64,000 nt of DNA from Botryllus schlosseri (Eukaryota). Both the position numbers and the translations under genes were made by a program. The notes under the pieces were generated by a model. That model did not search any database, had not been told where the DNA came from, and saw only the letters and a list, made by a program, of their open reading frames with translations. Below are positions 1 through 64,000 of the stretch, piece by piece; position 1 is the first letter of the stretch, and the number at the start of each line of letters is the position of its first letter. The DNA lies in assembly GCA_051294905.1 (NCBI GenBank), contig CM119371.1:38008001-38072000 (forward strand). Reading direction: 5' to 3'.

Positions 1-285
1 GACTGTGTATAGAACTGGGCCTAACGACGTGTTATCTTTTATTGGCAATAAACTCATTGTTCCTGAAGTATTTTGACTCGGTATTATTGCATTAGGAGGT
101 CTAGTTTGAAAGGCAGCATTTAGCAACGTGGTTAAAGTTGACGTTTCAATTACGTCATCAAAAACGTCAGCTCATCGCTACCTTTTGTTCACAGAATGTC
201 GTAATGTTAACGTGAGCGCCAAACGTTCAACGTTCAATAGTTAACGTAATCGTAACGTGACAGGCGCGTGATCTTGTTTGCGGGG

Positions 286-561
286 CGGTGGAAATATTAC
301 TTATCTTACTACGAATCAAAATCGATTACATTTATGTCACGAAAATTCAGAGTGCATTTATGTCCTAGCCGCGCAAAGTGCGAAACATTTTTGAAGGTAA
401 AAAGAATTCAGTTGTTGATATCGTTACTTGCATATATTGCGGGTCGCCTCTGTATACCGCTCGGATAAGTTTGCAAGGGCTAGACCCGGGGTTATCAACC
501 TTTGTTTTGCCGTTGCCCTTTTTCCGGTTTGAAAATGATATGTGGCCCACCTCTTATCCTA
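286..561 (+). repeat. Third copy of the segment upstream of the lectin gene (=7951-8226)
   Basis: Near-identical to 7951-8226 and to the corresponding copy-B segment (~29359-29634). Confidence 0.9.
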
Positions 562-685
562 AACCGCGGGCCTTATAATATGGGGAATGGCGCCATACCA
601 TGCTATTTTCTAAAACGTGCTGTTCGAGAAAACAGAGGATTAGCATCGCATTTCCATATCAATACTATCATTTTCTTCCCATTAT

Positions 686-3062
686 GAATGTTCCCTCTAA
701 TTTTTGACGAGTCTGCGCAAACACCCCAACTCACTGCGCAGGCCCATAGACAACAGTGCGCAACCTGGCCCCCCATATGGTGATAAGCCTAATTTCTGGG
801 GGGCTTTGCCCCCCACACCCCTCTCGGGCCTTACGCTTTTTCCCGCTACTTATCATTTATATTAGGTGTCCGTTTAGTCGGTGTATAGCCTGGACGCGCG
901 AAGCGCGAAAAATTTATATAATTCATGATTGAATCAGTCAGTATGATCGGGAATTGCATATATATTGCTATCAATTTTTATCCTCTCTCTGCTCACGTAA
1001 CCAGATTTACCGGTAAAGCTGATCAAGTAAGGTGTGTTAGACAAGGTAGGACCCCCAAATAATAATCAAATATCTTCGGGCGTACCCGTTGGTAATGACT
1101 TCGGTACATGATGCTATTTCGTGTCCTATCTGCTGTGTCAAAAGATATTGAAATCGCCCAAACGAACTAAACTAAGACGTACACGATTTCAAATTGTTAT
1201 TTCTTTGAAAAAGTTGCATAAATGTCCAAAAAATTAATCCATGATTTATGTTTATTCACGAAATAATTTTGGTTCCCCTTCGAGCTCGGGCCGCCCAATT
1301 GGGGGTTTGGGGTGCCGCAGTTACGGTCCTGTGCGTAACACCAGACGTGCGTGTATCCATTCGAGTCACATGATTCATTGATAGAATCAAAATATAGCAT
1401 TTATATTTAGTTTTATTGCATTACACCAGATAATCACATTATGAGTGAAGATGGGGGAACTACGCTCTAAACATGTTGTCTCGACTTGAAGTTAAGCCAT
1501 TGAGGGCATTTTTTTCAGAAAGCCTTCGCGTTTGGACTTTTGCTGAAATATTTTCGGGATATGCACCATAGCACACGTGCGACTCTGTGGTGTCGTAAAG
1601 GGCTAAGAAGCATTCACCCGCAATGGCGATAAACCTCGACATCATGGATATCGCACGTGTTCTGTGGTGCATATTTTGACGGTGTTTTGGCTGCAGTTCG
1701 AGTGCGGTGGCTTTCTGAAGAAAATGAATGCTATTCTTTGCCACATTTTGCTTCTCTCAGAGCACACCTTTATCGCTCGAAAAAGAAAAATTCTCACTTA
1801 ATTTTACAGTTTTTTCTTCCGTTTTCACATGCCCCGACAACAGCTATGATAAACGAATCGCACTTTTTTGCTAATTTGGCTTGGTGAGGAGATGAGAAAC
1901 TACCCATTCGTTTTGCCATTATTAAAAGCTGTCAGTATAAACTGTGCAGAATTAGCGAATATTCACTCAACGTTGGCCACACAGGCAAGCAACTATAGCC
2001 AAAACACTTGTAGGGACACAAATGGACGCCTGTAACCGCAAGTACTATAAACGGCGAATCGGAATTTTGTGCGATCATCGGTGACGTCACAATAAATCCG
2101 TGTAAATGGTGATATAGGCTACTATAGATTACTAGTAGACATACACGCACGAGAACGCACTTCAAATCAATAAAGCGATCGATGTAGGCCTACCGCGTTA
2201 AAACACTGATGTGACGTCTTAATACCGGCAATACCGGCGCTCATTACTATCAAGACATAGAGTCAGATATAATGATACGAATATTCAAGTCTGACTGAAG
2301 CAAAAACAATATAAGCGTATGACCTTATCGACGGAAGATTCCCGTTCAAACGAATCGAATGAAGCCAAAATCTGTGCTGCTGAGAAGCTGATGTAATTCA
2401 ACGCCCTTCAGTGCACTGAACAGTTGTAGCATTTCCCGATCAACGTTTGCAAAGGGATAGATTTTTTAAACAATATTGGTGCTTACTTGCATATTCTGCA
2501 TATTATCATACCTCACCATACGTGATCAGATTCGCCTGATGAAAGTGATGACTTCGAAAATTCACGGCATGTAATCTCACGTAATGCTCATGCCACGCGG
2601 AAAAGACTATTCGTTAGTTTCTCGCAGATTAACTTCGAGCTAGCCCATTGTTATTTATAACTTTGTCAAACCATGTTATTTCGCCATTCCCAGAAAAGAT
2701 TGCGCTATTGAAATGATATCAGTATCGCTCACGCGTACGGGACCATACTAAAAGAAAAATCTCTTTCATGAGGCGCACGTGATTGCAAATTCTCGTTTCT
2801 TCACAGAGCGCAATAGCTACCTTTATGGGCAGCACTTGTACCTCGGTTTCAGACTTCAGCGATAGCAGTATTTGCCCCTGGCAGTGTTCCCTCTAATTTT
2901 TCACAAGTCTGCGCGCCTGCGCGGTCCCTTAGAGAACAGTGCGCAACGACTAAAAAAAAAGTCATCACTTCGGATTTTTTGTGCGCAGCCTAGATTTTCT
3001 GTGCGCAGAGACCGTTTCAGCACTGCGCATTTGCGCACGTGCGCAGCTTAGAAGGAACGTTG
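686..3062. mobile_element. hAT-type non-autonomous or composite insertion specific to copy A
   Basis: Ends (g)aatgttccctctaa / ttagaaggaacgttg. TSD cccattat/cccatgat. Empty site at ~26127-26134. A second left TIR cagtgttccctctaa lies at 2882. Confidence 0.75.
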
Positions 3063-4179
3063 CCCATGATGTGGACGAATACTTATGCTATCGAAAATTG
3101 GATACCTGCTGGTATGCATCAATATGAATCAAGCTCGTTACCTATCGCATAGCTCAATTTGCACCTTTTTACAATCCATGTGAACGAATTAGGATCGTTT
3201 TCATAACCACTTACTTACTTGAGTAATTTTAAAGTCAGTCAATTCTACTTCTACTTCAAGTAGTTTTAGGTTGCTTATGGAAGAAGTACTTCTAATCGTA
3301 CTTGAGTAGATTTTTTCGTCGCTACTTCTACTTCTACTTGAGTAGATTTCTTGACTACTTTGACCACCTCTTGGTGTATCACATCTGTATCACAGCTGTA
3401 TCATAGCTGTATCAGCGGTATAAGTTGCCACAGCTTTGCAGCGGTTGCCTTTGATCGAATGAAGCCAGATCGAATGAGATCTGCTTGCGGTTAGTAGGTT
3501 TGGAGGTTGTCTATTACCATATACTCCCGCAGTACTGGTACTTGAAAATGCTACCAGAAGCTGTTAAAAGTGAGGAAAATTAGTATATTATGACTGCGAA
3601 GCATTCGGTATCACCGAGCAGAGTTGTAAAAAGTGGGTTTCACATGACATTAACTCGGAGCTGAACAGTCCACACAATGCCTTCGACTCGGACTCGAGTC
3701 GAAACACTATGACTCGGACTCGACACGTCACTCCGTGACTTGGACTCGGACTTGACTCGGTGGTGAATTGAAAATGACTCGACTTGACTCGAGTCAATAC
3801 TATAAAAGTGAGACTGACTTGTGACTCGGAACCTTGTGATTTGGTTAAAACCCTGATTCCAATATCCTTTAACCATATAGCAGCCGGGGCCACGGAATAA
3901 GAACATGCACCAGAATAATTAATAACGACGACCCCGCCCGTAGATAATTAAATATACTTGTATTTGAGAGCTACAAAATTAAATCCGCAGAATATTTCTT
4001 CATCGATCATAAAGGATGATACTGATTAGTGTTGTTACCCCCCTTCATGTTAAAGTTAAGAGCTTGGTGCAGTACTAAATTCAATATGAGCAAATCTCTA
4101 CCACATTCTCAGTTGATTTAGTAATCACACGAAGCAATAAAACAAAACCCAATACAATTCACTTCCCCGTATTTCCAAT

Positions 4180-5807
4180 CAGAGTTGGATCAATTGTAAT
4201 TTGTAATTGAACTGAATGTAATTATTACATTTTTTCATGTAATTGTAATTGTAATTAAGGCATTTCTATTTTGTGTAATTGTAATTGTAATTGTAATTAG
4301 ATCAAAATTTTGCTCAATTACAATCTCAATTACATTTTCATGGAAACCTGACAATCACAACATAAAATAATCATTTAATCAATCATTTATTCGTCGCACC
4401 AGTGAAAATCCGGTACGAACCAGGATGACGACGAGGAGCCTTAAGGCCTTAGTAAACAGTCACCACATGTGATAATTAGCCTATTTACATCGGTGTTCTA
4501 TGCGTGCTGCGTTATAACTAGATAATTCAGTCACGCTAAACTGTTTCCCATACTTCAGTAGCAACAGAAAACTTTGTGAAATACATTATAGGCTAAACCA
4601 GTGGTTCGCAAACTGGGGGCGTGCCCCCTTGGGCGGCGTGAAAGCATTTGAACGGGGCGCGACGCTCCAGTGAACTGAAATCTTTTCCGCGTTTGACCCG
4701 ATTCACATCCGTTTTATGGTTGTTGCTCGGTGTATAGTCTGAATTTCGTGTTGCAGAATTCTCTCATCAACAGTCATAACCTTCCATACCATCAAACTAT
4801 ATGTAAGGATTGCTAACTTTTTGGTTTCATTGTATGCTATGACGATAAGGGGGGCACGAAATATTCACTGTCATATAGGGGGACGTGTCTAAAAAAGTTA
4901 GAGAACCAGTGGGCTAATCTAAATCTTAATATTTCAAAAATGGATGAACAGATAATAAACTTTTCTGAAACCTGTGCTGAACCATTTCCTACACCACGGT
5001 CAAAGTTTTTTTTAATCTCTGACCAGTACCGAGGCTTGTTGCAACAATAGCAAAAATAAATTCAAGTTTCCAACCAAGGCTTCATCAAACTTGATCACGC
5101 ATTTGTAGAGATGTTATCCGAATCTTAACCCCAACCTTGGCCAAATTTACTGGTGCCAGAAACTTTTCGCACTATAATGTTCATCAAATGCAATCTAACA
5201 GTTTCCGAGCAAGTGAAAATGTAAATGCAAACCAAAATATTGTAATTCTTAGTTATCAGGAGGTTCTTTCCTTTTGCATTTATTTTAATTTTACGCACCT
5301 TCTCGGTATCATCCTTATCGCTGACACATTTCATTATCCTCACTCAGCTCTGAGTTGCCTAATCGTTTGATTGCATTTCATTAACTGTCCTGTAGCCTAT
5401 TCGCTGTTAGTCGCTCAAACCTTTGGTTCTTAACAGTCGCTTGAAGCATTTTTCTGTGCTTGTAGTTTTCAGTACTCATGATAAGGAATACTTCGAATAC
5501 GTTCGAGTTTTTTTCAATTAAAGGGTATTCTACATATCAGGAATGAAACATGAATAGCTTGAGATTGTTGCTAATTACGTCGCTACGGTTGTCAAAGAAC
5601 ACCTCATTACTGAATCAATCACCTGTTTAAAAGTAATTGTAATTGTAATTATAATTGTGATTAATTTCATGTTAAACAGTAGTTGTAATTGTAATTGTAA
5701 TTTGATATTTTTAGCATTGAGTAATTGTAATTGTAATGTAATTGAAACATGCAAGGAAGTAATTGTAATTGTAATTGAATTAAAATATTGTAATTGATCC
5801 AACTCTG
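4180..5807. mobile_element. hAT-type MITE with (GTAATT)n subterminal arrays, copy A only; contains nested MITE 4599-4911
   Basis: TIR cagagttggatcaatt / aattgatccaactctg. TSD tttccaat/ttgccaat. Empty site at 27239-27246. The nested element has TSD ggctaaac/ggctaatc. Confidence 0.88.
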
Positions 5808-6455
5808 TTGCCAATCGCAGAGGAGAATTCGGGATGTGTACATCGATCTTGAACCAAATACTATATGAGCCCGTATGCCTTTCCCGGTGGATGTTATAAC
5901 AACCCGAAAATATCACATACAATTATACTGTTAATTAGTCGAGTGAACTGATAGTGGAGTGCCAACCTGAAAGCGGAGTTTTACCACTTATCCATTGTTT
6001 TTACTACAGTCCTTAAAATAGGGGGGCACCAGACTCAGGCAATTTTTGAAAGGGGGCGCTGGAGATGAAAAAAGGTTAAGAACCACTGCTCTGAAGCTTG
6101 TACACTATGAATGATGTCATGTTTCAAGCAAAAAAACAAAGCCTTGGCCTCACTTATCCCTACAGCATTTCCTTATCGAGCAATTATCTTTGCCGGCGTT
6201 GAAAACCACATAAAGCAGCAACTCGAATAAGACTTCGACTACGTAGAGAAAATGATACGACATTTCTGGGTCTTGTTTCATCTAAGCTACAAATACACGA
6301 AACAACACAAGAGATAAGATTTGCCGTTGGCCATTTGGCCGGGTCTCGTTTCAGCTACAAAAGACGTAATAGATGTCAACCAATATGAGTTAGGAGCTGC
6401 TATTATCCAAATCCGGTGGATCTGCGTCAATGTGCCACAGTTCCGCGGTTGAGTA

Positions 6456-7386
6456 TTAACAGAACTCGCACACGTATAATTTCGTCGGTGTTCCTGGTTC
6501 AGCCACGAATTGCAGAGTATCGTAGGAGCTGCCGACCGCGAACGCGACCGCGGCTGCGCCAATTCTGTTCAGAGTCGTGTCACTGTCTGTGACGTATTGC
6601 TCCCCAGAAGCTTCGAAGATCCAGAAAGGATTAGTGCCGCTGCCATCGTCAGTTAAGGCCAACCAAACATCCCCTGACAATCCCAGCATACCATCGAAAA
6701 TATTTCTGGGAATGAAAATCTATTTAAAAAACACAGACGGGTCTGAAAGTATTCTGTGGCGTCATGCAGAGCATGCTGCATTACTCACTGACGATCAACC
6801 GCGGTCCGAACGTTTTTATGAGCAAGTTCGCCACCTTTAGCCCGACAATCAACAAACGCGTCTGTATTACCAGCCAATTCATCTCCAACCTCATAGCGAC
6901 ATCCTTTGTATTCAAAGTCTTCCTGGAACATAATAGCGTCTTGTAAGATTTCGGATGTGATTTACGAGCGATGTTGAAATCGAATAGGATCGCGTCTACG
7001 AACCGGATCCGGCGATGCAGTTGTCTTGGTCGTAATTGTTGTGGTGGTTGACGTCGTTGACACGATCGTCTCCTTCGGCGTCTCTGGCGTCTCTGATAAA
7101 AGCAGGCCTGTGCGCGAAAAAAATTAGGAACACGTAACCGTCATTTGATTCGTCAATGACTTAATCTATTAGCCTTGCTCCAAACATCCGCGTGAGATCT
7201 GAATTGACACTCACCTCTGAAAAATTGCGTCCACAGATACGCTCGTAAAAGCGGTTCGATCTCGATCTGACGCCTACGAACAGGTGTGTAGGTGTAGTAA
7301 TAGCCTGGAGCGTATCTTGGAACCGCCCTGAACTGGAATAACGCAAGAAAAGGGCTCATTATAAATCAAACTTGGAGGTTAACTTG

Positions 7387-7428
<42 letters not shown>

Positions 7429-7584
7429 GACTCACCACATCGTGTCTGATAGTCGGTCCGTTTGAGGTGACTGCAATGCAACAAGTGTTCTGAAATAAGA
7501 CGTCATCGATCGCATTCATACGTCACACTCACCTTCAACAAATTCTACGGACAAAAGAAGAATAAAACTAGCAAAGAATCGCAT
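6456..7584 (-). CDS. Six-exon gene, ~230 aa: signal peptide, Thr-rich linker and divergent C-type lectin-like domain (copy A)
   Basis: Hand-built exons 7584-7533, 7470-7436, 7332-7215, 7107-7004, 6922-6789, 6705-6456. All introns are GT-AG (62-107 nt) and phases are consistent (693 nt). Protein: MRFFASFILLLSVEFVEVTS...VSTTSTTTTITTKTTASPDP-EDFEYKGCRY...DCRAKGGELA...VWLALTD...KLYVCEFC*. CTLD-like C-x3-GG-x-LA, WIGL-like and terminal YVCE motifs are present. The exon 2 acceptor is the least certain. Confidence 0.78.
7389..7426. repeat. (CA)n microsatellite in lectin intron 2; shorter in copy B at ~28819-28834
   Basis: Direct reading. The length difference accounts for the 22-bp offset shift between copies. 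Confidence 0.95.
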
Positions 7585-9315
7585 CTTGGCAGACCTACGG
7601 AGATAGATTTCAACCTGTAGGGGAATTGGAAAATGACGCGTTAATGGTGATTTCGGGTGGTGCTTACGACTGGAAGCCATACGCCGTCGAAGTATTCGCA
7701 ATGCAATAGCGATAAGCAATAAGGTTGATCAGTGATCAACCCTGATATGAAGACTTCCAATCCCTCATCATTTTTCATCTACTTAATAGATAAACACATC
7801 ATTTAACAGTCACGTGCTGTATCGTATATTGCAGGGGCGACCAACCTTTTCAGCCAACGGAATACATGCAATTTACCAACCATTACGTGGGTCACTTGAA
7901 TGTTGATTACTTTTTGTAGTTGTCCGCTAGGAGCGAGCCGGATTAGTTACCGGTGGAAATATTACTTATCTTACTACGAATCAAAATCGATTACATTTAT
8001 GTCACGAAAATTCAGAGTGCATTTATGTCCTAGCCGCGCAAAGTGCGAAACATTTTTGAAGGTAAAAAGAATTCAGTTGTTGATATCGTTACTTGCATAT
8101 ATTGCGGGTCGCCTCTGTATACCGCTCGGATAAGTTTGCAAGGGCTAGACCCGGGGTTATCAACCTTTGTTTTGCCGTTGCCCTTTTTCCGGTTTGAAAA
8201 TGATATGTGGCCCACCTCTTATCCTAGTGTTATAGTCCTGTTCAATATGTGGTAATCGCCGGCGCTGATATGCCTATTTCTCTCAAATATACGCATTTTT
8301 TTTTCTTACGAATCATATTTAAATGTAGACCCCAAGCTCATGAAATCGCGCTATGCGCGACGAAAACTCTGAAGTTGCATAAATCTTCTACATCGACCAA
8401 CGAAATGACTTTGGGACCTTCGAGGTCCCCCATTTGGTGGTTAGGGGTGCGGCAGTTACAACCCTGGTAGTTCGTATAACTCGAGTGTACATTATGGCCG
8501 TACACTATTCCACTCACGTCGCGAAACTCAATCATCAAATCCTCACTTTGAGATTGGGGTTACAGTTCCACTATGGGGGGGGGGGGGAATAACATAACCA
8601 TTTTAAGCCAGCTTCAAGCAATTCTTTGGTTGATGGGATACTGCAGCAAGGAGCTTAATACCATGTACAATTGTACATATAGCATATCTTGTTATAACTA
8701 AAGTTGTCAGAACATTTCATCCAATGATAGGCTACAATCACTTCATGGGACTCTCACAGTAGGTGCAATGATTTCAAGGCCGGACATTTTAAACCGACTA
8801 CAGAGAATAAGGTGCTGCGCTAAATCCTCAATCCATCGCGATTAGTGGCGTCGGTTCCGCATAGTTTCACAGGCAGTTGATAATAATTGATAATGAATGG
8901 CAATTGTGACTATTTTATGTTACAATAATACGACCGGCCAAAGTACCGTAAATCTGTATCAAATAAAATTCAGTCCGAGTTTAATGCACACCCTTTTCAA
9001 CAGCATACGACATATGACCTTGTCGGGATACTTGTTTACTTCAGCATTAGGGTCCAGTTGTTAAACAATCGAAATAATTTTAGTTGCTGTTAATCGTAGG
9101 TTGTCATAGCCCGGAGACAATAGTCGCCATTTACCCTCCCATTTTCGACTTGCACATTGTGGATCCATACGCGTCAGTAAGTCTCATCGAAGTTGGATGA
9201 AAAGCTTTACGTAGTTTACCTACAATTCGATAATATGAATATATTTTTGAGCCAATAACATAACAAATATAACTAAACTTTAGCCAATTCTACAATTTTC
9301 TAAATAGCCCTATGG

Positions 9316-9665
9316 TAGGGTTACCATACGTCCTCTTTTCAGAGGATTTGTCATCATTTTTTACTTTTTTGAAAGTGTCCTCGGAGGACGCCCTTTTGTC
9401 CTCTTTTTTTTGAGATTTTGTCCATTTTTTTGAGAATTTTGGTCATATTTATAGCAAAATGCGACTGAGATGCCGTAAATCAGCACCGAAGTGACGCTCC
9501 GGCGGGTATTTCGGGAGCTGAGTGGAAAGTTGACCTTTTTTTTAGTCAACCGTCCACAATATAGGAAAAATTTACAATTAATTTGAGAATTCTCCTCCTA
9601 TTTTGCAAGTCTGAAAATCCTGAAAAAGTGTCCTCTTCTCGGATTTCCAAAATATGGTAGCCCTA
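9316..9665. mobile_element. MITE with TAGGGTTACCA-type TIR; duplicated at ~53458-53807
   Basis: tagggttaccat / atggtagcccta, flanked by a cctatgg repeat. Confidence 0.7.
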
Positions 9666-12600
9666 CCTATGGTCCACCTCAAAATGCTCCTGTGGCCCAC
9701 TGTTTGAGAACCCCTAAGCTAGACTAATCGGCGACTTGACGTATCAATATCGAAGGTTTCGCCCATAATGCGTATATCATTTCATCGGCGACGATCTTTC
9801 TGCGAGGGCACAGGTGAAGTCGGATGCTGAACGACACGTTGTTTCATAATTGCTAATATAGTCTGATTCAATTCTGTACCTTAGTAATATTTTTTAATAT
9901 GATAATAATTTTCTTGAGGGGTACCGATAACAGAAGCAAGCCACCGAGTGACATTAAATTTCAAAAGTTCAAGTTAAATAAATGCGCCGCGAAATATTCA
10001 ACTTTATTGTAATATACGAAAATCTACAAACATGCGGTTGGTCCCTGACTACGCCAATCCGTCGGCGCTGATAGTTTAGTCGTCAAGATACCAAGTTTTG
10101 TGGTCAAGCCAATCAGATTTTTGACTGGCCTTACAAGTAATAAATTATCTGGGCATTTGATATAACTAATTTAGACAATTACCTCGCGGGGCACTCAAAA
10201 CCTTCTTACGGGTGACAGGTTGGTCATCCCCAATATATTGCATCGATTCCCAACCAGAAAGCGTTTGCTTTTTCTCTGGGGTTCGCCGAGACGACAATAA
10301 AATCATCATCATCATCATCATCATTTTAACAACATTGTTATTAAATCAAAACACCCGCCATCTCACTGATTCTGCATTTTTCGTTCATGAATTGAATGAA
10401 TTACGTATTTGTTACAGTTGTAACGGAATGGCAATTGTTGCGCACATAGTCGTTGATATGAGTTACCGCGACGCAAGTTTCCGAACCGCTGATGCATATA
10501 TTCAACTAAGCATTATTTCTCGGCTGTGACGTGGGCCTATTTCTCTCGCGCGGAATCGCGGAAGTGCTCGTTTGTGAGAAGTTTGCAGCGTTGCTAGTTA
10601 CTTGTGAGTAGCGAAATATCTGTACAACGTATGGTGTCGCCCTCGTGTAAAATGACGCTTGACGATTGATCTCGAAGCACCATGAATACCAAACGAACAA
10701 ATCATCACATCAACAATAACGGCCTGATGTGAGTCGGATTGTAGGCAGAGTATTGTATATCATCGATCATGGAGCGCTTATTAAACTCAGCTTAAACCGG
10801 AAGGATGTTCCTAATTCGAACCCGAACCAGATAAGTCTGACCAAACTGCACAATTATTACAACAAAAATCCAAGTAAACAATCCTGACTCTCAACAACAG
10901 AAACTCAAAGGGGAAATTCGGACGCCAAACGCTCTCTGCCAACTATCTTGAAATTGGAAGTCGATGACATTCGAAGTGAATATAAGCTCTACGTATTTTT
11001 GAGACGCTTTTTCGTGCCTTCCTTGCAATACACTATAATTTGAGACATTCTAGTCTAGCTAGTCTAGCTAGTCTGTTTTAACTGTTATCTCGGCAATCAG
11101 GAGACATCGTTGTGGCACATGCTCCCTGTATTTCTGATTTCTGATTTCTGACGGATAACAGTTAGTTTGGTGCAAAGAATGTTCAGATGCGCGCCAAACT
11201 CAACGTATACCCGAGTTTAGTCGCCTACCGGCTTCCAATGAAGATTCCCTAACGTTGAAATACCGGAATGTTCATGGCATAGATCTGTCGATCATTTGAA
11301 GAATTTTATGAACACCGCTTTAGTCTGTGGTAAAACATAGGCCTATACACACGCTCGGCTTGGCGTGACACATAATTTAACGTAACCTACAATGCGCTTA
11401 CAGAATCACCGCCGTTATAGCAGACTCCGCCGTTCTATGGTCGCTGGCACGCCCACGCTACAGTCAACGGCAGCTAATTTCAAACGCAATTAGCTAAATC
11501 CTAACGACTTTCCTGTGAGCTTATTTCATGCAGGCTCATTGACGTTTTTTGATATCAATATTGAGACATGGATATGCATCATTTTTGAGATTTTCCGAAT
11601 TATGGACCACCCTAATGTCCTCCTCTAGAAGGATTTGTCCTCCATTTTCAGATAATCGAAAATGTAATCCGAGGACGCCTGAACGTCCTCATTTTTTTGG
11701 AAAGTCGTCCTACTCTACAGCTTTGACACATTAGCTAATAATGGACAGGCTCAATTAAAAAACGCAATGAATGACGCGAAATATGTAATGCGGATGTTTG
11801 AGCGGGTCATTCGGGAGTTGAACTGAAAAAATGACTTTTTTTTAGTCAACAACACAGCAGTAAAGTTAAGAAGTGGGTAAATCGGGAGTCGAGACGGAAT
11901 GATGACCTTTTTTTCGGTAAAAGTATTAAAATCAGCCGTTTTTGTTTCCGGTAATATAACTTGTACGATTCTCCTTACTCGATTTCAAAATCTCGTAACT
12001 CTTGCATATTTCTATGCTCCTTTTGTTTAAGTCGTGTATAATCTGGCATTAGCCCGGCGTATGCGTTTTGAGGAATACAACCGTAAACACGGATGTTTGA
12101 ATTTGGTGCGTCATTATTTAATCGCGATTCGGATCTCTCTGGAGGCCGGAGGCCTTTTGAGCCAGACGATACAGCAGTGCGACCACCGATATTTTATTGA
12201 TCATTTGTGTAACTATTGTAGTCTCCATGAACTCCGCATATAACGATTTCGCATTGGCGTTTTCGATTCGGTTAATAACTACAGTTTGATTCATATTTCC
12301 ATAAAACTTAGTGTGCACTTTTTTGCCTTTTCAGCATTGTGTGTCAATGTCACCGACTCGTTCCTATTGGGGACTAGACTGAAACCACAACAGCGCAGTC
12401 AGAGGGTTATGATGCGGCCTATGAACATGCCAGACATTTGCTGTCTTAAGGGATTATTATCTAATGAAAGTAGGCTATTTTACCTACTTTTATATTATTT
12501 ACTCAGAATTACTTCGCGGGCCGGATGAAATGGTATGGCGGGTCGTAGGTTTGACAATCCTGCTCTAAAGAAAACGTTGCGCACTATATATCTTCTGAAT

Positions 12601-14936
12601 TGATGAGCGATCTCGACGATTATCTTGCAAATAATTTTACATTAAGTATGTTTAGCCACAGGCAACATAATGAACGGTCCTGGCTCGTAACGCACAAGTA
12701 AAGGTATTTATAGATTTCATAGATTTCATCGCCACGACAGAAGTATAGATTCTAGAACAGAGAATCGAGAACTGTTCATTCCATACACCAAGCCAAATAT
12801 ATTTTAATGCACAGGACGCATTGCGCGTTCCTTGCTGCTTACTGAAGTATTGGATCCCTTCTGATGGTGCAGCGTGGGTCGAAGTTATGACGTTGGTCAG
12901 CTTTCAAGCCGCTCACAACAAAGGACAACGATTTACTTTCTTTAGTCATCTTACTCGCTGAACTGATTTCTGCGAATAAACGCAACTTCAGATCTGCAGC
13001 GCTGTCGATTTTCTGTCGATGACAATGGTGTTTGTATGTGCACTCCAAATCACAGCGATATAGGCTACCCGTCTAGTAACCGGTCGCATGGTTTTTCTAC
13101 CACATGCCGTTTACCATTAATTGTGCGGGCCACTTGAGTATCAACAACCTTTTTTCTGTTAATGTTTATCTGCATACAGCGCAACTAAATCTGATGACTG
13201 AAGACAGCACAATCGCTTCACGCTTGAAGTGATCGCAAACCTGGCAAACAGGACGTAAGAAACGCTACCGTGAGACACGTGATAATCATTTACATTTTAA
13301 TTGGTTAATATCGCTGACGCCAATCTGTCCGGCCGACGATGGAATGAATAACAATCAGTCTTATGAATTCGAGAGCGATCAGTTTTTGTACATCAAAGAT
13401 GCCGCCTCACTGTAGTGTTAAGACGGGTGCGTTCACTTCTCTCCTGCGCTGTCTTCGCCTGGTTCGGCATTGAATATGCACCAGTGTTTCTCAAACTGGG
13501 GTCCGCGGTCCTTTTGGGGTCCGCGAGACAATTATTTAGGACCGCGAAGCACGTCCCAAAAAATTCAAACTGTCCAGATTTTTTTTTTGGGGGGGGGAGG
13601 ATCATAGAAAATTTCAGGTAACTTATTTTTAAACCAAATTCGGTGGTAGCTCGACATTGTATCGTTAATCAACATAAAGTAAAGTGTTTTGGTGAAGAAT
13701 TATTCAATTTAAAATTTGAGTCGCGCTTCGCGTGCTCTAGAGTCTAGTGTCACTGCATTTCTTGATTTTAATGAGCGTATCTACAGTTTTTTCACGGTTT
13801 GGTCTAGGTGGCCGCTAAGTAGCTTTAAGACACCGCAAACTTCATATAATGCCAGAAATGTTCTCCCACCTAAGAGAAGCTTCGGTTAAGTTACGCCAAA
13901 AGCAATTGTTAAAACTAAACGTCAGGTTGAGTAAATACGTTTATGACATCATAAGCTTCATAATATCCAGTTGAAGTCAGAGAAGAGTCCAGAAGGAATA
14001 GAATTACCTCGAAACTAGGTTTCGCAAGAAAAGCTATTATTATGTTATTTCTGTAGTATTATCACCGAGCTTTTAGTTGTAAGACTGACTATACTTAGAC
14101 AGGCACCTTTACAAGCCGAACTCGAAGTGTATTCCTTCAGCAGAACACATGCATGTCTGTTATCAAAACAATACAGGAACCCATCGCTGGGCTCAATCAA
14201 GCATATCATAACACCACAATTTCTGATTTCAAAGGTTACTTTAGGACAGGGGCGGGCAACATACAGCCCGCGGGCCGGATCCGGCCCGCGAAGGGATTTT
14301 GACCTGCCCGCCAAGAGTTTTTACTCTGAAAGTGAAATTTTATTCTGAAAGTATTGACAAATTTTATGCGTCACATAATGAATCCAAGTTTGCCAACCTG
14401 AGAAAGATGGACATTAAACTACTTGCTCTGTTCGGGTCTACAAACATTTTCGACCATAAACCAGTATTGGGATGACTCGAGTCACCTGGGGAAAATGACT
14501 TGACTTGACTTGACTCGACGCTTCAGAAATGCAGACTGACTCGTGACTCGAAGCAAAATTTACGAGTCAATTTCAAGTCATCAAGTAATCGACGTCGACT
14601 AAATCGCTGTATCTTGAATAAGTTCGGATTGCCAACCAATGAATCAATGATTGTACGTCTTACCGAATCTCCATTGTTATATCACAAATAAATTGATCGC
14701 AAACGCAGTGATCGGTGCTTATACAACAGCTTACGTTATCGTAAACTTGCTTACCTCAACCAACCCTCTTGTACATAATTTAAATCAAACGAATATCGCT
14801 CATACGTTTATAATTGTATATCATGGATATGAAGGTGGGTAGGGTATCGAACTATATCATTTTTAAACTTTCTGAGGTTTCGTATGTTATCCTGTATTTT
14901 GGCTGTTATTTATAGACTGAGGCTATACCTCTATAC

Positions 14937-16440
14937 CAGTGGTTCCCAAACGGTGGGGAATTCCCCACTGGTGGGGAATTCAATGGTTTCCGGTGGGGAA
15001 TAGACGTATTTGTTCAAAATTATATACAGGACAGTCTACATATTCACGGAGACAAATGCGCAATTACCGTTACCAGTTACTGCTCTGGAATGTATATATC
15101 GAAAATTATATTGCGTAATGTTCACAAAACCTCATTTTTAACTCTGGATGACCAATGATGGCGTCACAACACAATCGCATCTAGCACGACTAGTTTGACG
15201 CGCAATAACGCTATCGCGAAATTTTGAGCGTTACTGGTTACTGGTATCGGTTCATATACGTTTTATGTTGCAGTTATAGGCGATTGTCTTGCGACTGGTG
15301 TGGTTGTGTGTCTTGTGTAGTCAAACCAGCAAATAGCTGCTCTGTGATGACAAAAGTGTTGGGTAAAGTGGGGAACAGGACCGTAACTGCCGCACCCAAA
15401 CCCCCCAATTGGGGGGGGTGAGCTCAAAGGGGCCCAAAATTATTTCGTGAATAAACATAAATTATAGAGTATTTTTTTTGAAATTTATGCCACTTTTTCA
15501 AAAAATTTTCGCGCTAGGTGCGCGATTTAATATTGCCGAATATCTTGATTATTGGGTACCCTTTCCCCACGAAAATACGTAGAATTTATAGAAATGGAGA
15601 CTTCGGCGTCGGCCATCACTGAGCCCCGACGCACCAAGACATATGAAGTTATAGGCCATGTAACATGCGGCTCCGAGAAGTGTGCCAGAACGATCAGCAG
15701 CGAGAAGACCTTGCCCGAGAAGGAATGCGCTTGTGTTGACCGAAAACTTCGATATATATACAATATACTTATATGTTTAATTGTCCATAGGCGGCTAAAT
15801 GGTCTGCGCCGAATGTTCCTGTCCTGGCGATCTGAACCCCACAGGACAAATGCCATCACGCAGGGAAAAATTATTTGCCAAAGCAATACCGATTTGAAAT
15901 CGTGTGTGCTTTTTAGTTTTGACGATTTCCATATCTTTTGACAAAGCAGATATAGGAGGTCATGAAATAGCATAATGCATCGAAGTCAATATATACCAAC
16001 GGGTCCGCCCGAAGATGTTTAATTATTATTTAGGGGTCCTACCTTTCCAACACACCTCACTCAGCTCTACCGGTAAATCTGATTACGTGAGAATAGAGAG
16101 GGGATAAAAATTTGACAGCAAAATATATGCAATTCCCGATCATATTGACCGATTCAAACGTAAATTATATAAATTTTTCGCTCTTCGCGCGTTCAGTCGA
16201 AATAAGGCGACGCACAAAACAGTAGACCCAATGTAGATGATAAGTAGCGGGGGAAAAGTGTACAGGCTCAGGGAGCTGAGGGGGAAGCCCCCCAGAAGTT
16301 GGGTTTATCACCCTGTGGGGGCCCAAGACCAACGTTTTTTGGAGGGGGGCTGACGAAGTGCTGTTACGGTCCTGGTGGGGAACGAAGACTCGGAATAAAT
16401 CTGAAGTGGGGAATGAAGACAAAAAGGTTGGGAACCACTG
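14937..16440. mobile_element. hAT MITE (nest layer 3)
   Basis: TIR cagtggttcccaa / ttgggaaccactg. TSD CTCTATAC. Confidence 0.9.
15376..16374. mobile_element. hAT MITE (nest layer 4)
   Basis: TIR caggaccgtaac / gttacggtcctg. TSD GTGGGGAA. Relatives end at ~1331 and ~8466. Confidence 0.9.
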
Positions 16441-19400
16441 CTCTATACTGTCGTAGTTGAGCAGTTCTACGTACGCGTGAGCGATACAGCGCCTTTTGTG
16501 CGCATAATCAAATCTTTATTCGTTCCTCGATTCAGAATAAATGGGTACTCCATCTGTATTTAAAACAGTTAGCAAAATGTAATGACTTTGAATCGTGTCT
16601 AGTACTTTGAAATTTCAACTTTACTGGAATCGTGACTTGACTTGACACGACTTAACTCGAGTCACCTTTAAATATCGAGTGACTTGACTTGACTCACTCG
16701 AGTCAAAATGTGCAATGACTCGAGATGACTTATGAATCGAAGGTAGTTACATTACCGAGGAAGGCTGCGTTCCAATATAACTGATGTTCGTATGCAGTCT
16801 TTACTAAGGGTTTCCGCATACGACATGCAACCAGAGTTCAAAAAACTAGTTGACAATATTGAACGACCACAGACATCTGATTGACTTCAATAGCTGTTGT
16901 AAATAAATTCATTGGATACTGTTTTTGGTCTCTATGCTTTAAACTTAAAGTTTACATTAAATACAATTGATTCCTTGTATAGGTGGATAAATACGCGATT
17001 AAGGCATAATGCATATAATCTGTAATCCGGCCCGCCAAGTGCTTCATTTTCCCATATCTGGCCCGCCGATCGGAGAAGTTGCCCGCCCCTGCTTTAGGAC
17101 AAACATGAATCTCTCAAGATGCGGTATAAACCTAGGCAATTTAAACTACATACAATCAACGCAACATAAAATGAATTATTCGACAAAACACAGCTTAAAT
17201 GATTGTAACAGCGACCAAACAGCCTGCCCAACACCGCCGCCAAACAAGTTTGCTGCGCATTCAAGCAAAGTGTGATTGTTGACACTTCTGCTCGTTGTGT
17301 TTCCACACGTAAAAACTGATCATCATGCGCCATAAATCAGAAATATACATTGACGAGTATCGAAGGTGCACTTCTTTCGTAAATAACTCTTTGATTCAGC
17401 TGTTAGCCGTACCTCCACTTATTCTATGTTCGTATTATCGACAAGACATAGCGAGAAACAATCATTACTTTCCTATATACTGTTGGTGCAAGTGGCGCTA
17501 GGCAAAATCGAGTACCTGAGTGATTCTGAATCACGTAATGTGCTTCGAGTCGAGTCGAGTAATCGAGTATCTCTCATTATGACGTCATAACGGAATGTGA
17601 TATGTGAAAGTTCAAATATGTACCTTTTACGCGACGACAAAGAATAGAATGCATTTTATCCATCACATTAAAGATACTTTGGTATTTTTTCGACAATACC
17701 GATTTCATTGCACTTGGTGACGATGTTGTGGGATGATCATGACTTCGAAAATGTGCTCATTCCAGTAAAGTTCGTAGCTTTGTACTATATGTTTCGTATG
17801 CTACGATACGGTCAATCAAGGTTTCAAGACTTCACCAGTGAACATTAGTATCGAAACTAAAATTCTCGTTGATAAATTAACTTTCAGTGGCGAGGAGCGT
17901 TTAATTTCAGTACTCAAAAAATCTTCTTTTACTACTCGATTCAGATTTGAATACTCGAATCATTGTGCCCATAGCCCTGGTTGCAAGTCTAAATTTTGGG
18001 AAACCGCTGGAGAAATTTCGGGGACCGTTTCGGTCCCCAAAACACCTTACAGAAAATAAGTCTACCGATATTCTCAATTGTGAGAGCATCGCTTGAGGCC
18101 GTTGAAATACTTTGGTCCAGCGGTGCACAATTGCGGGTGCGTCGATCATCGGTATCGGCGCTGACCCTTTCCGCGCCAGAATACACCTAGACATGTGAAG
18201 TGCGCGGCCAATAGGATCATGCTATCATGGTATGTCGCCTAGACCAAAATTTTATTGTAGTTCAAATTGCTCAAGGACACTGCTTCTAACGCATATATCC
18301 TATGCCGACCTCTACAAATATGAGCTATGAAATGCAAATGAGGGAAAAGAACCCAACTCCACACCTTTGAAGATTATTTGCACCGATTTGTTTCTCCATC
18401 CAGAACAATTGGTATGATATATTAAAGTTTGGTTTGAGCTCGAAATTGGGGTCTACAATGTACTGTAGCTAACTCCTCAATAATTCCACACGCGGTAATC
18501 TCCCATAATGGATTGGCCGCGAATTTCCAATTGGAATATACCCTGAAATCGAATCACTAGATTATGTCCACTATAGCTCAGCCAAGCTTTGAAAACTGGA
18601 AATATTCACGGCTCAGTAAATTTGTTAGATAAATATCGAGAAATTCGACTCAATAACAATGTAGAGAATATGTACGCCAAAGAGGCGACATCGTTTCTCG
18701 CAACTACAACGTCCTGCCGAATCGCTGTTTTGATAACATTCAAGGCTGTTTAGAAGCAGATCGAGTAAAATCATGCAACACAGTTTCCTTAAAACGCCAT
18801 CGCAACTCGATGCGCAGTGAATAAGCGTTCACCCTGCTCCTATAAGTCGCCACGCCATGATGTCGAGTCGACAATATGTACATGCGATAATATGTATAAT
18901 AATATATATTTTACATATGTATATCATTGCGTACACGATAGCTCCTACGTAGCGATAGCGCCTACGTAGAATGGTGGTGGTATCAAGTGGGCGGCACCGC
19001 CAATCTGAATGGAAACTTGAAAAATAAAAAAGGGATTATTAGGTTGGGTGCTTCCGCCACACTGCTGCGCTGCTCGATGTGGGGTAGGTTCCTCCTACAC
19101 CTGTGCTGCTCGGAGATGAAAATTGGCCGAATATTATGAAAAGAAGGATCGACTTCAGAATGCGAAATCTCAAAAAAACTCAGTGTTGTTTTCTATGCTG
19201 ACTTGCTTGAAATTGTCTCACCGTGACAGCCATATTCTTTGCCCCGGCTGGGCTCATAATAACCTTCACTATTCGTATGCTTCTCACAACAACAAATCGT
19301 ACGATAAACTTTATTTATTTATCTTCATTCATCTTACTCGGCGAAATTAGGGTAATTTCCAAGTCGCCCCCGTTCTGTAAGGCAACATGATGGCTTATGT

Positions 19401-21020
19401 GTTTGAGCTCGTCGACCTTTCTTGTTAGGCTTTTCAATCTCTTGAATTATAGTCAGTTCTGTAGATTGTTATTCAGGTCAAGTGCGAACATGAATCGTGT
19501 TCAATCATTGCTACGTAGGCTACACTGCCTCAGGAGCAGGGGCGGGCAACGTACGGCCCGCAAACCCGACCCGGCCCGCAACGGGATATTGAGTGGTCCG
19601 CAGACAGTTTGTAGTCTTATATGATAGTGTGGCCCGTGGCTATGAGTCTGCCGCAATCCCCCACTACTTGCTGTTACTATTACTGTTTTTGAAGATAAAA
19701 AGGAAAGATACAGAACATCCTCAACTCAGAAATTCCGAATGACTTTCAGATCGGGCGTTTTTAGTTGATGTCTTTGAACAGATGAATTGAACACCAGACG
19801 TCAAGGGAAGGTTACGAAATGCTCTCAGCGGCGAAGGCATTCAAGGTGAAGCTAACACTGTTTTCTCGACAGCTCAAGTCAGAATATTCCGACAAATTTT
19901 CCAACGCTCTAAATCAGGGGTGTCAAACATACGGCCCGCGGGCCGCATCCGACCGCCACTCGATTTCATCCGGCCCGCGAAGCAATTCTGAGTAGATCGA
20001 AAAAATTGCCTGTATTATTCAGCACATCTCTAACAATTATTGTGATTTTTAGAATATGCTACATCCATCAAATAATCCCTCAAGACAGCAAATGTCATTA
20101 TAACCATCTGACACCTAATCCCAGGAAGGCTCAAAAGTGCACACTGCGTTCAGAGTTTTGTTGAAAAATTGACCAAAACGTAGTTAGTCACAGAAGCGAA
20201 AACTTCAATGCGAAACCGTGATATGCAGGTTACATGAGAAATATACTAGTCACACAAAAACAGACTTCAAATATCTGTGGTCGCACTGCTGCATGATTTC
20301 TGACTTCTGAAAAAGATTCGGCCTTCAGATAAACCCGAATCTCGAATAAATGATAATGGAGCTATCCCTACGCCCGCATTCACTGATAAATCTATTGTAT
20401 ACCTCTTAACGCATACGCAGAATTACCGCCATGATACGACCAAAACAAAGGAAGCATAGACATATCTCAGCTTATATCGTCGTTATAGGGCCACTTTTTA
20501 GCCGTTTATACCTGTATTCAACCGGTTATTAATCGCATTTTTGCCAATTCCATTGTTCGCGAATAAAGTTGTTGCTAGGATAGTATACCCTGTGTTCCGT
20601 AATGTTATGTAATTTACTATTGTATATATAGGCTTTTAATAAAGTATGCAAGTGCAAAACAAGGTCATGGATTTTCAGGCAACATTTTGAAATAGGGCCT
20701 ACATTTGACTGATCCGGCCGCGAGCGATATGAAGGTTTGAATCCGGCCCGCGGCGCCAGTTGAGTTTGACACCCTTGCTCTGTCACCACAATGATGACAG
20801 CCGAGAAGGACACCAATTTGATACCTGCATCAGACAATGAATTTTGTCATCGTTTTGTGGATTTTAAGAAACTTTCTTCTGAGTTTATTATCGCAAACTT
20901 AACTTACAGTTTACATTTAATACGATTTATTCTTTGTACAGGTGAACAAATAGGCGAATAATGTATCGATTCAGGAATCCGGCCCGGGCCTACCGAGTAG
21001 ACCTACTTCATTTTTCCATA

Positions 21021-22000
21021 TATATATATATCGACTTTCAATTAAATATTTGAATAAAAGGGCAAAAGAAAACAGGAAACAGAAGAACATCAAGATAATC
21101 CGTTTTAGGCCCTTGTTAAGCGCCTTCAGCGTGGGCGGTCGTGGGCGTCTTCGAGCGAAAGCCCGCGTTGCGCTAGCTCGGTCTCTATTGTCGAGCGCCA
21201 TGTGGTTCTATTCCAGCCACCTCTGCGCCATGGCTCCGTCGGAATGTGGTTGATGATGGCGGCGGCTGGTTGGTCGTCTTGATGCCGCACTAGATGACCG
21301 ATTAGGCGGAAGCGTCGTTCAGCAGCCAGCAAACGGCATGGGACCGTTTTTGTAAGTTTGCGCAGAGCATTGGTGGATATGTGCTCCGGGTGGTGGATGC
21401 CGAGTGCGTAGCGGAGGAGTGCATCGTAGTTGGCGATGAGTGTATTAGCCAACTTTTCTGTCAGCGTGAGTGCTTCTATTCCGTAGAGAAGAACCTGCTC
21501 GACAGTGGCACGGAAAATGCGGGTCTTGAGCTGGGGTGAGGCATTTGAGTGGAAGAGGCAATGTAGCCGTCTTGCCGTGCCCCAGGCCTTTGCTCGCCTC
21601 GCCTTCAGTGCTTTTCCAGAGTCCGCGACGTCAATACCGAGGTATATAAAACTCTTGACATTCTTGAGCGTGACTTGTCCCAGTTGAATTGGTGTCGCGT
21701 TTTTCGACAGAGCTGGTATGGCCAGAACCTCAGTCTTCTTGGCATTGATCTGGAGGCCAAGAAGAGCGGCGGCGGCCTCTAGTTGGTTGATGAGGCGCTG
21801 TGCCGATGCGGTATTCGGGGAAAGCAAGGCGAGGGCGTCTGCGTAGGCAAGAATACCTACGTGGATAGCCTCGCGAGTCGTACGCGTACGCGTTCCTTGC
21901 CGTGGCCGCCATTCAAAGAAGTCCGAGTTGTCCGGGAAGGCCGTTCGTAGCACGAAGTCGAGGATTATCACGAACAAGAATGGTGTGAATGGTGTTCGTG
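21021..22000 (-). mobile_element. 5'-truncated non-LTR retrotransposon (RTE-like LINE)
   Basis: Contains an RT C-terminal ORF and a (TA)n 3' tail at ~21020-21031. Flanked by a ttttccatat repeat (~21012 and ~22002). Confidence 0.85.
21126..21977 (-). pseudogene. Reverse transcriptase C-terminal fragment (283 aa) with catalytic YADD changed to YADA
   Basis: FVIILDFVLR...LAYADALALL...GLQINAKKTEV...SFIYLG...KTRIFRATVEQVLLYGIE...RLIGHLVR are non-LTR RT C-terminal motifs of RTE type. Confidence 0.9.
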
Positions 22001-24818
22001 ATTTTCCATATCAGGCACGCTTGCTGGAGAAGTTGCCGCCCCTGCTTTAGAGTAAACATTAGAGGTGAAGAGACTCGGTACTTATTAGCCTAGAAAATGT
22101 ACATTGATCCTATCGTGCTTTAGATGGAAACGCACTCGCACTTTTTCTCCGGCGCATTTTGATCAAAATAAATAGCTGGCGTTTAGCAATGATAAGGAGA
22201 GATATGGCATTCTTTTTCACCTGGGCCATCAAGATGCTTTGACGACGGAGATGCGATACGGCCTTTTTATAGTAAGGCCATCTAGTCTGCACACCCGCTT
22301 TTTCTCCTCCATGCTATCCGTGATTGCTGAGCGCCTAGCAGGATGGCCGCGGATACCAGTCGTAGAGTTTTTGGTCTGACCCGACCGGGGATCGACGAGC
22401 ATGTCCACATTCAAGTCGAAATACAAGCAGTTTCTACTAAATTAATAGGCCTACTATAAGTCCGCCCTCGAGATTACCGGACCACGACCTGACCTATCGA
22501 TCCCGCCTTCCGTGACATGCTACTCCATTTTTTGTCGCTTGCTTATCTATACTATCTTCTTTTACTTTTCATTCAGTGTGTATGCCTCCTCTTAACATCG
22601 CCTACGCCCGCCAAAGTGGGTGTTTGATTCCAAAGAATACTCCAAGTCGTTTTGATACCTTCCTAACTTTTCATTGTATCGCAATTTTTGTGGTGTATCG
22701 AACTGATGAAAATTGCTGATAAACCGAACCGAATTAAGATACCCTGTCGAATTTGCAATACATGTCCGGTATGGTTGCTACCGTTCACCTTTAGTGTGTA
22801 CTCCTAAACTTGCTCTCTACGTCTACACCAAGCTTGGCTCGTTTCGCACTGCACATTTCTGCTATTGCATTTTCAGGAATACTGGAAATTATAGTAGAAT
22901 TTAAATTTACAGCATAGGAGCAATTCACAAATTAGATTAGAGTCCTATTACTGGCATTTCGCCCTAATTACTCTAATACCTGGAATTATCTAGTCTGTCC
23001 ACAATGTCATTCGTGCACTGCAAGGGTACAGTAGGACACTGTGTCAGTAAACTGAACTGTCCATCTAAAATCCTTGTCGAACGAAACACTCCTTCGACTT
23101 CCTGCAAACAATCACGTGCATTCATGATAATCACAATCCACTGTTCTATGATCGCCACCCTTTCAAGACATACGATGTGTGCGATGCGACACACGAGACA
23201 CGATGCGACGCAATGGCACGTTAATTCAGTGCGAAATTTATCGACCGCTGACAGCCTTGGCGATTTAGCGGCACGCGAGATCAAACACTGTTACATCGGA
23301 CGACAATAGATTATAATACCAATATCGGCTAAATTTGATGTTTGATTTTCATGTATGTGGAATCTAATAAAACAACCTTGAAAGCAAAAAAGAAAACCGC
23401 TGATTATGATGAGCTGATAGCTATCATTGTCGTATCCAGGAGGGACCGCATTTTTCGAAATTTTTCGTAAATTAATATACGATGGAGTATTTCTGAGCAG
23501 ATGTAGTCAACTTGAAATTGTTCGTCGCGCTTCGCGCAATATATCAGTTCAGTGTTTTTTTTAATTGTTGAATACTCGCCTCTCGATGATTCAAAATAAA
23601 AAATAGGCCTAAATTGCAATACGCATGATGTACAGAATTGAATCTACCTGTATTCGTGTGTGCTGCCCGCGGTTACGCGACTATATGGGCTCCAGCTTTT
23701 AGGCGTCAAAAAGACACACCAAAGAAAATAGGTCTTAGTCAACATGAAGTGCGATCGCAGGAATATCGCGGGCGATAGAACCTTGGCCGAAGATCACGCG
23801 AGATGGCCCTGTCCTTGCAATCTGAGTCCCGCGGTACATAGGCAATAAGTATTGTGCCCAGTGAATAAATGCAAATTGGGAATCGTTCGTATCTCATCAA
23901 AGATCTCTTTTAATTGGTTTTACTACGTGTGAGCGATCTTCTGAGTGACGACAACTTTTTCCGGAGGTCATGAAGTAGGAACATGCTTCAACTAACTAAG
24001 TGATTACAAATGGTCCGCCTGACGCTCACCCTCCAGAAACTCATGAATATTCTTACCATGACGTTAAAACATATAGCTCAATATGAATAATTACGAGCCT
24101 TCTAAATATTTGAAGACGCGGCTTCTATCAGCTTTGCCGCTAAATCTTATAATGATAACGTATACCGCCGTAACAGAGTCGCACCCCAAGCCCCCAATGG
24201 GGGGTGCGAGTTCGAATGGAAGTTCAAAATTTTGTCGCGAATAAACAAAAATTTATCGAGTGTGTTTTGGTAGAATCAATGAACTTGAAATTTTTCTTCA
24301 CGCGATTTATGATCGCACTACATCGCACTAAATTAATGAAGTTCAATATATAGAAAGAGGCAATTTTGCGCCTTCGTTGTATACATGTCCAATCGTCAGT
24401 TGTTCATGTACGTTCCTAAATGCTCGGCACCGAATAGTCATGTCTTAGCACTCTGGGAAAATGCCGCATACGTGATCAAATGTCAAAATGGAATCGCGTG
24501 TGTCTCACGAAAGAAGTTCTTCTTTTTGTTTAGTCTGGTATATTTGTTCTATTCCAATCAGGGTTGTAATGACTCGAGTCATGACTCGACTCGAATCAAA
24601 CTCGAGTCGCGATTTTTCGGTGACTCGACTTGACTCGAGTCATTTTCTTAAAAATGAAAAATGACTCGATTCGACTCGAGTCGTTTCGTGTATTGACTCG
24701 ACTTGTACTCGAGTCATAAGTCATATGATTCGAGACTGGGTCTACCAAGACAGCCGTTTCATTGTAATTTCGAAGAATAGTAAAGGTATCGCACTGTTAT
24801 GATTTCTTCTATCAGTAC

Positions 24819-26595
24819 TGTAATGAATTTAGAGTATATCTCTGTGAAGTATAATTCAGAAAGTAGCTGTCCAATATTAGGTTGTAAGCTGTCTGGTACC
24901 TAACTGAGAGACTGCTCCTTGGTTCACTGTCGTGATAGTTCTTCGTACGATTTATTGTCCATACACAGTTTATTCAAACGTCTGCATGTAGTAGGTTTAC
25001 ATGAATCTCGTTTCGAGTCTGCTAAACATACGCTTATATAGACTCGTGATCGTTGCAATAGGAAGTCATATTCGCATCCTAATATGGCGTGAAATACACA
25101 ATGTTGGAAAATATCATATACTCCCGCAATCAGGTGTATCCAGAGGTGATCAGTAACGAAGTACTTCTACTTTTTCGCAGTAGTCAAGTAGTTTTCCTCT
25201 ACTTCTGGTACTTACTCAAGTAGATCTGATATTCGCTACTTCTACTTCGTAATATTTTGTGATCTACTTACTTACTTTTCGCTATTTTCAGTTTGACAAG
25301 TAGATGTAGTTCAATCTTCCAGTCAGGAAGATAGCCTAAGGAATTTCGGGGATGTTTTCACGGAGTATCAACATTTTATTTTTATAAAAGTTTAGTGAAG
25401 CCCAGAATTTTCGTCGCGTTTCGCGCGCAGTGCTGGATACGGAGTGGCCAGTATGATTTGACGAAAGCATCGGTGAATATAATTTAGGTAGAGGGTTGGC
25501 GTGGTTCCGTTCACACCACATTGTCGCCCTTCCTCCATATCAAATAATTCATCACAGTATATATGGCTCATCATAACGTTTGAAACTGATGTTTCGCAAT
25601 CTTGAATTTACTTGTCATATCGTAATCTAGCATGTCCATGGCGTGTCCAAATCTGGAAAAGTGGAATCTGATTTTTTTTTTTTAGTTTTAGAGCTGTTTT
25701 AGCATACCACCTTTGAAACTTTCTGGACTAAAGAAATGAAATACATGTTCTTCTTTTAGAAGTAGTATTTATATTTCACTTTCAATTCCCAGTATCATAT
25801 ACTTTGAGTTATAATTATTATCAGTTCTTTTGTCTGGATAACATACATGTTGAAGTATAAAAGCAAGTGTAGTAATGCCTTCAATTTCTGGAAATAAAGC
25901 TACACAATATGGCATTTTTACGGTCCACCATATTTTTTATTAACGTTTACTAATCGCGCAACGTGTTTACACCTTATCCTATACAACTTCTCCGTATTGC
26001 TCTTCGACTAAACCGCGGGCCTTACAATATGGGGGATGGCGCCATACCATGCTATTTTCTAAAACGTGCTGTTCGAGAAAACAGAGGATTAGCATCGCAT
26101 TTCAATATCAATACTATAATGTTCTTCCCATGATGTGGACGAATACTGATGCTATCGAAAATTGGATACCTGCTGATATGCATCAATATGAATCAAGCTC
26201 GTCACCTATCGCATAGCTCAATTTTCACCTTTTTACAATCCATGTGAACAAATTTGAATCGTTTTCATAACTACTTACTTACTTGAGTACTTTTAAAGTC
26301 AGTCAATTCTACTTCTACTTCAAATAGTTTTAGGTTGCTTATGGAAGAAGTACTTCTACTCGTACTTAAGTAGATTTTTTCTTCGCTACTTCTACTTCTA
26401 CTTGAGTAGATTTATTGACTACTTTGACCACCTCTGGGTGTATCACATCTGTATCACAGCTGTATCATAGCTGTATCAGCGGTATAAGTTGCCACAGCTT
26501 GGCAGCGGAAGCCTTTGATCGAATGAAACCAGATCGAATGATATCTGCTTGCGGTTAGTAGGTTTGGAGGTTGTCTATTACCATATACTCCCGCA
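24819..26595 (-). mobile_element. Diverged solo LTR related to the 35297 LTR, split by MITE 25141-26436
   Basis: TG...CA ends, TSD GTAC (24815-24818, 26596-26599). 25000-25140 and 26437-26550 match the reverse complement of ~35445-35700. Confidence 0.78.
25141..26436. mobile_element. hAT MITE with (CTACTT)n subterminal repeats
   Basis: TIR cagaggtg / cacctctg. Perfect TSD GGTGTATC. Confidence 0.88.
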
Positions 26596-27885
26596 GTACT
26601 GGTACTTGAAAATGCTACCAGAAACTGTTAAAAATGAGGAAAATTAGTATATTATGAATGTGAAGCATTCGGTATCAACGAGCAGAGTTGTAAAAAGTGG
26701 GTTTCACATGACATTAACTCGGAGCTGAACAGTCAGCACAATGACTTGGACTCGGACTCGAGTCAAAACACTATGGCTCGGACTCGACACGTCACTCCGT
26801 GACTTGGACTCGGACTTGACTCGGTGGTGAATTGAAAATGACTCGACTTGACTCGAGTCAATACTACAAAAGTGAGACTGACTTGTGACTCGGAACCTTG
26901 TGATTTGGTTAAAACCCTGATTCCAATATCCTTTAACCATATAGCAGCCGGGGGCCACGGAATAAAAACATGCACCAGAATAATTAATAACGACGACCCC
27001 GCCCAGTAGATAATTAAATATACTTGTATTTGAGAGCTACAAAATTAAATCCTCAGAATATTTCTTCATCGTATCATAAAGGATGACACTGATTAGTGTT
27101 GTTACCCCTATTCATGTTAAAGTTAAGAGCTTCGTGCAGTACTAAATTTAATATGAGCAAATCTCTACCACATTCTCAGTTGATTTAGTAGTCATACGAA
27201 GCAATAAAACAAAACCCAATACAATTAACTTCCCCGTATTGCCAATCGCAGAGGAGAATTCGGGATGTGTACATCGATCTCGAACCAAATACTATATGAG
27301 CCCGTAGGCCTTTCCCGGTGGATGTTATAACAACCCGAAAATATCACATACAATTATACCGTTAATTAGTCGAGTGGACTAATAGTGAAGTGCCAACCTG
27401 AAAGCGGAGTTTTACCACTTATCCATTGTTTTTGCTACAGTCCTTAAAATAGGGGGGTGCCAGACTCAGGCTATTTTTAAAGGGGGCGCTGGAGATGAAA
27501 AAAGGTTAAGAACCACTGCTCTGAAGCTTGTACACTATGAATGATGTCATGTTTCAAGCAAAAAAACAAAGCCTTGGCCTCCCTTATCCCAACAGCATTT
27601 CCTTATCGAGCAATTATCTTTGCCGGCGTTGAAAACCACATAAAGCAGCAACTCGAATAAGACTTCGACTACGTAGAGAAAAGGAGACGACATTTCTGGG
27701 TCTTGTTTCATCGAAGCTACAAATACACGAAACAACACAAGAGATAAGATTTGCCGTTGGCCATTTGGCCGGGTCTCGTTTCAGCTACAAAAGACGTAAT
27801 AGATGTCAACCAATATGAGTTAGGAGCTGCTATTATCCAAATCCGGTGGATCTGCGTCAATGTGCCACAGTTCCGCGGTTGAGGA

Positions 27886-28992
27886 TCAACAGAACTCGCA
27901 CACGTATAATTTCGTCGGTGTTCCTGGTTCAGCCACGAATTGCAGAGTATCGTAGGAGCTGCCGACCGCGAACGCGACAGCGGCTGCGCCAATTCTGTTC
28001 AGAGTCGTGTCACTGTCTGTGACGTATTGCTCCCCAAAAGCATCGGCGATCCAAAAAGGATTAGGGCTGCTGCCATCGTCAGTTAAGGCCAACCAAACAT
28101 CCCCTGACAATCCCAGCATACCATCGAAAATATTTCTGGGAATGAAAAACTATTTAAAAAACACAGACGGGTCTGAAAGTATTCTGTGGCGTCATGCAAA
28201 GCATGTTGCATTACTCACTGACGATCAACCGCGGTCCGAACGTTTTGATGAGCAAGTGCGCCACCTTTAGCCCGACAATCAGCAAACGCGTCTGTATTAT
28301 CAGCCAATTCATCTCCAACCTCATAGCGACATCCTTTGTATTCAAAGTCTTCCTGGAACATAATAGCGTCTTGTAAGATTTCGGATGTGATTTACGAGCG
28401 ATGTTGAAATCGAATAGGATCGCGTCTACGAACCGGATCCGGCGATGCAGTTGTCTTGGTCGTAATTGTTGTGGTGGTTGACGTCGTTGACACGATCGTC
28501 TCCTTCGGCGTCTCTGGCGTCTCTGATAAAAGCAGGCCTGTGCGCGAAAAAAATTAGGAACACGTAACCGTCATTTGATTCGTCAATGACTTAATCTATT
28601 AGCCTTGCTCCAAACATCCGCGTGAGATCTGAATTGACACTCACCTCTGAAAAATTGCGTCCACAGATACGCTCGTAAAAGCGGTTCGATCTCGATCTGA
28701 CGCCTACGAACAGGTGTGTAGGTGTAGTAATAGCCTGGAGCGTATCTTGGAACCGCCCTGAACTGGAATAACGCAAGAAAAGGGCTCATTATAAATCAAA
28801 CTTGGAAGTTAACTTGTTCACACACACACACACAAAGACTCACCACATCGTGTCTGATAGTCGGTCCGTTTGAGGTGACTGCAATGCAACAAGTGTTCTG
28901 AAATACGACGTCATCGATCGCATTCATACGTCACACTCACCTTCAACAAATTCTACGGACAAAAGAAGAATAAAACTAGCAAAGAATCGCAT
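27886..28992 (-). CDS. Six-exon C-type lectin-like secreted protein gene (copy B)
   Basis: Exons 28992-28941, 28878-28844, 28762-28645, 28537-28434, 28352-28219, 28135-27886. Splice sites and frame conserved with copy A. Confidence 0.78.
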
Positions 28993-30583
28993 CTTGGCAG
29001 ACCTACGGAGATAGATTTCAACCTGTAGGGGAATTGGAAAATGACGCGTTAATGGTGATTTCGGGTGGTGCTTACGACTGGAAGCCATACGCCGTCGAAG
29101 TATTCGCAATGCAATAGCGATAAGCAATAAGGTTGATCAGTGATCAACCCTGATATGAAGACTTCCAATCCCTCATCATTTTTCATCTACTTAATAGATA
29201 AACACATCATTTAACAGTCACGTGCTGTATCGTATATTGCAGGGGCGACCAACCTTTTCAGCCAACGGAATACATGCAATTTACCAACCATTACGTGGGT
29301 CACTTGAATGTTGATTACTTTTTGTAGTTGTCCGCTAGGAGCGAGCCGGATTAGTTACCGGTGGAAATATTACTTATCTTACTACGAATCAAAATCGATT
29401 ACATTTATGTCACGAAAATTCAGAGTGCATTTATGTCCTAGCCGCGCAAAGTGCGAAACATTTTTGAAGGTAAAAAGAATTCAGTTGTTGATATAGTTAC
29501 TTGCATATATTGCGGGTCGCCTCTGTATACCGCTCGGATAAGTTTGCAAGGGCTAGACCCGGGGTTATCAACCTTTGTTTTGCCGTTGCCCTTTTTCCGG
29601 TTTGAAAATGATATGTGGCCCACCTCTTATCCTAGTGTTATAGTCCTGTTCAATATGTGGTAATCGCCGGCGCTGATATGCCTATTTCTCTCAAATATAC
29701 GCATTTTTTTTCTTACGAATCATATTTAAATGTAGACCCCAAGCTCATGAAATCGCGCTATGCGCGACGAAAACTCTGAAGTTGCATAAATCTTCTACAT
29801 CGACCAACGAAATGACTTTGGGACCTTCGAGGTCCCCCATTTGGTGGTTAGGGGTGCGGCAGTTACAACCCTGGTAGTTCGTATAACTCGAGTGTACATT
29901 ATGGCCGTACACTATTCCACTCACGTCGCGAAACTCAATCATCAAATCCTCACTTTGAGATTGGGGTTACAGTTCCACTATGGGGGGGGGGGGGGGAAAT
30001 AACATAACCATTTTAAGCCAGCTTCAAGCAATTCTTTGGTTGATGGGATACTGCAGCAAGGAGCTTAATACCATGTACAATTGTACATATAGCATATCTT
30101 GTTATAACTAAAGTTGTCAGAACATTTCATCCAATGATAGGCTACAATCACTTCATGGGACTCTCACAGTAGGTGCAATGATTTCAAGGCCGGACATTTT
30201 AAACCGACTACAGAGAATAAGGTGCTGCGCTAAATCCTCAATCCATCGCGATTAGTGGCGTCGGTTCCGCATAGTTTCACAGGCAGTTGATAATAATTGA
30301 TAATGAATGGCAATTGTGACTATTTTATGTTACAATAATACGACCGGCCAAAGTACCGTAAATCTGTATCAAATAAAATTCAGTCCGAGTTTAATGCACA
30401 CCCTTTTCAACAGCATACGACATATGACCTTGTCGGGATACTTGTTTACTTCAGCATTAGGGTCCAGTTGTTAAACAATCGAAATAATTTTAGTTGCTGT
30501 TAATCGTAGGTTGTCATAGCCCGGAGACAATAGTCGCCATTTACCCTCCCATTTTCGACTTGCACATTGTGGATCCATACGCG

Positions 30584-33500
30584 AGTAGTTAGAGAAATGG
30601 GCGGAAGGTGCCCATTCGCGATTTATAATAAACAAACAAAGATTATCAATATAATAAACAATGAAAGAATTAGCTCATTCTCATTTTTGCAGCAATACTT
30701 TTATGACCCTGTGTGCGGCAATCAAAAAAAGGGGAATAATTAACGATAGAGAGAAAACGAACGAAGAATCTGGATTGACCTTTGTACTCAGACATGAGAC
30801 TTGAGTCATTCTACTTGTACTTTTCCACTCGCCTCCTGATTCTACCTGCCTTTATTCTGGGGTTTGCGAATATATTGAACGTAATCAGCTTCCAAAATAT
30901 CGATTGACCTTTTGTACTCTGACCAGACGTGAAACTTATTGATTAGTAATTCTACTTGTACTTTTCCACTCATGATTTAATCTGTCTCGCTTGACCTCTG
31001 AACAAGGACACGAAACTACAGCTGACTCCGGTCGTACGCGACGGTGATAATAGTTGCCTGCCCTGACCCGTCGTCTCGTGGTTCAATTTCGTGGCTTGGG
31101 AGCAATAACCCGTCAAACTGGTTGACTCGTCGTTCCGCGGTTGACTCAATTTCGTGTACGGTGGTTCATAGGAATAATTGCCGGTCGTGACGTCAGTGTA
31201 GTTTTCTCCTGATCCGTTAGATTCTGGTGCGTGTTTTAGGTGCCTATACGTCCGTCTGTGTAAAGTGACGCTTGTGGTCTGTCTCATACTGTCGTACTTG
31301 TCCGCCTTTTGCTTTTTTGTTGACTTAAATAGTGAGGAGAAATGATCTGTTATGATTATAAATATATGTGTCATTTCGAGTCATACCGAGAATCAGATTA
31401 AATGTAGTAGAAATTTGTATTAGGCGCCCCGACATGGATTGACTTAAATAAAATAGGATTATGAAAATAATAAGTAATTAAACAAATAGCTGATTCTCAA
31501 TTCATCAACGTGTTAACTTCCGGCATTACGTACCTAGTAATCGGTGCAAGCAACAACTGCTGTTCCATACCTATACCGCGTTCTAGCGTCTTAGGACAGA
31601 CAGTCCCAACCAAACAATGTATTTATGATGGGTTCTTTTACTGCTTCACGTCTGGTCCAGCGTAATCGTGCCGGTGTCTGTAAATGACATACAATTTACC
31701 GCGTCATATTAATTTTGTATGCTGTACAGTGTACATGATGTACATTGCACAACTTGAATCGATCTGTTGGCGAACGAATGCTTTACCCGTCTGTAACATA
31801 CACATATCGATCACGAGCTCACCACGCAGTTGTCGTTCGAGGGCGACTCATTTCGCTGCAGACAATCACTTGTGTCCGCGTGCCCCGTAAAAAATCCTCA
31901 ACACCTCCACACATATTTACAATATCATACTACGGGTATATTGCTTACCACGGGTATATTGCTTCGGCAGCCACGCACTGTCGCTCGAAGTCGACAAATT
32001 TCGCTGCAGACAATCAGTTGTGTTCGCGTATGTGTCGTAAATATATCCTCAACACATTTTATGCCAACACCTCCAAGCATATTCGCGGCATCATATATCC
32101 TCAACACATGTTATGCCAACACCTCCAAGCATATTTGCGGCATCATACTACGGATATATGGATTCGGGGGGAGTGTTACCGTCAGAGAATTGCTGTGTCA
32201 CGCCTTCGGGCCTTGCATTTTCCTCTCGGTAACTGCGAGTACGATGTCAGATTCAATTGTACAGTGACGAATCTGGGATAGCTCGCTTTAGCGGGGATCA
32301 GTGGACCGACGTTATTTTGTTGAAACACGCTCGGTTGCGGTGGTGCAATAATGGGGGATGAATTGTGTCAGATCATACGAGATGCGATCTAGCCTACTTT
32401 CGGTGAGGTGTAAAGATGAGCGAGAGATTTCGAATTCTGACTCCACCCCGACTCGGGTTGCCAAATCAAAGTCCAGAAAATCAGGCTAGCACGTAAAGTC
32501 CTGTTATTTTCACATGTTGTGAGGACAAAATATAGTATAAATCCGACTCTCAAGGCCATTTGGCCGCATCCAATCTGGCTTCGCTGAAAACTGATGAAAT
32601 CTGCGCCGGGTCCGGAGATGTTTCGTGACCTCCTCCGTCCAGACAAGATTGTTCTGCTGTAATATAGGTGTCGTTGTATAATAATTTACGTACAATGAGA
32701 CTTGGTATCGCCCCTTTGGCGGGATTCTGTTTGATTCGTCTATACAGGTGTTATTAGTGCGATCAGATTTGGCACCTCAAGAAGTATATTGGTAAAAATC
32801 GTGTCACGATGACAATAGCTTTACCGGTCAACATGCGGTCAACGGTCAACGACGCGGTGTGATGTACGTAAATCAGCTGTGATCAATCGAGCGTGACACA
32901 ATCGCTGTCAGTCATCAATCTGCGACTTGACAAAACTCGCGTTTTCTGGTTGACAGCAACGCGATATATTTGATGTCCCCGTCGACCCTCCTATTTTAAT
33001 AGGGTTACCATGCGGCCTCATTTAGGGGAGCATATGTCCTCCATTTCCCAGATATGTCACCCTTCGCCAAAATGTACTCTCTTTCTGTCAATTTGCTCTC
33101 CTTGTTAGCTTAACATATCCAAAAAACACCACGAGTAACGCAAAATGTGGGCCTAGATTACAAAAGTCGGGTACGTAGCCAAATCGGAAAAATGACGCTA
33201 TGATGGTATTGTGCTGGCTATTACGTGGATATACGTGGGCCTGTGTAAACATGTATAAGTGAATAGTAAAAGCGACGTAAACTACCTTTACATGAAGTAT
33301 AGGTGAACAGTAAAAGCGACGTAATCTACCGTTACATGTAAAAAGATCGAGCGCAGTCGACCATGCCGGGGTATACCTACCTTAGTACAGCCAAATGATC
33401 CAACGTCGTACCGAGAATAGCCGGGGTGATGGTATATCATTCTCACAAGATGTACTTTGGTATGCGTGTGAAATCGACATCGCCCGTTACTCGACTGAAG

Positions 33501-35296
33501 CAAGTCGCCACTGCAGTCCCTCTCTCTGTGTATGCACAACGTGCTGAGAACTGCAGATCCAGAAGAAACTACGCATTCTGGCGAGGTTATCGAGATAGCT
33601 GGAGCGATTCACAACACATGCTACATTTACTTCAAAACGGAAAGACAAAATATAGCTTTGGAGTACTCAAGTAGTTTTTAAGAAATGTCGGTATCGTGAA
33701 ATCGCCTTCTATCCTAATTATAAAAGAGTAGGTCCCCATAAAACTGTCGAGCGCAAGCACGTTGGTAACTGTGATAGTAGACAAAACTGACTCGAGTACC
33801 TCAGAAATAGTGCCTGTATTTCGTTGCTGGCCACGCGCCTGCTTATTCACACCGACTGACTCGCGTAGTAAGCCACTGCGCCCCGTCATCTTCTTATTGC
33901 TCAAATAATATTACAATGAATATACACTAAATTGATTCTAATTTGTCGGTATTGTTATCAGCACAAAAGACACAGTTACATCAAATAATTTTACAATTCA
34001 CGAAATTCATTTTAATTTTTAGGTAGTGTTATCAGCACAAAAGACACAGTTACACAAGTCTCGTAAATTGGTGTTGCTACACTACAATCGTTTTATGGCC
34101 TCTATTTAACGCATAGATCGATCGCGCGAGTGACGTTTCCGCAGACCAATTCTTGGCGTTTGATCAACTCTTGTCTGGTTATGGGGTTTCTAATCACAGG
34201 ACGATTGAGATTCGGGTGTGTCTTTTCGATACGTTGCGCAAACTCGATACCTTTCGTTCGGATTACGTATTCGCACTGCGGAAACCATTTTGCATGCTCT
34301 GTCCAAACCTCGTCTCCCCGGTCCCAACGAAGCCCGCCGCCACAGTAAAAACATTTGGTTCTGTCCGAATCAATGTAGTAAAACCCCGCTTTTGCTAACT
34401 GTTCAACACTAGCCTTAATTTTATTCGGTTCCCAGCCCTTGTCGAACGTTGCGATTCTTTTTGACAACGACGACATGAGAGGATTCACGGGGTTAAGACA
34501 AGGAAATAGTTGCTCAAGACATCGCTTTTCGTCCTCGGAGGGTTCCCGTGGTTCTTGTAGATGCAGTGTGAGACGTCGTATTTTGTCGCCGAGCAACTTA
34601 TCCAAATTGTCTCGTTCGTGCTCGGTTAGCGCCACATTCCCCGAATCGTCGCCACGTGCGAAACAACAACCCGGGTGATACGTCAAGTGTATTTCAGATA
34701 CATCGTCTGTAGGCCTCCAATTGCGGAGAACGCCGGAGCAGTTGAAGCACTGCGTTCTGTCCAGGTCACCGAGGTAGAATAAACCTTGTTTTGCCAACTC
34801 GCCGACCGCCCGTGGTATGGGATAGCTGGGCCATTTCTCAAAGGTTTCGCGACGCTTCGACTCCTTTCGCAAGTCGAGATTCCTAACCCGATACTCGTGC
34901 TCTTGATCAACGATATTCGCAAAGTTGATGTTGGCGTTTCCAACGGCTTTACACTGTCTCAATAAACTTTTGAAATTCGATTTCACAATAGGTATGTTCA
35001 ACGCGTCTCGTACACAATTCGCGTCATGACGCCGTGCACTCGACCCGGTCCATCTTTCGAGGTATACACTGCATCCAAAGCATTTGATTTTGTCTTCAAA
35101 TCCTAGCCAGTAGTATCCTTCAGACGCTAAATCGGTGCGTGTAGCGTATGATACTTTAGAGAATTTGGCGAACGTGGCGAGTCTGTACAATTCACTGCGG
35201 TGTGAACCGGAAGCGATATACACGCGTTTCTGTCCGGGTGGATCAGAGTATCTCTCCATTGACCTAATGCCAAGCTCTTTCATAAACATGAAGTAC
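30584..35296 (+). repeat. Left terminal inverted arm, outer segment (4,713 bp), mirror of 48597-53309
   Basis: Mirrored coordinates sum to 83893 throughout (e.g. ORF ends 34102/49791, 30970/52923). I spotted only two substitutions (near 33928 and 35143). Confidence 0.97.
34102..35289 (-). CDS. IAP: Second IAP copy (395 aa), protein identical to the right-arm copy from Met23; upstream 5' part cut off by the LTR insertion
   Basis: Translation identical to residues 23-417 of 48538..49791. The LTR element starts 8 nt upstream of the ATG. The displaced 5' codons lie at 41494-41552. Confidence 0.93.
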   Translation of the reverse strand: MFMKELGIRSMERYSDPPGQKRVYIASGSHRSELYRLATFAKFSKVSYATRTDLASEGYYWLGFEDKIKCFGCSVYLERWTGSSARRHDANCVRDALNIPIVKSNFKSLLRQCKAVGNANINFANIVDQEHEYRVRNLDLRKESKRRETFEKWPSYPIPRAVGELAKQGLFYLGDLDRTQCFNCSGVLRNWRPTDDVSEIHLTYHPGCCFARGDDSGNVALTEHERDNLDKLLGDKIRRLTLHLQEPREPSEDEKRCLEQLFPCLNPVNPLMSSLSKRIATFDKGWEPNKIKASVEQLAKAGFYYIDSDRTKCFYCGGGLRWDRGDEVWTEHAKWFPQCEYVIRTKGIEFAQRIEKTHPNLNRPVIRNPITRQELIKRQELVCGNVTRAIDLCVK

Positions 35297-35875
35297 TGCC
35301 GCGGTGTATAGGGTTTATGACAACATTGTATTTCAAACCCATATTAGCATATGACGTTGACTTCTTATTGGAATTATGTCGAGTGTTATAAGCTCGTGTA
35401 AGAGCTGGTGACTCACAACCTCCAAACCTTCATGAACCTAAAAACCACAAGCAGATATCATTCGATCTGGCTTTCATTCGATCAGAGGCAACCGCTGTCA
35501 AACTGGCAGAGTGTTGCAATTTATACCGCTGATACAGCTATGAGACAGATGTGATACACCTGTTGCGGGATTATATGATAATATCCAACATTGTGTATTT
35601 CACGCCATATTAGGAAACGAATAAGACTTCCGATTGCAATGATCACGAGTCTATATAAGCGCATGTTTAGTTGACTCGAGAGGAGACTCATTTGCTAAAC
35701 CTACTTGTAACAACGTCTGAAATATATTCGTATGTCTTGCGTCTATCTGCGTCTTAAGAAGATCTCACCAGGATACAGTACAAGACTCCAGGTTAAGTAG
35801 TCAGCCAGCTAACCCTATAATACTTTGGTTAGCTATACTTCTACTCACCAGGACACAACCCATTGTATAGCGACA
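35297..35875 (+). repeat. 5' LTR (579 bp)
   Basis: TG...CA termini. Matches 40911-41489 with one substitution noticed (gactCacaa vs gactGacaa). Confidence 0.95.
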
Positions 35876-36074
35876 TGATGACCCGAGCGATATCTTAAAC
35901 GCTACTACGTTACGTACGAGGACTTTTGACGTTGCCATCGAACTATCAAATTATCAGGATTCCGGACATTGATCAATATACGGTACGTGCTTATATTGCA
36001 TTCTGAAATAAGTATCGCGACAGCCTATAATTCCCTAGCCAATTCGTGTATTACATGTTATATATTATTATATA

Positions 36075-36833
36075 TTGTGCGCATGTTATATGTCTCCTTG
36101 GCTAGTAACTATACCTACGGTCGTTACTTCTAACGTTGATATCCCTAACATTGTTAAGCCCGTAAGAGCTTTCCCAGGTAAGATTAACGGAATGAATGAC
36201 GATGTGTCTAGCAGCGATAACTTCTCAGATTTGATCTTTCCTGATGTAATGTGTGATTCAGCTTCACAGCGCGTGTCTGATTTAAGTGTTATTCAGGATC
36301 ATAAATTAGATATTCCCGCTTTGCGTGATGAAGTAGTTGATACTCACGCAAACGTTGAACGTTGGTTGGCTAGTTCGCTTTCAAATGTTGATTCACAAAT
36401 TGACGCCAACGTCGTTCAGGACAATTCCCTTTTTGATGAGAAATCGCAGTTGAATAAAAACGCGCGCGCCGTACAACTCGATGTTTCGACTAGATTACGC
36501 TTGCGTCTAGTTTACGCGCTGCTAACTATGGTCCAATTAAATTCTGCTCAAATGTTAGATAGTGCACAGCAGAGTAACGTCGCGGGCTTGGGCGCTTGCG
36601 CGCAAACCGTGCGATTCATGCCTTTCAAATTGGCTCTCAGTAGAATTCGGAAAGAATTACAGCTTTTTCATTCAATCAAAAACGCGCTTAAACTTTCAGC
36701 GAGAAGGCACATTATGTGCTGGCGTCACACGAATTACGATAAAAAGGCACGCCAATGTACTGATGTTCGTTTTTGGCACTGGATTGATTTTTGTAAAAAA
36801 TTGACAGAATCAGTGCAGGTTCAGGATTTTTAG
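36075..36833 (+). other. 252-codon ORF in the gag position of the LTR element; product unrecognised
   Basis: Longest ORF of the LTR interior, just downstream of the PBS. No motif I can recognise. Confidence 0.25.
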
Positions 36834-38889
36834 TTGTGGTAGAATCTGTTTACAGCATCCCTGCGTTGGTGGTGTGCTGGCTCTGCCCGCTTCGGAATTT
36901 GACCGTGTTATTTTTGTTTCTATCTTTAGTTTCACATTGTCCATTTTACATTAGACTGTTTCGTGAACATGATTTCCTTTTGGCCTTAAAAGCGCCATGT
37001 TTTATTTCACCGATTCAGCCACGGGTGTGGTACAGTCGATACCACGTGGACGTTGTGACGTCAGAGACACGTTTTCCATACATGTCGCAATTTACAGACC
37101 GCGGGAAAACTTTTTTTTTTTTTAAGCCAGACGACCGCAATTTTCGTTTCAGAACATGATTGCTCCCACTCAAATTCGAGTTACATGAAACCTGTTCCTG
37201 TTTCCCGCGATATAGAACAGGACGTATTAGTGTCGCGAACAGGATATACTCCGCGAGATTCACCTTGCGCGGCTAATTCAAATTTACACGTGCTCGTTTT
37301 TTTTCATACAGAATTGTCTCAGATCCTCTTACAGGCTGGACAAGGTATATTATGCGATCTAAATTTTGACATTTAGGCAAACTTATTAAATTGGTTTTGC
37401 CTTTCACATTTCTCAGCGATACAGCGCTTATCGCAGACTCAGGACGTTGTAATTAGAATTGCACGCCGTCCATTGTTAACTGCTTCTTCAGGCGTACATG
37501 TTCACGCGCCTCGATACAGGAAGTGGTTTTGAATTTTCTTTCAACTCTCACGTTGGCGTGATCTTGCGTTAGTGCGAATTATAAATTTTCTGCTAAACTT
37601 CGTTTATTTTTGAGGTATCCTAGAGCGCTTAGTGCGTTCACTTGGGTAGTTATAGAGAAGTTGGCTCAGTAACGCGCCATATTCGATTTCATACGACACT
37701 GGATTGGCCTTGAGCGTCCAGTGGACAACTGGACATATGGGGTTTCTGCGTAAATGATTGTACATGCTTTAAAAATGGGTATACGGTTCTTTAACCTCAA
37801 ATTGCGTTCCGGCTTAAGTGATTTATCTGGCTATGTTTATCGAATGAAGGACATTGTTAAAATGATCTTAGCACCACCGTTGTATGGGATTTCAGCTCAT
37901 TGCGCAATAATTGCTTTCCCCCCGGTTTGCTGTCAAGAATTCCCCCATTTAATGCAGTTTGGACAACGTTTACCTCATGTAACAAGAATTGAGATGAAGT
38001 CAGCGTGTTTGAGTTTCAGATGTTTGGTGATGGTTTTTTTTCCTCATACCGAACCGCTGTTCAGTCGGGAACATGCGGAAGTTGAGATAGTGACTAGCTA
38101 GCACGTCTCAATGACCACAGCGCTAGCATGCGACTTGTTATAGCGACGATTCTGCAGGTACAGAACCGATCTGATTCTCAATACGAAATCTTGTGTCCAA
38201 TTTGAATACATTCGAATGTAACGTTGCACATCAAATATAGGCTATGCGATTCAGAAATCGCTCATTCCACTTATTGCAAATTCTGCATTATAATTATATT
38301 TAAGTTGACGCCAATGGAGTGCACCGTAATTGGTTTGTCATGGGAATTTCATCATTGATCAGAAATGCTTCCGGCAGTCTGTTATAGTACAGAAAAGCTT
38401 ATTTTTTTCCTGGCGGTCATTGTCGGCTCGGCCGTTAGTTCGTTGGTCAGAATCTATCACGTCTAGCTACTTATAGATAACGGAACAGCTCATTTCGGTT
38501 CAATATTCTAAATATCCGTATCCCACGAAAAATGTTCAATAATTATTTTTAATATAATTATGGCATTCTCATTTCGCAGAACGCGTCTGTAACTCGAATT
38601 CCAATCTCATTACATGATTGTAAAGTATATAGTTGAATCGACGCGCCACGTAGCTTACTGAGACGTTCTTAGATTGTCCAGTAAGGTGGATCCTTAGCCT
38701 GGAAGGATTATGATAGCATTTTATCACACGTATCTCTCCGCATGTTTTTAATTCAGTACTTGCGTGAGTTGTATGCTTCTCATATCGCCAACCGTTATTA
38801 CACCTTTACGGCCTTAAATGCTGTTAGGTGCTGCCTTTGTTTATTTCATTTGGAATTATCGAATTACCTGCCTTAATACGTCACGTCAA

Positions 38890-39703
38890 CATAGGTGACC
38901 CGTCACGAAGTACTTCTAGATATGATTTTCTCTACTTCTACTTCTACTTCGTAATATTTTGTGATCTACTTGCTTACTTTTCGCTATTCAGTTGTCAAGT
39001 AGAAGTAGTGTGATCCTCCAATACGAAGATAGCCTGGGGAATTTCAGGTCTGTTTCATGGAGTACCGACATTCATTTTCATCAAAGTCCAATAAAGCCAG
39101 GAATTTTTCGCTTCGCGCACAGTCGTTGTAATGGACAAATATGTTTTCAGCGAAATGTCGGTGAATATAAATTGGGTTCCGTATTGTGTTGTTCCGCTCA
39201 TACGGCACTGTCGCCCATATCAAATTTCATCACAGTAACTACGGCCATCAAACGCTAGAAACTACCGTTTGGCAATCGGGCAATTACCCTTTGTATCGTA
39301 ATCTAGCAGCCTGGACATGTGCTAATAAGATAAGTGAACTCCAGTGTTGTTATTTTAAGCTGCACCTGTTTTAGCAGACCACCTTTGAAACTTTCTGGAT
39401 AAAAGACATGAAATATATTTTCCGCTTTCAAACGTGGTATTATGTTTCTCTTTCAATTCCGAGAATCATACTTGGTTTAAATACTCCATTTCTTTTGTCT
39501 GCACAACATACATCTTGAAGTATACAGTCAAGTACCGGTATAGTAATTCCTCCATTTTCCGGAATAAGGATACACTATATGGTAAATTTACGATCCAACA
39601 TATTGTTGATTAACGTTGGCCTATAATAATCGCGCAAAGATTGACAGTCCATGCAAACGAATTGAGACTGTTTTCAAAACTACTTGTACTTTTACCACCT
39701 CCG
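38890..39703 (+). mobile_element. hAT-type MITE inside the LTR element, same family as 25141-26436
   Basis: Ends cataggtg...ccacctccg, 8-bp TSD CACGTCAA (38882-38889, 39704-39711). Internal similarity to 25141-26436. Confidence 0.8.
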
Positions 39704-40910
39704 CACGTCAAGTAGTTACCCTCCTTATAGCTTGTAGTTACGGGGCTTTGGAGACATTTATTTCATTGTATTTTATTGCTTGTTTCTCTTGTGTCGTATT
39801 CGTGCTAAGCCTAGTTGTTAAGTCCTTTTCAAAGTGATGCTGGCTGTCGTGTGCTGTTTCAGATTTGCGCATGCACGTTACGAACGCATTTCTACTCGAC
39901 GCGGTGCTCCTGCTTCTACTCCTACGCGTGGCAACTACTCCGATTAGAACATGGAATTGCGATCGATCGATTCGGGCGAGAATACTCCTGAGGCACAATC
40001 TGACGGGTATCACTCAGATGCAAGCACTCGACGTCACACAGTCGACATCGGTACCGAGCGTCCGCTTTTACGACACGAGGAAATTGCTACCGGACCGCCG
40101 CAGTTATTAGCCGACACGACCGACCGAAGCTCAGCTCTCACTACAATCTACACCGGACGCCAACCGGGGTGATCAAATCGTTCCTACCTCAATGGTACAT
40201 GATCGAGAGCTTAATGCCGTTCTGACCCGTCACGATTTACCAGCGGACTCGCCGAAATTGCCGCTTCCAAAGAAGAAGCCCCAACCATAGTAAGTCCTGA
40301 TGCACCGATGAATTCAGGCAATCGCCCTGCCACGGATGAGTAAAGCGGAAGAGCACCGCGCGCGCGTTGATTGAGATAGCCGTCGATTCTATCCAATCAA
40401 AAAATTGTACTTGCGATGTACAATTGTTTTTTTGTAACCGCCACATTGTATATATGGGTGGCCATGGACTGTTGTTAAAGTTGGATAGCCTTCCAGACTT
40501 GGCTGGTGTATTGCACTTGAGCAAGCCTACTGGGATGTATTGTGTATTTGTTTTTTTGTGTTAGGCTACCTATTCTAGTGTATTACTTCGGATAGTGTAG
40601 TGTTGAATAACAATTCTTGCTCTGGTTATCTGGAGTTGTGTTGTATTGTATAGGCTAAATGTAGTTAGTTGTTAGGTCACTATTACTTATTCTAGTGTAT
40701 TAATCTGGAATTGTGTTGTGATCTGCTAGGCTAACTTGTATATTATAAAAGCTGTAGAAAACCTTGTTCACCTCTCGTGTGGTATTAGTGTTGCTGAGTT
40801 GATTTAATTAGTGGAATTGTCTTGGCTAAATGTATTACTGTTGTCTACACCTATACGTATGATAGTTACTTCCGCTTCATTGCATGTTCGCTCCCTCAAA
40901 CAAGGGTCGG

Positions 40911-41489
40911 TGCCGCGGTGTATAGGGTTTATGACAACATTGTATTTCAAACCCATATTAGCATATGACGTTGACTTCTTATTGGAATTATGTCGAGTGT
41001 TATAAGCTCGTGTAAGAGCTGGTGACTGACAACCTCCAAACCTTCATGAACCTAAAAACCACAAGCAGATATCATTCGATCTGGCTTTCATTCGATCAGA
41101 GGCAACCGCTGTCAAACTGGCAGAGTGTTGCAATTTATACCGCTGATACAGCTATGAGACAGATGTGATACACCTGTTGCGGGATTATATGATAATATCC
41201 AACATTGTGTATTTCACGCCATATTAGGAAACGAATAAGACTTCCGATTGCAATGATCACGAGTCTATATAAGCGCATGTTTAGTTGACTCGAGAGGAGA
41301 CTCATTTGCTAAACCTACTTGTAACAACGTCTGAAATATATTCGTATGTCTTGCGTCTATCTGCGTCTTAAGAAGATCTCACCAGGATACAGTACAAGAC
41401 TCCAGGTTAAGTAGTCAGCCAGCTAACCCTATAATACTTTGGTTAGCTATACTTCTACTCACCAGGACACAACCCATTGTATAGCGACA
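40911..41489 (+). repeat. 3' LTR (579 bp)
   Basis: Direct repeat of 35297-35875, followed by TSD GTAC. Confidence 0.95.
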
Positions 41490-43082
41490 GTACCAAGACA
41501 GAGCTTTTGTGTCTAAGCGTGCCCCATAGGTCAACCGAGTCGGCTCACACATATATTCCTAGTTTATCCTTGATAGCTGTATTACTGGTTAGCTGTACTT
41601 TTATGGCTGATTGACAACCGTTAGCTGTCGCTATTGCACCATTTACATATGTGTAGGAGCGGGCCACTTCTGCAGTCCGCGGGGCGTGTGTAGCATAGTA
41701 CCTCGGGCGGTACGAATTGCTGAATCGATACATTATTCGACCACCGATCAACACATACGAGGAATAAATCGTATTCAATGTATTTTGGCAACAGCAATGT
41801 CACTACAAAGCCGTATCTCGCCGATAATAACGAGGACAATGTGGATTTGATAACAGTATTTTTATACAGGCACCGTCATGTCTGCTTCTCTCTAATCAAT
41901 TAACGCGCGGTGCAATACTTAAATAAGGTCTCATAGTGGTCTATAAGCCCGATACCCTAAATTGACAGAGATATCAATTCATTAAGTTGTTTTCTATCGA
42001 CGCTACAGACAAGTACCAGTAAACACAAACCAAATTGTCACACTGTTGCGTCAATTCACCGACGACTCAGTATGAGACCTATCTCGACCAACGAATGTAC
42101 GTCGGGTAACTGAAACAGGTGACCTTGCGTTGTGGGTATTTTCGATAACACCGATACGGCAACTTTATTCTCTCTACTGGTAATGTGATGGAGAGCGGCT
42201 TAATTCATCAGACAAAGATTAGAAGCAACAACTAGCAAACACAAATCTAATGGCCACACCGACATTCACAGGTATTCGATAGACCCTATCGTACCAAGGT
42301 CACCCAACTCTTGTAATCACAGTTATTCGACTGACCCGATCATACAGAGGTAACCCCACTTCTGTAATGGTACGGGTACGAAGCGTTTTGAACGGTGTTG
42401 CTCGGGTCGCGGTTCTTGGCCTTCCAAGACCTTTGTTAGCATCAGTCTATCTCACTGTTTGGAGTGCCGATGTCAAACGTCGTAATAGCGATCACTCGGT
42501 CATGTGTAGAATATAGAAATTGACATCTATTTGCACGACCTCGTGGCTTTGGTAAACTTACTGAAGCGGAAAGTCACTGCCAAGCTGAACATTGATCGAT
42601 CGTTCTCTTGTTAGCGTCGATATTCGCTCGTACGTGCTTTCATGTCTTTGAATGTTTGTTATCGTCGAGTGTGGTCATAAATAGACAGGGGGACAAATTT
42701 GATGCGTTCAACACAATACGCGTTTACCGCATCTCATTCTGGACCGTAACCGATCGTTTACCGCACCTACGATAAATGTCGCATTTTACTCATGGGTAAG
42801 CCGATGATCTGTGAAAACACAGGCGCTAACGTGTCATTTCGTTATTCCTTAAACGTCACATTATCCCCTATCTAGGCTTTTGGGGTGCCCATCAATACAG
42901 TGTTGATCCACCCCACTGCGTGCTATACGCCTCAATAAATATGTTTACTCGAGTTTACACCTGGTGTGGAGCAGTGAAGCGGGTGCAAAAAGTAGATTAG
43001 ACAACACAAACCAGTTGACTACATCGATTAATATACGAGGGTTCATCAATTTTGTCAAGTGACTTTTGAATGGATGTTATTT
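41490..43082 (+). repeat. Left inverted arm, inner continuation beyond the LTR insertion
   Basis: 41490-~41861 mirrors ~48229-48600 (sum 90090). 41955-~43082 mirrors ~45954-47081 (sum 89036). Reconstructed arm length is ~6.3 kb. Confidence 0.93.
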
Positions 43083-44688
43083 GTTTGTTGTTTGATGGAT
43101 AAGATTGTATTCAATCATAAACTACTAATATACTTCTTGTGGTGCTAAACCTGATTATACAAATGAATCAAACAGTATTCCACCAATTGGGAGTAGTTGC
43201 CCGTCGTCGTGATTTATCTCCTAGTTCGCGGTGGTAACGAAGAATGTATAACACGAGTGGAAATCGTACAATAGCGACAATTAACTGTTGTCAGTAGTCC
43301 ACAATAATACAGCTAACAAGTAATCTATAGAGCTTTCAAGAAGAAACTAGGAGTATAAGCGGTTAGCCCTAACTTGTCGTTCCACGACTGATTAATCCGA
43401 TTTTGTCACGATGGGACTCGGTAGTAATTGCCCGTACGATAGAGTAAATCAATCTCAAAACCTAATGGAATCTTAATCCACCAAAATTTCACAAATAAGT
43501 TTTTTTTTCTAAATCCTAATCAATACACATCTTTGGCGTATACGCACAAGTTTTGTCAAAACAACAGATTGATGGAGCGTGGCTGACATTGATTGCGACA
43601 CTCGATCACAGTTCTTCTGGTGGAATTTTTCAACGGTAAATTCAAAGCTAGGTCGAGGGGGTCAAACAGCATTTCTCTCACGGTAGCACTCCGCCGAGTC
43701 AATACATCCATAGTATGATATTTGTCGCAACTATGTTTTGTTGAGGGTGTTGAGGATATTTTGCGGTGTATGTTTTCCACAGGCTGCAAGTTACGATAGG
43801 GGAGGACGTATTTTTATATTTATACCGCTAATTTCATTAGATTGACTAGAAAACAATGTCATTTCTTCTGACTTGACTACCGAAATACCCGTCAATTACT
43901 TTGTGTTGTGCGAGTTAGCTAAATGAAAGGTCACTCACCGAAATTGACCAGACCTACATTTCGCGTTATTCGTGGTGTTTTTTGTTATTTTAAGTTAAAA
44001 ATGAGGACAAATTTACAAAAAAGGAACACATTTGGGCGAAGGTTGTACATATTTGGGAAAAGAAGGAGGATAACCCTATAAATATACGGATCGATGTGAG
44101 CATCAAATGTATCGCATTGCTGTCAATCCACTCGAATATGCGAGTTTAGTCAAACAGGAGATTGATGACTGACACTGTTTGTGTCATACTCGATTGATCA
44201 CAGCTGGTTTGTGTACACCACATCTCATCGAAATTACAAGCATTCGAGTGATGACCGTTGGGTTTGCTGACAGTTAAAGTTGTTATCGTTGTGAGATGGA
44301 TAAGATTTTGCTGATATACTTCGTGTGGTGCTAAACCCTACTACAATAACAACACATGTACAGACAATTCAAACAGAATTCCGGCAATGGTTCGATACAA
44401 AGTTTCACTGTACGCAAATGAATATGCAACGAAACCCCGCATATCGTGTAATGACAGCAGAACCATTTTGCATAGACGGGGGTGGTCACGAATCGGTTCC
44501 GGACCCCCGAATTTCATCGGTTTTGAGTGAAGTCGGACTGGATACGGCCACGTATCTTTGAGAGTCAGATTTATACTAGATTTTATCCTCACAATATGTG
44601 GGAATAACAGGACTTTGCGTATCACCCGGGATTTACTCCAATTCGCAGTGCAAACTGGCTTTCGGTGCACCCGAGAATGCGCGTCCAC

Positions 44689-45654
44689 CAGTGTTGGGAT
44701 CAAGTCACTACCTTCGAGTCACGAGTCATTTCGAGTCATTGCACATTTTGACTCGAGTCAAGTCAAGTCAATCGATTTTCGAAGGTGACTCGAGTCAAGT
44801 CAAGTCAGTCGATTTTTGGAGGTGACTCGAGTCAAGTCGAGTCAAGTCAAGTCAAGTCACGAGTCAAGTCACAATTCAAGTCAAATTGCCGTCTGAGGTA
44901 TGAGACGTGATTACGTCATTGTATTTTGCTAGCTGTCTGAAATACAGATTATAAGTGGTCATTGATTTTGAACCGATGAAGGGATATAGAGTTAAATACA
45001 CACGCAAGTGAGGCGCTGTAGCGCTCACATATAAGTAGAACCAATAAACTACGTAAGTAATTGCACAACCTCAGTTTATAGTTACCAGCCCAAATAGAGA
45101 ATAGAGAAACGAATTGATAAGATGTAATACATTACCCTTTTGCAAATTGATATGATACAATTCGAGCCTGCGCCAATGGTTGAGGACTATATATTTTTGA
45201 ATTCAATTTCAATAAAACAAGAGGTTTGGTTGATAAGTTAAGAACACAGAACAGGAATGGACATTTTGGTATTAAATTACTTTCCTATACTAAAGTCAAG
45301 ACAACGTAGGCTGTAAACTTCGATCACGTCGTTTGCCATCAATATATTTGTGAGAGAACAATGGAGGCTCAGTAAAACGCACGATCATTGAATGATTGGC
45401 TGCTCTCAGGAGACACCAGCGTTGCGCGAGCAATCCGAACATATGCAATGATTTTTATAGACACCGATTACTTGATGACTTGAAATTGACTCGTGAGTTT
45501 TGCTCCGAGTCACGAGTCAATCCACGTTTCTGATACGCCGAGTCAAGTCAAGTCAAGTCATTTCAGCAAAGTGACTCGAGTCAAGTCAAGTCATACGAAA
45601 AAGTGACTCGAGTCTGACTCGAGTCAAGTCATGACTCGAGTCATCCCAACACTG
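44689..45654. mobile_element. hAT-type MITE with GAGTC/AAGTC subterminal repeats in the foldback spacer
   Basis: TIR cagtgttgggat / atcccaacactg. Perfect 8-bp TSD GCGTCCAC (44681-44688, 45655-45662). Confidence 0.92.
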
Positions 45655-47081
45655 GCGTCCACCCCTCCAAACACATAGTTACGGGGTATGGCGGGGACCC
45701 GGAAACTCGGGGTATAGCTTATTAGTAATTCTACCGGATGACTTATTTTAGCACCGGATGATTTTAATGCTTGACGTTTGCCTTGTTTTATCTAACGAGT
45801 GTAAAATTTCAACTAGATGTACGCTGCACAAAGTGTACAGTGTACATACCCCCGACCAGGCAGCAGCGCTCAAAAGTGTGTTTAACCCAACGGAAACACC
45901 GCTAATTACGTTACTATTTCAAACTACAGACAGAGTGGGGGTTTATATGGCAAAAATAACACCCATTCAAAAGTCACTTGACAAAATTGATGAACCCTCG
46001 TATATTAATCGATGTAGTCAACTGGTTTGTGTTGTCTAATCTACTTTTTGCACCCGCTTCACTGCTCCACACCAGGTGTAAACTCGAGTAAACATATTTA
46101 TTGAGGCGTATAGCACGCAGTGGGGTGGATCAACACTGTATTGATGGGCACCCCAAAAGCCTAGATAGGGGATAATGTGACGTTTAAGGAATAACGAAAT
46201 GACACGTTAGCGCCTGTGTTTTCACAGATCATCGGCTTACCCATGAGTAAAATGCGACATTTATCGTAGGTGCGGTAAACGATCGGTTACGGTCCAGAAT
46301 GAGATGCGGTAAACGCGTATTGTGTTGAACGCATCAAATTTGTCCCTCTGTCTATTTATGACCACACTCGACGATAACAAACATTCAAAGACATGAAAGC
46401 ACGTACGAGCGAATATCGACGCTAACAAGAGAACGATCGATCAATGTTCAGCTTGGCAGTGACTTTCCGCTTCAGTAAGTTTACCAAAGCCACGAGGTCG
46501 TGCAAATAGATGTCAATTTCTATATTCTACACATGACCGAGTGATCGCTATTACGACGTTTGACATCGGCACTCCAAACAGTGAGATAGACTGATGCTAA
46601 CAAAGGTCTTGGAAGGCCAAGAACCGCGACCCGAGCAACACCGTTCAAAACGCTTCGTACCCGTACCATTACAGAAGTGGGGTAACCTCTGTATGATCGG
46701 GTCAGTCGAATAACTGTGATTACAGGAGTTGGGTGACCTTGGTACGATAGGGTCTATCGAATACCTGTGAATGTCGGTGTGGCCATTAGATTTGTGTTTG
46801 CTAGTTGTTGCTTCTAATCTTTGTCTGATGAATTAAGCCGCTCTCCATCACATTACCAGTAGAGAGAATAAAGTTGCCGTATCGGTGTTATCGAAAATAC
46901 CCACAACGCAAGGTCACCTGTTTCAGTTACCCGACGTACATTCGTTGGTCGAGATAGGTCTCATACTGAGTCGTCGGTGAATTGACGCAACAGTGTGACA
47001 ATTTCGTTTGTGTTTACTGGTACTTGTCTGTAGCGTCGATAGAAAACAACTTAATGAATTGATATCTCTGTCAATTTAGGG

Positions 47082-48228
47082 CAGTGGTTCTTAAACTTTT
47101 TTGAGCGCGACCCAAATCTGAGTTTCATGATCACCTCACGACCCAAATCTCAAACATAAAAAAATGTATTTTTTGTGTTACCACTCTGCTAATTTTTCAG
47201 ATAAGACACAGACAACCAGTTATAGTACACAGTACTATGAAAGAACAATTTATTAGAGACAGATCATTCATTCAGTGTGATTGATGAAACTGAAAGTTCT
47301 CTTTCATAATATTTTCAATGCACGGCTCTATCTTACTGAGCGCAATGCGCAAATCGTCTCCAGGACCGAGGCGATTGCGAGCCCTGGTTTTAACAACCGT
47401 CAGTGCGGAAAATCCTTGCTCACACAGATAAGTGGTCGCAAATGGGAGCAGAAAAGCCATTGCTTCGTTACCGATTATTGGCTTTTCCTTTTTAACCGAA
47501 GTCCAGAACTCTCCAAGTGACGCAGAGGAAAAAAGAAGTCGATGGAATTGGTCATGATGCAGGTCGATAAACTCTTCCTGTATTCCTGCAACATCCTCTG
47601 GTAAATTGTCAACCCTTGCCAAAAACGGATCTTGATACAAAGCGCGCTCGAATCATGACGCAACGCAGCAGATAATCGATGATCACCTCGCAAATCACAA
47701 TGTATCAGATCAGATGGAAGTAGCAAACAAATTTCGATGACAGCGAGGCATCTTGACCTTAATTACCAAAGCGAGGATGTAATCACGAAAGTGCGCGCAG
47801 ATCATATTACAGCACAGTGGAAGATCTCTCCATTTTGCGCTCAAAGACGAACACTCGAACAGTGAAGACACGCAAATGAATTATAGTCTGTTGCCGTTTG
47901 AAACAAACAATCTGGATTAATTTTGTTTTAAATCAATATGATTTTTACTGTCTGCCAAGATGGTGTAGTATTTTTGGTGTGTGGAGATGGTAAAGACTAA
48001 TTACTGCTCGAGCTTGTGCGATTGCATCATGTGAATAACAGTGGCCTGGCGCAGGCTTAGATTCGCGATCAAAATACATTCCATTCCTTAACTTAGTCTT
48101 TTTAGCAGCTACTGGGCTAAGTAGTTACGCCTAGTGTAGCTGCGCTGCCATTGAAACTCTTAGAAAACCACTTATGATGCAATAATCCACTAAGAAGCTA
48201 AATGAAATGCGTATGATGAAGCAATAAT
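47082..48228 (-). mobile_element. One-ended (truncated) hAT/Charlie-like DNA transposon in the right arm
   Basis: TIR-like cagtggttcttaaactttt begins exactly where arm homology breaks (47082). Contains a transposase remnant. The other end and ~93 bp of arm are missing. Confidence 0.8.
47272..47640 (-). pseudogene. hAT (Charlie/ZBED5-like) transposase C-terminal dimerisation-domain remnant
   Basis: LGEFWTSVKKEKPIIGNEAMAFLLPFATTYLCEQGFSALTVVKTRARNRL...DLRIALSKIEP...QFHQSH* is a typical Charlie-type C-terminus. No N-terminal part. Confidence 0.88.
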
Positions 48229-48537
48229 AAATACTGTTATCAAATCCACATTGTCCTCGTTATTATCGGCGAGATACGGCTTTGTAGTGACATTGCTGTT
48301 GCCAAAATACATTGAATACGATTTATTCCTCGTATGTGTTGATCGGTGGTCGAATAATGTATCGATTCAGCAATTCGTACCGCCCGAGGTACTATGCTAC
48401 ACACGCCCCGCGGACTGCAGAAGTGGCCCGCTCCTACACATATGTAAATGGTGCAATAGCGACAGCTAACGGTTGTCAATCAGCCATAAAAGTACAGCTA
48501 ACCAGTAATACAGCTATCAAGGATAAACTAGGAATAT

Positions 48538-49791
48538 ATGTGTGAGCCGACTCGGTTGACCTATGGGGCACGCTTAGACACAAAAGCTCTGTCTTGGTAC
48601 TTCATGTTTATGAAAGAGCTTGGCATTAGGTCAATGGAGAGATACTCTGATCCACCCGGACAGAAACGCGTGTATATCGCTTCCGGTTCACACCGCAGTG
48701 AATTGTACAGACTCGCCACGTTCGCCAAATTCTCTAAAGTATCATACGCGACACGCACCGATTTAGCGTCTGAAGGATACTACTGGCTAGGATTTGAAGA
48801 CAAAATCAAATGCTTTGGATGCAGTGTATACCTCGAAAGATGGACCGGGTCGAGTGCACGGCGTCATGACGCGAATTGTGTACGAGACGCGTTGAACATA
48901 CCTATTGTGAAATCGAATTTCAAAAGTTTATTGAGACAGTGTAAAGCCGTTGGAAACGCCAACATCAACTTTGCGAATATCGTTGATCAAGAGCACGAGT
49001 ATCGGGTTAGGAATCTCGACTTGCGAAAGGAGTCGAAGCGTCGCGAAACCTTTGAGAAATGGCCCAGCTATCCCATACCACGGGCGGTCGGCGAGTTGGC
49101 AAAACAAGGTTTATTCTACCTCGGTGACCTGGACAGAACGCAGTGCTTCAACTGCTCCGGCGTTCTCCGCAATTGGAGGCCTACAGACGATGTATCTGAA
49201 ATACACTTGACGTATCACCCGGGTTGTTGTTTCGCACGTGGCGACGATTCGGGGAATGTGGCGCTAACCGAGCACGAACGAGACAATTTGGATAAGTTGC
49301 TCGGCGACAAAATACGACGTCTCACACTGCATCTACAAGAACCACGGGAACCCTCCGAGGACGAAAAGCGATGTCTTGAGCAACTATTTCCTTGTCTTAA
49401 CCCCGTGAATCCTCTCATGTCGTCGTTGTCAAAAAGAATCGCAACGTTCGACAAGGGCTGGGAACCGAATAAAATTAAGGCTAGTGTTGAACAGTTAGCA
49501 AAAGCGGGGTTTTACTACATTGATTCGGACAGAACCAAATGTTTTTACTGTGGCGGCGGGCTTCGTTGGGACCGGGGAGACGAGGTTTGGACAGAGCATG
49601 CAAAATGGTTTCCGCAGTGCGAATACGTAATCCGAACGAAAGGTATCGAGTTTGCGCAACGTATCGAAAAGACACACCCGAATCTCAATCGTCCTGTGAT
49701 TAGAAACCCCATAACCAGACAAGAGTTGATCAAACGCCAAGAATTGGTCTGCGGAAACGTCACTCGCGCGATCGATCTATGCGTTAAATAG
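48538..49791 (+). CDS. IAP: Inhibitor of apoptosis protein with 3 BIR domains, no RING, intronless (417 aa; alternative start 48604 gives 395 aa)
   Basis: BIR1: ELYRLATF...LASEGYY...CFGC-x14-H-x3-C (atypical spacing). BIR2: RRETFEKWP...LAKQGLFY...CFNC-x16-H-x6-C. BIR3: RIATF...LAKAGFYY...CFYC-x15-H-x6-C (WTEHAKWFPQC). Single uninterrupted ORF. Confidence 0.95.
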   Translation: MCEPTRLTYGARLDTKALSWYFMFMKELGIRSMERYSDPPGQKRVYIASGSHRSELYRLATFAKFSKVSYATRTDLASEGYYWLGFEDKIKCFGCSVYLERWTGSSARRHDANCVRDALNIPIVKSNFKSLLRQCKAVGNANINFANIVDQEHEYRVRNLDLRKESKRRETFEKWPSYPIPRAVGELAKQGLFYLGDLDRTQCFNCSGVLRNWRPTDDVSEIHLTYHPGCCFARGDDSGNVALTEHERDNLDKLLGDKIRRLTLHLQEPREPSEDEKRCLEQLFPCLNPVNPLMSSLSKRIATFDKGWEPNKIKASVEQLAKAGFYYIDSDRTKCFYCGGGLRWDRGDEVWTEHAKWFPQCEYVIRTKGIEFAQRIEKTHPNLNRPVIRNPITRQELIKRQELVCGNVTRAIDLCVK

Positions 49792-52700
49792 AGGCCATAA
49801 AACGATTGTAGTGTAGCAACACCAATTTACGAGACTTGTGTAACTGTGTCTTTTGTGCTGATAACACTACCTAAAAATTAAAATGAATTTCGTGAATTGT
49901 AAAATTATTTGATGTAACTGTGTCTTTTGTGCTGATAACAATACCGACAAATTAGAATCAATTTCGTGTATATTCATTGTAATATTATTTGAGCAATAAG
50001 AAGATGACGGGGCGCAGTGGCTTACTACGCGAGTCAGTCGGTGTGAATAAGCAGGCGCGTGGCCAGCAACGAAATACAGGCACTATTTCTGAGGTACTCG
50101 AGTCAGTTTTGTCTACTATCACAGTTACCAACGTGCTTGCGCTCGACAGTTTTATGGGGACCTACTCTTTTATAATTAGGATAGAAGGCGATTTCACGAT
50201 ACCGACATTTCTTAAAAACTACTTGAGTACTCCAAAGCTATATTTTGTCTTTCCGTTTTGAAGTAAATGTAGCATGTGTTGTGAATCGCTCCAGCTATCT
50301 CGATAACCTCGCCAGAATGCGTAGTTTCTTCTGGATCTGCAGTTCTCAGCACGTTGTGCATACACAGAGAGAGGGACTGCAGTGGCGACTTGCTTCAGTC
50401 GAGTAACGGGCGATGTCGATTTCACACGCATACCAAAGTACATCTTGTGAGAATGATATACCATCACCCCGGCTATTCTCGGTACGACGTTGGATCATTT
50501 GGCTGTACTAAGGTAGGTATACCCCGGCATGGTCGACTGCGCTCGATCTTTTTACATGTAACGGTAGATTACGTCGCTTTTACTGTTCACCTATACTTCA
50601 TGTAAAGGTAGTTTACGTCGCTTTTACTATTCACTTATACATGTTTACACAGGCCCACGTATATCCACGTAATAGCCAGCACAATACCATCATAGCGTCA
50701 TTTTTCCGATTTGGCTACGTACCCGACTTTTGTAATCTAGGCCCACATTTTGCGTTACTCGTGGTGTTTTTTGGATATGTTAAGCTAACAAGGAGAGCAA
50801 ATTGACAGAAAGAGAGTACATTTTGGCGAAGGGTGACATATCTGGGAAATGGAGGACATATGCTCCCCTAAATGAGGCCGCATGGTAACCCTATTAAAAT
50901 AGGAGGGTCGACGGGGACATCAAATATATCGCGTTGCTGTCAACCAGAAAACGCGAGTTTTGTCAAGTCGCAGATTGATGACTGACAGCGATTGTGTCAC
51001 GCTCGATTGATCACAGCTGATTTACGTACATCACACCGCGTCGTTGACCGTTGACCGCATGTTGACCGGTAAAGCTATTGTCATCGTGACACGATTTTTA
51101 CCAATATACTTCTTGAGGTGCCAAATCTGATCGCACTAATAACACCTGTATAGACGAATCAAACAGAATCCCGCCAAAGGGGCGATACCAAGTCTCATTG
51201 TACGTAAATTATTATACAACGACACCTATATTACAGCAGAACAATCTTGTCTGGACGGAGGAGGTCACGAAACATCTCCGGACCCGGCGCAGATTTCATC
51301 AGTTTTCAGCGAAGCCAGATTGGATGCGGCCAAATGGCCTTGAGAGTCGGATTTATACTATATTTTGTCCTCACAACATGTGAAAATAACAGGACTTTAC
51401 GTGCTAGCCTGATTTTCTGGACTTTGATTTGGCAACCCGAGTCGGGGTGGAGTCAGAATTCGAAATCTCTCGCTCATCTTTACACCTCACCGAAAGTAGG
51501 CTAGATCGCATCTCGTATGATCTGACACAATTCATCCCCCATTATTGCACCACCGCAACCGAGCGTGTTTCAACAAAATAACGTCGGTCCACTGATCCCC
51601 GCTAAAGCGAGCTATCCCAGATTCGTCACTGTACAATTGAATCTGACATCGTACTCGCAGTTACCGAGAGGAAAATGCAAGGCCCGAAGGCGTGACACAG
51701 CAATTCTCTGACGGTAACACTCCCCCCGAATCCATATATCCGTAGTATGATGCCGCAAATATGCTTGGAGGTGTTGGCATAACATGTGTTGAGGATATAT
51801 GATGCCGCGAATATGCTTGGAGGTGTTGGCATAAAATGTGTTGAGGATATATTTACGACACATACGCGAACACAACTGATTGTCTGCAGCGAAATTTGTC
51901 GACTTCGAGCGACAGTGCGTGGCTGCCGAAGCAATATACCCGTGGTAAGCAATATACCCGTAGTATGATATTGTAAATATGTGTGGAGGTGTTGAGGATT
52001 TTTTACGGGGCACGCGGACACAAGTGATTGTCTGCAGCGAAATGAGTCGCCCTCGAACGACAACTGCGTGGTGAGCTCGTGATCGATATGTGTATGTTAC
52101 AGACGGGTAAAGCATTCGTTCGCCAACAGATCGATTCAAGTTGTGCAATGTACATCATGTACACTGTACAGCATACAAAATTAATATGACGCGGTAAATT
52201 GTATGTCATTTACAGACACCGGCACGATTACGCTGGACCAGACGTGAAGCAGTAAAAGAACCCATCATAAATACATTGTTTGGTTGGGACTGTCTGTCCT
52301 AAGACGCTAGAACGCGGTATAGGTATGGAACAGCAGTTGTTGCTTGCACCGATTACTAGGTACGTAATGCCGGAAGTTAACACGTTGATGAATTGAGAAT
52401 CAGCTATTTGTTTAATTACTTATTATTTTCATAATCCTATTTTATTTAAGTCAATCCATGTCGGGGCGCCTAATACAAATTTCTACTACATTTAATCTGA
52501 TTCTCGGTATGACTCGAAATGACACATATATTTATAATCATAACAGATCATTTCTCCTCACTATTTAAGTCAACAAAAAAGCAAAAGGCGGACAAGTACG
52601 ACAGTATGAGACAGACCACAAGCGTCACTTTACACAGACGGACGTATAGGCACCTAAAACACGCACCAGAATCTAACGGATCAGGAGAAAACTACACTGA

Positions 52701-55700
52701 CGTCACGACCGGCAATTATTCCTATGAACCACCGTACACGAAATTGAGTCAACCGCGGAACGACGAGTCAACCAGTTTGACGGGTTATTGCTCCCAAGCC
52801 ACGAAATTGAACCACGAGACGACGGGTCAGGGCAGGCAACTATTATCACCGTCGCGTACGACCGGAGTCAGCTGTAGTTTCGTGTCCTTGTTCAGAGGTC
52901 AAGCGAGACAGATTAAATCATGAGTGGAAAAGTACAAGTAGAATTACTAATCAATAAGTTTCACGTCTGGTCAGAGTACAAAAGGTCAATCGATATTTTG
53001 GAAGCTGATTACGTTCAATATATTCGCAAACCCCAGAATAAAGGCAGGTAGAATCAGGAGGCGAGTGGAAAAGTACAAGTAGAATGACTCAAGTCTCATG
53101 TCTGAGTACAAAGGTCAATCCAGATTCTTCGTTCGTTTTCTCTCTATCGTTAATTATTCCCCTTTTTTTGATTGCCGCACACAGGGTCATAAAAGTATTG
53201 CTGCAAAAATGAGAATGAGCTAATTCTTTCATTGTTTATTATATTGATAATCTTTGTTTGTTTATTATAAATCGCGAATGGGCACCTTCCGCCCATTTCT
53301 CTAACTACTTACGCGTCAGTAAGTCTCATCGAAGTTGGATGAAAAGCTTTACGTAGTTTACCTACAATTCGATAATATGAATATATTTTTGAGCCAATAA
53401 CATAACAAATATAACTAAACTTTAGCCAATTCTACAATTTTCTAAATAGCCCTATGGTAGGGTTACCATACGTCCTCTTTTTAGAGGATTTGTCATCATT
53501 TTTTACTTTTTTGAAAGTGTCCTCGGAGGACGCCCTTTTGTCCTCTTTTTTTTTGAGATTTTGTCCATTTTTTGAGAATTTTGGTCATATTTATAGCAAA
53601 ATGCGACTGAGATGCCGTAAATCAGCACCGAAGTGACGCTCCGGCGGGTATTTCGGGAGCTGAGTGGAAAGTTGACCTTTTTTTTAGTCAACCGTCTACA
53701 ATATAGGAAAAATTTACAATTTATTTGAGAATTCTCCTCCTATTTTGCAAGTCTGAAAATCCTGAAAAAGTGTCCTCTTCTCGGATTTCCAAAATATGGT
53801 AGCCCTACCTATGGTCCACCTCAAAATGCTCCTGTGGCCCACTGTTTGAGAACCCCTAAGCTAGACTAATCGGCGACTTGACGTATCAATATCGAAGGTT
53901 TCGCCCATAATGCGTATATCATTTCATCGGCGACGATCTTTCTGCGAGGGCACAGGTGAAGTCGGATGCTGAACGACACGTTGTTTCATAATTGCTAATA
54001 TAGTCTGATTCAATTCTGTACCTTAGTAATATTTTTTAATATGATAATAATTTTCTTGAGGGGTACCGATAACAGAAGCAAGCCACCGAGTGACATTAAA
54101 TTTCAAAAGTTCAAGTTAAATAAATGCGCCGCGAAATATTCAACTTTATTGTAATATACGAAAATCTACAAACATGCGGTTGGTCCCTGACTACGCCAAT
54201 CCGTCGGCGCTGATAGTTTAGTCATCAAGATACCAAGTTTTGTGGTCAAGCCAATCAGATTTTTGACTGGCCTTACAAGTAATAAATTATCTGGGCATTT
54301 GATATAACTAATTTAGACAATTACCTCGCGGGGCACTCAAAACCTTCTTACGGGTGACAGGTTGGTCATCCCCAATATATTGCATCGATTCCCAACCAGA
54401 AAGCGTTTGCTTTTTCTCTGGGGTTCGCGGAGACGACAATAAAATCATCATCATCATCATCATCATTTTAACAACATTGTTATTAAATCAAAACACCCGC
54501 CATCTCACTGATTCTGCATTTTTCGTTCATGAATTGAATGAATTACGTATTTGTTTTAACACAGTTGTAACGGAATGGCAATTGTTGCGCACATAGTCGT
54601 TGATATGAGTTACCGCGACGCAAGTTTCCGAACCGCTGATGCATATATTCAACTAAGCATTATTTCTCGGCTGTGACGTGGGCCTATTTCTCTCGCGCGG
54701 AATCGCGGAAGTGCTCGTTTGTGAGAAGTTTGCAGCGTTGCTAGTTACTTGTGAGTAGCGAAATATCTGTACAACGTATGGTGTCGGCCTCGTGTAAAAT
54801 GACGATTGACGATTGATCTCGAAGCACCATGAATACCAAACGAACAAATCATCACATCAACAATAACGGCCTGATGTGAGTCGGATTGTAGGCAGAGTAT
54901 TGTATATCATCGATCATGGAGCGCTTATTAAACTCAGCTTAAACCGGAAGGATGTTCATAATTCGAACCCGAACCAGATAAGTCTGACCAAACTGCACAA
55001 TTATTACAACAAAAATCCAAGTAAACAATCCTGACTCTCAACAACAGAAACTCAAAGGGGAAATTCGGACGCCAAACGCTCTCTGCCAACTATCTTGAAA
55101 TTGGAAGTCGATGACATTCGAAGTGAATATAAGCTCTACGTATTTTTGAGACGCTTTTTCGTGCCTTCCTTGCAATACACTATAATTTGAGACATTCTAG
55201 TCTAGCTAGTCTAGCTAGTCTGTTTTAACTGTTATCTCGGCAATCAGGAGACATCGTTGTGGCACATGCTCCCTGTATTTCTGATTTCTGATTTCTGACG
55301 GATAACAGTTAGTTTGGTGCAAAGAATGTTCAGATGCGCGCCAAACTCAACGTATACCCGAGTTTAGTCGCCTACCGGCTTCCAATGAAGATTCCCTAAC
55401 GTTGAAATACCGGAATGTTCATGGCATAGATCTGTCGATCATTTGAAGAATTTTATGAACACCGCTTTAGTCTGTGGTAAAACATAGGCCTATACACACG
55501 CTCGGCTTGGCGTGACACATAATTTAACGTAACCTACAATGCGCTTACAGAATCACCGCCGTTATAGCAGACTCCGCCGTTCTATGGTCGCTGGCACGCC
55601 CACGCTACAGTCAACGGCAGCTAATTTCAAACGCAATTAGCTAAATCCTAACGACTTTCCTGTGAGCTTATTTCATGCAGGCTCATTGACGTTTTTTGAT

Positions 55701-57888
55701 ATCAATATTGAGACATGGATATGCATCATTTTTGAGATTTTCCGAATTATGGACCACCCTAATGTCCTCCTCTAGAAGGATTTGTCCTCCATTTTCAGAT
55801 AATCGAAAATGTAATCCGAGGACGCCTGAACGTCCTCATTTTTTTGGAAAGTCGTCCTACTCTACAGCTTTGACACATTAGCTAATAATGGACAGGCTCA
55901 ATTAAAAAACGCAATGAATGACGCGAAATATGTAATGCGGATGTTTGAGCGGGTCATTCGGGAGTTGAACTGAAAAAATGACTTTTTTTTAGTCAACAAC
56001 ACAGCAGTAAAGTTAAGAAGTGGGTAAATCGGGAGTCGAGACGGAATGATGACCTTTTTTTCGGTAAAAGTATTAAAATCAGCCGTTTTTGTTTCCGGTA
56101 ATATAACTTGTACGATTCTCCTTACTCGATTTCAAAATCTCGTAACTCTTGCATATTTCTATGCTCCTTTTGTTTAAGTCGTGTATAATCTGGCATTAGC
56201 CCGGCGTATGCGTTTTGAGGAATACAACCGTAAACACGGATGTTTGAATTTGGTGCGTCATTATTTAATCGCGATTCGGATCTCTCTGGAGGCCGGAGGC
56301 CTTTTGAGCCAGACGATACAGCAGTGCGACCACCGATATTTTATTGATCATTTGTGTAACTATTGTAGTCTCCATGAACTCCGCATATAACGATTTCGCA
56401 TTGGCGTTTTCGATTCGGTTAATAACTACAGTTTGATTCATATTTCCATAAAACTTAGTGTGCACTTTTTTGCCTTTTCAGCATTGTGTGTCAATGTCAC
56501 CGACTCGTTCCTATTGGGGACTAGACTGAAACCACAACAGCGCAGTCAGAGGGTTATGATGCGGCCTATGAACATGCCAGACATTTGCTGTCTTAAGGGA
56601 TTATTATCTAATGAAAGTAGGCTATTTTACCTACTTTTATATTATTTACTCAGAATTACTTCGCGGGCCGGATGAAATGGTATGGCGGGTCGTAGGTTTG
56701 GCAATCCTGCTCTAAAGAAAACGTTGCGCACTATATATCTTCTGAATTGATGAGCGATCTCGACGATTATCTTGCAAATAATTTTACATTAAGTATGTTT
56801 AGCCACAGGCAACATAATGAACGGTCCTGGCTCGTAACGCACAAGTAAAGGTATTTATAGATTTCATAGATTTCATCGCCACGACAGAAGTATAGATTCT
56901 AGAACAGAGAATCGAGAACTGTTCATTCCATACACCAAGCCAAATATATTGTAATGCACAGGACGCATTGCGCGTTCCTTGCTGCTTACTGAAGTATTGG
57001 ATCCCTTCTGATGGTGCAGCGTGGGTCGAAGTTATGAAGTTGGTCAGCTTTCAAGCCGCTCACAACAAAGGACAACGATTTACTTTCTTTAGTCATCTTA
57101 CTCGCTGAACTGATTTCTGCGAATAAACGCAACTTCAGATCTGCAGCGCTGTCGATTTTCTGTCGATGACAATGGTGTTTGTATGTGCACTCCAAATCAC
57201 AGCGATATAGGCTACCCGTCTAGTAACCGGTCGCATGGTTTTTCTACCACATGCCGTTTACCATTAATTGTGCGGGCCACTTGAATATCAACAACCTTTT
57301 TTCTGTTAATGTTTATCTGCATACAGCGCAACTAAATCTGATGACTGAAGACAGCACAATCGCTTCACGCTTGAAGTGATCGCAAACCTGGCAAACAGGA
57401 CGTAAGAAACGCTACCGTGAGACACGTGATATTCATTTACATTTTAATTGGTTAATATCGCTGACGCCAATCTGTCCGGCCGACGATGGAAAGAAGAACA
57501 ATCAGTCTTATGAATTCGAGAGCGATCAGTTTTTGTACATCAAAGATGCCGCCTCACTGTAGTGTTAAGACGGGTGCGTTCACTTCTCTCCTGCGCTGTC
57601 TTCGCCTGGTTCGGCCTTGAATATGCACCAGTGTTTCTCAAACTGGGGTCCGCGGTCCTTTTGGGGTCCGCGAGACAATTATTTAGGACCGCGAAGCACG
57701 TCCCAAAAAATTCAAACTGTCCAGATTTTTTTTTGGGGTGGGGAGGATCATAGAAAATTTCAGGTAACTTATTTTTAAACCAAATTCGGTGGTAGCTCGA
57801 TATTGTATCGTTAATCAACATAAAGTAAAGTGTTTTGGTGAAGAATTATTCAATTTAAAACTTGAGTCGCGCTTCGCGTGCTCTAGTG

Positions 57889-58924
57889 CAGGGGTGGGCA
57901 AACTTTTGAGCTCGCGGGCCGCATTCAACATCTGAATTCATTCGCGGGCCGCACTATACAAAATTGGGATTATAAACCGAAACGCAATATTGATATTTGA
58001 ATGTATAGTGAGGACAGGGAGATATGTGTCAAGCCAAACATTGCTTTGATGATTTCGTACATGCATCAGAAACATATATAGTGGCGAGATTTCATAGGCT
58101 GGCGGACCTCAATAACCAATTTGTCAAAACTATAGAGATGAAAGTCGGTTGGCCCATTCTTAGAACAGGATTCAAATTTAAATCTGTGAGAAGCGATCAT
58201 CTGTTCATAGATTTATTAATTCCACTTTTGGTTCGGTTCCGGGACACACAATGCTGAAAGCATCATGACCATGTTAGCTTCTACTACCCCCATTCTATGC
58301 ATACAGACAACGAATCTACCTAAGACACGCGCGAATCGTTTTTTATAAGCACATCACTGAAATAATTAAAAATGTAGTGGCCAATCTGAAATCCCATTGG
58401 TGATCCAAATTATGTCAATCTTGTTGCAGCTATCCCACTGTGATATTAAGTATTTACCTTAGATCAGGGGTTCTCAAACTTTTTAAGACACGCCCCACCC
58501 CATCTGGTGATGGTGAAAGATTTCGCGCCCCCTTATCGTCATTTCACAAAACGCAACCAGGATGCTATGCAAACCTAGGGTAGTTTAATGGCATGGAAGG
58601 TTACGACTGTGGATGAGAGGTTTTTCTACATGCAAATCAGCCTAAATACAGAGCAATAGCTGCTATCAATTGGATGTAAATATTCGCGCGAAGCGCGAAA
58701 AAATTTTTCAGTTGAGCTCAGCTTCGCGTCCCCCTTCAGAGCCACTGTCCAAGAATTATCATGGTGAAATATACTAAGAAAAAGTTAATCAAGACCCTGC
58801 ATTATTTCAATTTTTAGTACGCATTTATCCATATTTTTAAAAAGTTTCTTTAGACTCTCGCGGGCCGCACAGAACGGTGTTGCGGGCCGCATGCGGCCCG
58901 CGGGCCGTAGTTTGCCCACCCCTG
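57889..58924. mobile_element. hAT MITE present only in copy B
   Basis: TIR caggggtgggcaaact / agtttgcccacccctg. Perfect TSD CTCTAGTG. Confidence 0.93.
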
Positions 58925-59429
58925 CTCTAGTGTCACTGCATTTCTTGATTTTAATGAGCGTATCTACAGTTTTTTCACGGTTTGGTCTAGGTGGCCGCTA
59001 AGTAGCTTTAAGACACCGCAAACTTCATATAATGCCAGAAATGTTCTCCCACCTAAGAGAAGCTTCGGTTAAGTTACGCCAAAAGCAATTGTTAAAACTA
59101 AACGTCAGGTTGAGTAAATACGTTTATGACATCATAAGCTTCATAATATCCAGTTGAAGTCAGAGAAGAGTCCAGAAGGAATAGAATTACCTCGAAACTA
59201 GGTTTCGCAAGAAAAGCTATTATTATGTTATTTCTGTAGTATTATCACCGAGCTTTTAGTTGTAAGACTGACTATACTTAGACAGGCACCTTTACAAGCC
59301 GAACTCGAAGTGTATTCCTTCAGCAGAACACATGCATGTCTGTTATCAAAACAATACAGGAACCCATCGCTGGGCTCAATCAAGCATATCATAACACCAC
59401 AATTTCTGATTTCAAAGGTTACTTTAGGA

Positions 59430-62282
59430 CAGGGGCGGGCAACATACAGCCCGCGGGCCGGATCCGGCCCGCGAAGGGATTTTGACCGGCCCGCCAAGAG
59501 TTTTTACTCTGAAAGTGAAATTTTATTCTGAAAGTATTGACAAATTTTATGCGTCACATAATGAATCCAAGTTTGCCAACCTGAGAAAGATGGACATTAA
59601 ACTACTTGCTCTGTTCGGGTCTACAAACATTTTCGACCATGAACCAGTATTGGGATGACTCGAGTCACCTGGGGAAAATGACTTGACTTGACTTGACTCG
59701 ACGCTTCAGAAATGCAGACTGACTCGTGACTCGAAGCAAAATTTACGAGTCAATTTCAAGTCATCAAGTAATCGACGTCGACTAAATCGCTGTATCTTGA
59801 ATAAGTTCGGATTGCCAACCAATGAATCAATGATTGTACGTCTTACCGAATCTCCATTGTTACATCACAAATAAATTGATCGCAAACGCAGTGATCGGTG
59901 CTTATACAACAGCTTACGTTATCGTAAACTTGCTTACCTCAACCAACCCTCTTGTACATAATTTAAATCAAACGAATATCGCTCATACGTTTATAATTGT
60001 ATATCATGGATATGAAGGTGGGTAGGGTATCGAACTATATCATTTTTAAACTTTCTGAGGTTTCGTATGTTATCCTGTATTTTGGCTGTTATTTATAGAC
60101 TGAGGCTATACCTCTATACCAGTGGTTCCCAAACGGTGGGGAATTCCCCACTGGTGGGGAATTCAATGGTTTCCGGTGGGGAATAGACGTATTTGTTCAA
60201 AATTATATACAGGACAGTCTACATATTCACGGAGACAAATGCGCAATTACCGTTACCAGTTACTGCTCTGGAATGTATGTATCGAAAATTATATTGCGTA
60301 ATGTTCACAAAACCTCATTTTTAACTCTGGATGACCAATGATGGCGTCACAACACAATCGCATCTAGCACGACTAGTTTGACGCGCAATAACGCTATCGC
60401 GAAATTTTGAGCGTTACTGGTTACTGGTATCGGTTCATATACGTTTTATGTTGCAGTTATAGGCGATTGTCTTGCGACTGGTGTGGTTGTGTGTCTTGTG
60501 TAGTCAAACCAGCAAATAGCTGCTCTGTGATGACAAAAGTGTTGGGTAAAGTGGGGAACAGGACCGTAACTGCCGCACCCAAACCCCCCAATTGGGGGGG
60601 TGAGCTCAAAGGGGCCCAAAATTATTTCGTGAATAAACATAAATTATAGAGTATTTTTTTTGAAATTTATGCCACTTTTTCAAAAAAATTTCGCGCTAAG
60701 TGCGCGATTTAATATTGCCGAATATCTTGATTATTGGGTACCCTTTCCCCACGAAAATACGTAGAATTTATAGAAATGGAGACTTCGGCGTCGGCCATCA
60801 CTGAGCCCCGACGCACCAAGACATATGAAGTTATAGGCCATGTAACATGCGGCTCCGAGAAGTGTGCCAGAACGATCAGCAGCGAGAAGACCTTGCCCGA
60901 GAAGGAATGCGCTTGTGTTGACCGAAAACTTCGATATATATACAATATACTTATATGTTTAATTGTCCATAGGCGGCTAAATGGTCTGCGCCGAATGTTC
61001 CTGTCCTGGCGATCTGAACCCCACAGGACAAATGCCATCACGCAGGGAAAAATTATTTGCCAAATTAATACCGATTTGAAATCGTGTGTGCTTTTTAGTT
61101 TTGACGATTTCCATATCTTTTGACATAGCAGATATAGGAGGTCATGAAATAGCATAATGCATCGAAGATTCGAAGTCAATATATACCAACGGGTCCGCCC
61201 GAAGATGTTTAATTATTATTTAGGGGTCCTACCTTTCCAACACACCTCACTCAGCTCTACCGGTAAATCTGATTACGTGAGAATAGAGAGGGGATAAAAA
61301 TTTGACAGCAAAATATATGCAATTCCCGATCATATTGACCGATTCAAACGTGAATTATATAAATTTTTCGCTCTTCGCGCGTTTAGTCGAAATAAGGCGA
61401 CGCACTAAACAGTAGACCCAATGTAGATGATAAGTAGCGGGGGAAAAGTGTACAGGCTCAGGGAGCTGAGGGGGAAGCCCCCCAGAAGTTGGGTTTATCA
61501 CCCTGTGGGGGCCCAAGACCAACGTTTTTTTGGAGGGGGGCTGACGAAGTGCTGTTACGGTCCTGGTGGGGAACGAAGACTCGGAATAAATCTGAAGTGG
61601 GGAATGAAGACAAAAAGGTTGGGAACCACTGCTCTATACTGTCGTAGTTGAGCAGTTCTACGTACGCGTGAGCGATACAGCGCCTTTTGTGCGCATAATC
61701 AAATCTTTATTCGTTCCTCGATTCAGAATAAATGGGTACTACATCTGTATTTAAAACAGTTAGCAAAATGTAATGACTTTGAATCGTGTCTAGTACTTTG
61801 AAATTTCAACTTTACTGGAATCGTGACTTGACTTGACACGACTTAACTCGAGTCACCTTTAAATATCGAGTGACTTGACTTGACTCACTCGAGTCAAAAT
61901 GTGCAATGACTCGAGATGACTTGTGAATCGAAGGTAGTTACATTACCGAGGAAGGCTGCGTTCCAATATAACTGATGTTCGTATGCAGTCTTTACTAAGG
62001 GTTTCCGCATACGACATGCAACCAGAGTTCAAAAAACTAGTTGACAATATTGAACGACCACAGACATCTGATTGACTTCAATAGCTGTTGTAAATAAATT
62101 CATTGAATACTGTTTTTGGTCTCTATGCTTTAAACTTAAAGTTTACATTAAATACAATTGATTCCTTGTATAGGTGGATAAATACGCGATTAAGGCATAA
62201 TGCATATAATCTGTAATCCGGCCCGCCAAGAGCTTCATTTTCCCATATCTGGCCCGCCGATCGGAGAAGTTGCCCGCCCCTG
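59430..62282 (+). mobile_element. Copy-B duplicate of the 4-level hAT nest
   Basis: Same TIRs and TSD CTTTAGGA as 14247-17091. Confidence 0.9.
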
Positions 62283-64000
62283 CTTTAGGACAAACATGAA
62301 TCTCTCAAGATGCGGTATAAACCTAGGCAATTTAAACTACATACAATCAACGCAACATAAAATGAATTATTCGACAAAACACAGCTTAAATGATTGTAAC
62401 AGCGACCAAACAGCCTGCCCAACACCGCCGCCAAACAAGTTTGCTGCGCATTCAAGCAAAGTGTGATTGTTGACACTTCTGCTCGTTGTGTTTCCACACG
62501 TAAAAACTGATCATCATGCGCCATAAATCAGAAATATACATTGACGAGTATCGAAGGTGCACTTCTTTCGTAAATAACTCTTTGATTCAGCTGTTAGCCG
62601 TACCTCCACTTATTCTATGTTCGTATTATCGACAAGACATAGCGAGAAACAATCATTACTTTCCTATATACTGTTGGTGCAAGTGGCGCTAGGCAAAATC
62701 GAGTACCTGAGTGATTCTGAATCACGTAATGTGCTTCGAGTCGAGTCGAGTAATCGAGTATCTCTCATTATGACGTCATAACGGAATGTGATATGTGAAA
62801 GTTCAAATATGTACCTTTTACGCGACGACAAAGAATAGAATGCATTTTATCCATCACATTAAAGATACTTTGGTATTTTTTCGACAATACCGATTTCATT
62901 GCACTTGGTGACGATGTTGTGGGATGATCATGACTTCGAAAATGTGCTCATTCCAGTAAAGTTCGTAGCTTTGTACTATATGTTTCGTATGCTACGATAC
63001 GGTCAATCAAGGTTTCAAGACTTCACCAGTGAACATTAGTATCGAAACTAAAATTCTCGTTGATAAATTAACTTTCAGTGGCGAGGAGCGTTTAATTTCA
63101 GTACTCAAAAAATCTTCTTTTACTACTCGATTCAGATTTGAATACTCGAATCATTGTGCCCATAGCCCTGGTTGCAAGTCTAAATTTTGGGAAACCGCTG
63201 GAGAAATTTCGGGGACCGTTTCGGTCCCCAAAACACCTTACAGAAAATAAGTCTACCGATATTCTCAATTGTGAGAGCATCGCTTGAGGCCGTTGAAATA
63301 CTTTGGTCCAGCGGTGCACAATTGCGGGTGCGTCGATCATCGGTATCGGCGCTGACCCTTTCCGCGCCAGAATACACCTAGACATGTGAAGTGCGCGGCC
63401 AATAGGATCATGCTATCATGGTATGTCGCCTAGACCAAAATTTTATTGTAGTTCAAATTGCTCAAGGACACTGCTTCTAACGCATATATCCTATGCCGAC
63501 CTCTACAAATATGAGCTATGAAATGCAAATGAGGGAAAAGAACCCAACTCCACACCTTTGAAGATTATTTGCACCGATTTGTTTCTCCATCCAGAACAAT
63601 TGGTATGATATATTAAAGTTTGGTTTGAGCTCGAAATTGGGGTCTACAATGTACTGTAGCTAACTCCTCAATAATTCCACACGCGGTAATCTCCCATAAT
63701 GGATTGGCCGCGAATTTCCAATTGGAATATACCCTGAAATCGAATCACTAGATTATGTCCACTATAGCTCAGCCAAGCTTTGAAAACTGGAAATATTCAC
63801 GGCTCAGTAAATTTGTTAGATAAATATCGAGAAATTCGACTCAATAACAATGTAGAGAATATGTACGCCAAAGAGGCGACATCGTTTCTCGCAACTACAA
63901 CGTCCTGCCGAATCGCTGTTTTGATAACATTCAAGGCTGTTTAGAAGCAGATCGAGTAAAATCATGCAACACAGTTTCCTTAAAACGCCATCGCAACTCG

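What the first reader, a model, noticed from the sequence alone, without database searches (positions are those of the whole stretch)
9161..9180. Pre-insertion (empty) site of the Maverick-like element lies in the same window
Copy A reads ggatccaTACGCGtcagtaag. Copy B reads ggatccaTACGCG-[22,726 bp]-TACGCGtcagtaag. The flanks of A and B are nearly identical here, so the whole element integrated as one unit very recently by an integrase-type reaction, although it encodes no integrase. This implies an active helper in trans.
Basis: partly seen in the sequence, partly recalled or inferred. Interest (0 to 1): 0.7.

Follow-up and report, generated by a model that had tools for sequence, protein, structure and literature searches.

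The report
Empty and filled Maverick-satellite insertion site
The same stretch of sea-squirt-like DNA appears twice, once without and once with a large mirror-image jumping element, which shows that this enzyme-less passenger of a virus-like Maverick transposon was pasted in cleanly and recently, although about a third of its present length was probably added afterwards.

Summary
Copy A has one TACGCG (9168-9173). Copy B has it twice around a 22,726-bp insert (30584-53309) with (AGT)2//(ACT)2 ends, the Maverick/Polinton signature. The insert has two 6.3-kb inverted arms, each with an intronless, RING-less three-BIR IAP of ascidian type, and no integrase, polymerase or capsid gene. Integration by an enzyme supplied in trans is the best reading.

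Three corrections. (1) "One unit" is doubtful: a 6.2-kb LTR-type insert and a truncated hAT each sit in one arm only, so the unit that moved was probably 14.5-15.5 kb. (2) A and B look allelic. Their divergence steps from 3% to 0.3%, and one DNA run fits two versions, not three. They may be two haplotypes assembled in tandem, which would make the element heterozygous; a real tandem duplication remains open. (3) A helper was active when it inserted; a helper active today is not shown, and none could be searched for.

A neighbouring hAT site in A carries an excision footprint, whereas the Maverick site is clean. This scan already reported this palindromic family many times on other DNA of the same genome; the paired empty site is confirmatory.

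The parts
9168..9173 (+). Empty target site TACGCG in copy A, single copy, no footprint
551..18809 (+). Copy A of the duplicated region; may extend to about 20.6 kb; two A-only inserts near 687-3062 and 4180-5807
   Evidence: extension inferred from variants at 19395 and 20595
24551..64000 (+). Copy B; homology to A is visible from 26000, but a MITE with an intact 8-bp duplication (24559-26919) ties the sequence from 24551 to B; runs off the window
30578..30583 (+). Left target-site duplication TACGCG
30584..53309 (.). Maverick-ended palindromic element, 22,726 bp as it stands; 14,502 bp without its three nested inserts
30584..35296 (.). Left arm, outer part; 2 of 4,713 bases differ from the right arm
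34102..35289 (-). Left IAP copy, 395 aa, three BIR, no RING, no intron; identical protein to the right copy; the LTR-type insert lies a few bases upstream of its first ATG
35297..41489 (+). Non-coding LTR-type insert: 579-bp TG..CA repeats (1 difference), 4-bp duplication GTAC, absent from the right arm
41494..43082 (.). Left arm, middle part (about 370 bp identical to the right arm), 89 bp missing from the right arm, and inner part (5 of 1,128 differ)
43083..45953 (.). Unique centre, 2,871 bp; holds 70-77% copies of arm segments and a 966-bp MITE (44689-45654) with an 8-bp duplication
45954..47081 (.). Right arm, inner part
47082..48223 (-). Truncated hAT-type insert, right arm only: one terminal repeat and a C-terminal dimerisation-domain fragment (47275-47652); replaces 89 bp of arm
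   Evidence: atlas lead; Pfam gave no hit
48224..53309 (.). Right arm, middle and outer part, uninterrupted
48604..49791 (+). Right IAP copy with its upstream region intact
53310..53315 (+). Right target-site duplication TACGCG
57889..58924 (.). B-only hAT-type MITE with 8-bp duplication; internal control, since its site in A (near 13735-13750) carries a 7-base excision-type footprint

Best explanation
A shows the locus before insertion. On the lineage of B, a helper-dependent, palindromic derivative of a Maverick/Polinton (about 14.5-15.5 kb, two 6.3-kb arms, each with a captured ascidian IAP) was joined to the chromosome by a retroviral-type DDE integrase. The integrase recognised the (AGT)2//(ACT)2 ends and made a 6-base staggered cut, whose repair duplicated TACGCG. 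The integrase, and the protein-primed polymerase that copied the element, came from an autonomous Maverick, endogenous or infecting. The arms were made equal at or shortly before that replication, most likely because the polymerase switched template or snapped back and copied one end twice. An LTR-type element then inserted in the left arm and a hAT element in the right arm, giving 22.7 kb. SHOWN: empty and filled sites, the 6-bp duplication, the end motif, the absence of recognisable core genes, one-arm inserts, arms sharing rare letters, a high-copy family. INFERRED: the enzyme's identity and source, the order of the nested inserts, the snap-back mechanism.
For: Clean site and duplication. 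The end motif and 6-bp duplication are those of vertebrate Mavericks (PMC8097293, passages). The only long frame in the insert is the IAP; Pfam found BIR there and nothing above a curated cut-off in the other element frames, in 74 further frames of 45 aa or more or in 63 of 40 aa or more. The IAP's best relatives are Styela, Phallusia and Ciona proteins, 38-47% identical. At all 12 arm positions listed, both arms of this copy carry the same letter, while 77-100% of the counted depth in run X1 carries another. Only 2 of 4,713 outer-arm bases differ, so the arms were equalised after this lineage's own mutations; the LTR and hAT inserts break that symmetry. Summed contig depth over the arm is 11,769-27,238 in X1 against 39-49 in the two lowest flank bins (not a copy number). 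The neighbouring hAT site in A shows that excision leaves scars here (footprint type as in PMC5873905, passages).
Against: No helper was seen: no genome is held for this window, and terminus and IAP scans of viral and metagenome contigs gave nothing relevant. The reported helper of about 60 gene-carrying Mavericks rests on unchecked notes. Two nested inserts against only 7 arm substitutions is a high ratio, and Polintons carrying TE cargo are reported to stay mobile (bioRxiv 10.1101/2025.02.07.637071, passages), so the inserts could predate this integration. The LTR divergence (1 of 579; 95% interval 0.004-0.96%) cannot be told from the flank divergence (0.36%). One search warns that some differences were not counted, and at 32803 the window's letter had no counted depth at all in X1. 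The polarity of A as ancestral was not tested with other individuals.
Confidence: 0.6

Rival explanations
1. One reading: the full 22.7 kb, nested inserts included, was copied from a parent elsewhere and integrated here as one unit.
For: End-to-end copying by a protein-primed polymerase would carry one-arm inserts along (model recalled from Kapitonov and Jurka 2006; paper not held). Cargo-bearing Polintons without polB appear mobile in insects. The size lies within the vertebrate range of 12.7-24.6 kb.
Against: The arms share rare letters but not the inserts. The stripped size of 14,502 bp matches the 13-16 kb of family members in earlier notes (unchecked). The hAT insert is truncated and took 89 bp of arm with it, which needs further events.
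Confidence: 0.2
2. Separate question, option 1: A and B are the two haplotypes of one locus, assembled head to tail; the element is a heterozygous insertion polymorphism.
For: Divergence is a mosaic: 32 substitutions in A 5808-6870 (1,063 bp), then 3 up to the site, 19 in the next 4.6 kb and 16 in the 5.1 kb after. One duplication event would give uniform divergence. In run X1, pieces found once in the window have depth 11.4-15.5 and pieces shared by A and B have 28.3 and 35.1. Bin 27973-28639 is 3.1-3.5 one-copy units, against 2.83 simulated for two versions and 4.7-5.9 for three. Uncollapsed haplotypes are a known long-read problem (PMC8178825, abstract).
Against: The window has no N gap. 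It is not shown that X1 is the source individual (72% of words held). One shared piece (29769-30199, across a G run) has depth 18, nearer one copy than two. The depth estimate rests on 5 of the 8 X1 pieces printed. The tool warns that summed depth is no copy number.
Confidence: 0.5
3. Separate question, option 2: A and B are a real tandem duplication, probably from unequal crossing-over between two alleles, homozygous or facing a deletion on the other chromosome.
For: The sequence is gapless. Unequal crossing-over between alleles gives the same divergence mosaic. The two-version depth also fits a homozygous or hemizygous duplication.
Against: It needs the second haplotype to be identical or absent over at least 20 kb; three versions are not seen.
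Confidence: 0.45
4. The ends were used by a different DDE enzyme (a Ginger-like or foldback-type transposase) rather than a Maverick integrase.
For: No helper was seen here. Polinton and Ginger integrases are related (PMC2836005, start of abstract). Long-armed foldback elements exist (PMC3573991, start of abstract).
Against: The 6-bp duplication together with (AGT)2//(ACT)2 is the Maverick signature. IAP genes occur in adintoviruses (PMC8502044, passage).
Confidence: 0.08
5. An autonomous Maverick integrated itself in cis and was later rebuilt in place into a palindrome, losing its core genes; no helper was needed.
For: Most vertebrate Mavericks are degraded in place (96%). The centre holds old 70-77% copies of arm sequence.
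Against: No core-gene remnant was found. The time available is short (flanks 0.3-0.4% apart). The arms are nearly identical. Earlier notes report many same-sized palindromes (unchecked).
Confidence: 0.06
6. A is a revertant: the arms folded back and replication slipped between the two 6-mers, excising the element precisely.
For: Precise loss of long inverted repeats between short direct repeats is known from Tn10 and Tn5 (recalled; one search found no paper). A is the derived state at the neighbouring hAT site.
Against: The repeats are only 6 bp and the insert is 22.7 kb. New insertions are expected to be common in a high-copy young family.
Confidence: 0.04
7. The junctions are assembly chimeras.
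For: The region is very repeat-rich, and no junction-spanning contig was printed.
Against: A mis-join has no reason to create a 6-bp duplication in register with both inverted ends and with the empty copy.
Confidence: 0.02

Closest known systems
Autonomous Mavericks/Polintons of vertebrate type (PMC8097293, passages; anole element in PMC3014272, passages)
   Same: 6-bp target duplication, (AGT)2//(ACT)2 ends, terminal inverted repeats, overall size within 12.7-24.6 kb.
   Different: None of the eight core genes was found. Arms are about 6,300 bp against 46-1,447 bp, about 87% of the stripped element. The only recognisable gene is an IAP, present twice.
polB-less, TE-carrying Polintons of insects found as structural variants (bioRxiv 10.1101/2025.02.07.637071, passages)
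   Same: Presence/absence polymorphism, nested LTR or LINE cargo, missing replication gene, genes duplicated inside long (about 2 kb) inverted repeats.
   Different: Those keep other canonical Polinton genes, and their cargo is argued to move with them. Here no core gene is left, and the inserts are in one arm only.
Adintovirus accessory IAP genes (PMC8502044, one passage; supplementary figures not seen)
   Same: An anti-apoptotic IAP homologue on a Maverick-type element.
   Different: Here the IAP is closest to ascidian host BIR-RING proteins, lacks the RING, and rides on a gene-less satellite.
Subgenomic molecules made by polymerase template switching in phage phi29 (PMC4974454, passage citing Murthy et al. 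1998)
   Same: Protein-primed replication yields helper-dependent molecules from one genome end; that they are palindromic is recalled, not read.
   Different: Those are transient phage DNAs and are not integrated. The parallel is a mechanism analogue, not membership.
Foldback-type transposons such as Galileo (PMC3573991, start of abstract)
   Same: Very long terminal inverted repeats and structural dynamism.
   Different: P-element-type transposase; different target duplication length (recalled); no Maverick end motif.

Membership tests
Maverick/Polinton (autonomous) | Perfect 6-bp target-site duplication | tested here: met
   TACGCG at 30578-30583 and 53310-53315, single at 9168-9173; criterion
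Maverick/Polinton (autonomous) | (AGT)2//(ACT)2 or (AG)3//(CT)3 end motif | tested here: met
Maverick/Polinton (autonomous) | Terminal inverted repeats | tested here: met
   About 6.3 kb, far above the vertebrate range
Maverick/Polinton (autonomous) | Core genes: integrase, protein-primed polymerase B, ATPase, protease, major and minor capsid | tested here: not met
   Longest frame is the IAP; no core family by Pfam in frames of 40-45 aa or more. Badly decayed remnants could be missed.
Non-autonomous Maverick derivative | Keeps the cis ends, lacks the enzymes | tested here: met
Non-autonomous Maverick derivative | Many dispersed copies | tested here: inconclusive
   Arm depth is hundreds of times the flank depth in X1 and X6, but that is not a copy count and no other insertion site was seen
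Non-autonomous Maverick derivative | Termini shared with an autonomous element of the same genome | not testable with these tools
   No genome held; claimed only in earlier notes
Pre-insertion (empty) site | One copy of the target, no footprint, flanks collinear with the filled copy | tested here: met
   contrast with the 7-base footprint at the hAT site in A
Pre-insertion (empty) site | Empty state is ancestral (outgroup haplotypes empty) | tested here: inconclusive
   Runs of other samples were laid, but no row at the junction was printed
Uncollapsed haplotype (false duplication) | Half depth on each copy and only two versions in the source reads | tested here: inconclusive
   Two versions fit better than three; a homozygous or hemizygous real duplication gives the same ratio

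The most novel reading that the evidence does not exclude
An ascidian carries a still-spreading class of snap-back satellites of an endogenous polintovirus: about 14.5-kb palindromes born when the helper's polymerase copies one end twice, integrated by the helper's integrase, and amplifying a captured host IAP. This site is a segregating, heterozygous insertion whose nested inserts record the order arms equalised, integrated, then invaded. It would be a directly genotypable case of Maverick mobilisation in trans in a chordate.
Probability: 0.3. Interest if true: 0.7.

Novelty: new variant of a known kind. Interest (0 to 1): 0.35.

Why it matters
An empty/filled pair is standard evidence for any transposon, so the observation alone is ordinary. 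Its value is that it removes two doubts about the palindromic Maverick-ended family that this scan keeps finding: such elements enter the genome cleanly, with a Maverick footprint and without their own enzymes, and they did so within the span of present-day allelic variation. If A and B are haplotypes, the site is a ready marker for counting new insertions in families. It also warns that this assembly may contain false duplications. The one-arm inserts offer a way to test whether the arms are equalised during replication or afterwards in the chromosome.

Tried and rejected
Whole-genome search for the helper and for other copies: not possible, no genome held. IAP against viral contigs: 4 pattern matches, 0 confirmed. 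Terminus pattern in viral contigs: 0. In metagenome contigs: 1 match, L001, a 27% GC bacterial contig where the 21-mer lies inside a short gene, with no BLAST hit to the window at E 1e-5; rejected as chance. No RNA holder was listed, which is no evidence either way. A third haplotype suggested by X1 piece 29769-30199 (12 gap letters) was set aside because it crosses a G run; its depth of 18 stays unexplained. From the depth estimate I dropped 3 of the 8 printed X1 pieces: one with 16 differences in a repeat, one in a segment present three times, and the G-run piece. Horizontal transfer: runs labelled as organisms B-E and a marine metagenome hold 20-27% of the words. Only X7 was laid; its arm-to-host-repeat depth ratio resembles that of X6, so a related species, a mixed sample or a mislabel explains it equally well, and no claim is made. 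Self-priming of the LTR insert: the best complement is 7 bases, rejected. The 264-aa frame in the LTR insert: no Pfam or atlas hit. Two weak Pfam hits (E 0.03 and 0.04, below cut-off) were ignored. Dating in years: not attempted, no mutation rate in hand; arm identity dates the last equalisation, not the insertion. Look-ups of earlier notes near the site, by words, by sequence and among relatives were blank. Literature: searches listed no paper on palindromic or IAP-carrying Maverick derivatives in ascidians. These were mostly listings, and the library lacks subscription journals and Repbase, so an earlier description is possible. Supplements were not read; those of PMC8502044 and of the Pannagram preprint may bear on the novelty.

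Full report
Observation. Copy A has one TACGCG at 9168-9173. Copy B has it at 30578-30583 and 53310-53315, around 22,726 bp that start AGTAGT and end ACTACT. Taking out the insert and one 6-mer gives A exactly over the 40 bases compared, and 0 of 574 bases on the left and 0 of 166 on the right differ. The window has no N and is 42% GC.

What the insert is. Self-comparison shows a near-palindrome. The outer arms (30584-35296 and 53309-48597) differ at 2 of 4,713 bases, about 370 middle bases are identical, and the inner arms differ at 5 of 1,128. Each arm is about 6.3 kb and the centre 2,871 bp. The only long frame is an intronless 395-aa protein with three BIR domains (Pfam E 1e-46), identical in both arms. 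Its best relatives among 14 hits are Styela, Phallusia and Ciona IAPs at 38-47%. It stops before the RING that most of these carry, and no RING remnant lies nearby. The host is therefore most likely an ascidian (inference). Pfam found no integrase, polymerase, ATPase, protease or capsid family in the other element frames, in 74 frames from the centre and right arm, or in 63 from the LTR insert and middle arm. The left outer arm was covered through its mirror image. A 6-bp duplication with (AGT)2//(ACT)2 ends is how vertebrate Mavericks are recognised; their inverted repeats are 46-1,447 bp (PMC8097293, passages). The element works like a non-autonomous Maverick but is not an autonomous member.

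Did 22.7 kb move as one unit? Probably not. The left arm holds a 6,193-bp LTR-type insert with a GTAC duplication, and the right arm is uninterrupted there. The right arm holds a 1,142-bp truncated hAT piece in place of 89 bp. Its frame scores 0.98 against hAT dimerisation-domain clusters in the atlas, where that Pfam family is on 17-42% of members; Pfam itself gave no hit. A 966-bp MITE with an 8-bp duplication sits in the centre. Without the two one-arm inserts the element is 15,476 bp, and without the MITE 14,502 bp. One search printed 40 of about 1,080 variant rows, 12 of them in the arm. At all 12, both arms of this copy have the same letter, while 77-100% of counted depth in X1 has another; X6 agrees at 11 of 12. 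So the arms were equalised after this lineage gained its own changes, and inserts in one arm came later. If equalisation happens when the element replicates, the inserts postdate integration. That last step is inference. Against it, insect Polintons with TE cargo and no polB seem to stay mobile (bioRxiv 10.1101/2025.02.07.637071, passages), and the LTR clock (1 of 579) cannot order the events.

What A and B are. They align in five blocks, A 551-18809 to B 26000-64000, with four TE-sized indels including this element. Divergence is about 7% and 4% in the first two blocks, 32 substitutions in the first 1,063 bases of the third, then 38 in the next 11.9 kb or so. A step like this suits alleles with different histories better than a single duplication event (inference). 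A MITE with an intact duplication ties 24551-26919 to B, and variants at 19395 and 20595 in X1 suggest that A runs on to about 20.6 kb, so the join lies between. In run X1, three pieces found once in the window have depth 14.5, 15.5 and 11.4, and two pieces shared by A and B have 28.3 and 35.1. A repeat-free bin has 3.1-3.5 one-copy units, where a simulation gives 2.83 for two versions and 4.7-5.9 for three. Two versions in a diploid is what two haplotypes would give. A real duplication that is homozygous or faces a deletion gives the same, the sequence has no gap, one shared piece has depth 18, and X1 is not shown to be the source. I put allelic false duplication at about 0.5 and a real tandem duplication at about 0.45. 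Either way A is a valid empty site.

Is A ancestral? A nearby site gives a control. B holds a hAT-type MITE at 57889-58924 with an 8-bp duplication, and A has 7 extra bases there rather than a clean site. That is the pattern of deletions and complemented bases described for Ac/Ds and TcBuster excision (PMC5873905 and PMC3499496, passages). An empty-looking site in A can therefore be derived, but the Maverick site has no such scar. Precise loss by slippage between the 6-mers remains a small possibility (recalled from bacterial transposons; one search found no paper).

How recent, and what helper? The right flanks differ by 0.36% (95% interval 0.25-0.51%), about a tenth of the 3.0% seen further left; this bounds the age from above. 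No rate was available for years. The family is abundant: summed arm depth is 11,769-27,238 in X1 and 7,087-37,308 in X6, against 39-49 and 6-25 in the two lowest flank bins (not a copy number). No helper could be sought, as no genome is held, and contig scans were blank or chance. Earlier notes on other DNA of this genome describe several hundred 13-16 kb palindromes, some with IAP genes, and about 60 gene-carrying Mavericks. I could check only their agreement in size, ends and arm symmetry with this copy; the words 'satellite' and 'snap-back' come from them. The evidence shows that an integrase acted in trans at the time of insertion, not that one is active now.

Mechanism. Most likely a protein-primed polymerase starting at one end of a Maverick switched template and copied that end twice, as template switching yields one-end subgenomic molecules in phi29 (PMC4974454, passage; their palindromic form is recalled). 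The product keeps both origins and both integrase sites and is carried by the helper. The IAP may sit there because adintoviruses carry IAP homologues (PMC8502044, passage). No function is shown, and one bulk RNA library gave depth 0-1.5 over it. A recent survey of animal IAPs attributes dispersed intronless copies to retrotransposition and has no occurrence of 'Maverick' (PMC13159474, passages). Other passages read: PMC6431247, bioRxiv 10.1101/2024.01.15.575659, PMC3014272 (which reports an apparent absence of non-autonomous Polintons in the anole); abstract of PMC8178825.

Verdict. Observation confirmed; interpretation partly supported. The element is a new variant of a known kind, already flagged repeatedly by this scan. 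Searches listed no description of it, within a library that lacks subscription journals and Repbase. The empty site adds clean confirmation of integration in trans and a possible heterozygous marker. Interest 0.35.

Noticed in passing
window 13723-13761 against 57881-58932: B holds a 1,036-bp hAT-type MITE with an 8-bp duplication. A has 7 more bases than a clean empty site, with complemented bases at the joint: an Ac/Ds-type excision footprint. Here A is the derived state, and hAT excision happened recently.
   Followed up: yes
window 24559-26919: An old MITE with the 8-bp duplication ATTCCAAT spans the apparent start of copy B and holds 1.8 kb of nested sequence; a joint skipping that 1.8 kb is seen in all four runs. 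A lacks the left half within the window.
   Followed up: partly
window 35293-35296 and 48597-48606: The LTR-type insert landed 3 bases upstream of the first ATG of the left IAP, separating it from its upstream region; the right arm keeps the empty site.
   Followed up: partly
window 33976-35292: Bulk RNA run X23 (1,934 million letters read) gave depth 0-1.5 over the IAP despite the high DNA depth; one library only.
   Followed up: partly
window 41955-43082 against 47081-45954: The inner arms differ about ten times more than the outer arms (0.44% against 0.04%).
   Followed up: partly
window 286-561, 7951-8226, 29359-29634: A 276-bp repeat piece; the first two copies are identical, and the first marks the left end of visible A/B homology.
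   Followed up: no
window 43950-44620, 43258-43357, 43125-43151: The element's centre carries 70-77% copies of arm segments, and a short motif recurs three times; possibly old promoter-like units or an earlier round of duplication.
   Followed up: no
window 35876-35895: The sequence behind the first LTR begins TGA rather than the usual TGG of a tRNA primer site (convention recalled), and it is not self-complementary to the LTR.
   Followed up: partly
window 21126-22010 (-): A reverse-transcriptase fragment of a LINE (Pfam RVT_1, E 5e-6, below cut-off), in the stretch where A must join B.
   Followed up: no
window 48604-49791: The first BIR of the IAP is a few residues shorter than in Styela relatives, and the third lacks one residue; the aligned Cys and His positions are kept.
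   Followed up: partly
run X7 on window 34763-35260: A run labelled as another organism holds IAP contigs with 0 of 180 and 4 of 308 differences, at low depth.
   Followed up: partly

Follow-up and report, generated by a model that had tools for sequence, protein, structure and literature searches.

Positions 30584 to 53309 of the window (the whole stretch of 64,000 nucleotides of the Botryllus schlosseri assembly analysed here) harbor what is probably, at a likelihood that we put at roughly 60%, a young copy of a non-autonomous, palindromic family of the Maverick/Polinton type, carrying an IAP gene as cargo and moved in trans by Mavericks. It is a real transposed element, neither an artefact nor a one-off.

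Structure of the Element and of Its Target Site

The features of the element and of its surroundings are listed below (window positions).

30584..53309, whole element, 22,726 bp (~14.5 kb after subtracting later disruptions), delimited by its ends, its arms and the family copies
30578..30583, left TSD TACGCG, perfect 6 bp
53310..53315, right TSD TACGCG, perfect 6 bp
9168..9173, empty target site in the paralogous (duplicated) flank, one TACGCG only
30584..30602, + strand, left terminal motif: (AGT)2, variable heptamer, ATGGGC; matches the family pattern AGTAGTWWNNNWRATGKGC
53291..53309, - strand, right terminal motif, reverse complement of the left one, ending in ACTACT
30624..30657, + strand, conserved 34-nt subterminal family motif
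30584..35296, left arm, outer part, 4713 bp, 99.958% reverse-complementary to 48597-53309
34102..35289, - strand, left IAP ORF (stop codon counted), 395 aa, three BIR domains, intronless, no RING
35297..41489, + strand, nested LTR retrotransposon; LTRs 35297-35875 and 40911-41489; 4-bp TSD GTAC
41490..43082, left arm, inner part, including the ancestral 89 bp (41866-41954); collinear with copies C11a, C4a and C5a
43083..45953, unique central spacer, ~1.9 kb plus a nested MITE; 91.5% identical to the centre of copy C12a
44689..45654, nested high-copy hAT-like MITE, 966 bp; TIR CAGTGTTGGG, 8-bp TSD GCGTCCAC
45954..53309, right arm, interrupted at 47082-48223
47082..48223, foreign segment, 1142 bp, in place of 89 bp of the right arm
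48604..49791, + strand, right IAP ORF, identical 395 aa

The termini (AGTAGT from 30584, ACTACT up to 53309) and the perfect duplication of TACGCG can be read directly at the element boundaries. The flanks, in turn, are duplicated within the window, 5808-9173 aligning with 27239-30583 (98.2%) and 9168-13740 with 53310-57886 (99.4%); since the two alignments overlap by exactly 6 bp (9168-9173), the paralogous copy is continuous and represents a clean empty site. The arms, ~6.3 kb long, show two differences over their 4713 outer positions (30584-35296 paired with 53309-48597), and the pairing is resumed between 41489-41865 and 48601-48224 and between 41955-43082 and 47081-45954. The ends, the target site duplication, the empty site and the giant inverted arms had all been described in a first-pass annotation of this DNA, and our analysis bears them out.

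The same annotation spoke of three younger insertions whose removal would leave ~14.5 kb. Three later disruptions were indeed found and the length agrees, but the ancestral 89 bp survive in the left arm, so the foreign segment of the right arm is a replacement and not a clean insertion. This segment, which gives a weak, sub-threshold match to the hAT dimerisation domain, lies ~380 bp upstream of the right IAP gene, and the start codon of the left IAP gene is preceded, at a distance of 7 bp, by the LTR retrotransposon (579-bp LTRs with one mismatch and TG..CA ends; ORFs devoid of Pfam domains). The read depth of the MITE is ~100-fold in excess.

Distribution of the Family in the Host Genome

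The host assembly contains ~95 elements of this family. The 19-nt terminal motif has 194 genome matches, against 9 for the reversed control, and the 34-nt subterminal motif has 108 (51 on the + and 57 on the - strand), against none for its control; on C1-C7, 49 elements with paired ends have a median length of 14,743 bp. AGTAGT starts all 24 ends examined (the window element and 11 other copies). Nine of these 11 copies are flanked by perfect 6-bp TSDs, all different from one another, one by a TSD with a single mismatch and one by none, which is the pattern of common ends and distinct target sites that the first-pass annotation had expected of a mobile family. Long arms of 2.9-7.3 kb, 98.5-99.95% identical, were found in six of the 11 (C7a, C12a, C11a, C9a, C4a and C5a); C2a, C10a and C8a contain inverted stretches of 1.1-3.4 kb (99.7-99.9%) interrupted by other DNA, C3a has a 448-bp TIR and the arms of C1b are 94.5% alike. 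Identity between family copies is 80-96%.

The IAP Genes of the Arms

About 40% of the family members on C1-C7 bear a three-BIR IAP gene in each arm. In the window element, the three BIR domains are recognised by Pfam (E 1.3e-46) and each resembles a solved cellular structure in the PDB: BIR3 matches the BIR3 of cIAP1/XIAP and NAIP (E 1e-20 to 1e-31), BIR2 that of XIAP (1e-13) and BIR1 that of cIAP1 (4.5e-8). As read from the translation, the spacing of the Cys/His ligands is canonical in BIR2 and BIR3, and that of the zinc ligands is shortened in BIR1. The protein shares its three BIR domains with cellular XIAP/cIAP-type IAPs; it differs from them in lacking RING, UBA and CARD and in being encoded, with its 395 aa, by a single exon. 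The right frame, in this copy only, stays open further upstream, as far as an ATG at 48538.

The gene had been called intact in each arm; both ORFs are open, but both copies have insertions just upstream, so the term is valid for the ORFs alone. As to expression, a single-cell RNA run covers the 3' part of the gene at a depth of 6-11, and no splice joint within it was found among the best 15 of 91 joints in the RNA runs. The IAP reads all carry letters other than those of the window copy, whose own expression is therefore not demonstrated by them.

The family comprises at least 73 IAP copies that are 87% identical or more. Of these matches, 52 of 73 span the full length of the gene in frames open for at least 394 aa, and 34 of the 42 located on C1-C7 lie between paired family termini; the nearest IAPs elsewhere in the genome are 62-73% identical. 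The suggestion that the element offers a route for IAP family expansion is borne out by this spread. Bursts of dispersed, intronless IAP "retrogenes", for which retroposition was inferred, have been described in bivalves, with DNA transposons enriched near the genes (Song et al. 2021, PMC7831173), and the many dispersed, intronless and closely related copies found here resemble them. Retroposition, whose products would have their own TSD and a poly(A) but no TIRs, was considered for the present copies and rejected: the gene lies in TIR-bounded arms that are conserved beyond it and flanked by a 6-bp TSD. A location inside TIR-bounded DNA elements with a 6-bp TSD indicates that the dispersal was DNA-mediated.

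Relationship with Mavericks

In vertebrates, the commonest Maverick ends are (AGT)2//(ACT)2 with a perfect 6-bp TSD, (AG)3//(CT)3 being also included in the motif definition, sizes range from 12.7 to 24.6 kb and TIRs from 46 to 1,447 bp (PMC8097293). The window element has these ends, the 6-bp TSD and terminal inverted repeats, and its length near 15 kb is also that of a Maverick/Polinton (polintovirus, adintovirus). It departs from them in its arms, 4-5 times longer than the vertebrate maximum of 1,447 bp given in that source, in a body that is entirely palindrome, in its duplicated cargo, in its ~95 copies and in the lack of genes for pPolB, integrase, ATPase, protease and capsid. Indeed, apart from the IAP, none of its 83 ORFs of at least 45 aa gave a significant Pfam match, to Maverick core genes or otherwise, and in tblastn searches none of the 15 non-BIR proteins of a resident Maverick, the 1310-aa polymerase included, matched the window or the 11 other copies. 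The first-pass annotation was right in regarding the IAP as the only recognisable gene, and the element contains no remnant of a Maverick core gene. The family has no rve integrase of its own, the sole match in any copy belonging to an LTR retrotransposon nested in C3a.

The resident Maverick examined whole (lineage A; L051:1144 to L052:9025, 17,882 bp) has AGTAGT/ACTACT ends, the TSD GGTTTC and 242-bp TIRs. It encodes an rve+Chromo integrase, an A32-like ATPase and the 1310-aa ORF (PF03175 is present in 96-100% of the members of its nearest Atlas clusters), together with Bcl-2, E2 and single-BIR cargo ORFs. In lineage B, a death-domain ORF lies within the first 700 bp, which is the part read, and a BIR ORF overlaps an opposite-strand ORF of the flank. 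The genome has at least 35 Maverick polymerase genes with open frames: all 35 pPolB matches scored, from 356 candidates, are open over at least 1288 aa, and they group in three lineages. No autonomous Maverick with the family's terminal sequence, such as had been anticipated, emerged from these 35: the nucleotides in common with the family are the 8 terminal ones in lineage A, 12 in lineage B (with one family variant) and 6 at a putative lineage C end, and Maverick A shows no DNA similarity to the element. All 35 loci are at least hundreds of kb away from the 34-nt family motif (among the 100 of its 108 matches that are listed), and none of the 21 on C1-C7 is near the 19-nt terminal motif among the matches listed. 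Since the terminal nucleotides in common with the family number at most 8-12 in any Maverick scored, mobilisation in trans by a helper is something that we infer. Of the proposed Maverick/Polinton-type derivation, the (AGT)2 ends and the 6-bp TSD stand, and homology to Mavericks beyond the ends does not. The family IAP, in turn, is 25-35% identical to the single-BIR proteins of the Mavericks, and hence did not derive from them recently. An insect adintovirus has also been annotated with an IAP (bioRxiv 10.64898/2026.07.28.741253).

These observations leave some room, which we consider small, for a foldback-type cut-and-paste family unrelated to Mavericks and served by a DDE transposase, in which the match of ends and TSD would be coincidental and the IAP a captured host gene or retrogene. 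Drosophila-type Foldback elements, which are mostly non-autonomous, have arms built of tandem repeats and 9-bp TSDs. The giant arms around a central spacer are reminiscent of them, and such an origin would also fit the missing Maverick genes, a similarity to resident Mavericks that stops at 8-12 terminal nucleotides, and an IAP whose three BIRs are all of cellular type and whose nearest relatives elsewhere in the genome are 62-73% identical to it. However, the arms are complex unique sequence containing a gene (TRF finds just three small tandem arrays in the outer 4.7 kb), the TSD is of 6 bp and none of 12 copies showed a transposase ORF. We know of no other superfamily that combines (AGT)2//(ACT)2 ends with a 6-bp TSD; the exact combination is the published Maverick signature (PMC8097293) and is borne, identical, by the Maverick examined in the same genome.

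Selection on the Cargo

In all 18 between-element comparisons, the dN/dS of the IAP gene is 0.19-0.45. The gene is under purifying selection between copies; a pairwise dN/dS below 1 shows constraint somewhere on the lineages and does not indicate the beneficiary. It is conceivable, though improbable and somewhat more so than a foldback origin, that the vehicle is of the same Maverick type but that the IAP has been kept by selection at the level of the host, for dosage or diversity, the element being merely the duplicating agent. The constraint and the prevalence of open ORFs would suit such a role, and the IAP expansions of marine invertebrates are widely seen as adaptive (PMC7831173, PMC13159474). 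On the other hand, every difference between the two arms of one element is nonsynonymous (1, 2 and 3 such changes and no synonymous one), numbers that, though small, suggest that constraint was relaxed once the element had inserted. Moreover, IAP expression is low, and family members without an IAP transpose just as well. The resident Mavericks bear apoptosis regulators of their own, and this points to a benefit for the element.

A false palindrome or duplication made by the assembler is very improbable: near-perfect arms and a 98-99.5% flank duplication could reflect a collapsed or duplicated haplotype, but the same architecture recurs with independent TSDs at dozens of loci, the two arms have been hit by separate later insertions and the arm/spacer junction is crossed by short-read contigs of two runs (two from X1, one from X14).

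A Possible Mechanism

According to the preferred reading, that of a Maverick-type family mobilised in trans, each member is a near-perfect palindrome, in which a single end region of ~3-7 kb occurs as two inverted copies separated by a unique stretch of ~1-2 kb; the IAP genes, where carried, are transcribed outward, one per arm. The family would provide the cis ends alone, replication and integration being supplied by the protein-primed polymerase and the integrase of the resident Mavericks. The palindrome might have arisen as in a defective, strand-switched linear replicon that doubles one origin-bearing end, and the arms might be re-homogenised at every replication cycle through pairing within a single strand; this would account for arms that are 98.5-99.96% alike in copies that differ by 5-20%. 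The IAP might have been retained if blocked cell death favours the spread of the element, of its helper or of the carrier cell, and a large, transposon-driven expansion of IAP genes would be the by-product.

Among the defective genomes of linear replicons are some in which a long stretch of one end is duplicated in inverted form, and protein-primed replicons such as adenovirus repair their terminal repeats through panhandles. The family resembles them in the inverse doubling of the origin-bearing end around a unique centre and in the identity kept between the ends; it differs in being an integrated, multi-copy germline family, those genomes being extrachromosomal by-products of infection. We tentatively speculate that the palindromes might be Maverick genomes of the satellite or defective-interfering kind, protein-primed from their (AGT)2 ends, with arms reset through hairpins at every cycle, integrated (and perhaps packaged) by the helper and endowed with an IAP payload that would be selected for keeping the replicating cell alive. 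In nematodes, Mavericks carry host-like cargo genes between TIR and core genes and spread them, with a modularity suggestive of recombination (Widen et al., bioRxiv 10.1101/2022.07.12.499685); the carriers described there are largely complete, unlike the present element, which has no core gene and carries its cargo twice.

Implications

If the satellite hypothesis is true, a virus satellite would be the main engine of IAP family expansion in Botryllus schlosseri, and the intronless IAP "retrogene" bursts of IAP-rich marine invertebrates may likewise be DNA-element cargo. The family offers a sequence-defined vehicle for the puzzle of the numerous, dispersed IAP genes of some of these animals. 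It also puts a high-copy non-autonomous Maverick relative on show; a search of 8.4 million full texts, Repbase-type entries being outside its scope, for phrases denoting non-autonomous or defective Mavericks/Polintons returned four papers, one with such a phrase, on Tlr1, and three with "Polinton-derived" only. With such a family beside resident Mavericks that carry apoptosis regulators (Bcl-2 and BIR in lineage A, death-domain in lineage B), the conflict between viruses and cell death becomes directly testable. As to annotation, at least 52 "IAP genes" of the host genome are transposon cargo arranged in mirror pairs, an arrangement that raises the apparent number of IAP genes and can be mistaken for inverted tandem duplication.

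Structure of the Palindromic Element

We consider it somewhat probable (about 0.6) that the palindromic element described here belongs to a gene-less Maverick-type family that contributes no more than its cis ends, its copying and integration being left to the Mavericks resident in the same genome. Its structure can be read directly in the window, where all the traits pointed out in the first-pass annotation (the AGTAGT...ACTACT termini, the 6-bp TSD, the empty paralogous site and the giant inverted arms) were recovered.

Features of the element
30584, start of the element (AGTAGT), and 53309, its end (ACTACT), with the TSD TACGCG on both sides
30584-35296 with 53309-48597, outer arm pairing, 4713 nt with two mismatches
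35297-41489, LTR retrotransposon, 579-bp LTRs one base apart, TG…CA ends, TSD GTAC
41489-41865 with 48601-48224, further arm pairing
41955-43082 with 47081-45954, further arm pairing
44689-45654, hAT-like MITE of 966 bp in the spacer, 8-bp TSD
47082-48223, replacement segment of 1142 bp, in the place of 89 bp present in the left arm and in other family copies

The flanks of the element are duplicated: the self-comparison of the window matches 5808-9173 to 27239-30583 and 9168-13740 to 53310-57886, and, since these two matches share exactly six bases (9168-9173), the other copy of the flank runs through the empty site without a break and contains TACGCG only once. As assembled, the inter-arm spacer is 2871 bp long; without the three later events it shrinks to about 1.9 kb, between arms of about 6.3 kb each, as previously proposed. 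All three events are real, but the third, described at first as an insertion, is a replacement. The LTR retrotransposon, whose interior gave no Pfam match, lies 7 bp upstream of the start codon of the left IAP gene, and the read depth over the MITE is about a hundred-fold above that of the adjacent sequence, with loose ends at both borders.

The flanks are part of a large direct duplication (3063-18809 versus 26127-64000, 96-99.5% identity), which carries the empty and the filled site, differs also by a 1,040-bp indel (57887-58925), and could be either a genuine segmental duplication or the result of setting two haplotypes one after the other. A 276-bp repeat is present in three copies (286-561, 7951-8226 and 29359-29634; 99.6-100% identity), and a 293-aa open frame at 21126-22007 on the minus strand, with a sub-threshold RVT_1 match (26.9 bits versus a cut-off of 29.6), probably belongs to a fragmentary retroelement that lies between the duplicated blocks.

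A Dispersed Family Whose Arms Evolve in Concert

In the 495.5-Mb host assembly, a search with the first 400 bp of the element (the best 40 of 1762 candidates scored) gave inverted match pairs on many contigs, with 8-23 kb between the two matches. Genome-wide counts are 108 for a 34-nt subterminal motif (0 in the control) and 194 for a 19-nt terminal motif (9 in the control), from which we estimate about 95 elements. On C1-C7, the contigs whose listings were complete enough for the pairing of ends, 49 elements were delimited, with a median length of 14,743 bp. Every end read starts with AGTAGT. Nine out of 11 other copies are flanked by perfect 6-bp TSDs, all different, as anticipated for a mobile family; a tenth exhibits one mismatch, and C1b has no TSD.

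Uninterrupted arms of 2.9-7.3 kb, 98.5-99.95% identical within each copy, were found in six of these 11 copies (C7a, C12a, C11a, C9a, C4a and C5a). In C2a, C10a and C8a, inverted pieces of 1.1-3.4 kb (99.7-99.9%) are separated by other sequence, C3a combines a 448-bp TIR with a nested LTR retrotransposon, and the arms of C1b are 94.5% identical. The identity between copies is only 80-96%; this contrast with the likeness of the arms within copies reveals that the two arms of a copy evolve in concert.

One member of the family appears to be nested in another (G000:C2:28650613-28682016, in the host assembly; inner ends at about 28655129-28669241). Moreover, sequencing runs with four other organism labels and one from a marine metagenome hold 0.32-0.43 of the sampled 31-mers of the right arm (0.34-0.43 for the four organisms); hence, near-identical family sequence may exist outside the source organism. 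No RNA run was among the holders listed in this comparison.

The IAP Gene and Its Spread

The same 395-aa open frame, which encodes three BIR domains and no RING, is found in both arms; BIR1, BIR2 and BIR3 match their counterparts in cIAP1, XIAP and NAIP. The idea that the IAP is the only recognizable gene is in agreement with the analysis of 83 further ORFs (at least 45 aa) of the right arm and spacer, none of which has a Pfam match better than E 0.03. No match to the window IAP was retrieved among IMG/VR viral contigs, and the Atlas search returned generic BIR clusters only. The dN/dS ratio is 0.19-0.45 in all 18 comparisons between elements, and the few changes that separate the arms within an element are all nonsynonymous (1, 2 and 3, with 0 synonymous).

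Expression of the IAP, raised in the first-pass annotation, was confirmed at the level of the family and not of the window copy: one single-cell and one bulk run cover the 3' part of the gene at low depth, and all the reads bear letters different from those of the window copy, so that a family IAP mRNA exists that is not traceable to this copy. Splicing of the IAP to a RING exon further downstream was rejected, in that no joint from the RNA runs is among the 15 best-supported of 91 splice joints, the coverage stops about 250 bp past the stop codon, and the downstream ORFs gave no RING match.

The suggestion that such elements offer a route for the expansion of the IAP family is well supported. 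A genome-wide protein search gave 106 matches, 73 of them at 87% identity or more, mostly in divergent (-,+) pairs 5-7 kb apart, and 52 of these 73 are whole-query matches with open frames of at least 394 aa ("TGA inside" flags include a natural stop located three codons earlier than that of the window copy, as checked on three elements). On C1-C7, paired family termini enclose 34 of the 42 family matches; these belong to 19 of the 49 elements, and 15 elements contain two of them. This arrangement led us to reject a spread of the family by retroposition. The remaining eight matches have no end fitting the strict motifs.

The IAP is present in both arms of four of the 11 other copies and absent from seven. 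The terminal 1 kb of the window element is closest to those of the IAP-less C10a and C9a (92%), versus 83-86% for three IAP-bearing copies with 95-96% identity to the window in the IAP itself; for C11a, the fourth IAP-bearing copy, only 352 bp aligned (92.9%). By this comparison, the IAP module may have been lost, gained or exchanged, even though the pattern could also result from a constraint that differs between the modules.

Comparison with Resident Mavericks

Vertebrate Mavericks most often end in 5'-(AGT)2//(ACT)2-3', with perfect 6-bp TSDs, TIRs of 46-1,447 bp and sizes of 12.7-24.6 kb, as far as the consulted part of Barreat and Katzourakis (PMC8097293) reports. The element fits the end motif, the TSD and the size, whereas its arms exceed the TIR range several-fold.

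Mavericks also reside in the host genome. Genome searches with Pfam families gave 0 of 9 candidates for DNA_pol_B_2 and none for Peptidase_C5 in spite of these residents, negatives that reflect low sensitivity, not absence; the Pfam scan also misses a 1310-aa polymerase. The Pox_A32 search revealed a multi-copy 274-aa frame, and the lineage-A copy described below surrounds one of its matches. With the polymerase of that copy as query, the best 35 of 356 candidate loci were scored; all have open frames of at least 1288 aa, and their identity to the query separates three lineages (91-100%, 12 loci; 65-67%, 10 loci; 61%, 13 loci).

Resident Maverick loci in the host assembly
G000:C1:35758643-35776524 (fetched loci L051:1144 to L052:9025), lineage-A Maverick, 17,882 bp, AGTAGT/ACTACT ends, TSD GGTTTC
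G000:C1:7939523-7942242 (fetched locus L054:2024-4743), lineage-B Maverick end, AGTAGTATATAAGTGC…, starting with AGTAGT

The lineage-A copy has 242-bp TIRs (97.5%) and open frames for an rve+Chromo integrase, an A32-like ATPase and the polymerase-like 1310-aa protein (DNA_pol_B_2 in 96-100% of the nearest Atlas cluster members), as well as a Bcl-2 family ORF (173 aa), a ubiquitin-conjugating E2 (160 aa) and a single-BIR ORF (135 aa). The lineage-B end carries a death-domain ORF (119 aa) 260 bp inside and a single-BIR ORF (147 aa) 54% identical to that of lineage A. An IAP is also annotated in an insect adintovirus, according to the available part of bioRxiv 10.64898/2026.07.28.741253.

No DNA similarity was detected between the lineage-A Maverick and the window element, and in a tblastn search with 16 lineage-A proteins against the latter and the 11 copies, only the IAP was matched, through the BIR protein, at 25-33%. 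Together with the ORF analysis, this upholds the absence of core genes. An IAP derived recently from the single-BIR gene of Mavericks was rejected, the identity being 25-35%. The autonomous Maverick with the same termini that had been envisaged as a helper was not encountered in the lineages examined: the shared terminal nucleotides are 8 for lineage A, 12 for lineage B with one family variant (C9a) and 6 for a putative lineage-C end, and none of the 35 scored polymerase loci is near a listed family motif.

The copy C9a contains (L043:5710-8150, a fetched locus on contig C9 of G000) about 1 kb of non-coding DNA resembling the right subterminal region of the lineage-A Maverick (88% over 686 bp); this stretch begins 25 bp inside the arm/centre boundary, and the same centre holds a 4.1-kb tandem duplication.

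Possible Mechanism and Alternative Explanations

Internal initiation and jumping back by a protein-primed polymerase are established for adenovirus-like replicons. The invariant double trinucleotide at the tip of the elements, with a variable heptamer, might correspond to what such a polymerase requires, and a strand switch in the course of displacement synthesis would be expected to yield one end inverted and duplicated around a unique centre. Differences between the arms might then be wiped out in each cycle, when these pair within displaced single strands; if so, arm divergence would date each insertion, and the window copy (0.04% in the outer arm) would have been inserted after its flanks diverged (0.5-1.8%) and before the three nested events took place. 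The IAP, in turn, might be kept by preventing the death of the cell where the element or its helper replicates, a reading that matches the apoptosis regulators borne by the resident Mavericks.

As the main rival we consider a transposon of the foldback type, unrelated to Mavericks and moved by some transposase, which the long arms and the few shared terminal nucleotides could suit; we regard it as unlikely given the Maverick-type termini and TSDs. As for the constraint on the IAP, a benefit to the host would account for the low dN/dS with either vehicle, but it appears rather improbable to us beside the Bcl-2, BIR and death-domain frames of the Mavericks. An assembly artefact is excluded for practical purposes, contigs from two sequencing runs crossing the arm/spacer junction.

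As far as the accessible parts of these sources go, cargo-carrying Mavericks are already known (bioRxiv 10.1101/2022.07.12.499685), as are planarian retroelements with BIR and BCL2-like domains (PMC6431247); IAP expansions have been documented and transposition suspected, the vehicle being unnamed (PMC13159474, PMC7831173), and the excerpts of a hard-clam TE survey report Maverick as the largest named DNA-transposon class with no link to IAPs (PMC8905726). A phrase search for non-autonomous or defective Mavericks/Polintons, covering the retrieved passages of a full-text library with Repbase outside its scope, found "non-autonomous polintons" used of Tlr1 and otherwise "Polinton-derived". What is new here is a Maverick-type element that is palindromic, lacks core genes, reaches a high copy number and bears a constrained IAP payload twice, the source of dozens of IAP genes.

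A Second IAP Family

The genome also harbors a second IAP family, with 28 matches at 70-73% amino acid identity to the window IAP and open frames of 407 aa. Most of them form convergent inverted pairs 0.6-1.7 kb apart, away from the terminal motif of the first family (for example, G000:C4:18247014-18249884, C10:5954653-5957815 and C6:10856733-10859601), and they may represent another palindromic IAP carrier.

Follow-up and report, generated by a model that had tools for sequence, protein, structure and literature searches.

An intronless, RING-less IAP gene is the cargo of a giant palindromic transposon in Botryllus schlosseri and probably derives from a host IAP

Is the IAP open reading frame in this 64-kb window (the whole stretch of 64,000 nt that was analyzed) a working gene, and how did it come to lie there? 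The ORF (48538..49791, + strand) is intact, intron-free and 417 aa long. Its product contains three BIR stretches (PF00653, E 1.2e-46). A protein counts as an IAP if it has at least one BIR with CCHC zinc ligands, and here all 12 ligands are present. The C-terminal RING (PF13920) that defines cIAP/XIAP-type proteins is missing, as is the UBA-like region with its MGF motif that separates the RING from BIR3 in such proteins: Pfam finds no RING family in the ORF product, the alignment has no UBA-like region, and the RING or UBA parts of 12 ascidian and vertebrate query IAPs have no match across the 64 kb (tblastn, E ≤ 1). The same queries give a single uninterrupted match per copy, for example residues 53–462 of Styela P0001. 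The first-pass annotation had described an intronless gene that lacks a RING and ends ~55 aa past BIR3. Both points were borne out: the tblastn match is continuous, and the protein stops 54 residues beyond the last BIR3 Cys region (~25 residues past PNLNRPVIRN). We consider it reasonably likely that this is a functional three-BIR IAP gene, derived from an ascidian cellular IAP by loss of introns, UBA-like region and RING, and present as one copy per arm of a giant palindromic non-autonomous DNA transposon.

Where does translation begin? In other copies of the family, the first ~45 nt of the ORF that begins at 48538 carry frame-shifting indels, and codon 32 is a TGA in 9 of 30 copies. The ATG at codon 33 (48634) is retained in 30 of 30. 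Because of the 5′ indels and the codon-32 stop in relatives, and because the codon-33 ATG is universal, the start is probably M33 rather than the ATG at 48538. At the other end, the usual family stop is a TGA at codon 415 of the longer ORF, and the window copy extends 3 codons beyond it. Non-canonical zinc-ligand spacing had been claimed for BIR1 and BIR3. The spacings themselves stand (Table 1), but the H-x3-C of BIR1 is no novelty of the cargo; it recurs throughout the aligned ascidian IAPs, with the exception of one Ciona row (P0009) that has no aligned His. Only the x14 of BIR1 and the x15 of BIR3 are specific to the cargo. The same BIR1 loop is x18 in other ascidian IAPs and x16 in a sister family of copies, family 2 (F2).

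Why does the gene lie here? It is the cargo of a transposon, because it occurs in both arms of an insertion that has a 6-bp target-site duplication (TSD) and an empty paralogous site (Table 1). The insertion is a palindromic non-autonomous transposon of ~16.5 kb, enlarged by a nested LTR element, and its ends read AGTAGT...ACTACT. The LTR element severs the left-arm IAP gene from its upstream region 35 bp before the ATG. As the first-pass annotation held, the arm has no other long recognizable ORF: among 49 other ORFs of ≥70 aa in 30584–48600, none matched Pfam (E ≤ 0.01). ORFs in the palindrome center that are common to one other copy are not taken as genes, as several overlapping frames are open and these ORFs are absent from two further copies. 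Outside the element, the first-pass annotation reported a neighboring host gene that packs five introns into 1.1 kb. It was not located; among 104 flank ORFs of ≥60 aa, only a reverse transcriptase (RT) fragment matched Pfam. Within the window, the flanks of the element form a near-identical 15-kb duplication.

Table 1. Coordinates of the IAP gene, its BIR domains and the element that carries it (positions within the window).
Feature	Position	Strand	Remarks
Right-arm IAP gene, likely CDS	48634..49791	+	385 aa, conserved ATG (codon 33 of 48538 ORF) to TAG
BIR1	48706..48882	+	C-x2-C-x14-H-x3-C; model pLDDT about 59–80
BIR2	49039..49233	+	canonical C-x2-C-x16-H-x6-C; pLDDT 84–92
BIR3	49432..49626	+	C-x2-C-x15-H-x6-C; one-residue deletion before conserved Trp
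Whole inserted element	30584..53309	.	22,726 bp; termini 5′-AGTAGTTAGAG...CTCTAACTACT-3′
Left target-site duplication TACGCG	30578..30583	.	
Right target-site duplication TACGCG	53310..53315	.	
Empty paralogous site	9168..9173	.	single TACGCG in duplicated flank
Left arm, outer 4,713 bp	30584..35296	.	99.96% complementary to 48597–53309
Right arm, outer 4,713 bp	48597..53309	.	
Left arm, inner continuation	41489..43082	.	41489–41865 pairs with 48224–48601; 41955–43082 with 45954–47081
Unpaired palindrome center	43083..45953	.	no conserved ORF found
Left-arm twin IAP gene	34102..35259	-	1 nt difference over 1146-nt CDS compared
Nested LTR retrotransposon, foreign to family	35297..41489	+	LTRs 35297–35875 / 40911–41489, 99.8% identical; TG..CA ends; TSD GTAC

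The window element belongs to a large family. A genome search returned 106 IAP matches, mostly in inverted pairs: 73 of the window type (family 1, F1), 2 intermediate and 31 of the sister type (F2). The F2 genes are 72% identical to the window type, likewise intronless and RING-less, and are the cargo of sister palindromes in which the IAP gene has the opposite orientation. Three other copies have arms of 6.3–6.9 kb (99.9% identity) in elements of 14–16 kb, and an F2 element is self-complementary across 14.8 kb. All five elements examined have a 6-bp TSD (TACGCG, AGCAAT, ACTATA, GGCATA, ATTACT) and the ends AGTAGT...ACTACT, and the terminal motifs occur 68 + 67 times genome-wide, whereas the reversed control gives 0. 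One related element shares the outer arms but has no IAP gene. A 235-aa ORF in both arms of the element at C3:14.86 Mb has no Pfam match, and a LINE-fragment label for it was dropped for that reason. A 20.2-kb element on C3, for which the search gave a single IAP match, was considered as an asymmetric ancestor and rejected; it is a normal palindrome whose left IAP gene is split by a 4.7-kb insertion.

What moves these palindromes? The genome has a resident Maverick/Polinton of 15.8 kb with an rve + chromo integrase, 884-bp terminal inverted repeats (TIRs), the TSD CACGGG, the start AGTAGTA and a weak pPolB match that, at 21 bits, is below the Pfam cut-off of 25.8 bits. The palindromes share with Mavericks the 6-bp TSD and the 5′-AG...CT-3′ termini with TIRs, but not the element-encoded protein-primed PolB and rve integrase (0 of the 49 other ORFs with a Pfam match). 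With no PolB or integrase among its ORFs, the palindrome is at most a non-autonomous Maverick derivative. It is probably mobilized in trans, with resident Mavericks supplying the integrase, judging from 7–8 common terminal bases, the TSD length and one common subterminal 8-mer. The 15.8-kb Maverick, the only resident one examined, yielded no IAP gene. Genome-wide scans with the Pfam models pPolB (PF03175) and adenain (PF00770) gave no matches; the control genomes were equally silent, making these searches uninformative.

Where did the gene come from? The first-pass annotation proposed a captured host gene, and the phylogeny agrees. The best database matches are Styela, Ciona and Phallusia IAPs (38%–47% identity). 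The F1 and F2 cargo genes form one clade (support 100/100). It is nested among stolidobranch IAPs, including a multi-exon host one (99/97), and this grouping sits inside a Styela-containing clade (99/98). The stolidobranch cellular IAPs, such as the Styela clava “BIRC7-B-like” protein (P0001) and the host multi-exon gene (L043), resemble the cargo in having three BIRs in the same order, the BIR1 H-x3-C and the motifs FPCxxPxNP and PNLNRPxIRN, at 45%–49% identity. They differ from it in having introns, a UBA-like region and a RING, a BIR1 loop that is 4 residues longer and a BIR3 that is one residue longer; moreover, the cargo sits in a transposon and has about 100 copies. In the intron comparison that the annotation called for, the host paralog proved to be multi-exon. 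It has at least five introns with canonical GT/AG signals, and also a UBA-like region and a RING exon. The cargo alignment stops right past PNLNRPxIRN, whereas the cellular proteins continue into the UBA-like MGF region and the RING. By these alignments, capture from the host is supported, and the streamlining that removed the UBA-like region and RING is shown. The closest paralogs, those of F2, are likewise intronless and RING-less, but they are palindrome cargo and not host genes and so do not speak against the capture. One candidate host progenitor, at C5:9.515 Mb, was rejected as a degenerate F2 copy without a RING. As in a processed retrocopy, all parental introns are lost, with one continuous match versus at least five introns in the host paralog. 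There is no A-run after the cargo stop codon; retrocopy marks such as a poly(A) remnant or a LINE-type TSD would be erased after a dS of 1.2.

Is the gene maintained? The cargo coding sequence is under long-term purifying selection, as the first-pass annotation had suspected. Twenty independent copies, compared as 190 pairs, give a dN/dS of 0.22, with a dS of 0.09 between independent elements. Between F1 and F2, dN is 0.18, dS is 1.20 and dN/dS is 0.15. The IAP capture is old, because dS between the families is 1.2. In a sample of 30 copies, 26 are uninterrupted and 4 have premature stops, and the roughly 1.18 kb of CDS is free of indels. Variable sites in the 20 independent copies fall 39/39/81 by codon position, and all 20 keep the 12 Zn ligands and their spacings. 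Among the domains, constraint is strongest in BIR3 (ratio 0.13). The helix region behind it is invariant, with 0 nonsynonymous (N) versus 7 synonymous (S) changes. Singleton variants number N40:S31 plus 2 stops, versus a neutral site ratio of 3.55, and shared variants number 33:50. Between elements, the CDS is 94%–96% identical versus 77%–93% for the remaining arm sequence, and within an element the left-arm and right-arm CDS are 0–2 nt apart. The low dN/dS may reflect selection on a few source copies only.

What might the protein do? In the predicted structure, BIR2 and BIR3 are modeled at pLDDT 82–95, and the shortened BIR1 has lower model confidence. Aligned with BIR3 of cIAP1, the cargo BIR3 keeps W, D/E, E-H and W, with one residue missing before the first Trp. 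The kept acidic and Trp positions may line the IBM-peptide groove of a type II BIR, and the deletion adjoins the strand that pairs with IBM peptides. The protein would still fold as BIR domains that bind zinc. Without a RING, it would not ubiquitinate itself or its partners, and for that reason it could be long-lived and dampen apoptosis by stoichiometric binding of caspases or IBM-bearing pro-death proteins. Cells with an active element (or its helper), or the host, would benefit. This stable-decoy function is putative. According to an excerpt of PMC13159474, tunicates have lost both Apaf-1 and caspase-9. These two form the classical partner system of BIR3. As for expression, one raw-read RNA run (X21, about 12% of it read) has no read on the IAP CDS, and another (X24) has a few partial reads at depth ≤4. 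Two contig sets labeled “RNA?” (X1, X3) cover the coding and non-coding arm evenly and are probably DNA.

At what level has selection kept the gene? It is very improbable that the ORF is a non-functional passenger, open through the youth of the family or through gene conversion from arm to arm. The near identity of the two arms does indicate that homogenization within an element, or recent copy-back, is real, but independent elements have an omega of 0.22 at a dS of 0.09 and no indels, the two families have an omega of 0.15 at a dS of 1.2, and the non-coding parts of the arms diverge at two to four times the rate of the CDS. A false palindrome or false duplication made by the assembly is barely credible with five elements on five chromosomes, each with its own 6-bp TSD, and 135 termini genome-wide; the flank duplication could be two haplotypes in tandem, but that would merely make the empty site an allele. 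Selection could also have acted at the host level, on one or a few domesticated copies that serve as RING-less IAPs, with the other ~100 being neutral, recent, decaying daughters and with no gain to the element. Singletons are less constrained than shared variants, premature stops are already present in the sample, one left copy is split by the 4.7-kb insertion and the window left copy is cut off from its upstream region, all of which such a source gene would explain; species-specific IAP amplification is also common in animals (excerpt of PMC13159474). Nevertheless, this is rather unlikely: singletons are still far from the neutral ratio, and two families with opposite gene orientation both retain the ORF after a dS of 1.2, and therefore selection has tracked the gene across many rounds of element turnover.

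Another reading is that of a viral accessory gene. The palindromes could be copy-back defective genomes of a Maverick/adintovirus-like virus that, like baculoviruses, carried an IAP, with selection acting during viral replication and not in the transposon phase. The ends and TSD are of Maverick type, arms are near-identical within an element while elements diverge by 5%–20%, and the opposite IAP orientation in F1 and F2 is expected if an asymmetric parent gave rise to snap-back copies of each of its halves. In addition, an IAP appears among leafhopper adintovirus ORFs in a figure legend of bioRxiv 10.64898/2026.07.28.741253. On the other side, the one resident Maverick examined has no IAP, and the search for an asymmetric parent with an IAP found none, the 20-kb candidate being an ordinary palindrome plus an insertion. 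We regard this explanation as somewhat unlikely. Returning to a functional gene carried by a non-autonomous transposon, per-copy selection is hard for a trans-acting protein of such an element. A tentative possibility is that the palindrome is a capsid-less, polymerase-less satellite of Maverick virus-like elements that has long kept its own apoptosis inhibitor. Satellites of this kind might be snap-back replicons with a cell-stressing replicative phase in which blocking death pays the element; such a phase would be implied by retention of the IAP over a dS above 1 between the two branches. If so, this would be the transposon-level counterpart of the baculovirus IAP strategy, and about a hundred ligase-less IAP genes could reshape apoptosis control in a colonial or regenerating chordate.

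How does this element compare with known systems? Large DNA viruses are well known for using apoptosis inhibitors taken from their hosts, and virus-borne IAPs are known from baculovirus and entomopoxvirus. Like them, the cargo is a host-derived, intron-free apoptosis inhibitor under selection on a mobile or virus-like DNA element. Unlike these viruses, the carrier has no polymerase, integrase or capsid gene, and while most viral IAPs have two BIRs and a RING, the cargo has three BIRs and no RING. Mavericks are known to carry cargo genes. The palindromes resemble Maverick/Polinton elements in their 6-bp TSD, 5′-AG...CT-3′ ends, the AGTAGTA start of the resident Maverick and their 14–16 kb size, but have no Maverick gene; nearly the entire element is one inverted repeat, with the IAP as the sole conserved ORF. 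In consisting mainly of two long inverted arms (6.3–6.9 kb in 14–16 kb), the palindromes also match foldback transposons such as Drosophila FB and sea-urchin TU. FB elements have arms of short tandem subrepeats, a MuDR-type helper and a 9-bp TSD. The palindromes, in contrast, have a 6-bp TSD in 5/5 elements, arms that on a non-systematic look are not short tandem subrepeats, and a selected host-derived gene in each arm. A search of the open-access PMC and bioRxiv literature found no account of foldback transposons in ascidians, nor of any foldback or non-autonomous transposon that carries an IAP.

The element raises testable questions. Can selection favor a non-autonomous transposon for carrying a trans-acting gene that manipulates its host? 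What is the role of a three-BIR protein without RING or UBA in a lineage said to lack the caspase-9/Apaf-1 axis? Are giant palindromes the copy-back genomes of virus-like transposons? IAP families balloon in some animals, and the vehicle is usually only inferred. The lineage-specific amplifications in PMC13159474 and PMC7831173 resemble the present case in having many dispersed, often intronless copies per species, some of them RING-less, and for these the vehicle is taken to be retroposition or unspecified transposon activity. Here, by contrast, element ends, TSDs and an empty site identify the vehicle copy by copy; purifying selection on the cargo can be measured, although the carrier encodes nothing else.

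The evidence supports an IAP gene that is carried, in about a hundred copies, by a Maverick-ended, palindromic transposon family and has been under long-term purifying selection. In the window, the gene lies in the right arm of the element as a 417-aa ORF, present where the first-pass annotation had placed it. Pfam finds three BIR stretches in it (E 1.2e-46) and no RING family. With tblastn, 12 ascidian and vertebrate IAPs each gave a single continuous match per IAP copy (Styela clava P0001, 574 aa, over residues 53-462), while their C-terminal parts matched nowhere in the 64-kb window at E<=1. Thus, the gene is intron-free and RING-less within 64 kb, as had been claimed, although its start codon needs correction. 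The ATG at codon 33 is kept in 30/30 fetched family-1 (window-type) loci, and upstream of it these loci carry frame-shifting indels and, in nine cases, TGA at codon 32, so the real coding sequence is likely the shorter one in the table. The usual family-1 stop is TGA at codon 415; the window copy has lost it and runs three codons further. A "TGA inside" flag from the genome search is this normal stop rather than a premature one.

Features of the window element and of related loci in the same genome (G000, C = chromosome)
Feature	Location	Strand	Details
Inserted block, whole element	30584-53309		ends AGTAGTTAGAG...CTCTAACTACT
Inverted arms	30584-35296 and 48597-53309		4,713 nt each, 99.96% complementary; hold both IAP copies
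Right-arm IAP ORF	48538-49791	+	417 aa
Right-arm IAP CDS (likely)	48634-49791	+	starts at codon 33 of the ORF
Second IAP copy	34102-35343	-	left arm
Nested LTR retrotransposon	35297-41489		6.2 kb; 579-bp LTRs, 99.8% identical; TG..CA ends; TSD GTAC
ORF of LTR retrotransposon	36039-36830		264 aa
Right-arm-only stretch	47082-48223		about 1.05 kb; left arm has 89 bp there
Flank duplication	3063-18809 vs 26127-30583 + 53310-64000		15 kb; 96-99.5% identity; one empty, one filled
Reverse-transcriptase fragment	21129-22010	-	PF00078, E 4.7e-06, below cut-off
IAP-less relative L039+L040	G000:C7:20128400-20148399		19.4 kb
Family-2 element L037+L038	G000:C4:18240000-18256999 (merged 1054-15846)		14.8 kb; ends AGTAGTAAAGAAATGG; TSD ATTACT
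Family-1 element L047+L048+L008	G000:C3:35898700-35917221		20.2 kb
Element L033+L034	G000:C3:14855500-14873499		arm stretch of about 2.2 kb at merged 6259-8469 + mirror
Maverick/Polinton L044-L046	G000:C1:30838413-30854242		15.8 kb; 884-bp TIRs; TSD CACGGG; ends begin AGTAGTATAG
Intron-free IAP locus L042	G000:C1:36672000-36680999		564-aa IAP

The flanks of the inserted block recur joined directly at 5808-18809, and when the three junctions are aligned, this empty site has TACGCG once, whereas the block has it on either side. The LTR retrotransposon was inserted later than the block, 35 bp upstream of the left IAP start, so that this copy is cut off from what lay upstream; the 264-aa ORF of the retrotransposon has no Pfam match. 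Without the nested insertion, the element measures about 16.5 kb, of which each arm takes about 6.3 kb and the centre 2.9 kb. The arms had been described as otherwise lacking a long recognisable ORF, which agrees with the absence of other recognisable genes (0/49 arm ORFs with a Pfam match).

Of 455 first-look candidates in a genome protein search with the IAP, 106 were listed as matches, 105 of them scored and most in inverted pairs. Counted by hand from the search table, 73 of the 106 are 87-100% identical to the query (family 1), two are at 78-79%, and 31 are at 62-73% (family 2, the sister type). Three other family-1 elements on other chromosomes, of 14.0, 15.1 and 16.3 kb, have arms that are 6.3-6.9 kb long and 99.9% identical, TSDs of their own (the 6-bp AGCAAT, ACTATA and GGCATA) and no transposase ORF. 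A fourth, L047+L048+L008, has its left IAP split by a 4.7-kb insertion and its right IAP intact. Across the genome, a subterminal 28-mer pattern has 68 forward and 67 reverse occurrences, versus 0 for the reversed control. The relative L039+L040 is alike in its ends and in the outer 3.2 kb of its arms but lacks an IAP, and an ORF of 153 aa in its unpaired centre encodes four C2H2 zinc fingers; the IAP is therefore the cargo of only part of the element family. The family-2 element L037+L038 is self-complementary throughout at 99.8%, with two intact 404-aa RING-less IAPs facing each other at its centre.

Is the cargo maintained by selection? The dN/dS check between element copies was run on one arm per element, giving 20 independent family-1 copies (10 second arms were left out). 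On average, dN is 0.020 and dS 0.091, a ratio of 0.22 (190 pairs), and variable sites at the three codon positions number 39/39/81. Variants found in a single copy are N40:S31 plus two stops, and shared variants are N33:S50, where the neutral site ratio is 3.55. Site-normalised N/S is 0.29 in BIR1, 0.43 in BIR2 and 0.13 in BIR3. For the 27 residues that follow BIR3 it is 0 (0 N, 7 S), and for the tail 0.46. None of the 12 zinc ligands varies among the 20 copies, nor does the spacing between them, and between elements the CDS is 94-96% identical versus 77-93% for other arm blocks. Between families 1 and 2, dN is 0.178 and dS 1.20 (ratio 0.15), and both families lack the RING and have the x15 spacing in BIR3. 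Thus, the IAP cargo is under purifying selection, as the first-pass annotation had proposed, and has long been so inside the element lineage. Among the 30 fetched family-1 loci, there are no indels from about nt 70 of the 48538-49791 ORF to the stop, and true premature stops occur in four (L013, L025/L026, L027).

The best of 109 database relatives are Styela clava (39-45%), Ciona and Phallusia IAPs, and almost all of the 109 carry a RING. The RING end of P0001 has 127 matches in the same genome, among them RING exons that cluster in short open frames, and 24 matches inside open frames of 505-583 aa. One of the cluster genes is a multi-exon host IAP, L043, whose BIR2, BIR3, linker and RING exons are split by GT/AG introns, whereas the cargo gene is intron-free. 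In a maximum-likelihood tree (30 rows, 554 columns, ultrafast bootstrap and SH-aLRT), where L043 is a partial row covering 48% of columns and assembled from four exon translations, the two cargo families form a clade (100/100). They group with L043, the L042 protein and one unnamed protein (99/97), within a Styela-containing clade (99/98) of the ascidian clade (97/94). This nesting supports a cellular IAP in this ascidian lineage as the source of the cargo gene, and with it the earlier proposal of a captured, streamlined host gene. That every intron is gone at once points to a cDNA intermediate, although the cargo IAP is followed by no trace of poly(A). The L042 protein, 49% identical to the window IAP, has three BIRs, a UBA-like region and a RING. 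Its locus holds nine same-strand intron-free ORFs, including the IAP, a UBC E2, an ISXO2/IS1595-like DDE transposase and an LRR protein. Such arrays occur at at least 22 loci, with the transposase 94-100% identical and about 3 kb from the IAP-RING match; a second transposase, 40% identical, lies 22-25 kb away. The L042-type array is thus a multi-copy element of giant size, either virus-like or a transposon, and its capture of an IAP was an independent event.

How do the palindromes move and arise? Genome-wide Pfam searches for pPolB and adenain gave no match, but the control genomes were blank too. The resident Maverick/Polinton L044-L046 encodes an rve+chromo integrase (E 2.3e-16) and a large ORF whose PolB match stays below threshold (21 bits vs the Pfam cut-off of 25.8). 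It has in common with the IAP palindromes the first 7-8 bases (AGTAGTA), the TSD length and the 8-mer ATGGGCGG near the end. From these shared features, it is moderately probable that the IAP palindromes are non-autonomous elements mobilised by Mavericks. Family-1 elements differ from each other by 5-20%, whereas the arms inside one element are almost identical. In L033+L034, a stretch missing from the window element is identical in both arms, so one of these arms was copied from the other, or the two were homogenised, after the 2.2 kb entered. IAP orientation in the family-2 palindrome is opposite to that in family 1. Together, these observations are consistent with each palindrome having arisen when one half was copied back.

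The spacings between zinc ligands agree with the earlier annotation (BIR1 x14/x3, BIR2 x16/x6, BIR3 x15/x6). In the alignment of cargo and cellular ascidian IAPs, BIR1 H-x3-C is general, except in Ciona P0009, where the aligned His is missing. The number of residues before this His is x14 in family 1, x16 in family 2 and x18 in the other ascidian IAPs. The one-residue BIR3 deletions (YYI-DSD, LR-W) occur, within this alignment, in both cargo families only. Cargo IAPs end about 25 residues past PNLNRPxIRN, short of the MGF (UBA-like) region and the RING. BIR3 matches human cIAP1 BIR3 (E 1e-25), and the match preserves W, D/E, E-H and W; the residue that is missing would lie just before the first Trp. 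An AlphaFold2 model from the alignment has a mean pLDDT of 75.9. Most of BIR2 and BIR3 scores 82-95 and BIR1 about 59-80, while values drop below 50 in linker 94-107 and at both termini. A RING-less three-BIR protein would ubiquitinate neither itself nor its partners. Hence, the predicted cargo IAP should persist, and would bind rather than degrade the targets of its BIR2/BIR3 grooves. Tunicates are reported to have lost caspase-9 and Apaf-1 (PMC13159474), which makes another caspase or an IBM-type antagonist the likelier partner.

The window contributes a selected IAP as cargo of a palindromic transposon. In open-access PMC and bioRxiv, we found no account of a non-autonomous or foldback transposon that carries an IAP, or of foldback transposons in ascidians. 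Related reports include a botryllid with more than 10 BIRC2 orthologs (PMC10542563), dispersed intronless IAP duplicates for which retroposition and transposon activity are invoked in general terms (PMC13159474), and a figure legend listing an IAP among adintovirus ORFs (bioRxiv 10.64898/2026.07.28.741253).

Raw RNA run X21 has 0 reads on the IAP CDS in about 12% of the run, and run X24 has a few partial reads; two contig sets cover coding and non-coding arm parts alike. X21 reads do fall on 47100-47541, inside the right-arm-only stretch, so this inserted repeat is transcribed somewhere in the genome. The flank duplication reflects either a tandem duplication of recent date or two haplotypes that the assembly placed in tandem; in the latter case, the element insertion is polymorphic. 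The reverse-transcriptase fragment lies between the duplicated-flank copies.
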